Origin: Monocercomonoides exilis PA203
Taxonomy: Eukaryota; Protista; Preaxostyla
Assembly: GCA_001643675.2 (NCBI GenBank)
Contig: LSRY02000041.1
Location: 434,001 to 498,000, forward strand
Direction: 5' to 3'
Length of the DNA stretch: 64,000 bases
The position numbers and the translations under genes are program-made. Positions 1 to 64,000 of the stretch are shown here, one piece after another. Under the pieces are notes generated by a model, which was given only the letters and a program-made list of their open reading frames with translations, had not been told where the DNA came from and searched no databases. The first letter of the stretch is position 1, and each line of letters opens with the position of its first letter.

Positions 1-379
1 TTCATAGCAAACAATATATGTGAAAATTCGATTGTTCAACAAATAAAAATATTATATCCTCTTTGAATATTGCATTGTGAAGTTGTACTGAACTTTGTAA
101 AGCCAGTAAATTGAGTTTTTAATTCTTTGTGATCTTAATGAAAATATTATGGGTTGCAAAAAATCATTTTTTTAGAAAATTTTTATGATCGAATTTCGAA
201 ATTTCCCTCCTTGGATCGCTTTGTTAAATTATGTAGATTATCGCTATAATATTTATATTTTGAAAAAATGCAAACTGAAAGTATTACGACTAACACCTAT
301 GCCCCAAATTTTTGAAGAAAAAAAAAACAAAAAAATACAGACTTAATTAGCAAAAACTAACGAAACTTGGATCAAATAG

Positions 380-907
380 TCTTCTAATTTTTCTTTTTCC
401 TGAACTTTGATCTGCAGAATTTTCTTCTTCAATATTTTCCAAATCATCATTCAAAATTCTTCGATAAACTCTTTTTTTCTTTGACTTAAATGGAAGAGAA
501 TCTTCAATGTTTTCTGTTTCATCTTCGGCTTCAGAACATTTCGCTCTTGTTCGATTATATTAATTTTCTTCTTTCATTTCCAAAAAAAGCTTCATTTATG
601 AGCAGTATTCCGTAAAAAATCAAAACGATTTGAATAAGTGGGCAAAGGAAATGAAGAGTGTTTTGGCAATTAACGTAAAACTGGTCCTGATGATTAAATC
701 AAAACACCACTTGTTTCAAAGGCATTCTTAATTACTGATGGTGCGAATGCATAGAGAAGAGCTTGAGGAAGGATGCCTGCTAAAGCCTTTCTGTTGGAAG
801 AAGCAGTTGAAGATTGTGGGATTTCTATTGATGAACTAATAACAGATATAAGAACAGCAAAAACACCTCTATCGAGAGATTGCGAAATATGTGTTGTGTG
901 AGGAATA
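380..907 (-). pseudogene. 3' half of a decayed pogo-like (DDE_1, DD35D) transposase; 5' half lies at 7716-8590
   Basis: ORF 694-948 contains IPHTTHISQSLDRGVF...LPQALLYAFAPSVIKNAFETSG, the xPxxTHxxQPLD-type third-Asp motif, and is homologous to 22160-22380. The lower boundary is approximate. Confidence 0.8.
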
Positions 908-2167
908 CAGTCGAAATCGGATACAATCACATCGAAAATAATCAACATCTGTTATGGTCACAATTTTCCATGCACTGACATTTTTTGCTAGACCTGTGCG
1001 ACAAGTGGCAATTTTTGCCAGTAACTGACACAGGTGACCGACATGACAATTTTTTTTGATCAAAACCTTCATTTATTAAAAAATTCATTTTCATTATTTT
1101 TGTGAAAAAAGAAAAAGATAATTCTCCACCAAGTGAGAAAATATATATTAACCTATATTGAAACATTTTATGAATAAAATAAAACTAGAAATTCAAATCG
1201 TGAAGATAAAATTATGTGAAAAATGGGTTTGTGACAAGATCAGCGAAACTTGGAATTTTTTTGCCACTGGAAGTCACTTCTGTCACTGACTTCACTTCCT
1301 GTCAGAGAAGCGAAACTGCTTGAAAAAGAAACAGAAGATTATATTAACTTGTTTGACTTTTGAAATGTTGTTTATTTCATTTCACATAAAGAATAATCCA
1401 TAATTTTTCTTTTCGTTTTCAGAAATTTTTTTTTTCAAAGATATGAGCACAAAACCAACCAGCAAGTATTACAGTTTCATTTTTCGTTTTATTCGATAAC
1501 AAAAACTCCACAAAGCTTAACATGAAATGAATTTTGTTTTGCAAATTGTTCAAATTGATTATCTTATTCATTATAAATTATATTGTGTTGTTTTAACTTT
1601 TTCAAATAAAAAAGATGGAATTGACATTTATTTTTCTCTTTGCATGTGAGGCTTCTTGTTTAAAATAGATTTGAATCATGTGCTCTTTAAAAAGAATATG
1701 TGAAGTTAATTGTGTTTTCGATGTCAAAATTTCCTGCCTGGCGAGTGAAAAATAGAACTTGTTAATGATCATTGCAATTGATAAAGGTTGTTGTTGAATG
1801 GTGTCCGAAAATTAATTTTATTTATTAAATCTGATTCTTATGATCATTTTTTTCTCACTTTGATCATTCGTCTTTTTTAAATATATACTTTAGATATTTT
1901 TCTCGCAAACGCTATTCTTAATGAGGTCATCATTTTTTCTTCATATGACTGTAATCATTCTTGCTTTCGTTCTGTCTTTCCATTCAAAGAACATTCGAAG
2001 ATTGTAAGAAAGCTGAGTCAAATGTCAAAAGAAAGTCAAACAGCCTTAATAGATAAATGAAATATTGAAAAATGAAATATGGATTATTACGAGAGAAGAA
2101 AAAAATCAGCTTGAGAAGATAACAAAAAAAATTCAGAATTCAGAATGGATTGTTTTGAAGAAAAAAT

Positions 2168-2225
<58 letters not shown>

Positions 2226-2419
2226 AAATGGTGAAGGAAAATTCGTGAAATTATAGTATTTTGTTTTTTGCAAGCTTTCCTGTTAATGTTTCACTTCATT
2301 TTTTAGAAATAGAAATATAAAATGAACATTGAAATCTCCAAACATGCATGTTTATTATAATATGAAATGATTTCAACTCATAAACTTATTGTATCACAAG
2401 TTCAAAACATTTCCGTTGA

Positions 2420-3850
2420 TGATCACTAAAAATTGGTAAAATTCAACGATCAATCATAACTATTGTGCTTTCCAAGAAAAATAAAATTTCCTATTTTTTG
2501 TGATCATTTCACAAAATACTTTTTCCTTCATTTTTCTTAGCACTTTCCTTTTCAACTCTTTTCTTTCCTTTTACATTTTCCATTTAATCTTCCGACTTTT
2601 TTTTCAGTCGAATAAGATTATTCATAAAGAAATGGAAACAAACCTCATCAAATTATGATTACTAGTTGGCTGCTGAATCTCCTCAGAAACATCATCAACA
2701 GCTCCGCTTATCAATAAAACAACATCCTTCACAGTTTTACAACAAGCTGCTTTTGACATTGATTCAATGCATTCCATGTCAATTTCTCTGTTATTATCTC
2801 TTGATGCTCGAAACACCTGAACAATTCTGCCGATAAGCCCAGTAAAACTTTCATTCCACAATGTGCACCAGGCCAGGTTATCATTAATAGCACTGAGTAA
2901 CCTCCCTGTTATCAGCACTTCTTTCACTTCTTTAGCTTCTTTTCCTCTTTCTTCTTTTCTCTTCCAATCAACACTCTTTGACAGATCTTCCAGCTCTCTT
3001 ACTGCGTCTCTTCCCAAATACAATTCATTCGTAATAACGTCTTCCAATATTTTTTCTTTGAAGAATCCTTTACCCAAAAATTGCCAAGCAGACTGATAGG
3101 CAAGTCGTGTCAGATGCTGATGCTCCTGATTATATTCAATGATTTCTGTTATGTCAGTCAAATACAGTTTTTGATCCAATTTCTAACAAAAAAAATCATA
3201 AAATAATCAATTTATGAAGCAATGACAATTCAATTATCAATAAATAAATAAATCACACGTCCGACTGTTCAATATTGCTCAAAGCCAACAACGCAACTTC
3301 CACTTCTTTCTGAGCTTCCTCGCTTTCCTCTTTCTTCGAGGCAATCTTCAGAAGGCAAGGCACACAAATCGATAGTAATTCCGATGAAAATCTGAAGTTG
3401 AGAAAAAGATAGCATTTGCTAAGATAAGCTATTTGCTTTTCATTTTTTCCTTCTTTTTTCTCATTTTCATCAATTATCATCTCTTTAAATTTTTGACTCA
3501 ATGAAGATGTATTAATGTTATCAATCCAAATTCTTTTGGATGTTTTGTGATATCCAATATGTTTCAACAACAACAATGCATTTTCTATGATAGTTTCTTA
3601 TCTTCTATCATTTCATCAATTTCATTGAACAGTTCTTTTATGAAAACTGATTCAAATTCTTCTTCATTCATTTCATCAACACTATCATTCATTTCTCTCA
3701 TTTTCTGTTTCTGTTCATCTTCATTTCAACCTTCAAACTCACAAAACAATTCTGCAAAAAATAAAAAGGAAGAGATGCAATTCACAATATACGAATATAT
3801 CAACATTTCAAACCATTGCATTTTTGCATTGCCACATTTTTGAATTGTTA
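2420..3850 (-). pseudogene. Uncharacterised helical multigene-family copy A (FSELE...YHQEHHNLTRLAYQSAWQF family), disrupted
   Basis: ORFs 3253-3576 and 2622-3179 share VPCLLKIASKKEESEEAQKEVEVALLALS and EYNQEHQHLTRLAYQSAWQFL with the intact copies. In-frame TGA near 3726 and frameshifts. Ends approximate. Confidence 0.8.
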
Positions 3851-4180
3851 TATGAATACCCCATCCAGATAATTATGTCATTTTGAGTTTTTCATATTGT
3901 TTTCGTATAATTATGAATAGAAAACATAAACGAAAAATTGAAGCTTGTACGGTTGAAGAATCATCTATGTTTATATCGTTCTTTTTTGTTTTGTTATTAC
4001 AATCAATGCATTCAAAAGAAATAATTGAATTCATTTTCATGTTTTTTAATTATGGATTTCCCGATCATAAATTTTAAATAAAATGAAGATAATATTTTAT
4101 ACATTTGAAATACTATTTAGTATTATTGAAGTGCTTTTGATTAAAATAAATAAATTAAAAAAATGTTTTTTATAATTTTT

Positions 4181-4221
<41 letters not shown>

Positions 4222-4222
<1 letters not shown>

Positions 4223-4267
4223 TGAACGACAGCAACAAAAAATAGCAAGTCGTGTCGCACAGGCCTA
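4222..4267. mobile_element. Orphan hAT short end inside element 989-7336
   Basis: gtgaacgacagcaacaaaaaatagcaagtcgtgtcgcacaggccta closely matches 7291-7336 and is preceded by a poly(T) tract (4184-4221). Confidence 0.75.
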
Positions 4268-5599
4268 GAAACAGAATAACATAATAATTTGTAGAGCATA
4301 TGAAATGTTTGAGATTTCATTTTTCCATCTGGTTCAACCATAACTTTTCGTTTGACATTAGATAATCCTTCTTTTTTAAAGAAAGAACCAAATTCATATA
4401 AACAAAAAAGGTCTAAAGAATGCTCATTGATAGAATCTTTCAATTAATGATCGTTTGAAAATGAGTTAATTTGTTATTTTTATGATTTCATTACACTTTG
4501 TTTGATTTGCTCGTTTTTTAAGTTCCTTCATGTGATGTGAATTTCGTCCTTTGAAAGCGCATTACTTATTTGTTATGAAAACATATCCTTTCAGTTTTTG
4601 AAAGCTTGTTTTGATTATTTGCAAAATTTAAGACAAAAATATATTATTCTAATTATAGAAGAAGCAAGTGACATAAAGGTCTTTTTGAAGAGCATTGAAA
4701 CGGGAAATGAAAAGCAAAGTGTGTGTAACCTCTAAGACAGAGAAATCGAACCAATTTACTCAAATGCAATAAATCGGCCTTGTTTATTATATAAGCTGAA
4801 CAGAAATTACCGAATTTCAATCATTTGAATGAGAAAGATCCAATAAAATCGATGAAATAAGAATCTATCTACGTACTCCAGGAACATGCTGTTTAAAAAT
4901 TTTTATGATTACTTGAAAATAAAAGTGCAAACCAAACATTCATTCAACAGTTCAAATATTATCGCTTCTGTTGCTGATTCACGAACTCTTAGGCTTTTTC
5001 TCCCTGCTCTTTTTTATCTTTGATGATCCTTTTTTATCCCTTGAAATTATCCATCCAAATGTTTTTTTTTCTTTTTTTCTTTTTCTTTTTTTCTTTTTCT
5101 TTTTTATTTTTATTTTTTCTTTTTCTTTTCTTTTCTTTTCTTTTCTTTCTTTTTTGAAAATACAACGCTTTTCAGAAAATTGATGAAAAATGTCTGAATA
5201 AAGCAAAACAACTGAAACTTGCAAATGCATTGGAGCAGCATGGAATGAATTAATCCAAAGAGAAATAATTGGCAGCTCATACGACGAAAGAAAAATGAAG
5301 AATTTGAAATGCAAAATCTTTAAAGATATTTGAAGTTTTAAGTTTCTTGAGGAAATGTTCACAAGATGAATAGTGGAATATGGTGTAATCATTCAAAAGT
5401 GTTTTTCATTTTGAATGTTTTTAAGTTTCACTTCATTTTCTGAAATATGAAAAAACTGGATGTCAAGAATGGCAGAATTGTATTGTTTTCATTTTGTGAA
5501 ATGACGAAGGAAAAAAGATAATATTTCAGGTTCATTATTCAATTAATTTCACAATTTATATATTAGAAAAATATTTAGAAATATCTAATGTTAATTATC

Positions 5600-6184
5600 T
5601 TTTCATTATTCATCAAGAAAAAAGAATATTCCATAAAAGCTTATGAAAAAAAAGTGTCCTTTTCCTTCAATCTATTCCAGTATCTTCCAATAAAAATTAG
5701 ATTTTGTGCTATCATATTTTTCGTTTCTCCACATGTCCGGTTCAGAAGTGGAATGAAAAACGTAAACACATTAGTTGCACATCGTGTTTTCCTCAACATT
5801 CGCTTCTTCATACATCCCATCTGAACGAGCAGATTATCCAGCATCTTTTTCTTCATTCTTTTCTTTACGGACTCCCTCAGAATAAAAAGAAACAGAACAC
5901 TTTTATCTTTTCTTCATGATGAATTTAATGGTTTTTCCCAATTTTGATATCATTTTTCTTCATGTCTTTTCATATCACAAGCTCTTTCAATTCTTGTGTT
6001 GCATCTCTCACAAAATTCAGTTCGTTCACAATGACTTCTTCAAAACTTTTATCTTTTTCAAATCTTTATATCATAAACTTCCATGCTGATTGAAAATCAA
6101 GACGTGTCAGGTTGTGTTTTTAATGATTTTGGATAAAGTCTTTGAACTCCATAAAAATGCAATTCCACTGACATTTTCATATAA

Positions 6185-6279
<95 letters not shown>

Positions 6280-6930
6280 TAATAATAATAATAACAATAA
6301 TAATAATAATAATCTGTAAAGAAAACTATATGGGCTAAGTTTTCCATGCCTCATGTCTCCAAATACCAATCAAAGCTTAAAATGCCATCTCCACTTTTTC
6401 CTTTGCTTCTTTGTTTCCCTCTTTTTCTGAAGCAACTTTCAGAAGATAGGGCACATATTATGAAAAAATTCCCATAATGCGAAATGGTTGACAAAAAGAC
6501 AGCATTCGCAAACATCAACTAGAAGCTTTTCTTCTTTTTCCTCTTTTTCTTTATCTTCATCAATCATCATCTTCTCAAATCTTTTGTTCAACAGAGATTA
6601 TTTTAGATGATAACGCCATATTTTTTTCAACTCAATCCAATATTCGGTGCATCTCAACTGCAACATCGCTATTTCTAATCGTATTTTCGTTTTTTCAGAC
6701 ATTTCATCTATTTTGTTGAATAACTCCTCTGAAAAAACAGAATAAAATCGCTTTCATCAATTTCTTCTATAATTATGTTCATTTCAGCTAATTTCTATTT
6801 CCTTTCGCTTTTATGAAGGCGTTCAAGTTCAAAAAACAATTCTGAATAAAAAACAAAGAAAAAAATCCAATAATAATAAATGTGAGTGTTTCAATGGATG
6901 CAAACGCTGTTTTTTCATTTGGTGCACAAC
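5600..6930 (-). pseudogene. Multigene-family copy B, heavily decayed
   Basis: Minus strand retains family motifs (LFFELERL, VCECC, LLKVAS-like, LEEIRKER, MYEEANVEENTMCN) with stops and frameshifts. Ends approximate. Confidence 0.7.
6185..6313. repeat. (AAT)n microsatellite, about 43 units, at the intron-2 position of copy B
   Basis: Direct reading of aataataat... with two AAC interruptions. Confidence 0.95.
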
Positions 6931-7715
6931 CTCTGCTTTTTAATAAGTCGGCTTCAGAATGAAAACAACACTATTTCATCAAATTATTTGAATTCAAACA
7001 TGTTTGGATAAAATGAATTGTCAAAATGAAATTCCAATTATTCATGGAAATTTAAGTGGCAGCATTGTTCATTTTAATAATAAATTATTAACAATGTATT
7101 TTAGAGAAGAATTTGTTTTATTATCCATTCATGAAATAATGGATTGAACGATCAAATATTTGTCAGTAATTTTAATATTGAAAAAAAAGTCGATTGAAAA
7201 AATTTATATGAATGTTTTCTGTTTTATTTTATTTTATTTTTTTTATTTTATTTTATTTTTTTTATTTTATTTTATTTTTTTTTTTTTTTGGTGACCGACA
7301 GCAACAAAAATTTGCGTGTCGTGTCGCACAGGTCTATTTTTTTGCTTGTTTTTCATTCATTTTCCATCGCATGTTATCACAGGGCTCAAAATATATAATC
7401 ACATTTTTTATTATTATGTGTGATTATTTCCAAGAAAAATCGATTTTTTGAACAAAAATAACAATTTTTCACTTTTTCAAAAATTTGCTCAAATAAGTTT
7501 AAAATAATATGCATTTATGCAAAAAATTAATTTCTTAAGTGAAAAATGCGTTTTGATGAAGAATTTTCAAAAATGAAAAAATCGACACAAAATTTATTAA
7601 TTAATTAGTAATTTTTTATTTTTATCTGTGTTAAGCAGCATCGTATATTATCACAATCGGATATAGTCACAAAAAGTTGTGCAAAATCCGATGTGATTAT
7701 ATCCGGTTTGGACTG

Positions 7716-8590
7716 TAAATGTGATGACATTCACATTCGATTCCATAAAATTTCTCCAAATAATAGGGTTTGCACGAGAGCCGTGCGAATCCCCTTATAG
7801 AAAACCTCTCTCTTCAGTAAATTTCATCCTTTTCTTTCTTTCAAATATTTCTGGAAGTAGAACACGCAAAGAGTATCGTTCGAATAGAGAAAAGTTCATC
7901 CAACTATTAGCATTGCTTCACACATCAAGCAAAAGAGATAGCAAAGAAGTCAACTTTTCCGGAATATTTGAACTCTCCAAAGAACAATTGTGTGCAAAGA
8001 AAAGAAATCCGAGGCAACAGCAGCAACAAGTGTCACGTTTCGCACATTAGAGATAGCAAGGCAATAGGCTGAAGGAGACTTCGAGGATGTCGCAACAGGT
8101 TTTTCGCAATTATAAGACAATCTTAGTGATGTTTCATGCACATAATTGATCAATTTCCTTCGGTATTTGTGTTTTGAATGCAAATCATCAAGCATTTCAA
8201 ACCTCGGTTAAAAAACGTCCTGACAAGATGCTGCAAGACGTTTTGAATCCAAAATTTTTGGCTTTTGTAATTTCAATTCGTGTTGATTTCACAAGAAGGA
8301 ATAAGCCGCAGATTTTGAAATTTCTTTTTTTGGCGAAGCATCTATTAAAATCTCTGAATCTTCATTTTCAATAGCATTTTCAATCTAAAAAGAATCAAAT
8401 AAATTGAAAATAAAAATATTTTGTAAACCTATTCTTTTGTTTTTTCACTGTCAAGTTTGTTCCACACATTGTCTCAATATTTTATAACGTCCTTCACAAT
8501 TTCCTTTTTTTCCTTGTGAAGCAATGATAGCCTTCCCAATTTTGCACATCCATATCACTTAAAATGGCAATCAATGAATGGATGAGTGTT
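7716..8590 (-). pseudogene. 5' half of the decayed pogo-like DDE transposase (joins 907 after removing 908-7715)
   Basis: ORF 7950-8195 LDDLHSKHKY...HETSLRL...NVTLVAAVASD aligns with 21663-22202 (LDELHEKFHY...DESSTSV...STFVAAVAADG). 7718-7795 reads GDSHGSRANPIIWRNFMESNVNVITF. Possible degenerate GGG/CCC outer ends at 151 and 8855 (weak). Confidence 0.8.
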
Positions 8591-10248
8591 TTTTTCTTTT
8601 TATTTTTCTTTTCTTTTTTTTTCTTTCTTTTTTTTTCTTATGAAAATACACCGCAGTTTGTTGCACCATCAAGCCTGGCTTTACCATCAATTTGAATTCG
8701 ATCCATTTTCTCGAGTTTGTTTTCATGAATGCGGAAGTCAATCGACACCATTTCTGCCTGCATTTTTCTTTTCACTTCTTCAGCTTTTTTTGGATCATAA
8801 AAAAATCAATTCAATTTTTTGTGAAATGATCAAAAAAAGTCCTTTTTAAACACCCAAAAGACATTTCAAGTTCAGAGATATGAAGCATTTGCTTTAATAG
8901 ATATTTGTTTATCAATTTAAATGAAAAAAAGAATCAATCATATTTTTGACTTGCGAGTATTTCATTAATAAAGAAAACTGTTGTCCTGAAATTAAATAAA
9001 CACATCTGTTCATCCGCTGATGATAAAAACAATTGTTTGTGCAAATAATCTTTGTTTATGATATTTGAATATATCTATCACAAGGAAATTGAAAAAAGGT
9101 TCCAATAAAAACATTAACCAATCACAATGGCAATCTTGGTCACATGAATCATTAATTTCTTAATCAAAAAAATACAAAAATGGAATCACATTTTATAATA
9201 AATGATCTTTTTTCATAAACAGACTTTGTGAATCATATAATTAATCAAATGATTTGAAATCCGAGATGTGATTCAACGAAGTCTTGTGACATTTGCTTTT
9301 GAGAGAAAAAAATCATGTGAACGTCAACATATTTTCTATGTTCTGAATAAACCACTTCAAAAAATTACCTTTTTTTTTTTTGAAATGTTATAATTAAATG
9401 CAGGCACACAGAGTCAGAATGATGGATGAGCAAAACTCCCGACTTGGACTTTTCTTTTTCCAACATGTTTGACTTCTTCTGTTGACACAGTCAATTCACG
9501 GAATCGAAAAAATGGGAGTAACGACAGTTTATTTGAAAAAAAGAAGAAATCGAAAAAGTAGAGGTTATCGAAAATGAAGACAAATTCATTTTAAAGACAG
9601 ATGATACTACAGTTCCAGAATCTTCAAATGGGACATTCGATGATAAGAACAGCTGCTTCTGCGCTTCGGATGGAGAAAATTGATTAGAATGTGCAATTGA
9701 TGAATAATTATTTTGTTTTGTATAATTTTCTTATTTGGATAACAGTTTTTTCACCTTAAATCACATTTATAATAATAAATAACGATTTATTTTTTAATAA
9801 TTCCCAAGCGATTATTTGTACAAAAAATGATAATAAATCTTCATTATAAATCAAGTAAATTTCATTGATATCCATTAAATTGTGCCAGATATTAGGTCAA
9901 TTTGTAATGAATATTTTCATTGTTTCTTTTCTCTTCATGAAATATTATTTGTGATATTTCGAAAATCATGAGCTCAGTTTCATTTTGTTTTGATTTTTTC
10001 AAATCTTTTCAAAACAATGATACAAAACAGTGGCTATAAATAATTTTCTATGGGCGTCAACAGTTTTTATTTTCAAAATAAGTTGATCTTCCTATATGAG
10101 TGTTTCATTCGTGGTGGAAACTGTCCAATGATTGAACTCACTTTTCAAACACTCATCAATTGGATCCAAACCATTGATTGCATCAATTTGTGCTTGAATT
10201 AAGGATGTGTTGATCTGTTGCAATATCGATCAAGAAACATCAAAACTC

Positions 10249-12687
10249 ATGCTCTTTGTTTTACTGGCTTTCACATTTGCAACATCACAAGAATTGGATG
10301 AAGAAAAGCCTTACACAGTTTATGTGAAGCAAAGCGGAAGTGACACTAACATTGGCACGGAAATCGGTAAGGAAAGGAAATCATTGAAAAGTGCATATGG
10401 TATTCTTGGAGATGATGAAACATGCAAGATCTTTATTGTGAATGATGCAACTGCATTTGCAGCGCAGCAAATATATTTCAGCAAGAGTTCCGGAATCACC
10501 ATTGAAGGAGTTGACAGTAAAGGAATAAGAAATGAAATGGTACAAATTAATTGTGATGTGAATCTAGAAGAAAATCTTTTCTCATGTGATGGAGTTACAG
10601 AATTTAAGTACTTGGCATTCCATTTTCCATCATCTTTAGGTGGATCTTGGAATGACGCATTGGTTTTTGGACGTTCTGGGGAACTCACAATTAAACACTG
10701 TCAGTTTGTTCGGCCACCTTCAAATAGGGGAACTGTGGATTATTACCTTGTGTATATTGATGGTGGAGATTTGCATATGGACAATGTTAAATGTGCAGAT
10801 GATAATCGCATTGCTTCATTTTCAAGTGCAATTTTTTATGTTTTGGCTTTGCATCCCACAACAGTAACACTTACGAATGTGACTTTGGAGAAAATTTCAA
10901 GTAATTCTTCAATTATTACTGTAAGTGAATATTATGGTTTCAAATTGGATGTGTCTCTCAATAACTGTTCATTTACTGAATGCCACTCTAACGGTTCTTC
11001 TGTATTATCCGTTTCGAGCAATAATAGTGAAAGCACATTCACAGTTGGAGATGGAGGAGTAACATATTTCACCTCTTGCAGTTGCATCAACTTTGATAAT
11101 ACAACATCAGGAGGAATCTATTTATCAATGCCAAATATTATTTCAACATCACAGCAAAAATGGCCAACAGATGGAAAGAATTTGGTTTTTCAGAATTGCT
11201 CAGGGCGTATTAATGGTTATAATAGAAAAACTGGATTGATAATAGAAATGAAAAATTATTCTTTGCTGAAAGATGTGGCAAATGCAATGAAGGCAAGCTT
11301 TGCAGCCAATTACACACGAAAAGAAAATTCTTGGTTTGTTGTCGCATTCGTATCTTTCAATGCAAGAGGAGTGGATTGCACAAGTTTGTATTTTGATCCT
11401 CCTCCTCAAAAGCCAGATAATATGACAAGAGCATTTGTGAAGAAAGGAGGGAAAGGAAATGGGATCGATGTTAATTCGGCAATTAACAGCTTGAAGGAGG
11501 CTTATGATTTCTTGGAAAAGAGTGGGAAATGTTTCATTGATGTTGTCAAAACATCTGATCCAATCAAAGCAGAAGATATAAGTTTCAGCATTAACAGTGG
11601 AATAGCAATTGAAGGAGTGAATGACAATGGAGATGGAAACACTGAAGTGGCAATTAATTGTGATGTTTCTGTTTCATCAATTCTCTTTTCTTGCCAGAAA
11701 ACTGTGGAATTCAAGTATTTGGCATTCCAATTCTCTTCAACAGAAAAGAATTGGAACTCATTGATCAGCGCAGGATCAGGTTCAATATCACTGAAAATAT
11801 CAACATGTCGATTTGTCAGAATTGGATCACAAACACAAGAAGGAATGGAATCAAATGCTGATGGAAACAGCCCCTTGGAAAGCAGTCTTGTGAGTGTGAC
11901 ATCTGGAAGTGTGGAAATGGACACGGTGAAATGCACAGATGAGACCTCATTTGTGACATTCTCATCATCACCATTTTCATTTTCTGGAGCCAGCGAGGTG
12001 TCATTGAGCACTGTGGAGATCAGCAAAGTGAATGTTCGAAATGGAGCAGCAATCGGCATCAATGATGGGAGCAATTCATCTTCGAAGGTTTCAATCGAAG
12101 GATTGAATGTTCGAGAAGTGAAATCGGAGAAAGGAGCAGCAGCAGGGTTGGATATCACCCTCAGTTCAAAAGAATCAAGAGTGGCCATTGGAAGGGGAAA
12201 CAAATGTTCATTCAAATCATGTTCAGCACCAGAAGGGAAATCAGGAGCAATATTCATTGACATGCCCAAGGCAACATCGAATCTGCAACTCCCATCAGAA
12301 CACAACCTGGAGATCGACAGCTCAAACACAGCTGGCTCAAAAACAACTTCTCTGTTCATCATTGCCGCAGACTTCGAAGAGTTCTGCAAACAAGAAGATG
12401 CCTTTGCGTTTGCGAATGATTTTGATGAATCAACATCTGGGTGGATCGAGGGAGCAAAAGATGCAGAATCAGAGCCTGAGGATGTGTATGAGAAGTATGT
12501 GAAAGTGAGACAAGAGAAACTCAAAGATCAAAACAAAAAGAAGAAGGCAGGGATCGTTGTTGCCATTGTTGTGCCGATTGTCGTTGTGGTTGCAGTTGTG
12601 GTGATTGTGATTGTCATTGTTGTTGTGAGGAAAAAGAGATCAAGAAATGAAGAGAATAACGGAAAGGAACAAGAAATGAATGATTGA
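10249..12687 (+). CDS. Type-I membrane surface protein with two tandem beta-helix (pectin-lyase-like/adhesin-like) modules
   Basis: Intronless ORF with ATG at 10249 and hydrophobic signal MLFVLLAFTFATS. Internal duplication (SLKSAY..GITIEGV..INCDV..LFSC..EFKYLAFHF vs SLKEAY..GIAIEGV..INCDV..LFSC..EFKYLAFQF). C-terminal TM IVVAIVVPIVVVVAVVVIVIVIVVV followed by RKKR. The fold call is inference. Confidence 0.85.
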   Translation: MLFVLLAFTFATSQELDEEKPYTVYVKQSGSDTNIGTEIGKERKSLKSAYGILGDDETCKIFIVNDATAFAAQQIYFSKSSGITIEGVDSKGIRNEMVQINCDVNLEENLFSCDGVTEFKYLAFHFPSSLGGSWNDALVFGRSGELTIKHCQFVRPPSNRGTVDYYLVYIDGGDLHMDNVKCADDNRIASFSSAIFYVLALHPTTVTLTNVTLEKISSNSSIITVSEYYGFKLDVSLNNCSFTECHSNGSSVLSVSSNNSESTFTVGDGGVTYFTSCSCINFDNTTSGGIYLSMPNIISTSQQKWPTDGKNLVFQNCSGRINGYNRKTGLIIEMKNYSLLKDVANAMKASFAANYTRKENSWFVVAFVSFNARGVDCTSLYFDPPPQKPDNMTRAFVKKGGKGNGIDVNSAINSLKEAYDFLEKSGKCFIDVVKTSDPIKAEDISFSINSGIAIEGVNDNGDGNTEVAINCDVSVSSILFSCQKTVEFKYLAFQFSSTEKNWNSLISAGSGSISLKISTCRFVRIGSQTQEGMESNADGNSPLESSLVSVTSGSVEMDTVKCTDETSFVTFSSSPFSFSGASEVSLSTVEISKVNVRNGAAIGINDGSNSSSKVSIEGLNVREVKSEKGAAAGLDITLSSKESRVAIGRGNKCSFKSCSAPEGKSGAIFIDMPKATSNLQLPSEHNLEIDSSNTAGSKTTSLFIIAADFEEFCKQEDAFAFANDFDESTSGWIEGAKDAESEPEDVYEKYVKVRQEKLKDQNKKKKAGIVVAIVVPIVVVVAVVVIVIVIVVVRKKRSRNEENNGKEQEMND

Positions 12688-13789
12688 TTATAAAAGGATC
12701 TTTCATTCATCTTCTTAATCAACATTTGTTCTTGTTCTTTCATGTGTATTCATCACTTTTGTTTCTTTTTCATCAATTTCTCATGTGATTTTTCATATAA
12801 TAATTCATATCTTTTTATGCACTTTTTCAGTCAAATGCAGAATATGCAATTAAATTATTTCCCAGGAATTTTAAAGAATAAATGCTTCAGAATTTCTGAT
12901 GAACAGAACATTTTGAATCTTTTAATAATTTTTTGCAAATCTTTAAAAATGAAAAATCACATGTTATTCAGTTTGAATAGATGGAATGGAGATAATATCG
13001 TTTCATGGTTTTCAAAACAATGAAATGAATAAGAAATTTGTTTGATTTTCAATTAAGAAAGAATATTTTCGTTCTCCAGAATCCATTGAAAGTTGAATAA
13101 AACAAATGTCGTTTCATAAGAATAAAATTAAAAGCAGAAAAGGGAAAACATTGTTCATCTCCATTCCCTTCACATAATATTTTCAGCGGGACAATGGAAT
13201 TTGTTTCATATTAATATATTTATCGCTTTAATCTTGGGCTTGATTAAAAAGTGAATTAAAAAGAATGAATTTTGAAGAATGAGCCCATGAGTAGCTTGCA
13301 AAGAAAATGAATATTATGAAATGTTGAAAGGAAATGAACAACTTTGAGAGGAAATTGAGGGAGATCAGGCAAAGATACAGAATAATAATGAAAAATGATT
13401 GCTGAACGAAGAAATACTTATTTCTGTGACAACAAAGCAGCTGAAGAGGAAAAAAGAGTGGAAAACAGGGAGGAAAAATAATTGGAGCAGAAATGTTTGG
13501 TTTTTCAATCCTGAAAGATGATCAAAGAGTTTAACCAAACATCTTCAACAATGAAAAAACACAGATGAAAACAGAAAAAGAAAGAAGAAAGAAGAAAGAA
13601 GAAATACGAAAGGAATTAAGAGAAAAGCAAAGAATGAAAACAAAAAAGAGGAAGAAAAGAATGAAAAGATAAGAGCATTCATTTCTGATTGAAAGAAGAA
13701 ACAAAAATGAGAAAATGAGAATGGTCTCATTATTTCAATTTATAATTCGATCGAGTCCATTTTGAATAATATTTTTGTATTTGTTAACT

Positions 13790-14330
13790 CTTTGCAACAT
13801 TTTCAGTTGTTTTCGACTCCATCACTCTGATCACCAAAGAAAAGATGTTTCAATTACACTGAAGAATGATGAAATTGAAGCAGTGGTGAGAATGTGAGTG
13901 ATTTTTGTGCAAGATGTGAAAAGGAAATAATTGGAGTGAGAAAGAATGAGGAATTGAAGAGTGAAAGGGAAATGTTTTGAAAAAGGGAAATGAAGTCGAT
14001 GGAGGCATATTCGATGGTGGCTCATGGGTTCTGTTCGTGCCTGTCACATGAATCAGCATCACTTCCATTGTTAGCATCGATCATGTTCTGAGCGATTAGA
14101 GAGAGCCATTACACACATCAATGTCTGTTTGTTTATTATTCCATATTATTTGTGTTGGAACGGTTGAACGTCATAAGTTGAATGGAGACTGCGTGGCACA
14201 AGTTCCATTGGAAAATGAACGTTTTTCTCTGACGTTTGCTTTTAACACCATGGAAGAAGCAGAAAGTGAATCCATTTTTTACATTTTCATAAGTGATGAA
14301 TCTTATAAGTGACAATTTGATTATCACGGA
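13790..14330 (-). pseudogene. Decayed fragment of an adhesin-like surface-protein gene, paralogous to 18380-19987
   Basis: Minus strand reads LIAQNMIDANNGSDADSCDRHEQNP*ATIEYASIDFISL vs LIAQNKIVSSSGTDADACGRPQQTPCATIEYALNGFISL in ORF 18230-19198. Confidence 0.7.
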
Positions 14331-14578
14331 ACATTTTTAATTTTTTTAATAAAAAGGAAACCTTAACATAAGGTGAAAGGTTTTGATCTCATGTGTTTGA
14401 TTTTATAATTGCTGCCACGAAAATACATTGAAAGAATGAAATGATTTGCTTCAATTAAGTGAAGCACATTTGAAAATTAAAAGCTGGAAAACAACTCATT
14501 GACAATTTCAAAACAATGACTGACATCAAACAAAAAACATAACCTTTCCATTTCAAGACATTTGGGACTAAACATGTT

Positions 14579-16376
14579 TTATGAAAACTCAATATTTTTA
14601 GTGCCTGAAACCTTTTTGGGGCCAGTTGGCTTCTTAATTTTGTCTAATCTGAGCACTTTCACACGCAATCTTGCAGAATGGAATATCATCTGCAATAAAA
14701 AGTTTAATCAAAATAAATGTAAAAATAAAATTGTGATGAAAAAAATATAAAATGCAAAGATAATGTTTTTTTAAAAATATAATAATAATAGAAAGAAAAA
14801 AACAATTATATAAAGAAAGAAAGAAAGAAAATAATAAATAAATAGAAAATAAAATTATTGAAATATGTTTCAAATAAGCCATAAAGTTTTCGCTATAAGG
14901 AAACAAAACAGTTTTCAAAAACAATAACTTTTTTTTTCACACCTGAAATTGTACACATTTTGGCAGCTTTGTAAACACAATGGCTTGCTTTTTCCGATCA
15001 ACAAAAAATGATTCAGTTTTCTTCTTTGTGTTGACTTCGCAAGCGACTTGTGCTCCATCTCGATTCCAAGCATCAACGAAAATTGGTGCTTGGTCAAAAC
15101 CCAAGCTGGAATGCCTAACTTGTCCGTCTGAATTAATTCCTGCTGGGGTTCCTAGAGAACTATTGTGCGCCGGTGCTGATCCAAACGAAGGAAAACTAGA
15201 AGTCGATAACCAGCCTGGAGAAGGAGCAAATGAGGTAAACATTGATATTCCGAAACCTTTGCTCCCGGACTTTTTTGGCATCAGCGAAGGATCGCGCTTC
15301 TTGATGGCACTCTCCATGTTGCTCTCGCTCACTTGCAGCTCAGCAAAACCGCGGGACGACGGATTGGCCTCTTCCACAAGCAGATCCACCCGCCAAATGC
15401 CTTTGTTGAATGGATTGCCCAAACAAACAGGCATAGTCGATGAAGAATTCACACGAATAAGGCGCTCATTCTGCAACAACTGAATATCAAATTCAAATGA
15501 TGATTAATTCCCAATTGTCTCTTCTACGAGAAAATGAAGTGGTCCTCTCATTTCTAACAAATAAAGAAAGAAAAATGAAATATTTCAAAAAAAAAAAAAA
15601 AATCAATTAATCAATAAGTTAATAACAAAACACATTACATGTAAAATATCTGAAATTCAATAATTATAAATAAAGAATGCAAACTTCCCTTCACTGGCTT
15701 TTTGTTTTCTTTATATCCTTCTTTTCCTTTTCCTCCCTCTGACGATGACGACGATGATGATGAATCAGAGCCGCTTTCATTTTCAGATGCCTCTGAGTCA
15801 TCTGATCCCTCATCGCTGTCAGAATCGTTATCATAGTCGCTGCCACTCTCACTTTTCTTTTTCCCTTTTTCATCTCCTTCTTTTTGCGATTTCTCTCCAT
15901 CTTCAATCAGTCTGGCTGGCGTTCCGATAAAAGGGCTCGATTCATCAGAGGGATTAAATGGAGGCATCAATAAAGGATCCCCAAATGAAGAAGACGGAAA
16001 TCCTGGTGCAGGAAATCCTGGTGGAGCCATGCTTGACACAGAAAATGAAGGCTCCTCAGAAAAGGGCCCAGCTAAAGAGATTCCAGGCGAAAAAGGACCA
16101 GCTGTGGAAAGTCCAGTTGGCAACATCGGCCCAGGCCCTTGCATCGCACTTCCAAACGAAGGCGGGAACTTCGCAGGGCCACAAAAAATCCCCGAACTCT
16201 CCATCGGTGCTAATGAAGATGTGAATGGCTTTGGAGCAGACTTGTCAGCGCCTAAAGAGCTTGATGCTTTCGAAGAAAACGCTGATGGAACAGAAAATTT
16301 CCCATCTGCTTGACTCGAAGTTCTTGCCTTCCCAAAAGCAAAAGGTGGCTCACCTTTTTTTCTTTGGCAAACCGCT
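14579..16376 (-). pseudogene. Spliced gene: Pro/Phe/Ser-rich and acidic N-terminal region plus C-terminal SPRY/B30.2-like domain; probably disrupted by an in-frame TAA near 15505
   Basis: Exons about 16376-15686, 15555-14943 and 14689-14579 with GT/AG boundaries. The segment GNPFNKGIWRVDLLV...WNRDGAQVACEVNTKKKTESFFVDRKKQAIVFTKLP resembles SPRY-like domains. GGG AAT TAA TCA lies in frame. An upstream piece at 16440-16710 may be a further exon. Confidence 0.55.
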
Positions 16377-17020
16377 TAAAGCTAAAAAAATAACAACAAC
16401 AAAACGATAATAGATTTTGACATTTTATTTTCAAAATTGTTATTGAAAATTTGAAGACAAGCCATATTCGGCGATAACTTCTTCAGCAATTTTGGATGCA
16501 GCTCCTTCGCTCATTCCATATTCTTCCTTCAGAATACCCTCGATTTCTTCTTTCATCGTTCCACGCACAATTCCACAGAGAAGATTTGCTGTTTCTTTCA
16601 TTAAATCAAACAGCTCATCTTTCTTTTCTTCGCTAACTCTACTTGCATGCACGCCTAATTCACTTTATGTTTCATCCCTCGATAGTTTACGAATTTTCCC
16701 CCAAACTTAAATTGCTCATCATTTTTTCTTTTCTTTTTTTTGAAAAGATCAGAACCTTATTATTATTTTTTCATTATTTCCTTCCTTCAAAAATAAACGA
16801 AAATTTCTCTTTCTTGCATGAGTGATTGTTTGAATGCATTTTTAAACAATGTGAAAGATAAAGATGAAGTTGATTATCAAATTGATTCTTTGATTTTTCA
16901 CCTGAAATTGTGAAGAGATAGGGTTATTATTTTTCCTCGACCTTTTTTTTTTATCAAGACCTTTTTTTTTAATTAATCGTTAATTTTTCCCACAATTTCA
17001 TATTTTTAAAGTATTTTAAG

Positions 17021-20000
17021 TAAACCTGTGTGACGTAATGACAAATGACGTGAAATTTTTCATTTCTGACGGACTTAACGAAAACTTTCACGTCAATAGT
17101 TTATTATCGTTATTTCAGAAGAAATAAAACGAAAAGGAATTGTCAACTTTATTCTTTTCATTTTCATATAATTTTTTAACATTAAAAAATTCACTTTCAC
17201 ATTGTTTTATTTTTTTTATGCAAAATTCAAAATATTTATTTCAATGGGATACTGACGAAAAGGCAAAAAAGGAATTTCAGATCGTCATTGACCGTCATGC
17301 CCGTCATGTCAAGTCAGAGTCTCCATGAGTTAATCAAAAAAGCAAATTTTAACTCTTTGGCAAAAGAGTTGCATTTGTCTTTGTCTCCAATAAAATGGTT
17401 TGAGATATAAAGTTTTTTTTGAGCTTTTGTCAAGATAATATTGCTGAAATCAAAATAGATTGTCTATTGTGAAGAACAAATGAAGAAAATATCACTGCGA
17501 GTCAATTCAATAAAACATCCAGCTCGAAGTTTCATTTGCAAATGATTTATTTGTTCAAATGAAGTGATTTTCACGAACTGGTTTTCAGAAGTTAATAAAG
17601 AACATCACCTTACGCATTTCATTTCTTCAGAATATTCGCTCCTCGTTGTTTGTTTTCGTCTCTTCGTTTCATAAACAAATATAATGAAAATTCAACATCG
17701 ATAAATTTATCTTCAAAGAATATTGATTTCGAATTTTTCATTCAACCATCTCTTCTGACAATGCAAATTTGCATTTATCCATTTCATCAACCGACAAGAA
17801 ACATCAATCTTCTTCGACTTTGCCACCGGAGAAATTGGTTATTATTTCTCTGAAATTCCAGCTGAACAACCGACTTATGAATTTTTCACTGAAAACAATA
17901 AGACAGAAGCAATTTCTTTGAATAATGCTGATATTTATTATAATGTTGTTGAAAATAATGAAATGGAAAAATAGAAATTTTTTGTACATTTTTTTAAAGC
18001 GCACGTATAGGACGGAGATTAGCAATATATGCCTTCATAGCTTTCTAGGGCTTTTTCGCTCTTTGCATGTTCGCGAGTTAGGTTTGGGTAATCACTTGAA
18101 TGCATCATATATATGAAGATGAAAGACATTGAATGATTATTGACAGTTGATTAATAGAAGATAAAAATATTTTTTAAAAAATATTCTATTCATACACTTG
18201 ATAATTATTATTCTTTGATCCATATCACATCATATAGAAAGAAAAATATTATAAGAAATATTTGGAGACTGTTTATCTTTGTTGTTATTCGGATAAAATG
18301 AAATGAACGAAGAATTAACCTCAAAAATTGTTGAAAAAGCATTATATTCGCTAAGTGGCTTTTGTTTACAACGAAATCGCAGAGAGTTGGAGGAGTTGAG
18401 TGTGAGGGAGTTTGTGAGGGAGGTGAGGTGGAAGATGCTTTGACTGTTGAGGGCGAGACTGGTGATTGCTGTGTGGTTGAGGGCGAGGGAGCCAGCAGTG
18501 AGGAAGAAGAGGGGGGTTGTGATTGATGATGAAGATGAGGTTGCTCCGGTGATGGTTGTTGTGTTGAGATTGAGGGAAGGGGAGTTATTGGAGAGGTGGA
18601 AGAGGATGGGGGCGATGGGGTTTGAGGAGTTGTGGGCGATGGTGAGGGCTGAAACTGTGAGGGAGCCCTGAGTTTGTTGGAAGAGGGCAGACGAGGCAGA
18701 TGGATCTGGTGAATAAGATGTTGATAAAGGAAATGAAGAAGAAGAAGCTGGTTGGGAAATGCCACTGGAGGTGATAGTGGTGGCATCTGTTCCGTTTCCT
18801 GTGATTTTTGTATCAATTGCATTGAAAGTGAGTGTTTGAAGAGGAACAAATGTTGAGGTGAGGAGGGTGAGAGAGGCGTCGTGGAGGAGGGAAATGAAGC
18901 CGTTGAGGGCATACTCGATGGTGGCACATGGGGTCTGTTGGGGTCTGCCACAGGCATCAGCATCAGTTCCGCTGCTAGAAACGATTTTGTTCTGGGCGAT
19001 GAGAGGGAGCCAGCCATTATACACAGCGTTATCAGCTGTATTGCTGTTCCACACTCTTTTTGTTGTGGTTGCTGATCCACAATTCTCAAATGGAGATTGG
19101 GTGATTGCATTACCACTGAAGAACACATCATTCCCCCTGCCGTTTGTTGCTGTGTTTCCATCGAAGAAACAGAAAGTGATGAATTTCATTCCATTCATCC
19201 AAGAGTAAGTTCCATCAAAGTATATTCCTGCTCCGCCATAAGTGGAAGAGGCAGTCAGATTGTTACTGATGAACTGACACTCAATGATTGAAAACTGACT
19301 TGGTTTATTTTGTGGAGGCCAATGAAATGTGAGAGAGCCAGCAGAATCACCACCAGAATTTGCGATACACTAACATTTGGAAAACAGGAATTGAGCATCT
19401 GAGGGTATGTAATAGAGGGAAAAGTACCAACCAGTTCCACACCAATCTGTTATTGAGCAACTTTCCACTCTGTTATCTGAGAATGTCCAAACAGAATAAG
19501 GTTGATTGCAATACAAATAAGCAGCTCCTTCATGCAGAGCGGTGCAAGTGGTGAAATTGGATTTTGCTATATTAACATTTAGCAGATATAAGCAATCAAA
19601 CGCTCCGGCATGATCGCTGGTCGAACAGTTGAAATATAAACATAAAGCAATTAACAGATATGCATTTGCCCATTCAACACAAAGTGCTCTTCCACAACTT
19701 GACCCTCCGTTTGAATCATTCCTTTCACACCATTAAAAACGATGACTGTTTAAATCGAATAAAATTAATTATCCTGGTGTTTATCTTTGAGTTTCTGTTC
19801 TTACATGCACCACAGCAGCATTTGATGAAGTGCATGTCTGAAAAATGAAGTTGTTTGTTTTAAATTGAAGGTTGAATCGATGAAAGAGCGTGGGGACAGG
19901 AAAGGATGCGGAGGTAATGATGAAAAAGAGAAATCTTTTAAAATATTCTTTGAAAAAATTCAACAAACATTCAAACATAAGAGGCATCAGTGATTGTCTA

Positions 20001-20368
20001 AAATAAGCAATAAAGAAATGAAATACTTGAGAATAGTGGGCAGAAATATGAAAATTTGATTGAAAAAAGAAAAAACATCAAAATGAAAAATCAGAGAGTT
20101 TTAAATAATATTAAACCGTATAAGTGCTAGATACATCAATCGTTATGTGAAAAGTAGTGCAGTGACACATTATGAACATTATTGTGCAAATGAGGTATTG
20201 GATCTCTGATTAAAAGCAACTCATTCTTAATTTAAAATTGAAATCGATTTATGGGAAAAAGAAAATCAAATCAAAAATTGTTCCTTTCAAAAATTATTTC
20301 AAATAAACTTTTTATTCAAAAATAAAAAATGTTAACTATAAATAATTTGAAATCATTTTTCTTTATAG

Positions 20369-20424
<56 letters not shown>

Positions 20425-20489
20425 ACTGACGTGACCAAAATTCACTGACGGACGTGAAGACAAAAATTTCATCACGTCACACAGGTTTA
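17021..20489. mobile_element. Non-autonomous hAT-type element carrying the 5' part of a host surface-protein gene
   Basis: Perfect 16-bp TIR TAAACCTGTGTGACGT (17021-17036 / 20474-20489). Perfect 8-bp TSD ATTTTAAG (17013-17020, 20490-20497). TGACG subterminal repeats. Poly(A) at 20369-20422. Confidence 0.92.
18380..19987 (-). pseudogene. Truncated, frameshifted adhesin-like/beta-helix surface-protein gene fragment (hAT cargo)
   Basis: ORF 18230-19198 has CFFDGNTATNGRGNDVFF, CGRPQQTPCATIEYAL and Thr/Ser/Leu beta-strand repeats. Upstream pieces are in other frames. Similarity stops abruptly near 18380. Confidence 0.72.
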
Positions 20490-20568
20490 ATTTTAAGTAT
20501 ATACATGAATTCAATAGATAAAAATAAATACATTTTGAAACAAACCCAATTTCGTATGGAGAGAGATA

Positions 20569-20964
20569 CAGATATCGCATTAAATACCGGACGTCGCACT
20601 AAATACCGGACAAGATCGATATCTCAATAACCACAAGAGGAATAATTCTGACAATTTTCCTCAAAATATATCTCATCAATACAAATTCATTTGAAATTTA
20701 AAACTTTCAAAAAATTCATCGTTTATGCTCAGATATAATTTTATTTGATTCTCGGAAAAATAGGATTTTAAGTTTCTCCGAGATTTCAAAAATAATTTTC
20801 TCTGAGCACAAATGAAGCTATTTTGAAGGTTTTGTATATCAAATGAGTTTGTATTGATGAGATATATTTTGAGGAAAATTGTTAGAATAATTCCTCTTGC
20901 AGTTGTTGAGATATCGATCTTGTCCGGTATTTTGTGAGATGTCCGGTATTTAATGCGATATCTG
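20569..20964. mobile_element. 396-bp almost fully palindromic MITE (Tc1/mariner-type, TA TSD)
   Basis: TA|CAGATATCGCATTAAATACCGGAC ... GTCCGGTATTTAATGCGATATCTG|TA, with inverted similarity continuing to the centre (~20765). Confidence 0.92.
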
Positions 20965-21192
20965 TAAGTAGGTTCAGTCATTCTTTGAACTCCTGTGTGA
21001 AATTGGATGGAAACATAAGAATAAAACCTTCAATTTGTTTAAAATGTTATTTTTTGTTTTTTTTTCATTTCATTTCAAAAAAAAAAAAATAAATAAATAA
21101 ATTATTATAATCATAAAAATATAAAAAAAATAATAATAAAAATTTCAAAAGAAATCAAATTAAAAGAAGGACAGAAAAAATTACAGAGAGCA

Positions 21193-22730
21193 ATGTCTTC
21201 GCGCAAGTGTAGAAAATACAACAGTCAGTTGGAGCGAATGTCTCACATCGTTGTAGATGGAGTTGTACGAATTGCAGATGATATTAATTCCAAGGAATTA
21301 AGCCGAACAGGTATCAAAAATGCAGTTAGACCTCTCAGAAAAAGAAGGCTGGTTGGAAAAATTGGCAGACCTGCAGCTGTTGTTAGCGAAAAAAAAACAA
21401 AGAGTTTTAGACATTATTCACATTGAAGCAAAGTCTGGAACATGTCTCACTTAAAAAAAACTAGAGAATTGGTTTGTTTAATTTTTATTAATATGTTTTA
21501 ATCATTTGTTTTTCAGATAGAAAATGTTATAAACGACAACGATGATGAAGACGCACCATTTTCCGAAGTTTCAATGTCAGCCACGTATGGCTTTGTCAAG
21601 CGTCATCCTGAGCTGATGACTGGAACGCCGAAGAATTTGGACATCAACAGACTGGATGTATCATGCAGAATTTTTTTTTAAAACCCTGGCATAAAACACT
21701 CGACGAGCTGCATGAAAAGTTCCATTACAACCCAGCTTTAATTATTAACATTGACGAATCTTCAACGAGCGTTCCCACAGACTCAAAACGGCTTGTTGTG
21801 CATACTGCAGATACAAAAGCAGGTTTTTCGAAGGAACCACCAAGAATGATAAATTCTACATTCGTGGCAGCTGTTGCAGCTGACGGATATGCCTTTCCTT
21901 CTGTCATTTTGTGGCCAAGTGCAAAGCTGCCAGAAGAGCTGAAAAGCCTATTATCTCCAGCGCTTGAGATTTGGGCAAATGGAAGCGGCTGGATGGACAA
22001 TGAATGCTTTGAAAGATATGCTCTCTCCATTCTTCCAACTTCGATCATCGAAAGAAGAAAGCGCATGTCACTTGAAAACAAACACATTCTCATCCTTCTT
22101 GATTCCCAAGCTTCTCTTGCAAATGCATCGATCAGGCGAGAATTCCAAAAACAACAAGTCGACGTTTTAACCTTCGTGCCATACAGCACACACATCTGTT
22201 AACCTCTTCACAGAGGAGTGCTTGTCGTATTCAAATCTGAACTGACAAACAGATTTGAGGCTCCATCTTCTTCTTCATCTTCCTCCAAACGAGCAGCAAT
22301 TTCCGACGCTCTGCCTCAAGCCATCCACACTGCATTATCACCTTCTGTAATTCAGAAAGCTTTCGTCTGCAGTGGTGTTCCGCACAATTCTTCCTGGCCA
22401 GTTCTTTTGAAACTGCCCGAATCTTCAATTTACCCTCTTCCATCCCGAAGAAACAGATTCAACTTTCATGGAAAAGTGATAACTTACGAAAACCTATTTG
22501 AGAAATGGGAAAATCATTTAAAAATGAATATTGAAAGGAAAAATGAAATGGATGAAAAGGAGAAAGAAGAAGTGAAGACTGTTGTGGATGAAAAGAAAAA
22601 AATAAAAAGAAGATTTCTTCATGTAAAAAACGATGATTCTGATGAAGAAAAGAAAGATCATTCATTAAATCGAGGTGAAGGAAAAAGGAAAGTTATTAGA
22701 AGAATTAATTCTGGTTTTGTTTTCTTTTAA
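21193..22730 (+). pseudogene. pogo-like DDE_1 transposase (DD35D spacing), decayed, with an intron at about 21472-21517
   Basis: NIDES (D1), FVAAVAADG, SGWMDNECF, LLDSQAS (D2), TFVPYSTHIC*PLHRG (D3 replaced by H). In-frame TAA at 22200-22202 and frameshifts. Confidence 0.88.
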
Positions 22731-23607
22731 TCATGTTGTTTTTTTTAATTTTTTTCACTTCATTTTTTTGGGTCAGAATAAAGAAAAAGGGTCAGGATAA
22801 AATAATAACCCTATTTCATCTAACGACAAAAAAGAAGCTTGTAAAATTTTTCTTTTTCAGACGTTTATCTTCTGACTTTTGTAACTTTTTTTTGGCAAAA
22901 ACAAATCATTGAATCATTCTCTTTAATACAACCCTCCTAATCTCACATTAAAAAGAAAAATGCACATCACAATGTGCCCCATTCACTTTCGTTTTCTTCA
23001 ATCATCTCATTCATCCTTCCATCTTTCAATTTCTTTCTCAATTATTTCCCACATTTCCTCATTTCTCACAAAATGGATATATATTCCTTTCTGCAAAACT
23101 ATCTTATTCATTGTTGTTTCGGTTAACACAACTTTTGAAAGCAGTTCTAAAATTTTCGAAATTATTATTCAGATTTTCAGAACAAATTATTTAGCCAGGT
23201 TTGATGCCTTATTTCATTGGTAAAGGATGTTATCTCTGATGAAGTTTCACAAATCCAATATTTTTCCCATTCCTTCCGTTTTCAAAGTTGTTAGCAGCTG
23301 ATTCGCCAATCATTCCTTCCTATATTCTTTTTTAATCAAAAAATGCAACAGTTTCCAATCCTTCTGAAAAAGTGAGATTCAAATTTTCTCTTCAAGTTCA
23401 TCAAGTTTTGTTAAAAGCATTGTTTTGGGGAAAAAAAAACATAAACATTGCGAAAATTTTTTCATTAAATAAAAGAATTATATTTTCCATCTCTTGTATT
23501 CTCTATATTTTGAAATTTTTTTTAAATAAAATTTTCGATTTTGATGAATTTTTTGAGAAAAAAATGAGAAATAAATACTGCTTTTTCATTTTTTCACAAA
23601 TGAAATA

Positions 23608-24667
23608 GGGTAATTTATAAACGCGGACTTTTTTAAAAACCCGGACTTTTTTTAAAATTCATATTTCTTAACGAGTTTCAAAAACAAAATTATAATAATT
23701 TACACAATTATGCATTAGTGTATAACACATCTAACTATATACAAATTTTTACAAATTGTGTTATTTATTTTTAGAAATAAATAATTTTTATTTTTGAAAA
23801 TCTGACTTTTGATGAATTTTTCTATTTTAATAAAACGATTCAGCTCATCTTTTATGCACACAACTTATTTTTTCTATGTTATTAACAATTCTGGTTATTT
23901 TTTATTTTCGCTTATTTGCTCTTTCCAAATGAATGAAAATCTGTCATTTTTGAAAAATCATTGTCAATGGGACAACTTTAAAAATATTTTTGACGAAACT
24001 GAAAAGCATATAACTGAAACCAACGATTGCATTAATTAACATAATAGTTAAATAAAATTACCACAAAGTAATAATTAAAAATGATTCAGTAAATATTTCA
24101 ATAAACAATTATTATTCGAATTTCAATGAAATTGAATAATAAAAATCATCAATTATGAAAACAAATGATGCTTATGAAATCTCCACTGAATCATTTTTAA
24201 TTATAACTTTGTGGTAATTTTATTTAACTATTATGTTAATTAATGCAATCGTTGGTTTCAGTTATATGCTTTTCAGTTTCGTCAAAAATATTTTTAAAGT
24301 TGTCCCATTGACAATGATTTTTCAAAAATGACAGATTTTCATTCATTTGGAAAGAGCAAATAAGCGAAAATAAAAAATAACCAGAATTGTTAATAACATA
24401 GAAAAAATAAGTTGTGTGCATAAAAGATGAGCTGAATCGTTTTATTAAAATAGAAAAATTCATCAAAAGTCAGATTTTCAAAAATAAAAATTATTTATTT
24501 CTAAAAATAAATAACACAATTTGTAAAAATTTGTATATAGTTAGATGTGTTATACACTAATGCATAATTGTGTAAATTATTATAATTTTGTTTTTGAAAC
24601 TCGTTAAGAAATATGAATTTTAAAAAAAGTCCGGGTTTTTAAAAAAGTCCGCGTTTATAAATCACCC
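23608..24667. mobile_element. 1060-bp foldback/MITE with ~483-bp near-identical inverted arms, GGG ends and TA TSD
   Basis: 23608-24090 is the revcomp of 24185-24667 (2 mismatches seen). TA|GGGTAATTT...AAATCACCC|TA. This explains the identical ORFs 23809-24039(+) and 24236-24466(-). Confidence 0.93.
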
Positions 24668-25006
24668 TATTCTTTTTCCCATTCCTTTTTCTCCAAATAT
24701 AAATAACATAAGTTATTCCTTTTCAAAAATTCTCATTAATAATTTTTATTGAAGTATTAAAATATAAAAGAAAGCTTATAATTATTTTAAAAAAAAGGAT
24801 GAAATATCACCAACTGTATTTTTTCAAACAAAAACTTGAAGTGAAAAATGTTTTGAAGTGAAAACTAAAAAAGAATGAATTGAATTCTATTTGAGAGATA
24901 AAGGGAAATTGCTGAGAAGTTATTGACTGAATCAATAATCTTATTCATCAGGGATTTCCTTTCATTCGTAAATTAATCAGAAAATTTCAATGAACAACAA
25001 AAGAAT

Positions 25007-28000
25007 TCATCTAAGCAAAGAAAGCAAAGCCTGCTGGCGCTGCGGATCAAGCTTCGAAGCAACAGAATTGAAAGACAATTCGTCTGTTGATTTGAATGTC
25101 GATGCCCACTGCTGTGTGAGAGCGTACAGCGGGCTGCCTCTTTCCAATCCGTTGGGCAAAACAATGACAGACAGCAATCGATCCAAAAACGACCCAGAAA
25201 ACGCTGAAGGTGCCATAGACAACGCTGCAGGCTGTGAATAAAAAAATATCAGTTTTTAATACAAAAATTAATGGAATAATGCAATTATATTATTTTTTAT
25301 TTTAAAAAAAAAATATTTTTCAAATTCAATTAAATTGAATTATTGAGTAATGAATGTGAACAAACCACATTAAAGTCACTTTTCATCAGCATGACAAACA
25401 CAAATGACAAAACTGTGGCATTCTCAACTGGATCGCCAACAAGCGGCAGTTTCAGAAGCACAAACTGAAGCAATTGAGAAATGCCTTTCGAAATAAGCGC
25501 TGCCTGCTGCTGCAACTGAGACACGGGGACTGGACTCGCAGAAGATGAAGGAGGGCAAGCTGTTTCATTCAGAATGTTTGAAAAGGCTATTCCAATACGA
25601 GCAATACATCCAATGATGTTGTCATGAACCAGCACATTTTGGTCTTTTTCCGCTGCTTTTTGCATCAGAAATGCAACAAAAGCAGACGTCTGCTCAAACC
25701 TGGAAGGAGGAGGTGAAGTGAAGCGGTCTGGAACATAAATCAGATATTTCTGCGTGTTGAATGATGTGGACATTCGCGAAACGATCGAAAAGTTCAGTGC
25801 ACATTGCTCAGTCGCAGCCACTGCGTCGGCATCACTCACAAGCGAATGGGGATTCGCTTCAGCCATCACACCCATCAGAAAGTACGCTGTCGAGCGCAAC
25901 GTGTCTGTAGGGTGGTCTTTGTATTCTTGCGCTATTGGCCATAGGAAGCAGTGGAAGTCCTTCAGCAAAGGCCCGCATTCTTTGAACCAAGTCGCACACA
26001 ATCCAAGCAAAGCACAAACAACCTCACTATTCAGCTGCATATCTTCGCTGCTTCCTTCGCTGCTGTCATCATCATCATCGTCATCGTCGTCTTCAAAACT
26101 CTTCCTCCCCCCTTTGATCTCATCATCATCATCGCAATCGTCACCAGTGATGTGTCTTCGTGTCAGCATCTCATTCATCTCCCTGAAGAAATCAAACACG
26201 TGCACAAACAGAATTGGCCACACAGCTTTTGCAATGCGCGGTGGTATTCTTTCCACAACAGTATCCAGCAACTCCGTCACAGCATCAATGAGCATGTCTG
26301 ATTCGTCTTCATCATCGTCTTCTTTTTCATCTTCTCCTCCTCCTTCACCAGCACCCATTCCACTTTTCCCCAGCATCTGCTGCCTTCTTCTCTTTTCTGC
26401 TTTGTCTGCCCCGCTCATTGTCCCTCTTCCGCTTGCATCAGCAAGTGCATCATACATCCCACTCGTTCTGCTTCCAGCATCGCTGCTCATTCCTCCTTCT
26501 GCCCCTTCATCTTCATCCACCATCACCCCTGCCTGCGAATGCGTAAATCCATCCATCTCGCTGCGCATCTCCTCTTCCGCGTCTTCCTCCTCGTCTGCAT
26601 CCAGAAAGGCGTCCAATGGAGCTTCCTGGCATTTGGCATCACCTCCCAGAATATCACTGCACACCTTGAAAATTCTCATCGCCAAACTCGAGGTCTCGTT
26701 TGCCGGCGGAGCCATCCCACTTTCCAGCTCTCGTTCAATCAGACCAACAAACCTCTTGTCTGAAATGCTGAACCGAACAGGCTGCTGCGGGGACTGTGCA
26801 GACAGCTGTTGAGCGCTGCTGAGCACTCTCTGCATCGCCTCGTTCTCTAGCAGAACACATACACCCGCATCGGAAATGATGGAGTCTATGGAGCTTATTG
26901 CTTCAATCACAGTCTCGACCGATGAGTCCACCTCTGCTGTCTGAGTCAGAAGATTCACTGTCACATGCGCATTCGTCAGAAGCGAAATATGCGGGGGCGC
27001 AGATGAGTTCTGCGTGCCTGATGCAACCAAGTTCATCGAAGGGCCAGAGGCAGGAGTGCCCAAAGAAGCCCTTGCGGAGTCATTTGTGCGAATGACTGCC
27101 TCTGAATGGATGATGTCTGCAAGTGTCTTCGCTGCTTGCGAGCGGATTGCCGAGTGTGGATATTTCAAACACTCCACCGCAGCAAACAGAGCTTGCGAAA
27201 TGAAGGGTTCAAATGGCCTTCCAGAGTTGCGTGCAATGAGCCCAAGATGCATAATCGCAGATGATTTGGCATCCAAAATTGCTGTGTTGAGCTCCACGCC
27301 TGCAAGAACGCCAGGCTTCACCATAATGTCATCTCCTGATTCGGTGGGCTTGTCTTGACTGCCAGAAGAAGAAGAAGAAGAAGAAGAAGGCACTGAAGAA
27401 GCAAACGCAGAAACTGCAGTTGGATCAGAGACTGTTTCGATCCCAACATGGCTGAAGTGCGAGGAGGAAGCTGAGGATGAAGAAGAAGCAGAAGAAGAAG
27501 CAGAAGAGGAGGCCACTCCCAACCCACCTAAATCATCAGGCGCAAGTGCCGAGCTCACAGCATCCAAAGACGGCTCGCTCAATCCAGTAAGCTTTACGCC
27601 TTCTGCAGACAAGCACATTTTGAAGATGGAAGGCATAATTTCAGGCAGCAGCTGGGCCGCGTCCTCTCCAAACAGCTCGAACATCACGCTGTAGTACACA
27701 AACGTCATCTCGAGTATTTCCTCATCTCCGCTGATCTCCAGGTTCGACTTCATAGCCGGGCCAAACACATTCACATACGGCGAAAAGGCATCTCTACCAA
27801 CCACACGTGCCGTGGCAGCAAGCAGCGACGTGGCCTGTGCTCTGATCTTGCACTGCTCTGTCGTTGTGGGCACCTGAGCGAAAAACGGCGTGATGAACGA
27901 GACGATCGGCGACAGCAGCCCTTTCACTGCGTCTGATGTGCTCGATTCGACCGCTGAAGTCACCACAGAAAGCAGGTCATAGGCGCACTTTTCTGGCGGC

Positions 28001-29535
28001 TTGCGGATGAGAATGGCAGACAAACCCGACAGCAGCTGGGGCAGCCGCGTGGCGACGACTGATTCATCCATCCATGACAGCAGGTTGGACAGGCACTGAG
28101 ACACAGCGCGGATGATCGTGATAGAGTTTGGGGTGTATGTGATCTGTGAAGTGGCTGGGTTGACTGAAGAAGTGGCCAGCGGTGTAACAAGAAGAGAGCA
28201 CAGCTGGTCAAACAGAGTCGATAAGCTGGCAATGGCCTTCCTTCCAAGAAGATCCAAAACGTTATCGAACAGAACACACGCAGCAAAACGGCATTCGTCC
28301 AGCGGATGGGCAAGCCCCACCTGTATCAACAAAGAGAAGATTTGAATGTTCTTTTTCGTCACAGACTTCATGTGTGACGCAATTCCAGATGCCATCCACA
28401 GCGCCGCATGGTTCTCCCACTTGTTTTTGGAGGAGATGAAGCGCTCCAGAAGCGGCTTTGAGCGCTTCCAGACCTCTTTGCTTTCCAGATGCTGGGAAGC
28501 CGCGGACATCACACGCCACGCACCTCTCCACGGAGATCCGTCTTCCTGATTGATTTCGCGCTCAGACCCGTCATCTTCGTCCTTCTCTCCAATTGACGCT
28601 ACATTAAACAAGACAGTTATCGTTTTTGTCAGATAATCAGTCTTCTTCATCATCATTCGCTTCCGCTCATGCAAAAATGCCCAGCCAAAGAAATCAAGAC
28701 CAGCATCGCGAACTGACATTGACGTTTGAGGAGATGTTACTAACTGGCAGAAAAATGTAAACGATTTGTCAAAAAAACTAGATTCTTTTTCAACTTTATA
28801 TCCACTTTCCATGTAACAAGCAAACAGCTCCAATGATGAGACAGCTGCTTCATCCTCGTTTGCTTGAACAAGAGCTGCAACGGCCATCTGAATTGGATCA
28901 AATAATTTTTCCATGTTTGCTAAATCTCTGTTTCTCTTCAAAGCTACAAAATATTCCAGGCAAACTTTTAAGCAAGCTTTTTTTATAGATATGTTTGGCT
29001 CAACTAAACCTTGATAAACTGCAGCTAACAATACATTAATATCAAGCTTATTTTTTAATATAATATCGATCAATGAAGCGCACAAAACCAACGCAGTTCT
29101 CCGTGGTTCTGTTGATACAACTGATTGTTGTTGAGTAAGATGTGACGATATCAGTTGGAGTAAAAAAATAAATACTTCCTGTATGTTTGATGGTGGAGAT
29201 TGCTGATGAAATGCAGTTGTAATAACTTCTGCTATTCCTCTCAAAACAGAACTATCTGTCTCTTTAGTCAATCTTTCCTTTAATAAATTGATCAATCCAG
29301 CTTTTGATTCAGGAGGCAGAGTGTCCCACTGAATAATTAATGATTGTCTTAGGTAAATCAGTGCCATACTTCTTACAATAGAAGATTGAGAATTAGTAGC
29401 GCATTCTGTCAAAGGAAATAAAGATGCAGGTTCCTTCAAATATTGTGCAAAAAAACTTCTTTCTGCTGCTTGCACCTCATTAGAAGGAACAGTAGTATTT
29501 AATAAATGTTTTTCTAAAGTGGAGGCATCCTGCAT
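25007..29535 (-). CDS. Importin-beta family karyopherin (HEAT repeats), importin-4/Kap123-like; exons 29535-25366 and 25231-25007
   Basis: N-terminal IBN_N-like VQAAERSF...IVRSMALIYLRQSLIIQWDTLPPESK and HEAT motifs (KWENHAAL, HPLDECRFAAC, YPHSAIRSQAA, VHDNIIGCIAR). GT at 25365 and AG at 25233-25232 give an in-frame last exon ending in TGA. Confidence 0.85.
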
Positions 29536-29838
29536 CTTCAATTAATCAAAAAAATAAAATTTAAAGCGACAATTCATGGTTCAAGATCAAATGAGCAAAA
29601 AAATTAAACAAAACATTTGAAAACTTTACGAAAATAATTTCAAATTTCACAACATAATAACAACAATTATTTGGTTCATAATCACTAATAACATATTCAA
29701 AAATGAAGATCTGGCCCATGATTTATAAGAGATAATTGTGCGCAAAAAAGGAAGAAATCGAAAGGTGTTGATACAAAAGGGAGGAGAGAAAATGGCAAAA
29801 CCCAAGTAAAGAAAGAATATCTTTGAGAATAAATAATC
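29536..29838. promoter_or_regulatory. Putative bidirectional promoter between the karyopherin and H2A
   Basis: 303 bp between two divergent start codons. Confidence 0.45.
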
Positions 29839-30306
29839 ATGCCAGCAAAGAAAGTCGATTCACCAGCTGCAGACAAGAAGCGTGTTGAGGTTGCAAAGAA
29901 AGCACCAGTGCGCGTGAAGAAAGCCGACGGAGACAAGAAATCAAAATCTCGCTCAGAGCGTGCAGGATTGCAGTTCCCAGTTGGGCGTATCCACCGTCTG
30001 CTGCACCAAGGAAGCTATGCCGAGAGAATTGGAGCAGGAGCACCAGTGTACTTAGCTGCTGTTTTGGAATACTTGACAGCGGAAGTGTTGGAGCTTGCAG
30101 GAAACGCATCGCGCGACCACAAGAAGCAGAGAATTGTTCCGCGACACATCCAGTTGGCCATCCGCAACGATGAAGAGCTGAACAAACTTCTGTCACACAT
30201 CACCGTTCCATCGGGAGGTGTGATGCCCAACATCCACAGCGCTCTCATTCCAAAGAAATCCAAGACTGGAAACGAAGATGAGGATCAGCAATCACAAATT
30301 ATGTAA
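29839..30306 (+). CDS. H2A: Histone H2A (C-terminal SQIM, H2A.X-like)
   Basis: [63 protein letters not shown] are canonical H2A motifs. Confidence 0.98.
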
Positions 30307-30625
30307 ATATGCGATATTATTGTCGTTGTTTTATTTTATTTCAAAAATAATTGGAATTCAGTTTTAAAGTTTTATTTTTCTCATTTCTTTAAGATAATAA
30401 ATCTCATGTTTAAACGATTATTTTTTTTTTTTTCAAATGTAATTCTTTAATTTTGGAGAAGGATTTCAAAACATTAAATTCAAAAAAATAAAATATTAAT
30501 TTTATTAATGAAGAATTTTTTTTTAAGATAAAACTAATTACACATGAAAGTAATTTCATTTTTCGAACAAATGGAAGAAAGATTCGTTAGTTTATTAAAT
30601 GAGTTGCAAAATTCAAAGTGTTTCC

Positions 30626-32038
30626 TCAAACATTCACAAGATAATCAGAAATATGCAACAAAAATGAATGATTATAATATCCTTTAAAAAACTCAAAAGT
30701 TTCATGAAGGCTTGTGATGGTATCTTCGTATCCTTCTTCTTCCAGCTTTTCGAATATCTCCATTTTTGTTGCCTTTCTTTTAACTTCTTCCATTTTGTTA
30801 TCCGTCTTTTTTTTCAATTTCCTTGAAACGTGCATAAAAAATCCCAAGCAATTATAAACCGCACGTTCATTCAATGTTTGTCGCTGCACCCCCTCCAAAA
30901 CAGTATCGATAGCTTCTCCTTTCAGCAAGTCTTCAACTTTCACGACTCTTCTTTCTGCTGCTTTTTTCAAGGAACAAATGCACCGATAGCTAATTCCTCT
31001 GTAATTATCCTTGGTTGCTCGAAATAACTGAACAATGCTGCTGAATAGCCAAACAAAATCTTCATTCCACAATACGCACTTGGAAAAATAACAGTCCAAT
31101 GTTTGGATCCATCTCAATAAAATAAGCACTTCTTTCTCTTCTTTTTCGCCTTTTCCCTCTTCTTTTCTCATCAAATCAACACATTTCATCAACTCTTCCA
31201 ATTCTCTTGCAACCTCTCTCGCTAAATACAGCTCATTCACAATCTCTCCCTTCAAGCTTCTGTAAACCCGAAGATGGGTGATCAAAAACTGCCAAGCAGA
31301 TTGATAGGCGAGTCGTGTAAGATTGCGATGCTCCTGATGATATTCAGTGATTCCTAACATTTCCTTCAAATATTGTTCTTGTTCCACTTTCTAATCAGAA
31401 AAAAGAAAAATAACAACAATATCAAAAAGGAAACAGAAACGTTCATACAAAAAATTGACTAAAGTAACTCAAAGCCAGCAAAGCCATTTCCACTTCTTTT
31501 TGTGCTTCTTCGCTTTCATCTTTCTTCGATGCAACTTTCAGAAGGCAAGGTACACATATTAAAGCCAACTCCGAAGAAATTGTGAAATGAAACGGAAGAC
31601 AGCATTCGCAAAGATTAACCAGAAGGTTTTCATTTTTTTTATCTTTTTTCTTATCTTCCTCAACAATCATCTTTTCAAATCTTCCGCTCAATTTAGTGAG
31701 ATAAAAGTTATCAAATCTCATATTTTTCAGCACATTGCAATATCCAATATGCTTCAGCACCCAAGTGGCATTCCCCAATTGCAGTTTCTTTTCTTCAATC
31801 ATTTTGTCTATTTTTTCAAACATCTCTGTCTTGAAAATGGATTCTAATTCTTGTTCATTCATGCCATCAATTATTCCAATCATTTCTTCGATTTTCTGTT
31901 TTTGCTCATCTTCATCGCAATCTCCAAGCTCAGAAAATAATTCTGAAATGAAAAAAGAAAGAAAATCAAATCATCTGGAATTGCGTGAAACAATGAATGC
32001 GGACCATTGAATTTACCTCTGGACGATATCTCCTGCAT
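30626..32038 (-). CDS. Multigene-family copy C, apparently intact, 3 exons
   Basis: Short exon 1 from ATG at 32038, acceptor ttcag|AA TTA TTT TCT GAG, donor gtatgaac at about 31448, last exon ORF 30626-31387 with YHQEHRNLTRLAYQSAWQFL and FEKLEEEGYED. Confidence 0.78.
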
Positions 32039-32699
32039 TTTATTTTACATATTTCATAAAAAAAAACAACATCATTTCCATCCAAATTAAAAATACACAT
32101 ATTAGGATCGAAGAAATATATGACAAATTAATTCAAAAAAAGTTGATAAAAAAAACTCATTCAAACCATCCTTTCTTGCGAAGACATTTTCGACTTGTGA
32201 TTAAGAAGCAAAAGAACGCTTTGTTATTTCAAAGTTTGTTGTTATGGAATCCATGATCATAAAGAATTATTGAGCTGCGATTATTATTTGCTTGATGCGG
32301 GAACAGGGAATGACCATTCTCTGCAGAACTAGGAATATTATTTCCTGTGGAGATAACAAGAAACGAGGCAATGCAATGTTTCTGAAATTCTGTCTGATGA
32401 TTATTGGTAATTGGATGACCAAGGGGAATACAACAATTTCATCAATTACACAAAAAGACGTAATGTATGTATTTTTTATTGTTCTATTGATTGTGAAGAT
32501 ATTTCCATCCGTATCCTCTCCAAAGTGCAGGAATATGAGTTATTGTTGAAATGGCCAATCTCCTCTTTGGAGAGCAACTCGATGAGAACGGAGCTGATTA
32601 TTATGTAGCAATTTGGATATAAATGAAGTTACGTAAGATACATGATTATTATAATTTTTTATTTGGTGCAAGAAATGGTAACAAATTCAGATAATAGTT

Positions 32700-34500
32700 T
32701 ATTAAACGAAGACAAACGAAGAAGAATTTATATGAAAAAGTTGGAGCAAACAAAATTATGAAATATTTTTGTATTTAAGGCAGTGGAGCGGCTTGGGGTA
32801 TTTTTGGACAAGAAAAGCAGAATTTTTATTGCGAAAAAAATCCAGAAATGAATGAAAAGCAATGAAACAGGATGTCAGCAGCATTGACAAGAGTGCTACA
32901 GCTATTTCTAATTTCGCTTAAAAGCCAACAGTTTAGGCTTCGGCCCATGTTTTCGACAAGATAGCAAAGCAAGCAAAAATTGCTTCATTTGTTTTTTATT
33001 TTGCACCTGAATTGCATTTTAAAGTGAGCAGGCAGAAAACTTTTCTGCATCATCTCGATTATTTGAGTAACAAAGCAGTTTTTTAATGATTTTAAATGGC
33101 TATGTTCTTCAATGCTTTCATCATCATTGTATTCTTCTTTTTCTTCTTTTGCTTTTCTGTGTTCCTTTAATGTCATATTTCGTTCAATGCTTTCCAAGAA
33201 AAAAGTTGTCCGTTCGACTTCAATTGATTCAATAATTCGTTCTTTTGTCATAATCGCCATATCTTCTTCAATTTGCTCGAATTCAGCGTTATCAGAGGTG
33301 GTACAAGAATGCGTTGTCAATTGCGAAACATCACATGCGGATTGAATGAAGCATAGAAACTTTCAATGTTGAAGGAAGAGAAAAAGAAGGGAGAAAGGAA
33401 AAGAAATAAACTGAATAGGAAAGGAAATAAATGAAACAAAGAGAAGAGAAGAGAAAAAAGAAGAAGATGATGAAGATGAAGATGAATAAAAAGATATAGA
33501 AGAAGAGTAGGAGGAGAAAGAGAAGAAAAAAATTTCCAAATGAATCCTTCATTCAATCATCGTAAATGTCTGTAGAATTCATGGAGAGCTTTAAAAACTT
33601 ATTTCTATTTGTGTTTACAACAGAAGAATTCGAATTGTCCACGATGATGTAGTTTCGAATGGTTTTGATTTTGAATGATGATTAGATAATTGTAGCTTCA
33701 TCATTGAAGTTGAAAATAATGAGAAACCGAAAATGTGCTCATCGAAGATAACAATGTTGAAGATGAGGCATTCTGAAAGAATCAGGTGAGAAATGATTTG
33801 AAAGGGCAGAGTTTTCTTCTGATGATTTCTCCGTTTCAAAAACAGAAGGATTGAAGAGATAATAAATAGTGATGTCCATTCATTTTTTAAATGTTCTTGT
33901 TTCAAGATGTGGTCAGTGAGTTGAAAGAAGAATTTTCGAGTTTGGTCAAAGAAGATTGGATTTGTGCAAAAGGAAGTCTTGGACAAAGAATCAGAACGTC
34001 TTTTGCTTTCTTCATTCTTTTTGTTCTGCATTTGAATTGTCAGATTTATTTCTTCTGGATTATTTGGTAAACTGAAGAAAAGTGTAATTGGTTTGCTTTC
34101 TCTTGAATACCGCTCATCGCAATTGTTCTTTTTGTATTTCTCATCCAATCACCATTCAATTGAAACAAAATGGTTTTTTCAAGTGAAAAGCGTTTGATAA
34201 ACCACAAATGAAAATGCTTGATTCAGTTGTTGTTGATTCTCCACTAATCATGAAACTCGCATCTTTGGTGGTTGAGATAGCTTTTGCGCATTTGCATTGT
34301 TTGCCTATTTCGAGATGAAACAAGTTTGTTGTATCGCTCGGTATTTTGCTCTATTTTTGCTTTGAATCACCAGTTCTTTCTGATTTTTGATTTATCAATT
34401 CCTTCATTTTAAATAATCTCTTGAGTCATCTTGGGAATAAAGGTCAGACAAGAAAACTGCTAATATAAAATGCATGGCGAACAAATAATCTGTGTTCTTT
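32700..34500 (-). pseudogene. Degraded coding-like region of unknown identity
   Basis: ORF fragments 33615-34148 and 32985-33320 separated by a pyrimidine-rich (on minus) intron-like tract. No motif recognised. Confidence 0.3.
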
Positions 34501-34914
34501 TCTTTGAACTTTATTCGCTTTGAAAAAAAGAATGAATAATTTTTTTCGTTTTTTTGAATTTGGCTGTTTAAAAGTTATCATTCTCTCTTCAGTCAATTTA
34601 TTTTTCTGTGTAATATATTTGCTCAATTCCAAATCAAGTTGAAATGCGATACAGGTTTCAAAACAAATAAAATAATGAATTATTTCACTTATTGATTTCC
34701 TGTTGGTTTGATCAAAGAGAAACAAAAACGTTTGCTTTCTATCCTTTTCCATCCAAGATCACTGGCTTTGGCGAACATTTTTTTTCACACTTATTTTTAT
34801 AAAGCGAAGCAATTGATTTTGTGTTTGTTATCTTTTCATTTAACAAAGCTATCAAAGATATTTTTATTTGCCTTTTATTTCATTAAGTGACGAACAATTT
34901 GAGAAATTATTGCT

Positions 34915-36360
34915 ATGAATAATATGAGCTCATATAATGCTGATGGGTGCACTGGAGCAATTCTGGAGTTGTCCAGAATAGAGAAGTTTTTTGGTTTGAA
35001 AACATTCATTTGAATTTTCTGATTATAATGATTATTATTTTTTTCAGAAATGTTTTCTGAGCTTGAAAATGACGCAGAAGAAGGGCAAAAACAGAAAATC
35101 GAAGAAATAAATGAAATACTTGATGAAATGGATGAAGCAGAATTTTATTCCATTTTCACAAAAGAGATGTTTGAAAAAATAGATCAAATGATTGAAAAAA
35201 AGAAATTGACTTTAGAAAATGCAATTTTGTTGTTGAAGCACATCGGATATCATAATGTCATCGTCAAGTTCTTTAAATTTGATTTCCATGTGTCTTCGCT
35301 GCGTTTCAGAATTGAAAATATGATTACTGAAGAAGAGAAGAAGAAAGAAGGGAAAAATGAAAAACCTCTTGTTGACCTTTGCGAATGCAATCTGCTGCTC
35401 TCTAACGGCTTTATTTCAGAACCTATTATTTCTGTTTGTGTGACTTACGTTCTGAAAGTTGCGATGAGCAAGGAGGAAGGCGAAGAAGCACGAAAAGATG
35501 TGGAAATGGCATTATTGGCTTTGAGTAATACAATGTATTATGTATGAACATTGTTATTTCCTTTTTGTTATAAACTTTTTTCTCATATTTTTTATGAGTT
35601 TATCGAACAAAAACTGTATTTGAAGGAAATCAAAGATATTGTACAATATCATCAGGAACATCACAATCTTACACGACTTGCCTACCAGTCTACAATGCAA
35701 TTTTTGATTCACAGATTGCACAATGACAAAAGCTTGGAAAGCTTGGTTGTTAATGAACTGCATTTTGCAAGAGAGGCTGCAAGAGAATTGGACGAGCTGA
35801 CGAAATGTGTGGATTGGGAGAGAAAATGTGGGGAGGAAGGAGAAAAAGAAAAAGAGACAGAAGAAATTGCTTTGATGAGATGGATCAAAGCATTGAAGCT
35901 TAGTTTTTACAATTGTAAATTGTGGAATGAAGAATATTCAGGGCTTATCAACAGCATTGTTCAGTTATTTCGAGCAACAAAGGAAAGATTCGGAGAAATT
36001 AGCGATCAATGCATTTATCTATTAAAAACTGCAGATGATAGAGATATGAAAATTGATGGCTTGGTGAAAGGAGGAGCCATTGACCTCGTTTTGGAGGAGA
36101 TTCAGCAACCAACGTTGAATAAAGATAAGGTAAAAGTATACACGTCGTTTTTAATGAATGTTTCAAGGCGGCTGAAAGAAAAGGGAGATGATGAAAAGAA
36201 AAAAGTTGAAAGAAAAATGTTGAAAAGGAAGGTTTTTGAAAAGATGGAAGAAGAAGGGTACGAAAATTGCGTCATTGGGCTGTGCCATCATGTTTGTGAA
36301 GGTTTATTTGGTGATTATTATTTGATTGAGAATTGTCCAGATTATTTTGTGTATTTATAA
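34915..36360 (+). CDS. Multigene-family copy D, intact; exons 34915-34993, 35048-35541, 35599-36360
   Basis: In-frame splice MNNMSSY...SRIEKFF-E-MFSELEND. 57-bp intron gtatgaac...atgag. Family motifs throughout. Confidence 0.82.
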
Positions 36361-38085
36361 TTTATCTCCCTTCACGTTCACTTCACCTTTTTGCATTTCC
36401 TTTTTTATATATTTTGTGCAGAACACACATTTACTTGAAAAGACAAAAAAAATAATTTGAAAATTAGATGAAAGTGTTTTTTCAAAGATTATCAAGAATT
36501 TTAAAGAAGAATGAACTTTTCAAAAAAAGGAATACATGATTAAAAATATGAAAGAAAAAAAATTGTTAGAAAAAAAACCAAGCATGTTGATTTTTTTTTT
36601 TTTTATTTTCTTTGCTAAAAAAATAATTGATACTTCAAAAAAACATTCTAATATTCTTAAAACTCATTAAATAAAAATTTCTAGGCTTTCAAAGCTAATA
36701 ATTTCAAAACAAAATATTGGAGGATTAGGAACACTGGTTTGCCATTTCACAGTTCATCTGATTTTTGAGTTTCAAAGTGAAATGCATCTCATTTTCTCAA
36801 ATGTTCACAAAATAATTAGAAATATCCAACGATAATTCATCATAATATTTTCTGTTAAGAAAATCAAACGTTTCAAAAAGACTTGCGATGGTGTCTTCGT
36901 ATCCTTCTTCTTCCAGCTTTTCAAACACTTTCCTTTTCATCTCTTTTCTTTCCTCTTCTTTCAATCGCCTTGAAGCATTCACAAAAAACATTAAAATATG
37001 ATAAACCATTTCGTCGTCTAATGTTGGCCTCTGTATCTCCTCCAAAACAGCTTCAACTGCTCCGCCTTTCAGCAAGTCTTCAATTTCCGCATTCTTTCTG
37101 ATCAATATCACTTTAAGCAAACAAATGCATAAATTGCAAATTTCTATGTAATTGCTCCTTGATGCTTGATAAATCTGAACAATGCACTCAATGAGAACAA
37201 CATGCTCTTTTTTTCGTATTTGGAACTCTTTAAAATAAATATTCAGAGCTATGATCCATCTCTCCAAAAGATTTTCTTCTTCCATTTCCTTCAATTTATC
37301 TTCATTTTTCTTCCAATCAATGCATTTCGTCAGCTCTTCCAATTCTCTTATTGCCTCTCTCTCAAATTGCAGTTTATTCAAAATAACATCTTCCAATCTT
37401 CTATCACATAACAATCTGCAAAATAAAAACTGCCAAACAGACTGATAGGCAAGTCGTGTCAAGTTGCGATGCTCCTGATGATATTGTACAATATCTTTGA
37501 TTTCCTTCAAATACAGTTTTTGTTCGATAAACTCATAAAAAATATGAGAAAAAAGTTTATAACAAAAAGGAAATAACAATGTTCATACATAATACATTGT
37601 ATTACTCAAAGCCAATAATGCCATTTCCACATCTTTTCGTGCTTCTTCGCCTTCCTCCTTGCTCATCGCAACTTTCAGAACGTAAGTCACACAAACAGAA
37701 ATAATAGGTTCTGAAATAAAGCCGTTAGAGAGCAGCAGATTGCATTCGCAAAGGTCAACAAGAGGTTTTTCATTTTTCCCTTCTTTCTTCTTCTCTTCTT
37801 CAGTAATCATATTTTCAATTCTGAAACGCAGCGAAGACACATGGAAATCAAATTTAAAGAACTTGACGATGACATTATGATATCCGATGTGCTTCAACAA
37901 CAAAATTGCATTTTCTAAAGTCAATTTCTTTTTTTCAATCATTTGATCTATTTTTTCAAACATCTCTTTTGTGAAAATGGAATAAAATTCTGCTTCATCC
38001 ATTTCATCAAGTATTTCATTTATTTCTTCGATTTTCTGTTTTTGCCCTTCTTCTGCGTCATTTTCAAACTCAGAAAACATTTCTG
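35045..38085. repeat. 613-bp inverted repeat (35045-35657 / 37473-38085) shared by convergent paralogues D and E
   Basis: ORFs 35050-35547 and 37583-38080 are identical except SELE/SEFE. Identity includes the intron and ends at catcagga. Coordinate sums match (73130). Confidence 0.95.
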
Positions 38086-38155
38086 TTAATAGTAAATAGT
38101 TAAATCAAAATGAGCCAGAATTCAAATGCAACAATGATTGCAAACCTGTGAACAT
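36797..38155 (-). CDS. Multigene-family copy E, convergent with D
   Basis: ORFs 37583-38080 and 36797-37579 joined by the same 57-bp intron. Short exon 1 ATG TTC ACA G|gtttgc at about 38155-38146 (start uncertain). Confidence 0.75.
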
Positions 38156-38627
38156 TTTTGTGTTGTTTGTTTCCTATTTTCAGATTTTTTTTTAAAAAAA
38201 ATTGAATGAAGAAAACAACACCATTTTGATATTCACAATGAAAGTTCATTTGATTGGATTGAAGAAAACGGATGAAAAATGAAAACTCACAAAAGATGAA
38301 AGAAATATATGCATTCAAACCATTCTATCTTTTGATAACTTTTTCGACTTGAAATTTCAAAGAAAAAGAATATTTTGTTTTTTCTCTTTGTTGTTATGGA
38401 TGTTTTGATCAATTTGAATGTTTCAAAAGAAATGCAGATAAACAAAACGAGAGTTTCAATTAATGAACATATCCTGTAGAATTTGAAGCATTATTTCCGG
38501 TGATGTCTGTTGTCAATTGTGGAGAGATTTGATTCTGAAATTCCATTTGAGACAAAATTCTTGTATTTTAGCCTGGGTGACGTGAAAAAAAAGTTTGTCA
38601 CGTCCGTCACCAGTTTTCCACCTCACG

Positions 38628-38691
<64 letters not shown>

Positions 38692-39095
38692 ACGGAAATT
38701 ATTTCAAAAGCAAAAGAAATATATATATATATATATAAGGATTCATTTGACATGTTTTTGAAAATTGTCGTATGATCAATATATCCCATTAAAATTAGTT
38801 ATTTTAAACAAATCAAATCATTCTTTTGTTCCATTCAAAGAAAAGGCGTAAAAGCTCAATGGAATGAATGAACATTGGTATGATCATCGATAATTTTTGA
38901 TTGTGTTGTTTCAAAACATATCTTTCAACTTTTTTTTGTTCAACAAAATTAATGATAGTTGAGTTGTCTTCAATTTGTTATTTCATCGTGAAAGCACGGA
39001 AATTGAACACCACATGATAATTTTGCTGTGTGAAGTTGTTGATCTTTTTGAATTTTTATTCATTGAAATCTCCATTTTTATTTTTTTTTTTGCAG

Positions 39096-40399
39096 AAATG
39101 CTTTTTGAACTGGAAGATTTCGATGATGAAGATCATAAAAAGAAAACTTAAGAAATTAATGAAATAATTGTGAAATAATTAGAAAGAATTAGTATAAATT
39201 TATTCTATCGATCTGTTCTACAATTTGAATTGAATTATAGAAGAAGAGAAATTTTCATTGAGAAATTCAACTTGGCTGGTAAAGCCAAAGGGATTTTGCA
39301 GAATGTTGAAAAAGTTATGGAATGAATGAAATGATTTTTTTATAACGAAAGCAAAATTTGAGGACATGATCATTGGTGAAGACAAAAAAAGAAAGAAAAG
39401 AATGAAAAGTGGCTTGCTGATCTGTGCGAATGCTGTCTTTTGCTTCACAACAGGCTGAATTCGAAATTGATATCAATAAGTGTGCCTTTCTTTCTTAAAG
39501 CTTCCTTAAAGAAAGCGGAAAGTGAAAAAACAAAAAAAGAAGTGAAAATGGTATTGTTTTCATTGGACATCTTTGAATATCAATTTTGAAATATTTTTGA
39601 TAAATTTCTTTTATAGACTGACTTTTATTTCTTTTTTTCATTAGAAAATGTCATAGGAACTCTTTTTGAATGAATTCAAAGAGATAATCCAACATTTAAA
39701 TGAACTCATCAATTTGACAAGACTAATACATCATTCTGCTAGGAGTTTTACGATGAACTGATTTAATATAACATACGGCTTGGAAAAAGGCATCGTGAAC
39801 GAGCTGCATTTTGCGAGAGAATCGGAAAGAGAATTGGATGAGCTGAATAGAAATCTAGAAGGAAAGAGAGAGATTGAAGAGGAAAGAAACGAAAAACTGA
39901 GGAGGAAATTTTTTTGAAGAGATGGAAAAATATGTTGCTTTTGCACTTGATCCGTTGCAATTCGTGGAAAGAATTGTTTGTTAGGCATTTTGGTTTTATT
40001 TCAAATGTGTTCCGAGCATCGAGGGATAACCACAAAGATTTCAAAGAGAATTGCTTTTATGCATATTTTTAACAAAAAACATACAAAAGAGCTGTGAAGG
40101 TTGTTGAATTGCTGGAAAGTGAGTCCGTCGATATTATTAAGGAGGAGATTCAACAACCAATATTGAAAAATGGGCTGATATTTCGAAGCTTGAAATTCCT
40201 TATAAATTCTTCAAGACAATAGAAGGAAGAGGGGAAAGATGAAATAGAAGTTTAGAAAAAAGAGTTGAAAAGGAAAGTGATTGAAAAAAATGGTGTTGGA
40301 AGGATTCGATCATTCTTTCACAAGGTTTCATAAAACTTCGTTTTAGACAATTTCTTTTTGATAATTAACTTTCAGATTGTTTCGGAAATTATTCAATGA
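39096..40399 (+). pseudogene. Multigene-family copy F, decayed (hAT cargo)
   Basis: gcag|AA ATG CTT TTT GAA CTG GAA (MLFELE), DLCECCLLL, IVNELHFARESERELDEL, EEIQQP, with many stops. The intron at about 39590-39643 appears retained. Confidence 0.78.
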
Positions 40400-41569
40400 A
40401 TGCTTTTATAAATGAGAAATGTTAAATATTGATTATCAAAAGCTATGTTTTCTCACATTCTTTTTTTTTTTTTTTGATAATCATGTCAAAATTCAATTTA
40501 TGTTTGTGTCTCTTTTTCAAAAAAAAAAGTGATATTTATTTTCCTTCATTTTGTTAATATGAATAATGATATATAAATAATAAATAAATAAAAAGTTTTT
40601 TAACATTTTCCTCATTTATAAGCTCGAAGTCTTTCATCTATCATCTTTTTTGTAAATCACTTTCATGAAAAAACAAATGATCGTTTATTAATCCATCGTT
40701 TAATACAGTGTCTTTCATGATCCTTTCAGTGACCTGGCGTTCATCAAGTTTCCTCACTTGTTTGTCAAAATTAACTATGATTACAGTTCTCGTTATTAAT
40801 AAAATAAAAATTGTGCGAGAAAAAACAGAGCAAGAGAAATATATGTTGAAATCAATTTAGAACGTTTTTTTTGACTTTTGGCAAGTCAATTATCTAAATG
40901 AAACAACAGATAACTTTATTGAATTTTTCATCATTCTTTTCTTTTTTATTTTTCTCTTTCTTCACTTCAAACAATTCAACTACAAAAATCTCTTTTCATT
41001 TCAATTTTTTTAACTCCGCTCGGAGTCCACCTTTTTCCCTCCTTTCTTTTTTCAATGAGAATTCATTTCTTGAACGCACTCAGCAAATGAAAAGAAATGA
41101 TCATCATGTGGACAGACTTTCGAAATGAAACAGTTTCCAAAAAAAAATCGCACAACATCCATATCAATGCACTGCAAAGAAGAAATCATACTTATGGATT
41201 CCAAGGACTGAACAAAATACGAAAGAATTTTAATCACGCATTCTTTTTCTCATTTTTTCTTTATTTTTTTTCTTAGGAAGTATCACAATTGCTCATTTTT
41301 TCACTTGTTCAGAGTCGTTTTAAACTTGAAATTTCATCGTCAACCAACAACGGAAAAAGCTAACGTTTTTCTTTTCATTCCATTTTCAAATTTAAGTTTT
41401 GTTCGTCATTCTTTTGTTTCCTGTGGATGATTCAAAATTAAAATTAATTGAAATGTTTCAATCGAAATATTTATTTAGAACAATGAACAAGTGTGATTTT
41501 TAGAAAGGCTTTGTTCGAAGTGAAAACAGAATTGAAATGGAGAAAAAATGATACATAAACTAAAATAAT

Positions 41570-44390
41570 TCAAATGTGAAGGATTGCTTCAAGTGTTTGC
41601 ATGTTAAAAGAATATCTTTGATCTCCGATGATGTTTTTTATTCTGGAAATAACTCGTTCACAGCTGGCTTCACTACAGGGGGAAACAATTAACGAAAGGC
41701 ACAATCCAGAATAAACGGTTTGAATATTTCCATATGCTGCCAGCACTTGGTAATAAGTTTTCTGGGTTATTTTCATATAAATCATCCGGCTTTGATCTCA
41801 TCTGCCTTTCAAACAGCAGCTTGCAACCTTCTGAGTATTCCTTTTCCATGCCTCCCAAAACTTTTTTTGCATATTTCGAAAAATATGCATCAAGCCTTGG
41901 AAACCAATCAACAAATAACGTGTTCTCTATCTGTTTCATGCTTTGTCTTTCTTTTTCTTCATTGAATTCTGTGATAACAGGAAATTTGCCAGTCGAAAAT
42001 AATTCTTCAATATCAAAATCTATTTCTTCATCTAATTCTGACTGATGTCCATCAAAAGAACAATGATAGTGACAGTGAATGTCATCTTCCAAACATATTG
42101 TTTCATCCATCTGATTATCTTCAAGGACTCTATCAACATCCGTCTGTTCCTCTTGAGTTTTATTCATTGTTTCCTGTGAAAAAACACTTGCCGAAGAATA
42201 ACAATTAAGATTTACAAATGAAGGTGTTGAAGAGTTGGAATTGCTTGAAGTTGAAGAAACGACAGACGTTGTGAATATTTAATTATCTTTCCCGATTTGA
42301 GTTTGACTTGGGTTTTTTTGTTCAAATAAAAAATCGTACATATCGTCAACTGAATTTTCCTCCGCTTCTAATAATCCAAATTCGTCGCTTTCATCATCCT
42401 CTTCTCCAACGACAAGTTTCTTTTCGTTTCTCTTCCCATACGTTTCTTGATCAGTTTCTTCTAGTTGCTGTATCAACAAAAGAATGCCATTCAATTCATT
42501 TTTTTCTTCAAGAGACATATAAATGTGCATAAGCATTAAATGCAGCAAATAAATTAATTTCAATAGTTTCAAACCTGATTGACTTTTTGATTTATCTTGA
42601 AATGCAGCTTGGGACTGGGGTTCATAATCCATTTTATGTTTCAAAAAATGTGCAATCAATATCAAAAACAAAAGTTAAAGAAATTTAAATAAAAAATAAA
42701 AAAAACTCATTTGCAATTAAGTCAACAGGATAAGGCAAAGGATGAAATAATGATGAAGCTATGTGTATGAAGTCTGAAGATTTTGTTGAGGAGGATTGAC
42801 AAGAGGTTTCAGCTTCATTCACAAAGAAAGATGGTGTTGAAAAGTTTCTGAGAGGAAAGCATTGTTTTCGAACCAACTGAATGCCAATTGGGGTCAGAGC
42901 ATACGAAAGCGCTATATATTCACCGCGCGTTCCCACAAAAAAATAATTATGCATCAATATAAGCGAGTTCGCAATAGAGTTTCTCCATTTTTCTTCTTTG
43001 AACTGAACCAGCTTCAAAATATAGAAAAAAAACTCAAAAGATCTTTATAAAATTGGGAAAACTTGACTTAACTTGATACTATCATTTTCGAATCTCATAT
43101 GAAGCAAATGAAAAGGGAATAAGAACACTTCTGCTTTGATGATATCCACAAGGATATCCGTGTCTAATAAATTTTCCTTTTGAATGATTTGATTCTTTTT
43201 CCTGATGAACGAAGCTATTTCGTACAATGAATTCCATCTTGTTGAGACAAAAGTCGGTGCACGCTTCTTCAGAAGGTTTTTCAATGGCAGAGTATGGGCT
43301 TTTTGAGAAAAATTTAGCATTTTTAATTTGAGATCACAAAGAAATGGAACTTTTGTGAATAAATTTGTGATAACCAAATTTGTCAAGTGATTGCAGCAGT
43401 AAATATGAAAAGGAATAAATCTCTGATGCTTTTCTTCAACTGAATCTGCATTGCTTTCCTGACTTTTGAAATTCTCTATTGCTCTGATTTGAGAAGAAAA
43501 CCCATCTGTACAAAAACTTCTCACAATTGTGTTATATTGACTGAATTCATAAATTAGATTGTTAACAAGGATATTGAACTCTTTGGTAGTTCCGCATGGT
43601 GGATATAATCCCCAAAATAATGGTTTGCTGTCAAATGACAATTTTGATACTGTAACAACAATGATCTTTCGATTCGCCACTGATGCTCCATCCAACATAA
43701 TGCTCACTCCATTGTTTCTAATTGTTGACTCCTTATCCTTCACCACTCTGGATTTTTCTTTGAGAACCATGTGGGCGATTTTTTTGCGTGTTAAATATGG
43801 GAAAATTAATGTTGATGATAGCGAAGGGTTACTTTGTCCAGCTTTGATCAACGAAAAAATAAACGAATTCATTTCTTTTGATGATGATGCCAAAAACGAA
43901 GAATTGCATCGGCAAATCAAGGAAATGAATTGCTTTTGTAATTCTGAAACACTTGTTGAGCCATCTGACATTGAAAGAGACATTTGATCTTTGCAAATTG
44001 ATATGGGATCGTATGCTTTTTTGAATAGAACAATATTTTTGTGTTTCAATAGTTCACATTTATGATTAACAACCACAGAATGACTTCTTCGACCTGATAC
44101 ACCGCAGGGAAATCCTTCTTTCGAAATAGGGCACAAGTAATACTTATGGCAATCTTTTTTTGGTGTTCCATTTTCATCAACGAGAGTGTGAGATATCCAT
44201 AATGATTCTCCGATAACTTCAAATGAAATTCGAGAAAGAAATTCATTTTTTTTCGAGGATGATCATACACTTTTCACAAAGAAAAACAATAAGAAATTAA
44301 AAAATAAAAAAATCGAAAAAAAGTTCATAAACCTGGTCCGTATTTCGTTTCGCACTGTTTTTGTAATTTCACAAATTGACATCCTGTGTC
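41570..44390 (-). pseudogene. hAT-family transposase, disrupted
   Basis: Cys/His (BED-like) N-terminus YYLCPI..CG..H....NHKC, SIMLDG (D1), FCTDG (D2), HIYCCNHLTNL (CxxH), STRWNSLYE, and C-terminal SPCSEASCERVISR (dimerisation domain with catalytic E). In-frame TAA at 43045-43047 and downstream frameshifts. Confidence 0.9.
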
Positions 44391-47300
44391 ATGCATTTTC
44401 TTTTTTGTCTTTTCGTAAATATCTTTCTGACATATAAAATGTTAACCCTATTGTGAGAATTGTTGTGAGATTTGAGCAAACAATTAAAACGTTACTTAAA
44501 CATTCTTGTAATTCCTTCGGTAAGTTTTCATTTTCCAGGTCTTCTTCCAACTTTAACATTTTGAGTAACCTGACGTGACGTCACTGACGTCAAAGAAGTT
44601 TCAAAATTCCGATTTTGACCATTTCGTCAGTGAAAATCATGTTATGGTATTAATGATTTGAGAAAATAATGATATTCAAAAAAAAAAAATTGAACAAGTT
44701 AATAAAAAAATGGATTCTTTATTTTTAATGATTTTTGTTTCAAAATCAAAATTAAATTTCACAAAAATTTTTGACTGACGTGAAAACATTTGTCACGTCA
44801 GTCAGGAATCGAAAGGTTTACGTCAAAAGTCAGTACGTCACCCAGGCTTCCTTGTATTTTAAAAAAAAAACAATTATTTGTGGCAAACTTTTTCTTCATA
44901 AAAGCATTAAAAAATCTTTGATTTTCTGCAAAAAGATAAGCAAAATTAACAAATTGAGAAAAATAAAAGAAAATGATGTATGAATAAAATTTATTAAGCA
45001 TGTAATTTTGTCCCATTTGTGATTTTTCAAAAAGAAAGACACATATGAGTGATTATTATTGAAATCATAACTTTTTCCGGCATATAGATTTTTTCAAAGG
45101 TTGTTTGTCTATGGGAAGAGATATAGTGTTCAAATGCAAAAATTTATCAGAACTATTTCAAAAACAAATGTTTAATCAGAAATAAAAATGAAAAAGATTG
45201 TTATAGACTTTTTCATTTTTCAGCGTTATTTTTTGATTTTCAAATATTATTTTCAACCGAAAATTTTGATTGAAGTGTTATGATTCTAAAAATTATCATC
45301 CAAATTTTTATTTTTATTTAATGTTCTGCTTTTGCAACTTTTTTAAAAGACAAACACATATGACACAACAATAACTGACTGAGACCTTTATTTTGGAAAG
45401 CCTGCAACAAAATGGCACTTTTCAAGTGTAACATGTCCCTGACATGAAAAATCTCTTAAACAATTGTTGAAACTCAAAAGAATTGAAAATAATAATTTTT
45501 ATATGCTTGAAATATGAAAAATTTGCCTTTTCCAAAGCTGTGATTGAACTTTTACATAATTTTTCATGTCTCAGTTTTTTTCGATATAATACACCTAAAA
45601 TAATTCTATTTCGAAACGAAAATTTTTTGATTTGTCGAATTATAAACTTCCGTTTTGGTGCAAAATACAATTGATTTTTATATCGTGAGCACACTTTGTT
45701 CTTAAATATTGAAAAAATGATGCATTTCTTTTAAAATAATTTCATTCATTTTGAATTCATATTTCTTTAATATGGGTGATTTTTTTTGATATCATAAAAA
45801 ATTCCGACGTTTGATCAAAAATTAATTTCATTAAGGGTTGCTTTAAAAAGAAAAATAAAAGTGATGATCATACAAATATATTGCTTTATATATAGTTGTT
45901 GTTGTTTATAAATTAATTTTTATTTGTTTCTAATTGTTTTTGCTTCAAAATTTGAAGAATATTTATTAAGCAAATCCAAAAAATAACAAAACTTTAATAA
46001 ACAGAATTTAACTTGAAATTAAATGCAAATAAAATATGAATGCAACAATTTAGATAAAGAATTCAATAAATTTCTTTTTAAAAATTTGCAGAAAAATGTT
46101 ATTGAAAATTAAAAAAGAATTGATTAGTCGAAATCAACAAATAATAGAAAAAATCAATCAATTTTTGACAATAAATAATTTTCATAGTTGATTCACCCAC
46201 TTTCGCTTCTCTTTCAACTGTTTCGTTATCTTTCTATTCTGAATAATGTAAAATTTATGTATTTTACTCATTTCCACACTCATCATTGAAAAATGTCCTT
46301 GTTTTTGCGTCTGAAAATATCATCTCCAATTCCCTTCCCAATCCCTTCATCCTGGGCACTTTCCATATGAATTCGCTCTCCCAACTCCATAGTCACCCTG
46401 CACAACGAGATATCCCGCTTTTATTCATTTTCATTCTTTTCCACCTCCCGCCCTGAAAACAAAACAAAAACAATCAACAGATAAATATTCAAATAAAGAA
46501 AAATAAATTAATACCAAACTGCACTTCGACTGTGTTTTGCCAAATAGCCTCATTTCCACAGCCATCATCATTCCAAAAATAAATCAATCTCTTCATTTCA
46601 GTCTCAGAATGGTCAAATTGCAGCAAAGAATGCATCTCCACAAAATACATTGTATATCTCACTGGAGGGTCTTCTCAGCCCGTACACATTGTGGTGGATG
46701 TCCCGATGTGTTTTTTCTGTTTTTGGCATGATCAACCCCTTAAAAAATGTTTTCAACCACCCAAAACAGTATTTGATGTTTATTTCATCAACACCAGGCA
46801 CAGGAGATATATGGAGCAGAGAAGAGATGGAAGAAGATTATTTGTGGCAGGGGGTGGAAGTGGAGTATTTTTTTGAATGTTAATACTTCGAGAGGGGTTT
46901 TTGAATGAAAGAAATTCTGACAAAGGGATGGAGAAGAGTAAGCGGAGATTTGGAGAAGAAAATGTTGAAAACATATAGAAAAGTGATTGAGGATGGTGAG
47001 GAAGATATTTGAGACAAATTGGAGAAATGGATTTTGAAAAGAAGTAAAAGAGGGTTAAAGCGGGAAAGAATAAGAATATTCTGAAGTGTTTGATTGGAAG
47101 AGGGATATTTTTTGAGAGGAGAAGATATTTTGGAAGAGACAGGGAAAGATGAAGAAAAGGAGGGGATTGATATTTTCTGATGATTTTGAGAGTTGAATCT
47201 AAGAGGGAAATGGAAAAGAAATTGAGAGCAATTATCATTTTCTATTTTTGAAGAGAAAGGAGAAGAAATTGCAAAAGAAAATTAATTTATTTAAAGAAAT

Positions 47301-47490
47301 ACTGCCACATTAATTTGCATCAGTCTCTCTTGCGTAATATTAGTGAAAGCGAATTACTGCTCAAACAGAAATCAACTTATCGAAAAAAAAATATTTTGAT
47401 TAACTGACAACACATAAAACACAACACCACTCTTCCTCGGAAATAATTTAAAATTTGCTGTGGATTTCCCGATAACCATTAATATTCATT

Positions 47491-47642
47491 TTCTTCACCT
47501 TCTTCACCTTCTTCACCTTCTTCACCTTCTTCACCTTCTTCACCTTCTTCACCTTCTTCACCTTCTTCACCTTCTTCACCTTCTTCACCTTCTTCACCTT
47601 CTTCACCTTCTTCACCTTCTTCACCTTCTTCACCTTCTTCAC
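47491..47642. repeat. 9-bp tandem repeat (CTTCTTCAC)n, about 17 units
   Basis: Direct reading. Confidence 0.95.
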
Positions 47643-48468
47643 CTTCTTCTTCTGTTATATTTCCTTTTTCTTCGTATCAGAACGGACCATCGACCTTCAG
47701 ATGCTTGTGAGATGTTCAATCAGCAGCTTGATTACACCTTCTTAAAATTATTTCATTCAATTTTCCCACTCCAAACAGCATCATCATCAATGTCAATGCA
47801 TTTCGTAACTTCGCTGGATGGGTATTTGAACTGCTTTCTTCTTCCGCAGAGGCGCATTCTGCTCTGCTTCAGCACTTCGTACGGCTTCCGCGCTCCAGCT
47901 GTGCTGAACAGGGTGAATGAGGCGAATGGGCATCGAATGAGAAATGGCAGTGGAAGAGGGAAGGAGTTTCAAGGCGCATTGCGTTCATCCGCTTGCTTTA
48001 TAATACCACCAAGAAGCAAAGAGAGGGGAGTTCGAGATCAAATGGATGAGGCAAAGAAGGTGGATTTCAGAAGCTTGCTATACGAGGAGCAGAGGAAAGG
48101 GAATCAGTAGAAAGAGCCAAAGGCAAAGGAGAAAAACGAGTTTTACACATCGCAAGTTGACACTTTCGACACAACGCTTGCTCAGGCACAACGGAAAGAA
48201 GGTAGAGAGAAGAGTGAAGGTGATGATGAAGACGAACATTAGCAGACATTTCATCCGCTCGATGGTTCACTCTCATCCACAAAGCTGCACACTCCACACG
48301 TCACAGCCTCCACAGCATTAATTGCTCCTCCTTTTTCTCCCTTGCTACACACACAATTGTCTGCTCCTTCTGTTCTTGTTTGGACTCCGCCGAAGTCCCT
48401 CACGCGATCGTCTCTTACCACCTACTCCTTTTCACTCACACAGAAGTCTCTCTGCACATTGGACATGC

Positions 48469-48597
48469 CTTCTTCTTCTTCTTCTTCTTCTTCTTCATCT
48501 TTATCTTTATCTTCATCTTTATCTTTATCTTTATCTTTATCTTCATCTTCATCTTCATCTTTATCTTTATCTTTATCTTCGTCTTCGTCTTCGTCTT
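48469..48597. repeat. Compound (TCT)n / (TCTTTA, TCTTCA, TCTTCG)n microsatellite, Ser-coding in one frame
   Basis: Direct reading. Confidence 0.9.
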
Positions 48598-51500
48598 CCC
48601 TCCTCCCCTCAAGTTGAAAATCATTTTGCACATCTTTCAATTTTCTTTGAAGTGAATTCTTTGAATGATATATCAACGAAATATTCTTCTTATATTTTCT
48701 GAAAAAAAAAATAATCATTCTTTCAGGATCACCATTCTCATGAGTTCGTTCCACAACTCGACAAAGATAGGTGTATCACATGGAAGTGATATGAAGCGTG
48801 TCAAACTGAAGGATGAAGTTCAAAGACACAAAAAAATAAAGAAGCAGAAGTTGAGGAGGAGAAGATGAAGAAGTTGAAGAAAAGGAGAGTATAACGAAAG
48901 AGATCAAAAGGAAGAAGAAAAAATAGTATTCATATCCAGCTTCTCATCTCACTAAAGGTTATCCATCCATTTCATCTCAGTTGCCTTCACTCGTCTCCTC
49001 ACCTTCGCGGCTCACTCCAAAAATTGCCTCAGCATTATTACTATGCCACATCGACCCACCATCACATGCGTCGCCCGCAGCCATAAGAACACATGCAGCT
49101 CCTGGCTCAAAAAGGAGGCGGGACAGCACAGATACAGCTCAACACAATCCAGCGAGTATAGTTGAGCAGCCATATCGTAGTCACCAAACCCAATTCTCAA
49201 TCTCAAATGCAGCTTTCTGCTTTCAGAATTGTATTTGAAAGAGCGTAAATTCAATTCCTCAGCACTTTGAACCTTCTCATTCATTCCCTTCCTCTTCTTC
49301 TTCTCCAAAACCGCAACTTATGTCATAATCTGAATTCTTTCTGATTGTCGGTGCCAACGTAACAACCAATCGAACAGAACTTGTCGACAACTCAGGAGGA
49401 GTAGAGAAGAACTGCCTATACTGCTTTGAGAACGAACATGGGCCGGAGCAGTTGAAAGGGAAGCGAAATGATAAAGTATTCAGTACATGTCAAACTCCAC
49501 AAGGGAGTGAAGAACAGAACATGCAATTGTTAAACTGCTTTTGATGTGCTGAGAGCCGAAGGAAATGAAAGACAAGATGGAAGGTTTGGAAGAAGAGCTG
49601 AAGGATATCAGTTGTCATCATCAAAGTGAGTGGCTTGTGAAGCAAAAAAAATTGTTGCCATAGGGAGAAATGAGAGAGATGATGGAGAGAGAGTCAAATG
49701 AAGTGGAATCTAAAACAAAAGAAAAAGATAAGCAAGAGAAAGAAAAAGAAGGTGATGAAAATGGGAAAAAATAGCATTTACGAAAAAAGAATGAGGGTTG
49801 TGTCAAATTCAATGTTGATTTCGACTCATGAGCTGCAAGAGCAGGAACTTTGGAAGAGCTCGCAGTTTGTGAAAGAAGAATAAGACGAGTTTGTTAAAAA
49901 TGAGAAAGAAGAGGAAGGATTTTCAAGAAGGGGAGAGGAAGCCGCATTTGCAAAATTTGAACTAGTTGAAACAGAATTTGCGACGAGAAACGCAATTAAC
50001 TCAAAGACTGAAAGATTGAAAGAAAACAAAAGAAAAAACAGAAAACCAGATGATGCAAGGAAAGAAGCAAGTATTTTTTAAGGAAGAGAGTTAGCGGGGG
50101 TGTTAATAGAAGTTAGGCGAGTGGACGAGCTTGCGAAGATTCAGAAAAGTGGAAGGAATCCGAGCTTTTGATGAGAGATTATTTGCCTGCTTGTAGTGAT
50201 GTTATAACAGTGCATGAAGAGGAGAAAAGCATAGATGATATCTGAAAGCGCAAAAAACAACGAATTCATTGAACGACGAGTAGATGCGGTAAATGGGAAG
50301 GAAGAAAAACAGAGAGCAGAAGTCGAGCCAGTGCTCGTTCTGAAGATGCAAAGGAACTTGGTTATGATTCTGGAGGAAAAGATGAAGAAAGCAGAAGTGA
50401 TTTGGGAGAAGTGAGAAGAAGTCTTGAAAGACAGAGGAATTGAGGTGGAAGAGCAAAGGACTTTGTATAAATCAGCGGTCTTAACTTCTTCAGCCGTTGA
50501 AAAGATCTCCCTTTTCGTCAACTTTGAATTGGAGATGGGTTTTTTGTGAAATCATATGCAAAACGCTATGTATGCCAATATTCGCAGTATTCTCGCTCTT
50601 TTCAAACCCATTCTGACAAAATTTACTCAGCATCCAGAAAAATATCTGATGAAAGCTGATATTCTTTTTTATTCAAACAATTAACCGAATATGCACTTCC
50701 TCCTTGACCAAACGCTTTCTTCATTGATTTTCTTATTTTGCTCTTCTTTGACAATGTCCCCTCAATTCTGGGTCCAATTATCACCATTCCAACTCCCATG
50801 CTCTCTCAAATCATTCCTTTCTCTTCTTCTTTCTCAACATCCTTCACACTTCTTCCTTCATCTTTGACCATCAAGAGCGCCAATACACCGATAAATCGGC
50901 ACAAGCAATTTTTTCCACCTAATGTACTGCACCTTCTTTTTAAGCCCAATAGCTTTGTGCGCACTCTCGCATTTCTCATTTTGCAATTCACAAAACAATT
51001 ATTCTATGCAATGAACATATTCCATACCTCATATCAGCAAAGAATCCATCCAGAAATATAAACTACCCAGCATTTCAATTGCTGAATGCTTCTGTTCTTT
51101 CGTTCACAACAATAGAATTATTCTTTTGAGTGATGCTTCTCATGAGGAGAACAATGACTCTTTCTCAGAAGCGATACGAGACTCGAGCGCAAAACACATA
51201 TCTCTTCTGCGTCTTCCTCATTCGTTCACTTTCTCGTTCACACAGAACGGGCTAAACTTTGTGAAAAGAAAAACGTGATTAAAGAGAAGATTTGCAGAAG
51301 CTGTTGGAGTAATCGAGGATCGCAGTGATAAGAATTATGAAAAAGTGCAAAAAGGAGAATCTGACAATATCAGAGTCATATTCGAAAGAAGATTTTGATG
51401 AGGAAGAGTGGAAAGGGAAGGAAGAAGAGCGAAGGATATAGAAGAAAGTTGTTTGATCTATGGATCTGGAAAAGAGAAAGAGATGCTAAGATAAAGTTTG

Positions 51501-52363
51501 ATATTGTTTTTAGTGTAATTTGATAATCTTCAATTTCGTTTAACGTTTGATGAAGCCGTTGAGCTATATGGTTGTTTTGAAAACTTGGTGACTTCATTTC
51601 AAATGAAGAAAAAGAAAATTCATTTTTTTTTACAGAATATTTTAATTTTCGAAAAATTTGCAATATTTTCCAGATCTTTCAATATTTTTTTCTTTTATAA
51701 CCTCTGTTTTACATGTTAAGAACTTTTATTTTATCTTTCTGATGAATTTGTTGGATTAACTTTATTAATTTTTGGTTTATTTTTATCAAACTTGATCAAT
51801 AATTTGTTTTTCACTCATAATAATAAAAAAGGTTTGTTTTTTTGCATATAATAATAAAACAAATACATATTACAGAAATAAAAGCTTAATACTTGTAAAA
51901 AAATCAATTTTACTCTTTGATCAATAAATACCACTATTGATTTTATTTTTTCGATTTTTGATCTTTTTTTATGATGTCAAAAAAAATCACCCATATAATT
52001 TTTTAAAAAAAAATATAAATTCATTTCAGTATAAAAAATTAATGTTTTTCAATTTTTTCTCCAAATAAACTTGAATAATATAATTGACAAATAAATTCTT
52101 GTTTTTTGTTATTCAAAATATTGTGACTGATTATTCACAATTTTTTATTGGGAATTATAGAGAATGCATTTTTTTACAAAATATTTTTATCTTTTGAGTG
52201 ATGATTTTCGAAAATGAAAAAAAAATTAATAAATTGATTTATTGATTGTTTCATTTTCAGGAAACAGTTTTCTTCGAGAAATAATATTTGATAGGTTAAA
52301 AAATAACTTGAACTTTTCTGAAATCCATTCTCGAGAAAAATTAAAAATATCAGTTTTATATAT

Positions 52364-52620
52364 GGGTGATTATTTTTGAAATCATATCTTTTTTCGGGGT
52401 GTTGATTTTTCAAAGATTGTTTGTTTTTAGAAAGAAAATTTTAATTCAAAAGTGAAAAAGCATGATAATTGTTTTTTAAAACAAATGGTTTTTCCGAGTC
52501 AAAGATTAAAATGCATTCAATAAGCCTTTTCACTTTTCAATTCTTTTTTATTGATATTAAAGAAATATATTTGCACCGAAATATTTGAATGAAAAAATAT
52601 GATTTCAAAAATAATCACCC
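52364..52620. mobile_element. 257-bp MITE of the GGGTGAT-TIR family
   Basis: Perfect 24-bp TIR GGGTGATTATTTTTGAAATCATAT. The TSD is not clean (TAT|...|AAT). Confidence 0.75.
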
Positions 52621-52899
52621 AATATGTTCATCCAATTTCAGATAATCCTTCTCAAAATTCAAACATTTTGATTTCATTGTATTTTTTTATCTAATGTCAA
52701 CGGTTACCAAAAATTGAAGAAACAACAAAATATTTCAGCAAAGGCAAACAACACCGTTTCAAATTGTAAAATATGAAGGAATATTCTAAGATTGATAACA
52801 TGGAATTTATTTCTTTATACTGCAACATATTTGATCGAATGAATTTCATTTCCTTTTTTGATATTTCATTATAGAAGTCGAAAGATTAAAACCCTTAAA

Positions 52900-54561
52900 A
52901 TGACAAACCATTGCGAACTTTCTGCATCAGACCTTCAAAAAAAATGGCGTGTGCTGAAATTTGGAAATTTAACAGCATTTCTGTGAAAATTTTTGAAATA
53001 AAATAAGATAATGTTTCTTCACATCGTGTGGTAATTGGAAATGGTATTTTATTGAAAGGCGCTTGATATCGAGGAGCAAATGCCCACAGAAACAATAGAG
53101 ATGATTGCATCAATGAAATCCTTTTATCTATCCAGACCAAGTGATTGAGACAATGGAAAACAAAACACTTGTTTTTTCCTTTCAGAAAGGAAGATTGTTC
53201 GAAGAAAAGATTTCCATTTTGTGATCTGAAATATGAATTTCTCATCTCTTCATGATTATTTTTTATTATTAAGATGAAAGATTATTATGAAGAAAACTCT
53301 CAGGAAAAAACAAAAAAAAATTTCCATGTATTTCAGCTGCATATAATATGATCGATCATAACAAAATTCTCAAATTTGCATCGTCCAAATTGATGGAACT
53401 ATCAAAAATGTTGGCACAGTCACCTGATGATATCAGAAAATGGTTGAATCAATTCCAAAAAGTTTTGGAAACAAACAATTTTGGTGAAAACGGTATGTTT
53501 AATTTCGATGTCACATCAACGAGATGTGGAGAAAGCTCATGCAAGCTGCGTGTGTGTTTAAGAAATCAAATACCTCCTTCACACCCAATTCCCAACAAAA
53601 CAACAAATTCGACTCTATGTGTTTGCGTTTGTGCTGATGGATCGTCTTTGCCTTCTTTTCTTCTGTCTTCCAGTCGAAAGCTTCCAATAGAATTTCGAAC
53701 CCTAACGTCATTCAACATTCGTTTTCTCTCATCATCTTCAGGATGTAAAAATTCATCAATTTTTGAAACCATCATGATTTCCCATTGGATTCCATCGATT
53801 AAAACAAAAATGAAACTCTTGAATATGTCAAAGGCTGTTTTCCTTCTTGATAATCATCCTTCTCACATCAATGATAAGTTGAGAAATGCGCAGAAAAACA
53901 AGGAATAACTGTCATCAGATTTCCTCTAAATCTTACTCATCTTCTTTAGCAATGCGACAGTGGCATATTTGAAAGATTTAAAAAGACTTTTAATGACAAT
54001 TTCAACCCATCGAAGACACATTCTTCCTCTTCGTTTCGAAGTGAATTGGAAAAAGTTCTTCCTGAAGTACTCACTTCTTCAACACCTCCATCAACAATAA
54101 AAAGCGCGTATCAGATTACTGGTATTTGGCCTGTGATGGCAGCATCTGTTCTGTCAAAAGTTTCTGGTTCACCCATTTCGCAAAGAACAAAGAAAAAATC
54201 AAACTGGGACTCGGAGTTGTGTGGAATATTTTCTCCCACAAACATAAAAATAAAAACAAGAAGAAGTCATATGGAGAGCAGCAACTTGAATCCAGCAGAT
54301 AGTGAGGAAACATCTGTGGCAAATTTTCCAGACATAAAGGATGGCAGCATTCCTGTGAAAAGTTTGACGAAAAAAGAGAAGAAATATAGAAGTCAGTTCA
54401 GGAAAATGCTGAGTGACAAAAATGAGAGAAATGAGAAAAGTTTGAATGATGAGAAAACATTTAACAAGTATGAATTGAGAGAAAGAAAATTAAATAAAAA
54501 GATACTTTTCATTTCTGTCGATGATGATGAAAACTTTGCGAAGAGTTTTTGTGTCATATAG
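52900..54561 (+). pseudogene. Third decayed pogo-like DDE_1 transposase
   Basis: MFNFDVT (D1), STLCVCVCADG, FLLDNHPSH (D2), a frameshift, then IRFPLNLTHLL*QCDSG (D3) and IKSAYQITGIWP. TIRs not identified; 5' boundary approximate. Confidence 0.82.
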
Positions 54562-55293
54562 ACTCTCGTTAACAAATTCCAATACAATTCTTTTCTTGAA
54601 AAAGTATGTGTGTATTTTGACTTTTTCGTTAATAAATATAAAGATTGTTATTCATTAGGATGTTTTGATTTTTTATTCAAAAAAGATAATCAAAATTAAC
54701 TTTTTACTTAAAGAAAATTTGTGTAAATAATCAAAGAAGAATATCCCCCAGTTAAAGAAAAAGTACCGTGTTTTAGAACGATGGTATGTGTTTTTGTTTT
54801 TTTATAAATATTAAATTCTAAAATTATTATATTTCGTTCCATATACATTGCCATATCAAACACTTTTCCCAAACTTATAATTAAACAACAACAGAAAAAG
54901 TTGGTTATAAATTTGTTATTTTTTCATGAAAGCAAAAAATTTGACCAGCATTGTTGAGTTTGAAATTATTTTCTTCTCATAAAAATAATTTCATATTCAA
55001 TAAATTCATTCAATTAAAGGAAGTGAGCAATGGTTAGTTGCTAAAAATATTAAAATTGTAAGAATTAAAAAAGTTATTAATTATTTTGTAGTTTCATTGA
55101 CTTTCTTCCAGTTTCATTATACCTCTTTAAATTACTAAGTTATTTAAAATATTATCCTTTGAAAATAACTTTCAGGCACAACGAGCAAAATAATCAAATT
55201 CAACAACAATATGAGATGAAAAGAAAAAACACGTACTTTGAAAATATTTCAAAAATATTTCAATAAATGAAAATTACTCAAAAAGAGATAATT

Positions 55294-58200
55294 TCAAACA
55301 TCAAATTCTACATCTTTCTCCTTTCCGCAAACTATCTTCCCAAGTAATCTGGATACACGCCTTATCAATAACAAGAAAATGAATGAAAAATCTGACGATG
55401 ATATAATTGAAGAATTCTTGATGGAAGAAAAACCATAAAGCAAAGAAAGCAAAGAAGAAGCAAAAGGCTGAAGCTTTCCAGATGCGAACGAAGAAAAAGT
55501 ATCTGCATTAGAACAAGAGCATATAACATTGCAATTGTCCTTGCATACACTTGAACCCTTCAAAGAATCAAGTCTTCCCAAGCTGAACAAAAGAAATCGA
55601 AGAAGACAACGAATAGCTTCAGGAGGAAATTGCAACACATAAGTTGAAGAGAAACGGTTAATGATTTGCCTGAGAACAATCTCGAGCCTTGACCAAACAA
55701 AATCCTGAAGAAAACTTGCTGCTCTAAACGACGAAGATGAAAAATGACGATGCGACGAAAGATGGAACAAAACAGAAATCGAAAGTCGAGAAGAACGCAG
55801 ACTCCTTTCCAACAAAGAAAGATGTGTGGGACTTTCAACAAATGCGTTTGTGCGAAGAGAGTTTGCTGTCGTTAACAAAACTGAAGATGCAATTTGAATT
55901 AAATAACTCAAAGAAGATCGAAATGCAAGCAATATTGATGGATCTGATTGTCTCATTAAATCAATTTTGAGTGAATCAATGTTACACTTTTCCTCTTTGC
56001 TAGGCATATCTTCCTTTTCTTGGATTGAATCCTTCTTTTCATCTTTGTTACGCTTATCACCTGAATGCAATTGTGAGAAACTTATATATGAAGCTGATAA
56101 AAGCAACTGCTGATGTGCAAATGAATACAAAATAAATTGTTGAATTTCTCTCTTTCTCCACCAAATCGTTGAAATTGTTGGGAAATCTGGAGATTTCATA
56201 AAAAGTGAATACAAATGGAAAGGAAGAGATGCAAATGATGGCTGATATTCTCCGTCTTGATCTTCAATTTCGTCATCTTCGTTTCCACCCCGATGAAATG
56301 ATCCCTCTTCTTCACTCTTTTCCAGTTCTTCTTTTACAACTTTTCTCTCAAATTCCTGTTTTTGAGGTGAAACTTGCGCGGACAATGGCATTAGAGGAGG
56401 CGGGGGAGGAGAAGGCGAAGGTGAAGGAGAGTTGTGTCTCCTGGTGATAAACTCAGAAAGCTTCATTTTTTTGTCTTTTGCACCAACACTTTTCGGTTCA
56501 AGCGCAAATGAGACATGCGACGTGGTCGGTGTCTTTCGACCGTCTTCCTTGTCTTTCTCCGCTTCCTTTTCATTCTCCATCAAACTCATTTCTTTATCCA
56601 CAACCATAAACCCAGATGTAGGCTGCTTCAGTGCAACTGAGCGAAATGACGGAGAAGGAGTAGAACGCGTGGAAGAAGGAAGAGAAACGCTTTGCTCTTC
56701 AGTTGATTCTGCCGATAAGGTTGTGATAGCTTTGAGATTTGTAGGCGACGATGACGGAGACCGTAACGAAGGAGAAGAAAGAGAGGACGCAGAAGAAGGA
56801 AATGCAGACGAGTGCATAGAAGAGGTGTGATATGGAGGAGGATTTGGAGAAGAAGAGGAAGAAGGAGGAAACAAAGGTTGTGAATTGTTAGAGTGACTGT
56901 TTGAAGAAGAGGCAGAAGAAGAAGAAGGATGCAAACGATGCAGATGAAGAAGGTGTTTATGAGAATGATGACGATGAGCTTCTTTTTCCTCTTTATTGCT
57001 TTCGTATTTCGGCAGAAATCTTCTTTGTCGCTGAAATGAAGCAGAGACAAATGTTGATTCAGAAGAAGAAGAAGATGGAGAAGAAGAATTCATTTGCTCA
57101 CTGTCTTCAGATTGAGATGCTTGTGAGTTCGAAGATGAACGAACAGAAAAACTATCTTCCACCGTTTTGCTTTCGTTCCTTTCTCCTTTTCTTTTCTTTG
57201 ATGTTCTCTTTGATGTTCTATTTTTCACTCTTTTTCTTTCCATTTTAAGAGGGATACACTCGCATTCACTCAACGAATACATATGCCAGTTGTCATCTAC
57301 CTCGCTAACCCATTCCGTCTCATTCAACATTCGCTCCACGTCTTTCTCTGTTTCTTCATCATACTCAGCAACAATCCCCTTGTTCTCTCTATCTCCCTTC
57401 ACATTCTTTTCTTTTCTTTGATTCGCGAATTCCTTAAGCGAATTTTGTAAAATATCTGATTTCAATGATGGAACAGATATATTGTCTTGTGAATACTTGT
57501 TGTCATCCAAAATACGTGGCTCATCCGTTCTCTCTCTTCCACAACCGATAAAAGTATTCTTGTTCCTTTTTGTGTAATTCAAAACGTTTTCCATTTTGCT
57601 CACTTCATCTGCAACATCCTGAAAGAATGAAATGCTTAAATTAACTCTTTCTTTTAGTTCTTTATCATCCATCTTTTCAATCTCATTTTTTTCTTCTCCT
57701 TCGTTTCCTTTTTTCTTCTTTCCAGTTAACCTCTCTCTTCTTCTTCTTCTTCTTTCTCTTTGTTTTCTGCCTGCAATTATCCTTCTCTCGTTCTCATGTA
57801 ATCTTTTTGCTTCTCTCTTCTCTTCTTCCTCTTTGATATCTTCTCCATCTTCAAAAATATTCAATATTTCAATCGGACGGAACAGAGAAGAACAAGAACT
57901 CGAATGAACGTGCCGATGATGGTGCTTGCGAAGTGCTCTCGGAATCTCATCGGCTGGCCATTCTTCTCCCGACAGACATTCGTTTACTGATGCGCCCCAA
58001 TTCGAAGTATTCGAAGCTGACATGGATTTATTGAGCGAACCAAATGCAGAAGTCAAAGGCAAGGAAGCCATTTGCGGTGAAGAAGAAGGCAAAATAAAGT
58101 TCTGTTTTGTTTGTTTTTTATTTGGTATCTGAAAGAAAGATAGCTTCTTTTGTTCTGTTTGAAGAACAGTCACAAACGCCATATCAGAAGGATCCGATGA

Positions 58201-61200
58201 ATCAGAGGATTTTTGCAGGTATTGATAGGACGAGGATGAGAAAGAAGGAGAAGGAGGAGACGCTGTGTACATCATCGGGGAACGAGATGAAGAAAGGTTT
58301 GAAGCATATTTCTGTACAGACACAGATGTAAGGGCCGAAATGATGTGTGGAAAGACCTCCAAAAAGAAAGATGAAGATGAAGATGAAGCGGATGCTGAAG
58401 CCGATAATAATAATGATGATGGAGAAAATGACAGTGAACTTTTCTTCAATGTCAATGCATCCTCTGAAGCGTTTGATGCTGAGTCATTCAACTCAGGCCA
58501 TGTGCACTTAACAATGCTGTCGCTCAATTGCACCATCTTTTTCAGCATTTCCTGTTTTTCACTCAAAGTCTTTTCTGCTTTGCTCTCATCGTTTTCACAT
58601 GATAATTCATTCACTTCTTCACTTTCTCTTTCTCTTTCCTCTTCTTTCCCTGTTTCTTTGGTTAATCTTGCCATAAACACAGAAGTCATCAGCAAAGCAG
58701 GACCGCACAGGGGATGATGTGGAAGAAGCAGAAACTGATACATTCGCTGCAGGAATTGCGAATAAAACGAAAAAGTTGAAGAAGTTAATGAAGAAACAGA
58801 ATCTGATCCGAAAAGTGTGGCGAATGGAGAAAAATGAGCCAATAATGTGATAACAGACAAGCACAGTGAAATGAACTTGCAGCACACAAGAAAATGACAC
58901 AAAAACAACTGACTTTCAAGATGTGGATACGATAAAGCAACAACTGGACGTGATGAAAATGGTAAATGCTTTGATGTTGACCTTCGAGAAGTTTTCGAAG
59001 AAGACTTCTCAGTTATGTTTTCATTTGCAGCTTCAGTTTTATCGATCAAATCTCTTCTATAGTCTTCATTTCCTTCCTCCTCCTCCCACTCTTCACTCAC
59101 TCTCTGTTTTGCTCCGACCTTTTCTTCAAAAGATGGGACAGATAGAATATCTTTCCATTCCTTTGCCTGATGCAAATGCTCAACAGAAACAAGAGTTAAC
59201 AACCCAAAGTCAAGAAGCATCAGAAGAGCAGCAAAAGAAGTCGAGAAAATGCGGTTGAGAGCAGAATCAGAAAAGAACGAAGCAGAAAGGTTAGATAAAT
59301 TGGAAGATAATATCGTATCACAGCTCTGAATTCCACTCACAAACTCTTCTTCTTTTGTTCCAAAAGGCGAATCAAACATAAAATGATCAGAATCAAATTG
59401 AGAAGAAAGAGACTGATATGGTGGACAATCTACAGGAACAGTTGAACTACTGCTGTAGAAAGCATAAAGAGTGGAATGGAGAATGATGTGGAAAGCAGAA
59501 AGATGCAGGAAAGGCAAACGAATGCGTTTGGTGTCATTGACAAAGTTTGATTTCAGTTGAGAAGGGATTATCAGCGAGGAAGAAATGGCAGGGAAGAGAG
59601 AAGTGGAAAAGACAGAAGGAGATATCAATGGAACTGGTGTTGATGGACTGGAAGGTGAAGAAGAAGAAGAAGAAGAAGATGCAGCTGACAATACGGAAGA
59701 GTGCAAAGAAGTCAACGAGGAAGGAGGTAACGGAGCTGAGATGCTTGGGGAAGAAGAAGGAGATGGATAAGGTGAAGAAGACAGTGAAGGAATAAGAGAA
59801 TGCAGATGATGCTCAACGAGAAGGGAAGAAGTAGAGTTTCCAAGAGAAGAAGCGGTGACGTTCACAAGCATTGAAGAAGGAGGAAGAGGAACATCAGATC
59901 CAGTGACTGGATCAACACTTGAGGTGCACGGGTTTGAAAATGAGTACAAGGAAGAAAAAGATGTTGATTGAGAAGGGTTATTCAAAGAAGAGTATTGAAG
60001 TGTGGCAAAATGGAGAGGAGGAATAGAAAGTGCAGAGAGAGCTGAAATAACAACAAGACCACAAATAGAATCAACGCTCGTCAGTTTTGGATGAGGATTC
60101 TCTCCTTCCCATTCAGATGAGTTTGAGAGGAATGAAGATGCAGAGGAAGTCAAAAGTTTCGATGACAATGGAAGATCATTAGAATCAGAACTTTGAATGT
60201 GTTCAACCTCAACTTCATCTTCTTTCTTTTCCATTTTTCCATTTTCACTTGTTCTTTCTTTGCTCATCATTAAACATTTTCGACTTTTCATTTCTAGGAT
60301 GTCTTTCTCTTCTTCTGTTCCATCAGACTCAATCGAATCACAAATATTCAGCCCTTTGCCCCAGTCTCCCTCTTCTTCACCTTCTCCTCCATTTCCACTC
60401 CCATTCTTCTCTTTCTCTTCCATTCCCCTCAATTCTTTCTCATATTCTTCTTCTTCTTCCTCTTCATCTTCGTCTTCAATCCGATTGATTCTATGCGAAT
60501 AGTCCGAGAACGCTTCCTGTTGGCTGCTCAGATCTTTGAACAAACCGACTGTTCTGAACGAATGAGGAGAGAGAAACAGAAGAGGATTGATAAGAGAAGG
60601 CGAAAGACGAAGAAAAGGCAGTGAAAATTGGGTCGGAGAAAGCGAATGAATACTCGGATTGACACTGGATGAGACAGAAGAAGGAGAAGGAGAAGAGAAA
60701 AGATGACGGCAAGATGAAATAAAGAAAGGGGAAGGAGGAGGATGAGGATAAGTAGATGGAACAAGAGTGCGACAGTAATAGCGAAGAACAGAAATCGGAG
60801 GATACGATGAAGAAGACAAAGAAGAAGGAGATTGGGAAGGAGACGGAAGAGGAGCAAATGCTGGTTTGTTTGAAGGCATAACAGAAGGCTTTTTGATTGT
60901 GTTATAAGAAGTGAAGGAAGAAGGATTAACAGGATATGCATATGCAGAAGACGAAAGAGACACATCTTTTTCTTTCTTGAAATCTTTATTAACTTCAGTT
61001 TCACATACTGTTTTTTCATCTTCTTGTTCTTTTTCTGATCTCTTTTCCTTCTTTTCAAAACAATTTTCTTTTTCTCTTTTTTCTTCTTCCTCTTTCAACT
61101 TCTCAGCCATCAGACAATAATTCACAGCAGATGGATTGCGCGGAGTCCAGAGAAGAAGCAGAAATGCCAAATGGATAGCTTTTTGATGAGTCAGCGCGCA

Positions 61201-64000
61201 AAGAGAACATGAAGGATTCAAAAGTGGAAGAGGAAACTGCACAGGAACTGGGGAAGAAGAAGAGGAGGAGGAAGAAGAAATGGAGGAAAGTTGACTGTTA
61301 GGAGCAGGAAGAGGAGGAGGTGGAGGTGGAGGGAATGAACGAGGGGTTGCTGATTCAGATTGTTTTGATGAAGACAACTCAGATGAAGTTGAAGGAGAAT
61401 CAGCAAAAGGAGACGAAGGAAGGTATTTTGAGAGTGCATCAGAGAAAATGGTGGAAAGATGAGAAAGTGCCACGAACGGAGAGGAAGAAAGAGATGAAGA
61501 TGAAGAGGAAGAGGAAGAAGAAGATGAAGAACTGAAAGAAGACAAAGATGAAGTTGATACCGATAGTGAGTTGACAGAAGGCAAAGCCAATGCAGCAGAC
61601 AAAGGAGCCAGTGAAGAAGCTGAGAGAGTTGATGGAAGAGAAGACACAGAAATAACAGACTCATCATGCTTGCACCTGAAGCAGGAACAACAGAACACGC
61701 AAATCACATCCCAGCACATCTGCCACATTTCAGAGGCAAACAAGAAAAGAGTGGATGAAACAGAAGAAGATGATCCATCTGATTCAGAAAGCGTCTCAGA
61801 AAACAACTCATCGGTTTCATTTTCTTTGAAATTCGACGAAAATTCGTTCCTTTCAAGCTTTGTTGGTTCATCGCTTTGCGGAGAAAGTGCCTCATCCAAA
61901 TCATTTTCATTTTCTTCATCCTTTTTGCATTCCTTCTTGCTTTTCTTTTTCCTGTTCAAATGTCTCCTCATCTTTTCTCCCTCTTCTTTCATTTTCTGCC
62001 ATGCCACTTCCATTATTCTGCTAACTGCATCAATTCCGGCTGTTGCTACTTCTTCCTTCCCAAATATCAGAATATTCAACAAAAACGCTGTCAAAACAGG
62101 GCGAAGTGAAGAAGAAGAAGAAGAGGGAGAGGAAGAAGAAGACAAACGAGATGAGGAAATTGATGAAGAGGCAGTTGAAGGAATAAATTCTTGTTCCGTT
62201 TTGAGTTGTTCTGAGTTTGTTACATCTTCTTTTTCAGCCAAGTTGATGATCGATGGATGGATAGGTGATATAGATTCCATTTCAGGCAAATCGCTCTTAT
62301 CTTTCGACTCTTTCTCCTTTTCATCCTCTTCTCTTTTCTTCCTTCTTCTTTCTTTTCCTTCTTCCCTCGCAAAAGAACTGATAAAACAGCATAGAAGCTC
62401 CACTGATGTCTGTGTAACAAGAACAAGCGATTCTTCCCATTGCTTTTGCGGTGTGTTGCGAGTATGGTGCATCAGAACACCAGAGGAAGAAGAAGAAGAT
62501 GATGATAACGAAGAAGAAGAAGATGTTGATGAAGAAGAACGATAGAATTGAGAGGAAGAAGCAGAGGGAGGAGGAGGAAGAGAAAGCGTTGGAGGAATCA
62601 AAGAAGCATAAGAAGAGCCAGGCGAAGGCGATGAATTTGCAGGTGAAGAATCGTTCTTCATCAAATGTGCACTTTCAACCTCCATCCACATTGCCTGTGC
62701 AGTTGGCAACAGATACTCTGCCACAACAGAAGAAGCAAGAGAAGAAAGAGAAAAGAACCAGCGATGCGACGAGAGAAGAGAAGAAAGCGAATGAAGCGCC
62801 GCTGTCCGCACTTCCACTCGCGTGTCCAGCGAAAGAGAAGTCAACTTTTCAATGATCAGAGAAAGGGATGGGCGGATAGAAGCTAACGTGGGGCAAACAA
62901 AATGAGAAGATGAAGTGTCAAATGAAGGCTTCTTTGGCAATTCGTCTCTTTTCGTGTTCTTCTCGTTGTTTTCTATATCCATCATGTTCTTGTCTCTTCC
63001 TGATTTCTCAAATGTTATTGTTGGCTGCCTCACTTTCACTCTTCCCAAAAATGCTTTCTTCTCCTCCCAACATATCCTGCACAGACAAACAGGCTTTTCC
63101 CTCACAACTTCCCCTTCAAACACGACCAACTCGTCGTCTGCAATTGAGGCTGAAGAATACACAGAAACGGATGAGGATGAGGATGAATGTGAATGTGTTT
63201 GTGTGAGTGAGTAGAATCCTTCCACCATTGCTTTCTCTTCTTCGTCTCTCCAAAGATTTTGATATTCAAATTCTTCATCAAACACGTCATTGAATTCATT
63301 CACCCTCTCCTCTTCATCTGTCTCTTCTTTCTCTTTTCCATCTCCTTTTCTACTGAATCTTTTGTTCCTTTCTCTCCTCCTCCACTTCTTCTGCTTCATC
63401 TTCCATTCTTCATGCTTCTCCCCAACTTTCACCAGAATGTCTGCAATTTCCCAGATGTATTCGATCGACGAAAGCGACAAGTTCAAACTTGTTTTTTGCT
63501 TTGCAAACTGGAAAAGATGTTCAGAAAGAAGCAAAAGCGATGAAAGAGAAAGAGATGAAGAAGAAGTGATTGGAGAAGAAGGCAGAAAAGACAAAGTTGA
63601 ACGAGAAGAACGAAACTGCCTCGAACACAAAGAAATTGAATCAGATTGTCTTTTAACTGAAGCTAACTGAGAAGATGAAGAAGATTTTCCATTCAAAGTT
63701 TTCTTTAAATTAAACGGAGCAGGCAATGAACTGAGATACATCAGGGGAGTGGAGGAAACAAATGTCGAAGTGGATGAATTCTCCAAAATCGACTGAATAA
63801 TTCGAAACAGCAGCGGATAATGGCTTGTTCTGTTGGACGAAATCGCAGATGGAGATGCAGGCAAAGCAGAAAACGCAGAAGAAGAACAGAATTCAATCGG
63901 AGCAAGCGAGCGGATGATGATTGGCCAGTCGATTTCAGCCGTCAAGTAAAAAGACCACGACGACAGAAACGTGAAGAATGAGGAGCATATTCGCTTTTTC
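55294..64000 (-). CDS. MON2: MON2-like endosome/Golgi trafficking protein, 5'-truncated by the window edge, heavily expanded by Ser/Glu low-complexity inserts
   Basis: Frame open for more than 2880 codons up to the edge. Motifs LNLSLSSIEYIWEIAD, LSLDTRVEVRTAALHSL and MHHTRNTPQKQWEESLVL match recalled Mon2 C-terminal motifs (D.R..VR..A; HHSRNT..KQW.ET). Confidence 0.75.
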   Translation of the reverse strand, partial: KKRICSSFFTFLSSWSFYLTAEIDWPIIIRSLAPIEFCSSSAFSALPASPSAISSNRTSHYPLLFRIIQSILENSSTSTFVSSTPLMYLSSLPAPFNLKKTLNGKSSSSSQLASVKRQSDSISLCSRQFRSSRSTLSFLPSSPITSSSSLSLSSLLLLSEHLFQFAKQKTSLNLSLSSIEYIWEIADILVKVGEKHEEWKMKQKKWRRRERNKRFSRKGDGKEKEETDEEERVNEFNDVFDEEFEYQNLWRDEEEKAMVEGFYSLTQTHSHSSSSSSVSVYSSASIADDELVVFEGEVVREKPVCLCRICWEEKKAFLGRVKVRQPTITFEKSGRDKNMMDIENNEKNTKRDELPKKPSFDTSSSHFVCPTLASIRPSLSLIIEKLTSLSLDTRVEVRTAALHSLSSLLSSHRWFFSLSSLASSVVAEYLLPTAQAMWMEVESAHLMKNDSSPANSSPSPGSSYASLIPPTLSLPPPPSASSSQFYRSSSSTSSSSSLSSSSSSSSGVLMHHTRNTPQKQWEESLVLVTQTSVELLCCFISSFAREEGKERRRKKREEDEKEKESKDKSDLPEMESISPIHPSIINLAEKEDVTNSEQLKTEQEFIPSTASSSISSSRLSSSSSPSSSSSSLRPVLTAFLLNILIFGKEEVATAGIDAVSRIMEVAWQKMKEEGEKMRRHLNRKKKSKKECKKDEENENDLDEALSPQSDEPTKLERNEFSSNFKENETDELFSETLSESDGSSSSVSSTLFLFASEMWQMCWDVICVFCCSCFRCKHDESVISVSSLPSTLSASSLAPLSAALALPSVNSLSVSTSSLSSFSSSSSSSSSSSSSSLSSSPFVALSHLSTIFSDALSKYLPSSPFADSPSTSSELSSSKQSESATPRSFPPPPPPPLPAPNSQLSSISSSSSSSSSPVPVQFPLPLLNPSCSLCALTHQKAIHLAFLLLLWTPRNPSAVNYCLMAEKLKEEEEKREKENCFEKKEKRSEKEQEDEKTVCETEVNKDFKKEKDVSLSSSAYAYPVNPSSFTSYNTIKKPSVMPSNKPAFAPLPSPSQSPSSLSSSSYPPISVLRYYCRTLVPSTYPHPPPSPFFISSCRHLFSSPSPSSVSSSVNPSIHSLSPTQFSLPFLRLSPSLINPLLFLSPHSFRTVGLFKDLSSQQEAFSDYSHRINRIEDEDEEEEEEEYEKELRGMEEKEKNGSGNGGEGEEEGDWGKGLNICDSIESDGTEEEKDILEMKSRKCLMMSKERTSENGKMEKKEDEVEVEHIQSSDSNDLPLSSKLLTSSASSFLSNSSEWEGENPHPKLTSVDSICGLVVISALSALSIPPLHFATLQYSSLNNPSQSTSFSSLYSFSNPCTSSVDPVTGSDVPLPPSSMLVNVTASSLGNSTSSLLVEHHLHSLIPSLSSSPYPSPSSSPSISAPLPPSSLTSLHSSVLSAASSSSSSSSPSSPSTPVPLISPSVFSTSLFPAISSSLIIPSQLKSNFVNDTKRIRLPFLHLSAFHIILHSTLYAFYSSSSTVPVDCPPYQSLSSQFDSDHFMFDSPFGTKEEEFVSGIQSCDTILSSNLSNLSASFFSDSALNRIFSTSFAALLMLLDFGLLTLVSVEHLHQAKEWKDILSVPSFEEKVGAKQRVSEEWEEEEGNEDYRRDLIDKTEAANENITEKSSSKTSRRSTSKHLPFSSRPVVALSYPHLESQLFLCHFLVCCKFISLCLSVITLLAHFSPFATLFGSDSVSSLTSSTFSFYSQFLQRMYQFLLLPHHPLCGPALLMTSVFMARLTKETGKEEERERESEEVNELSCENDESKAEKTLSEKQEMLKKMVQLSDSIVKCTWPELNDSASNASEDALTLKKSSLSFSPSSLLLSASASASSSSSSFFLEVFPHIISALTSVSVQKYASNLSSSRSPMMYTASPPSPSFSSSSYQYLQKSSDSSDPSDMAFVTVLQTEQKKLSFFQIPNKKQTKQNFILPSSSPQMASLPLTSAFGSLNKSMSASNTSNWGASVNECLSGEEWPADEIPRALRKHHHRHVHSSSCSSLFRPIEILNIFEDGEDIKEEEEKREAKRLHENERRIIAGRKQRERRRRRRERLTGKKKKGNEGEEKNEIEKMDDKELKERVNLSISFFQDVADEVSKMENVLNYTKRNKNTFIGCGRERTDEPRILDDNKYSQDNISVPSLKSDILQNSLKEFANQRKEKNVKGDRENKGIVAEYDEETEKDVERMLNETEWVSEVDDNWHMYSLSECECIPLKMERKRVKNRTSKRTSKKRKGERNESKTVEDSFSVRSSSNSQASQSEDSEQMNSSSPSSSSSESTFVSASFQRQRRFLPKYESNKEEKEAHRHHSHKHLLHLHRLHPSSSSASSSNSHSNNSQPLFPPSSSSSPNPPPYHTSSMHSSAFPSSASSLSSPSLRSPSSSPTNLKAITTLSAESTEEQSVSLPSSTRSTPSPSFRSVALKQPTSGFMVVDKEMSLMENEKEAEKDKEDGRKTPTTSHVSFALEPKSVGAKDKKMKLSEFITRRHNSPSPSPSPPPPPLMPLSAQVSPQKQEFERKVVKEELEKSEEEGSFHRGGNEDDEIEDQDGEYQPSFASLPFHLYSLFMKSPDFPTISTIWWRKREIQQFILYSFAHQQLLLSASYISFSQLHSGDKRNKDEKKDSIQEKEDMPSKEEKCNIDSLKIDLMRQSDPSILLAFRSSLSYLIQIASSVLLTTANSLRTNAFVESPTHLSLLERSLRSSRLSISVLFHLSSHRHFSSSSFRAASFLQDFVWSRLEIVLRQIINRFSSTYVLQFPPEAIRCLLRFLLFSLGRLDSLKGSSVCKDNCNVICSCSNADTFSSFASGKLQPFASSLLSLLYGFSSIKNSSIISSSDFSFIFLLLIRRVSRLLGKIVCGKEKDVEFDV

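Follow-up and report, generated by a model that had tools for sequence, protein, structure and literature searches.

Four members of what is probably one hAT transposon clade, representing three terminal inverted repeat (TIR) subfamilies, are present in the window, a 64,000-nucleotide stretch of DNA (positions 434,001 to 498,000 of contig LSRY02000041.1) from the amitochondriate protist Monocercomonoides exilis. All of the gene copies carried by these elements are pseudogenes or fragments, and none is intact; they probably represent broken passengers that were acquired once or twice. The initial annotation had described three elements in this region, each of which was considered to have captured host gene sequence and to have transposed with it as a whole. 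The analysis below identifies a composite of two elements (element 1, 989–7336), a Pack-type element (element 2, 17021–20489) and a dead autonomous element (element 3, 38568–44850).

Element ends and target site duplications

The TIRs claimed for the three elements are present at their assigned positions. Their consensus, TARRCCTGKGYGAC, has seven matches in the window with at most one mismatch, far above the 0.02 expected by chance, and 169 exact matches in the whole M. exilis genome, compared to 22 for the control. The three TIR subfamilies are E1 (TAGACCTGTGCGAC; 65 exact sites genome-wide, control 0), E2 (TAAACCTGTGTGACGT; 42 sites, control 14) and E3 (TAAGCCTGGGTGACGT; 28 sites, control 0). 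The TIRs of hAT elements are short (about 10–25 bp) and classically start with YARNG. Those described here are 14–16 bp long and start with TAGAC, TAAAC or TAAGC at the 5′ end, with a C at the fifth base where YARNG has a G. Subterminal TGAC(G) motifs, also pointed out in the initial annotation, are indeed enriched; at the right end of element 3 their density rises to 8 per 150 bp, compared to a window mean of 0.3.

Perfect 8-bp target site duplications (TSDs) flank 33 fetched elements from the three subfamilies, and all of these are distinct, except for one segmental duplicate pair. Individual TSDs had been claimed for all three elements of the window. Those of element 2 (ATTTTAAG; 17013–17020 and 20490–20497) and element 3 (CTTGTATT; 38560–38567 and 44851–44858) are perfect and abut the element boundaries, but the right copy of element 1 is shifted by one T: the 8-mer at 981–988 (TTTTTTGC) recurs at 7338–7345, one extra T further out, consistent with a slip in a T-run. 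The AT-rich flanks and the location of this TSD within a T-run could suggest that the inverted repeats arose by chance in AT-rich DNA or reflect a faulty assembly. Such a reading is already refuted by the copy census, since dozens of copies each have a distinct, perfect TSD; it is also at odds with the number of TIR matches in the window, the paralogous empty sites known for element 2 and the selection on the transposase (see below). The assignment of the elements to hAT in the initial annotation is supported.

Element 3 and the transposase

Element 3 (38568–44850, + strand) is a dead autonomous hAT element of the E3 type with a length of 6283 bp. The tips of its TIRs have one or two bases mutated relative to the family TIR. 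Full-length copies with 95% and 83% identity are found elsewhere, each with its own TSD, as well as a third copy, also with its own TSD, that consists of two parts (96% and 91% identity) separated by an insertion of ∼1.9 kb. A helical-family pseudogene (39177–40288, + strand) with several in-frame stops starts ∼0.5 kb inside the left end, in a slot that is conserved among the elements. The transposase gene (41570–44250, − strand) is broken by stops at 43045–43047 and 42279–42281 and by a +1 insertion near 41757; these three lesions are private to this element, being absent from all four other copies aligned. The cargo type previously assigned to element 3, one helical copy beside a hAT transposase, is confirmed.

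The hAT transposases are defined by a CxxH motif, a (T)RWNS motif and a C-terminal S..ER.(F/I)S block. We read the corresponding motifs CCNH, TFVSTRWNS and SEASCERVIS in the transposase translations, and they are conserved in copies with 72–97% amino acid identity. An autonomous E1-type element (L036) has the same layout as E3 and a transposase that is 38% identical to that of E3, with the motifs CMNH and TFVSTRWS. The Pfam profile PF05699 matches the window transposase with an E-value of 0.0017 and 18.6 bits, which is under Pfam's 21.4-bit cut-off. A profile search with the catalytic core gave 156 proteins, and PF05699 scored above the cut-off (26–30 bits) in three of the ten that were scanned. 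The 363-residue transposase ORF had no match in a word-indexed protein search or among PDB sequences, and exhaustive profile search alone succeeded. The dN/dS of the transposase is 0.18–0.21 in frame versus 0.9–1.0 out of frame, showing that it is under selection. In two other copies (L010 and L011), the transposase consists of two long ORFs of 528 and 366 residues. Beyond M. exilis, the closest transposase relatives are ORFs without introns on metagenome contigs of 4–5 kb.

Element 2 is a Pack-type hAT element

Element 2 (17021–20489, + strand, 3469 bp) is a genuine Pack-type, non-autonomous hAT element with E2-type ends, a perfect 15-bp TIR (TAAACCTGTGTGACG) and no transposase homology. In agreement with the initial annotation, it encloses a fragment of a surface-protein gene (18386–19830, − strand), which corresponds to ∼1.45 kb captured from a giant β-helix gene. 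An ORF remnant (18230–19198) continues from this fragment into element-specific sequence. Positions 1366–2810 of the element match dozens of genome loci at ∼80%. The free members of this surface family are mostly open frames of 2500–3100 residues (∼3000 residues), compared to ∼480 codons for the piece held by the element.

Copies of element 2 with 99.7% and 98% identity occur elsewhere, each with its own TSD; two copies with 99.7% identity are located 21 kb apart, and 12 complete fetched elements carry the surface fragment. The same cargo is thus found at different insertion sites with different TSDs for both element 2 and element 3, which bears out the proposal that these two elements moved whole with their internal gene sequence. 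A search for empty sites, also proposed in the initial annotation, found 14 for element 2 (control 0), all of them paralogous. Each has a single target copy, indicating that the insertion of element 2 was precise. Some joints in public contigs skip element 2 with small variable inserts; they were considered as excision footprints or an empty allele, but are explained by these 14 paralogous copies of the target repeat. They thus provide no evidence for somatic excision. The sequencing runs are all of DNA and come from a single sample.

Element 2 and the E2-type elements that carry a helical gene share ∼60–120 bp at each end and no more. In one E2 sub-lineage, the surface fragment occupies the place where E2 relatives hold the helical gene, and represents a true Pack-type capture. 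It has since been amplified to the 12 complete fetched elements, and further copies are likely. Four E2-type relatives (L006–L009) have a longer cargo.

Plant Pack-TYPE transposons include Pack-hAT elements, which have been annotated in maize (Gisby and Catoni 2022, PMC8903248). Element 2 shares with these plant elements its hAT ends, its 8-bp TSD, the absence of a transposase and an interior made of a host-gene fragment; it is likewise non-autonomous, and was amplified together with that fragment. It differs from the plant elements in that its host is a metamonad protist, a single fragment type is seen in its lineage, and the slot taken by the capture holds a different carried gene in sister elements. 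The Pack-TYPE definition (a non-autonomous element with TIRs, a TSD and a host-fragment interior) describes element 2, but not elements 1 and 3, which bear a whole-gene copy from an autonomous ancestor; moreover, element 3 encodes a transposase. Autonomous relatives such as L036 bear the passenger found in both components of element 1, so that these components are deletion derivatives and not fresh captures.

Element 1 is a composite

The region 989–7336 had been described as one element. However, a third TIR at 4254–4267 (− strand) divides it into a complete element and an abutting relative that lacks its start. Component A (989–4267, + strand, 3279 bp) is a complete non-autonomous hAT element of the E1 type, with TIRs at 989–1002 (+ strand) and at the dividing site. 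Over its full length, it shares 70% identity with L020, a complete element on another contig that has its own TSD. It contains a helical-family pseudogene (2502–3758, − strand) with both exons and a frame change near 3588; the exon-2 ORF stops at 2622, and homology to the family continues to near 2514. Component B (4268–7336, + strand; right TIR at 7323–7336) is an E1-type element without its first ∼494 bp, and is ∼90% identical to three complete elements of 3.45–3.9 kb (L017–L019). Its helical-family pseudogene (5949–6848, − strand) is degenerate. The two helical copies reported for element 1 are both present, but there is one in each component rather than two in one element. End-like internal repeats at positions 1170–1241, 3188–3237 and 6227–6302 of element 1 proved to be A/T-rich simple sequence and were dropped.

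The composite is unique, with no second copy in the genome, and its proposed movement as one unit is not supported. We suggest that a complete E1 element came to sit inside a second E1 element, the first ∼494 bp of which would then have been lost. The composite may have originated by transposition via the outer end pair, or by recombination between two similar left ends. Nested or composite elements of the Ac/Ds type and alternative-end transposition occur in maize. Like the maize composites, 989–7336 consists of two elements of the same family in direct orientation within one common outer TSD, as expected from use of the outer end pair. Unlike them, it has no second copy, and a deletion by left-end recombination explains it equally well.

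The helical family and its free genes

The exon-2 matches of the helical family, at least 209 proteins of about 430 residues, are all from M. exilis, and no Pfam domain matched. The AlphaFold model (pLDDT 82) is all-helical. Its best matches in the PDB, designed armadillo proteins, importin-α and β-catenin, are weak (TM 0.35–0.4, E about 1e-3). The armadillo-repeat fold is an α-solenoid of three-helix repeats. A first look at the whole genome gave 1746 loci of this family. Three free-standing genes in the window (30629–31943, − strand; 35050–36360, + strand; 36797–38080, − strand; all within 30629–38083) were used for comparison, and no TIR-like sequence was found around them. Among the best 150 exon-1 matches, nearly all are open, and none is enclosed by an exact TIR pair; the absence of TIRs near free copies was judged by exact TIR matches and by these three genes of the window.

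It had been proposed that hAT transduplication may drive the expansion of these gene families. Both families far exceed the element population and, with none of the 150 best helical exon-1 matches in an exact TIR pair, an indirect test of enrichment, we conclude that hAT is not the driver. The surface family, which mostly consists of full-size genes and not of the short piece held by the elements, is in line with this conclusion. These results argue against hAT transposons as the builders of the two families.

Position, decay and origin of the carried helical gene

All 22 complete E1-type elements with a length of 2.8 kb or more, component A among them, have a helical copy 0.5–0.7 kb inside one end. 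The same slot is occupied in component B, in those E3-type elements that extend to this end, and in four E2-type elements, and the gene always points inward, in the same orientation, in all three TIR subfamilies. The copies keep the two-exon layout of the family, with exon 1 and exon 2 matching as separate pieces in the family order, which fits the DNA-level origin deduced earlier from their retained introns. All hAT-borne copies examined contain in-frame stops or frameshifts, and the helical genes of L010 and L011 are broken although their transposase ORFs look intact.

The three separate host-gene captures initially envisaged are not supported, as the helical gene has the same slot and orientation across three subfamilies and two autonomous lineages with 38%-identical transposases. 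This fixed arrangement, together with an AU test in which a single clade of the hAT-borne copies is not rejected (p = 0.21), is best explained by a single old acquisition that was passed down through the transposon clade. The ancestral element would have consisted of a TIR, ∼0.5 kb of sequence, a complete two-exon, armadillo-like gene of the host family directed inward, a transposase gene on the opposite strand and a second TIR. The helical gene was likely taken up once, at the DNA level, early in the clade, and would then have been inherited as a passenger that decayed in every copy. Non-autonomous derivatives of 3–3.5 kb would have retained both ends and the passenger after loss of the transposase, and were probably moved in trans by cut-and-paste, giving rise to the 8-bp duplications.

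Repeated independent transduplication, in which each hAT lineage caught a different helical member in an ongoing, Pack-MULE-like shuffling of genes, is a rather unlikely alternative to a single acquisition. It would agree with the best maximum-likelihood (ML) tree, in which hAT-borne copies are scattered among free ones with 15 label changes, forming at least eight clusters; several pair with a free gene (SH-aLRT 86–97), and the E2-type copies neighbour the free gene at 30629 (SH-aLRT 97, quick method). However, the backbone of this tree, computed from concatenated tblastn pieces with X at stops (the searches used the exons apart, without joined spliced models), is unresolved and the pseudogene branches are long, and the scatter could mean either repeated capture or gene conversion. 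Also compatible with repeated capture are the cargo of component A, which is 77% identical to a free locus, compared to 70% for the whole component and its nearest related element, and the E2 lineage, which shows that elements sharing their ends need not share their interior. Normally, Pack-type captures consist of fragments and vary in position, whereas here a whole gene is always found in one orientation at the same distance from the same end in three subfamilies, and the AU test leaves the single clade standing. The opposite direction of transfer, in which the helical gene encodes an accessory protein native to the hAT clade and the host family derives from copies that lost their ends or were domesticated, appears quite unlikely. 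The slot conserved between deeply diverged transposase lineages, the lineage-specific and extremely large family, the mostly private stops and an in-frame dN/dS that is, for two of the three segments, a little lower than in the non-coding controls would all be consistent with it. Against it, the best-preserved transposase ORFs (L010 and L011) accompany broken helical genes, no helical homologue is present on the metagenome contigs of the closest outside transposase relatives, the free genes lack TIRs as described above, and hAT-borne and free copies are homologous no further than the coding region.

Like the scatter of the ML tree, some further observations speak against a single old acquisition followed by decay. 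Between E3 sub-lineages, the dN/dS of the helical gene is 0.32–0.45 in two of three segments, compared to 0.6–0.75 for non-coding controls, values that are ambiguous given the off-frame and non-coding controls, and its stops are mostly private to single copies or close relatives. Thus, the gene may have been under some selection inside the element. Between E1 sub-lineages, the helical region can still be aligned (∼66%) while the adjacent non-coding DNA cannot, which is unexpected for a long-dead passenger. It is conceivable, though doubtful, that this is a two-gene hAT lineage with evolutionary ties to the family of hundreds to ∼1700 loci, either with an accessory gene that worked for a long time or with a dedicated slot that is repeatedly renewed from the host by conversion or capture, and that the clade is perhaps active. 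Other copies with apparently whole transposase ORFs, and the pair of nearly identical element 2 copies 21 kb apart, suggest that it may still be so; if true, the clade could provide a native transposon tool for an amitochondriate eukaryote.

Comparison with gene-carrying hAT elements

Both Pack-hAT elements (in maize) and gene-carrying hAT elements (in fungi) are already known. A complete histone H3 gene has been taken up and multiplied by fungal hATs of Pyrenophora, Pseudocercospora and Cercospora (Dhillon et al. 2019, PMC6710886). As in M. exilis, a complete hAT element with host-derived coding sequence beside its transposase has spread to many copies, and inactivation affects the amplified copies but not those of the host, which are intact. 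However, the source in M. exilis is not a housekeeping gene but a multigene family that is lineage-specific and comprises hundreds of members, the decay is by ordinary mutation and not by RIP, and the carried gene persists across three TIR subfamilies whose transposases are deeply diverged.

In the M. exilis genome paper (PMC8767320), DNA transposons account for 3.7 Mb and “unclassified repeats” for 29 Mb, with no family described. The present analysis adds a curated hAT clade, for which ends, TSDs and both autonomous and non-autonomous members are defined, and demonstrates that gene-carrying and Pack-type hAT elements occur outside plants and fungi. In addition, some of the predicted genes assigned to two very large, lineage-specific families are pseudogenes or fragments borne by transposons, and should be masked when these families are counted.

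Ends and copies of the hAT elements

Elements 1 (989-7336), 2 (17021-20489) and 3 (38568-44850) are real, well-supported hAT transposons. All six ends named in the initial annotation were found at their window positions, and the TIR consensus proposed there has 7 matches in the window at ≤1 mismatch, against 0.02 expected. Genome-wide scans of the 82.3-Mb, 101-contig M. exilis assembly, in which the window spans C38:434001-498000, gave 169 exact matches to this consensus, compared with 22 for a reversed control. The TIRs represent three subfamilies of one hAT clade, named E1, E2 and E3. Exact sites number 65 for the E1 TIR TAGACCTGTGCGAC (control 0), 42 for the E2 TIR TAAACCTGTGTGAC (control 14) and 28 for the E3 TIR AGCCTGGGTGACGT (control 0). 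Among 50 related loci taken from the genome for comparison, 33 elements have perfect 8-bp target-site duplications (TSDs) that differ in sequence from site to site.

E1-type TIRs also bound MITE-sized elements of 335 bp with a perfect TSD (L035, C47:1896985-1897319) and of 356 bp without one (L027, C18:791849-792204). L049 (C80:1563628-1570923; 7.3 kb) has two E3-type left ends face to face, with a copy of the helical gene (an armadillo-like two-exon M. exilis family) in each arm; its flanks are mutual reverse complements (ATTTTTAT / ATAAAAAT), and it was rejected as a normal element, being an inverted duplication. L045 (C62:205835-209167) and L046 (C62:222447-225757), both E2-type and helical-carrying, lie 16.6 kb apart with the same TSD, GTAACAAC, and were rejected as two insertions in favour of a segmental duplication.

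Element 1 is a composite of two elements

The seventh TIR match of the window lies inside element 1 (4254-4267, minus strand). Together with the relatives of its components, this internal TIR shows that element 1, initially taken as a single unit, is a two-element composite. Over its whole length, component A (989-4267; 3279 bp) is 70% identical to a complete element of contig C50, which is flanked by a separate TSD. Component B (4268-7336) matches three complete 3.45-3.9-kb elements at about 90%, with the alignment beginning at their position ∼494. The right TIR of component A directly adjoins the truncated component B. Both components point the same way and are enclosed by a single outer TSD, which is shifted by one T within a T-run. 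No second copy of the composite was found in the genome, so that the proposed movement of element 1 as one unit is not supported. In one possible scenario, insertion of the inner element into the other was followed by mobilisation of both through the outer pair of ends. In another, the first 494 bp would have been lost in place when the left ends, which are 79% identical over 134 bp, recombined with each other.

Element 2 is a Pack-type hAT

Among the window elements, only element 2 is a genuine Pack-type hAT, being non-autonomous and carrying a host gene fragment. Its cargo, a ∼1.45-kb piece of a giant beta-helix surface-protein gene (element positions 1366-2810), is matched at ∼80% by dozens of loci, which belong to a family with open frames of 2500-3100 aa. 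By the alignments, this fragment points inward at a distance of ∼0.6 kb from the same end, which is the place of the helical gene in sister elements; only ∼60-120 bp at each end are in common with helical-carrying E2-type elements. The same cargo recurs at different sites: 12 complete elements carry the surface fragment or shortened versions of it, with stops accumulated in the older copies, and short open frames beside E2-type TIR sites suggest that there are likely more. A copy at 99.7% identity, 21 kb upstream in opposite orientation and with a different TSD, fits a recent local transposition. A 3.47-kb element (L001) lies just upstream of the window. Another E2-type surface-fragment element (L006, C47:2085500-2091488) sits inside an autonomous E3-like element (75%-diverged), one end of which reads CAAGCCCTGGGTGACGT, an additional TIR variant.

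Elsewhere in the genome, the reconstructed empty site of element 2 has 14 matches at ≤3 mismatches, versus 0 for the control. The host sequence is a dispersed repeat of at least 15 copies, 14 others having the target uninterrupted. Joints that skip element 2 in public contigs were discounted, since these other repeat copies explain them. Public contigs are 30-100 times deeper on the right flank (window 20482-20952).

Element 3 is a dead autonomous element

Element 3, an autonomous hAT copy that is now dead, carries a passenger gene. The motifs CCNH, TFVSTRWNS and SEASCERVIS are readable in the translations of element 3, and its match to PF05699 is weak (E = 0.0017, under the Pfam cut-off). Searching 1.84 billion representative proteins with a catalytic-core profile yielded 156 relatives; PF05699 scored above the cut-off in 3 of the 10 scanned. 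Between sub-lineages, the 363-codon core has a dN/dS of 0.18-0.21 in frame versus 0.9-1.0 out of frame. Two full-length copies are 95% and 83% identical to element 3, and a further copy is interrupted by a ∼1.9-kb insertion (parts 96% and 91%); each has its own TSD. The lesions of element 3, which comprise two stops (43045, 42279) and one extra base near 41757, are absent from all four other aligned copies. The copies on contigs C14 and C47 have ORFs of 528 and 366 aa separated by 13 T-rich bases, together about the size of intronless metagenomic relatives (850-1000 aa). Such relatives on two ENA metagenome contigs (L051 and L052; ∼40% GC) are presumably from other protists.

The helical gene and its place in the elements

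The product of the helical gene is ∼430 aa and all-helical (model pLDDT 82), with weak armadillo-type matches in a fold search and no Pfam domain found; all protein matches are uncharacterised MONOS_ proteins of M. exilis. Of the complete E1-type elements measuring 2.8 kb or more, 22/22 contain the gene in one slot, 0.5-0.7 kb in from one end and directed inward. The same slot and orientation are seen in the truncated component B, in E3-type elements reaching that end and in four E2-type elements. This layout is shared by L036, an autonomous E1-type element of 8.2 kb, although its transposase and the E3 transposase are only 38% identical. All copies in the slot have stops or frameshifts, even beside the best-preserved transposases, and homology to free genes (those outside transposons) stops at the edge of the coding region. 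The 4-5-kb contigs of the nearest transposase relatives outside M. exilis contain no helical homologue.

We read the helical cargo as one old DNA-level acquisition, inherited and decaying. In a quick ML tree, whose backbone is unresolved, hAT-borne copies are scattered among free ones; a single hAT-borne clade is not rejected by the AU test (p = 0.21). Three observations are uncomfortable for a single decaying acquisition: two of three helical segments have an in-frame dN/dS of 0.32-0.45, versus 0.6-0.75 in non-coding controls; the stops are mostly private; and the helical region is still alignable between sub-lineages, whereas the adjoining non-coding DNA is not.

The free family is very large (1746 first-look loci). 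The best 150 exon-1 matches all have E < 1e-42 and are stop-free in 144 cases; when their positions were checked against all exact TIR sites, not one fell within a TIR pair. The suggestion that hAT elements drive expansion of the family is thus not supported. Nor was TIR-like sequence found near the three free helical genes of the window. Free genes in the list of exon-1 matches often form inverted pairs 3-8 kb apart (e.g., C34 643848/647230, C7 1218500/1226054 and C2 1580533/1584348), and the window has a convergent pair at 35050-38080 with first exons 99% identical.

Pack-hAT elements have already been annotated in maize (PMC8903248), and complete hAT elements with captured, amplified histone H3 are known from several fungi (PMC6710886). 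In the M. exilis assembly paper, DNA transposons account for 3.72 Mb and unclassified repeats for 28.9 Mb, with hAT elements and gene capture unmentioned (PMC8767320). The literature searched held no account of such elements in Monocercomonoides or other metamonads.

Outside the hAT finding, the minus strand of the window has very long single ORFs of 2883 aa (55294-63945) and of 1403 aa (25330-29541), the latter with weak importin-beta/HEAT matches.
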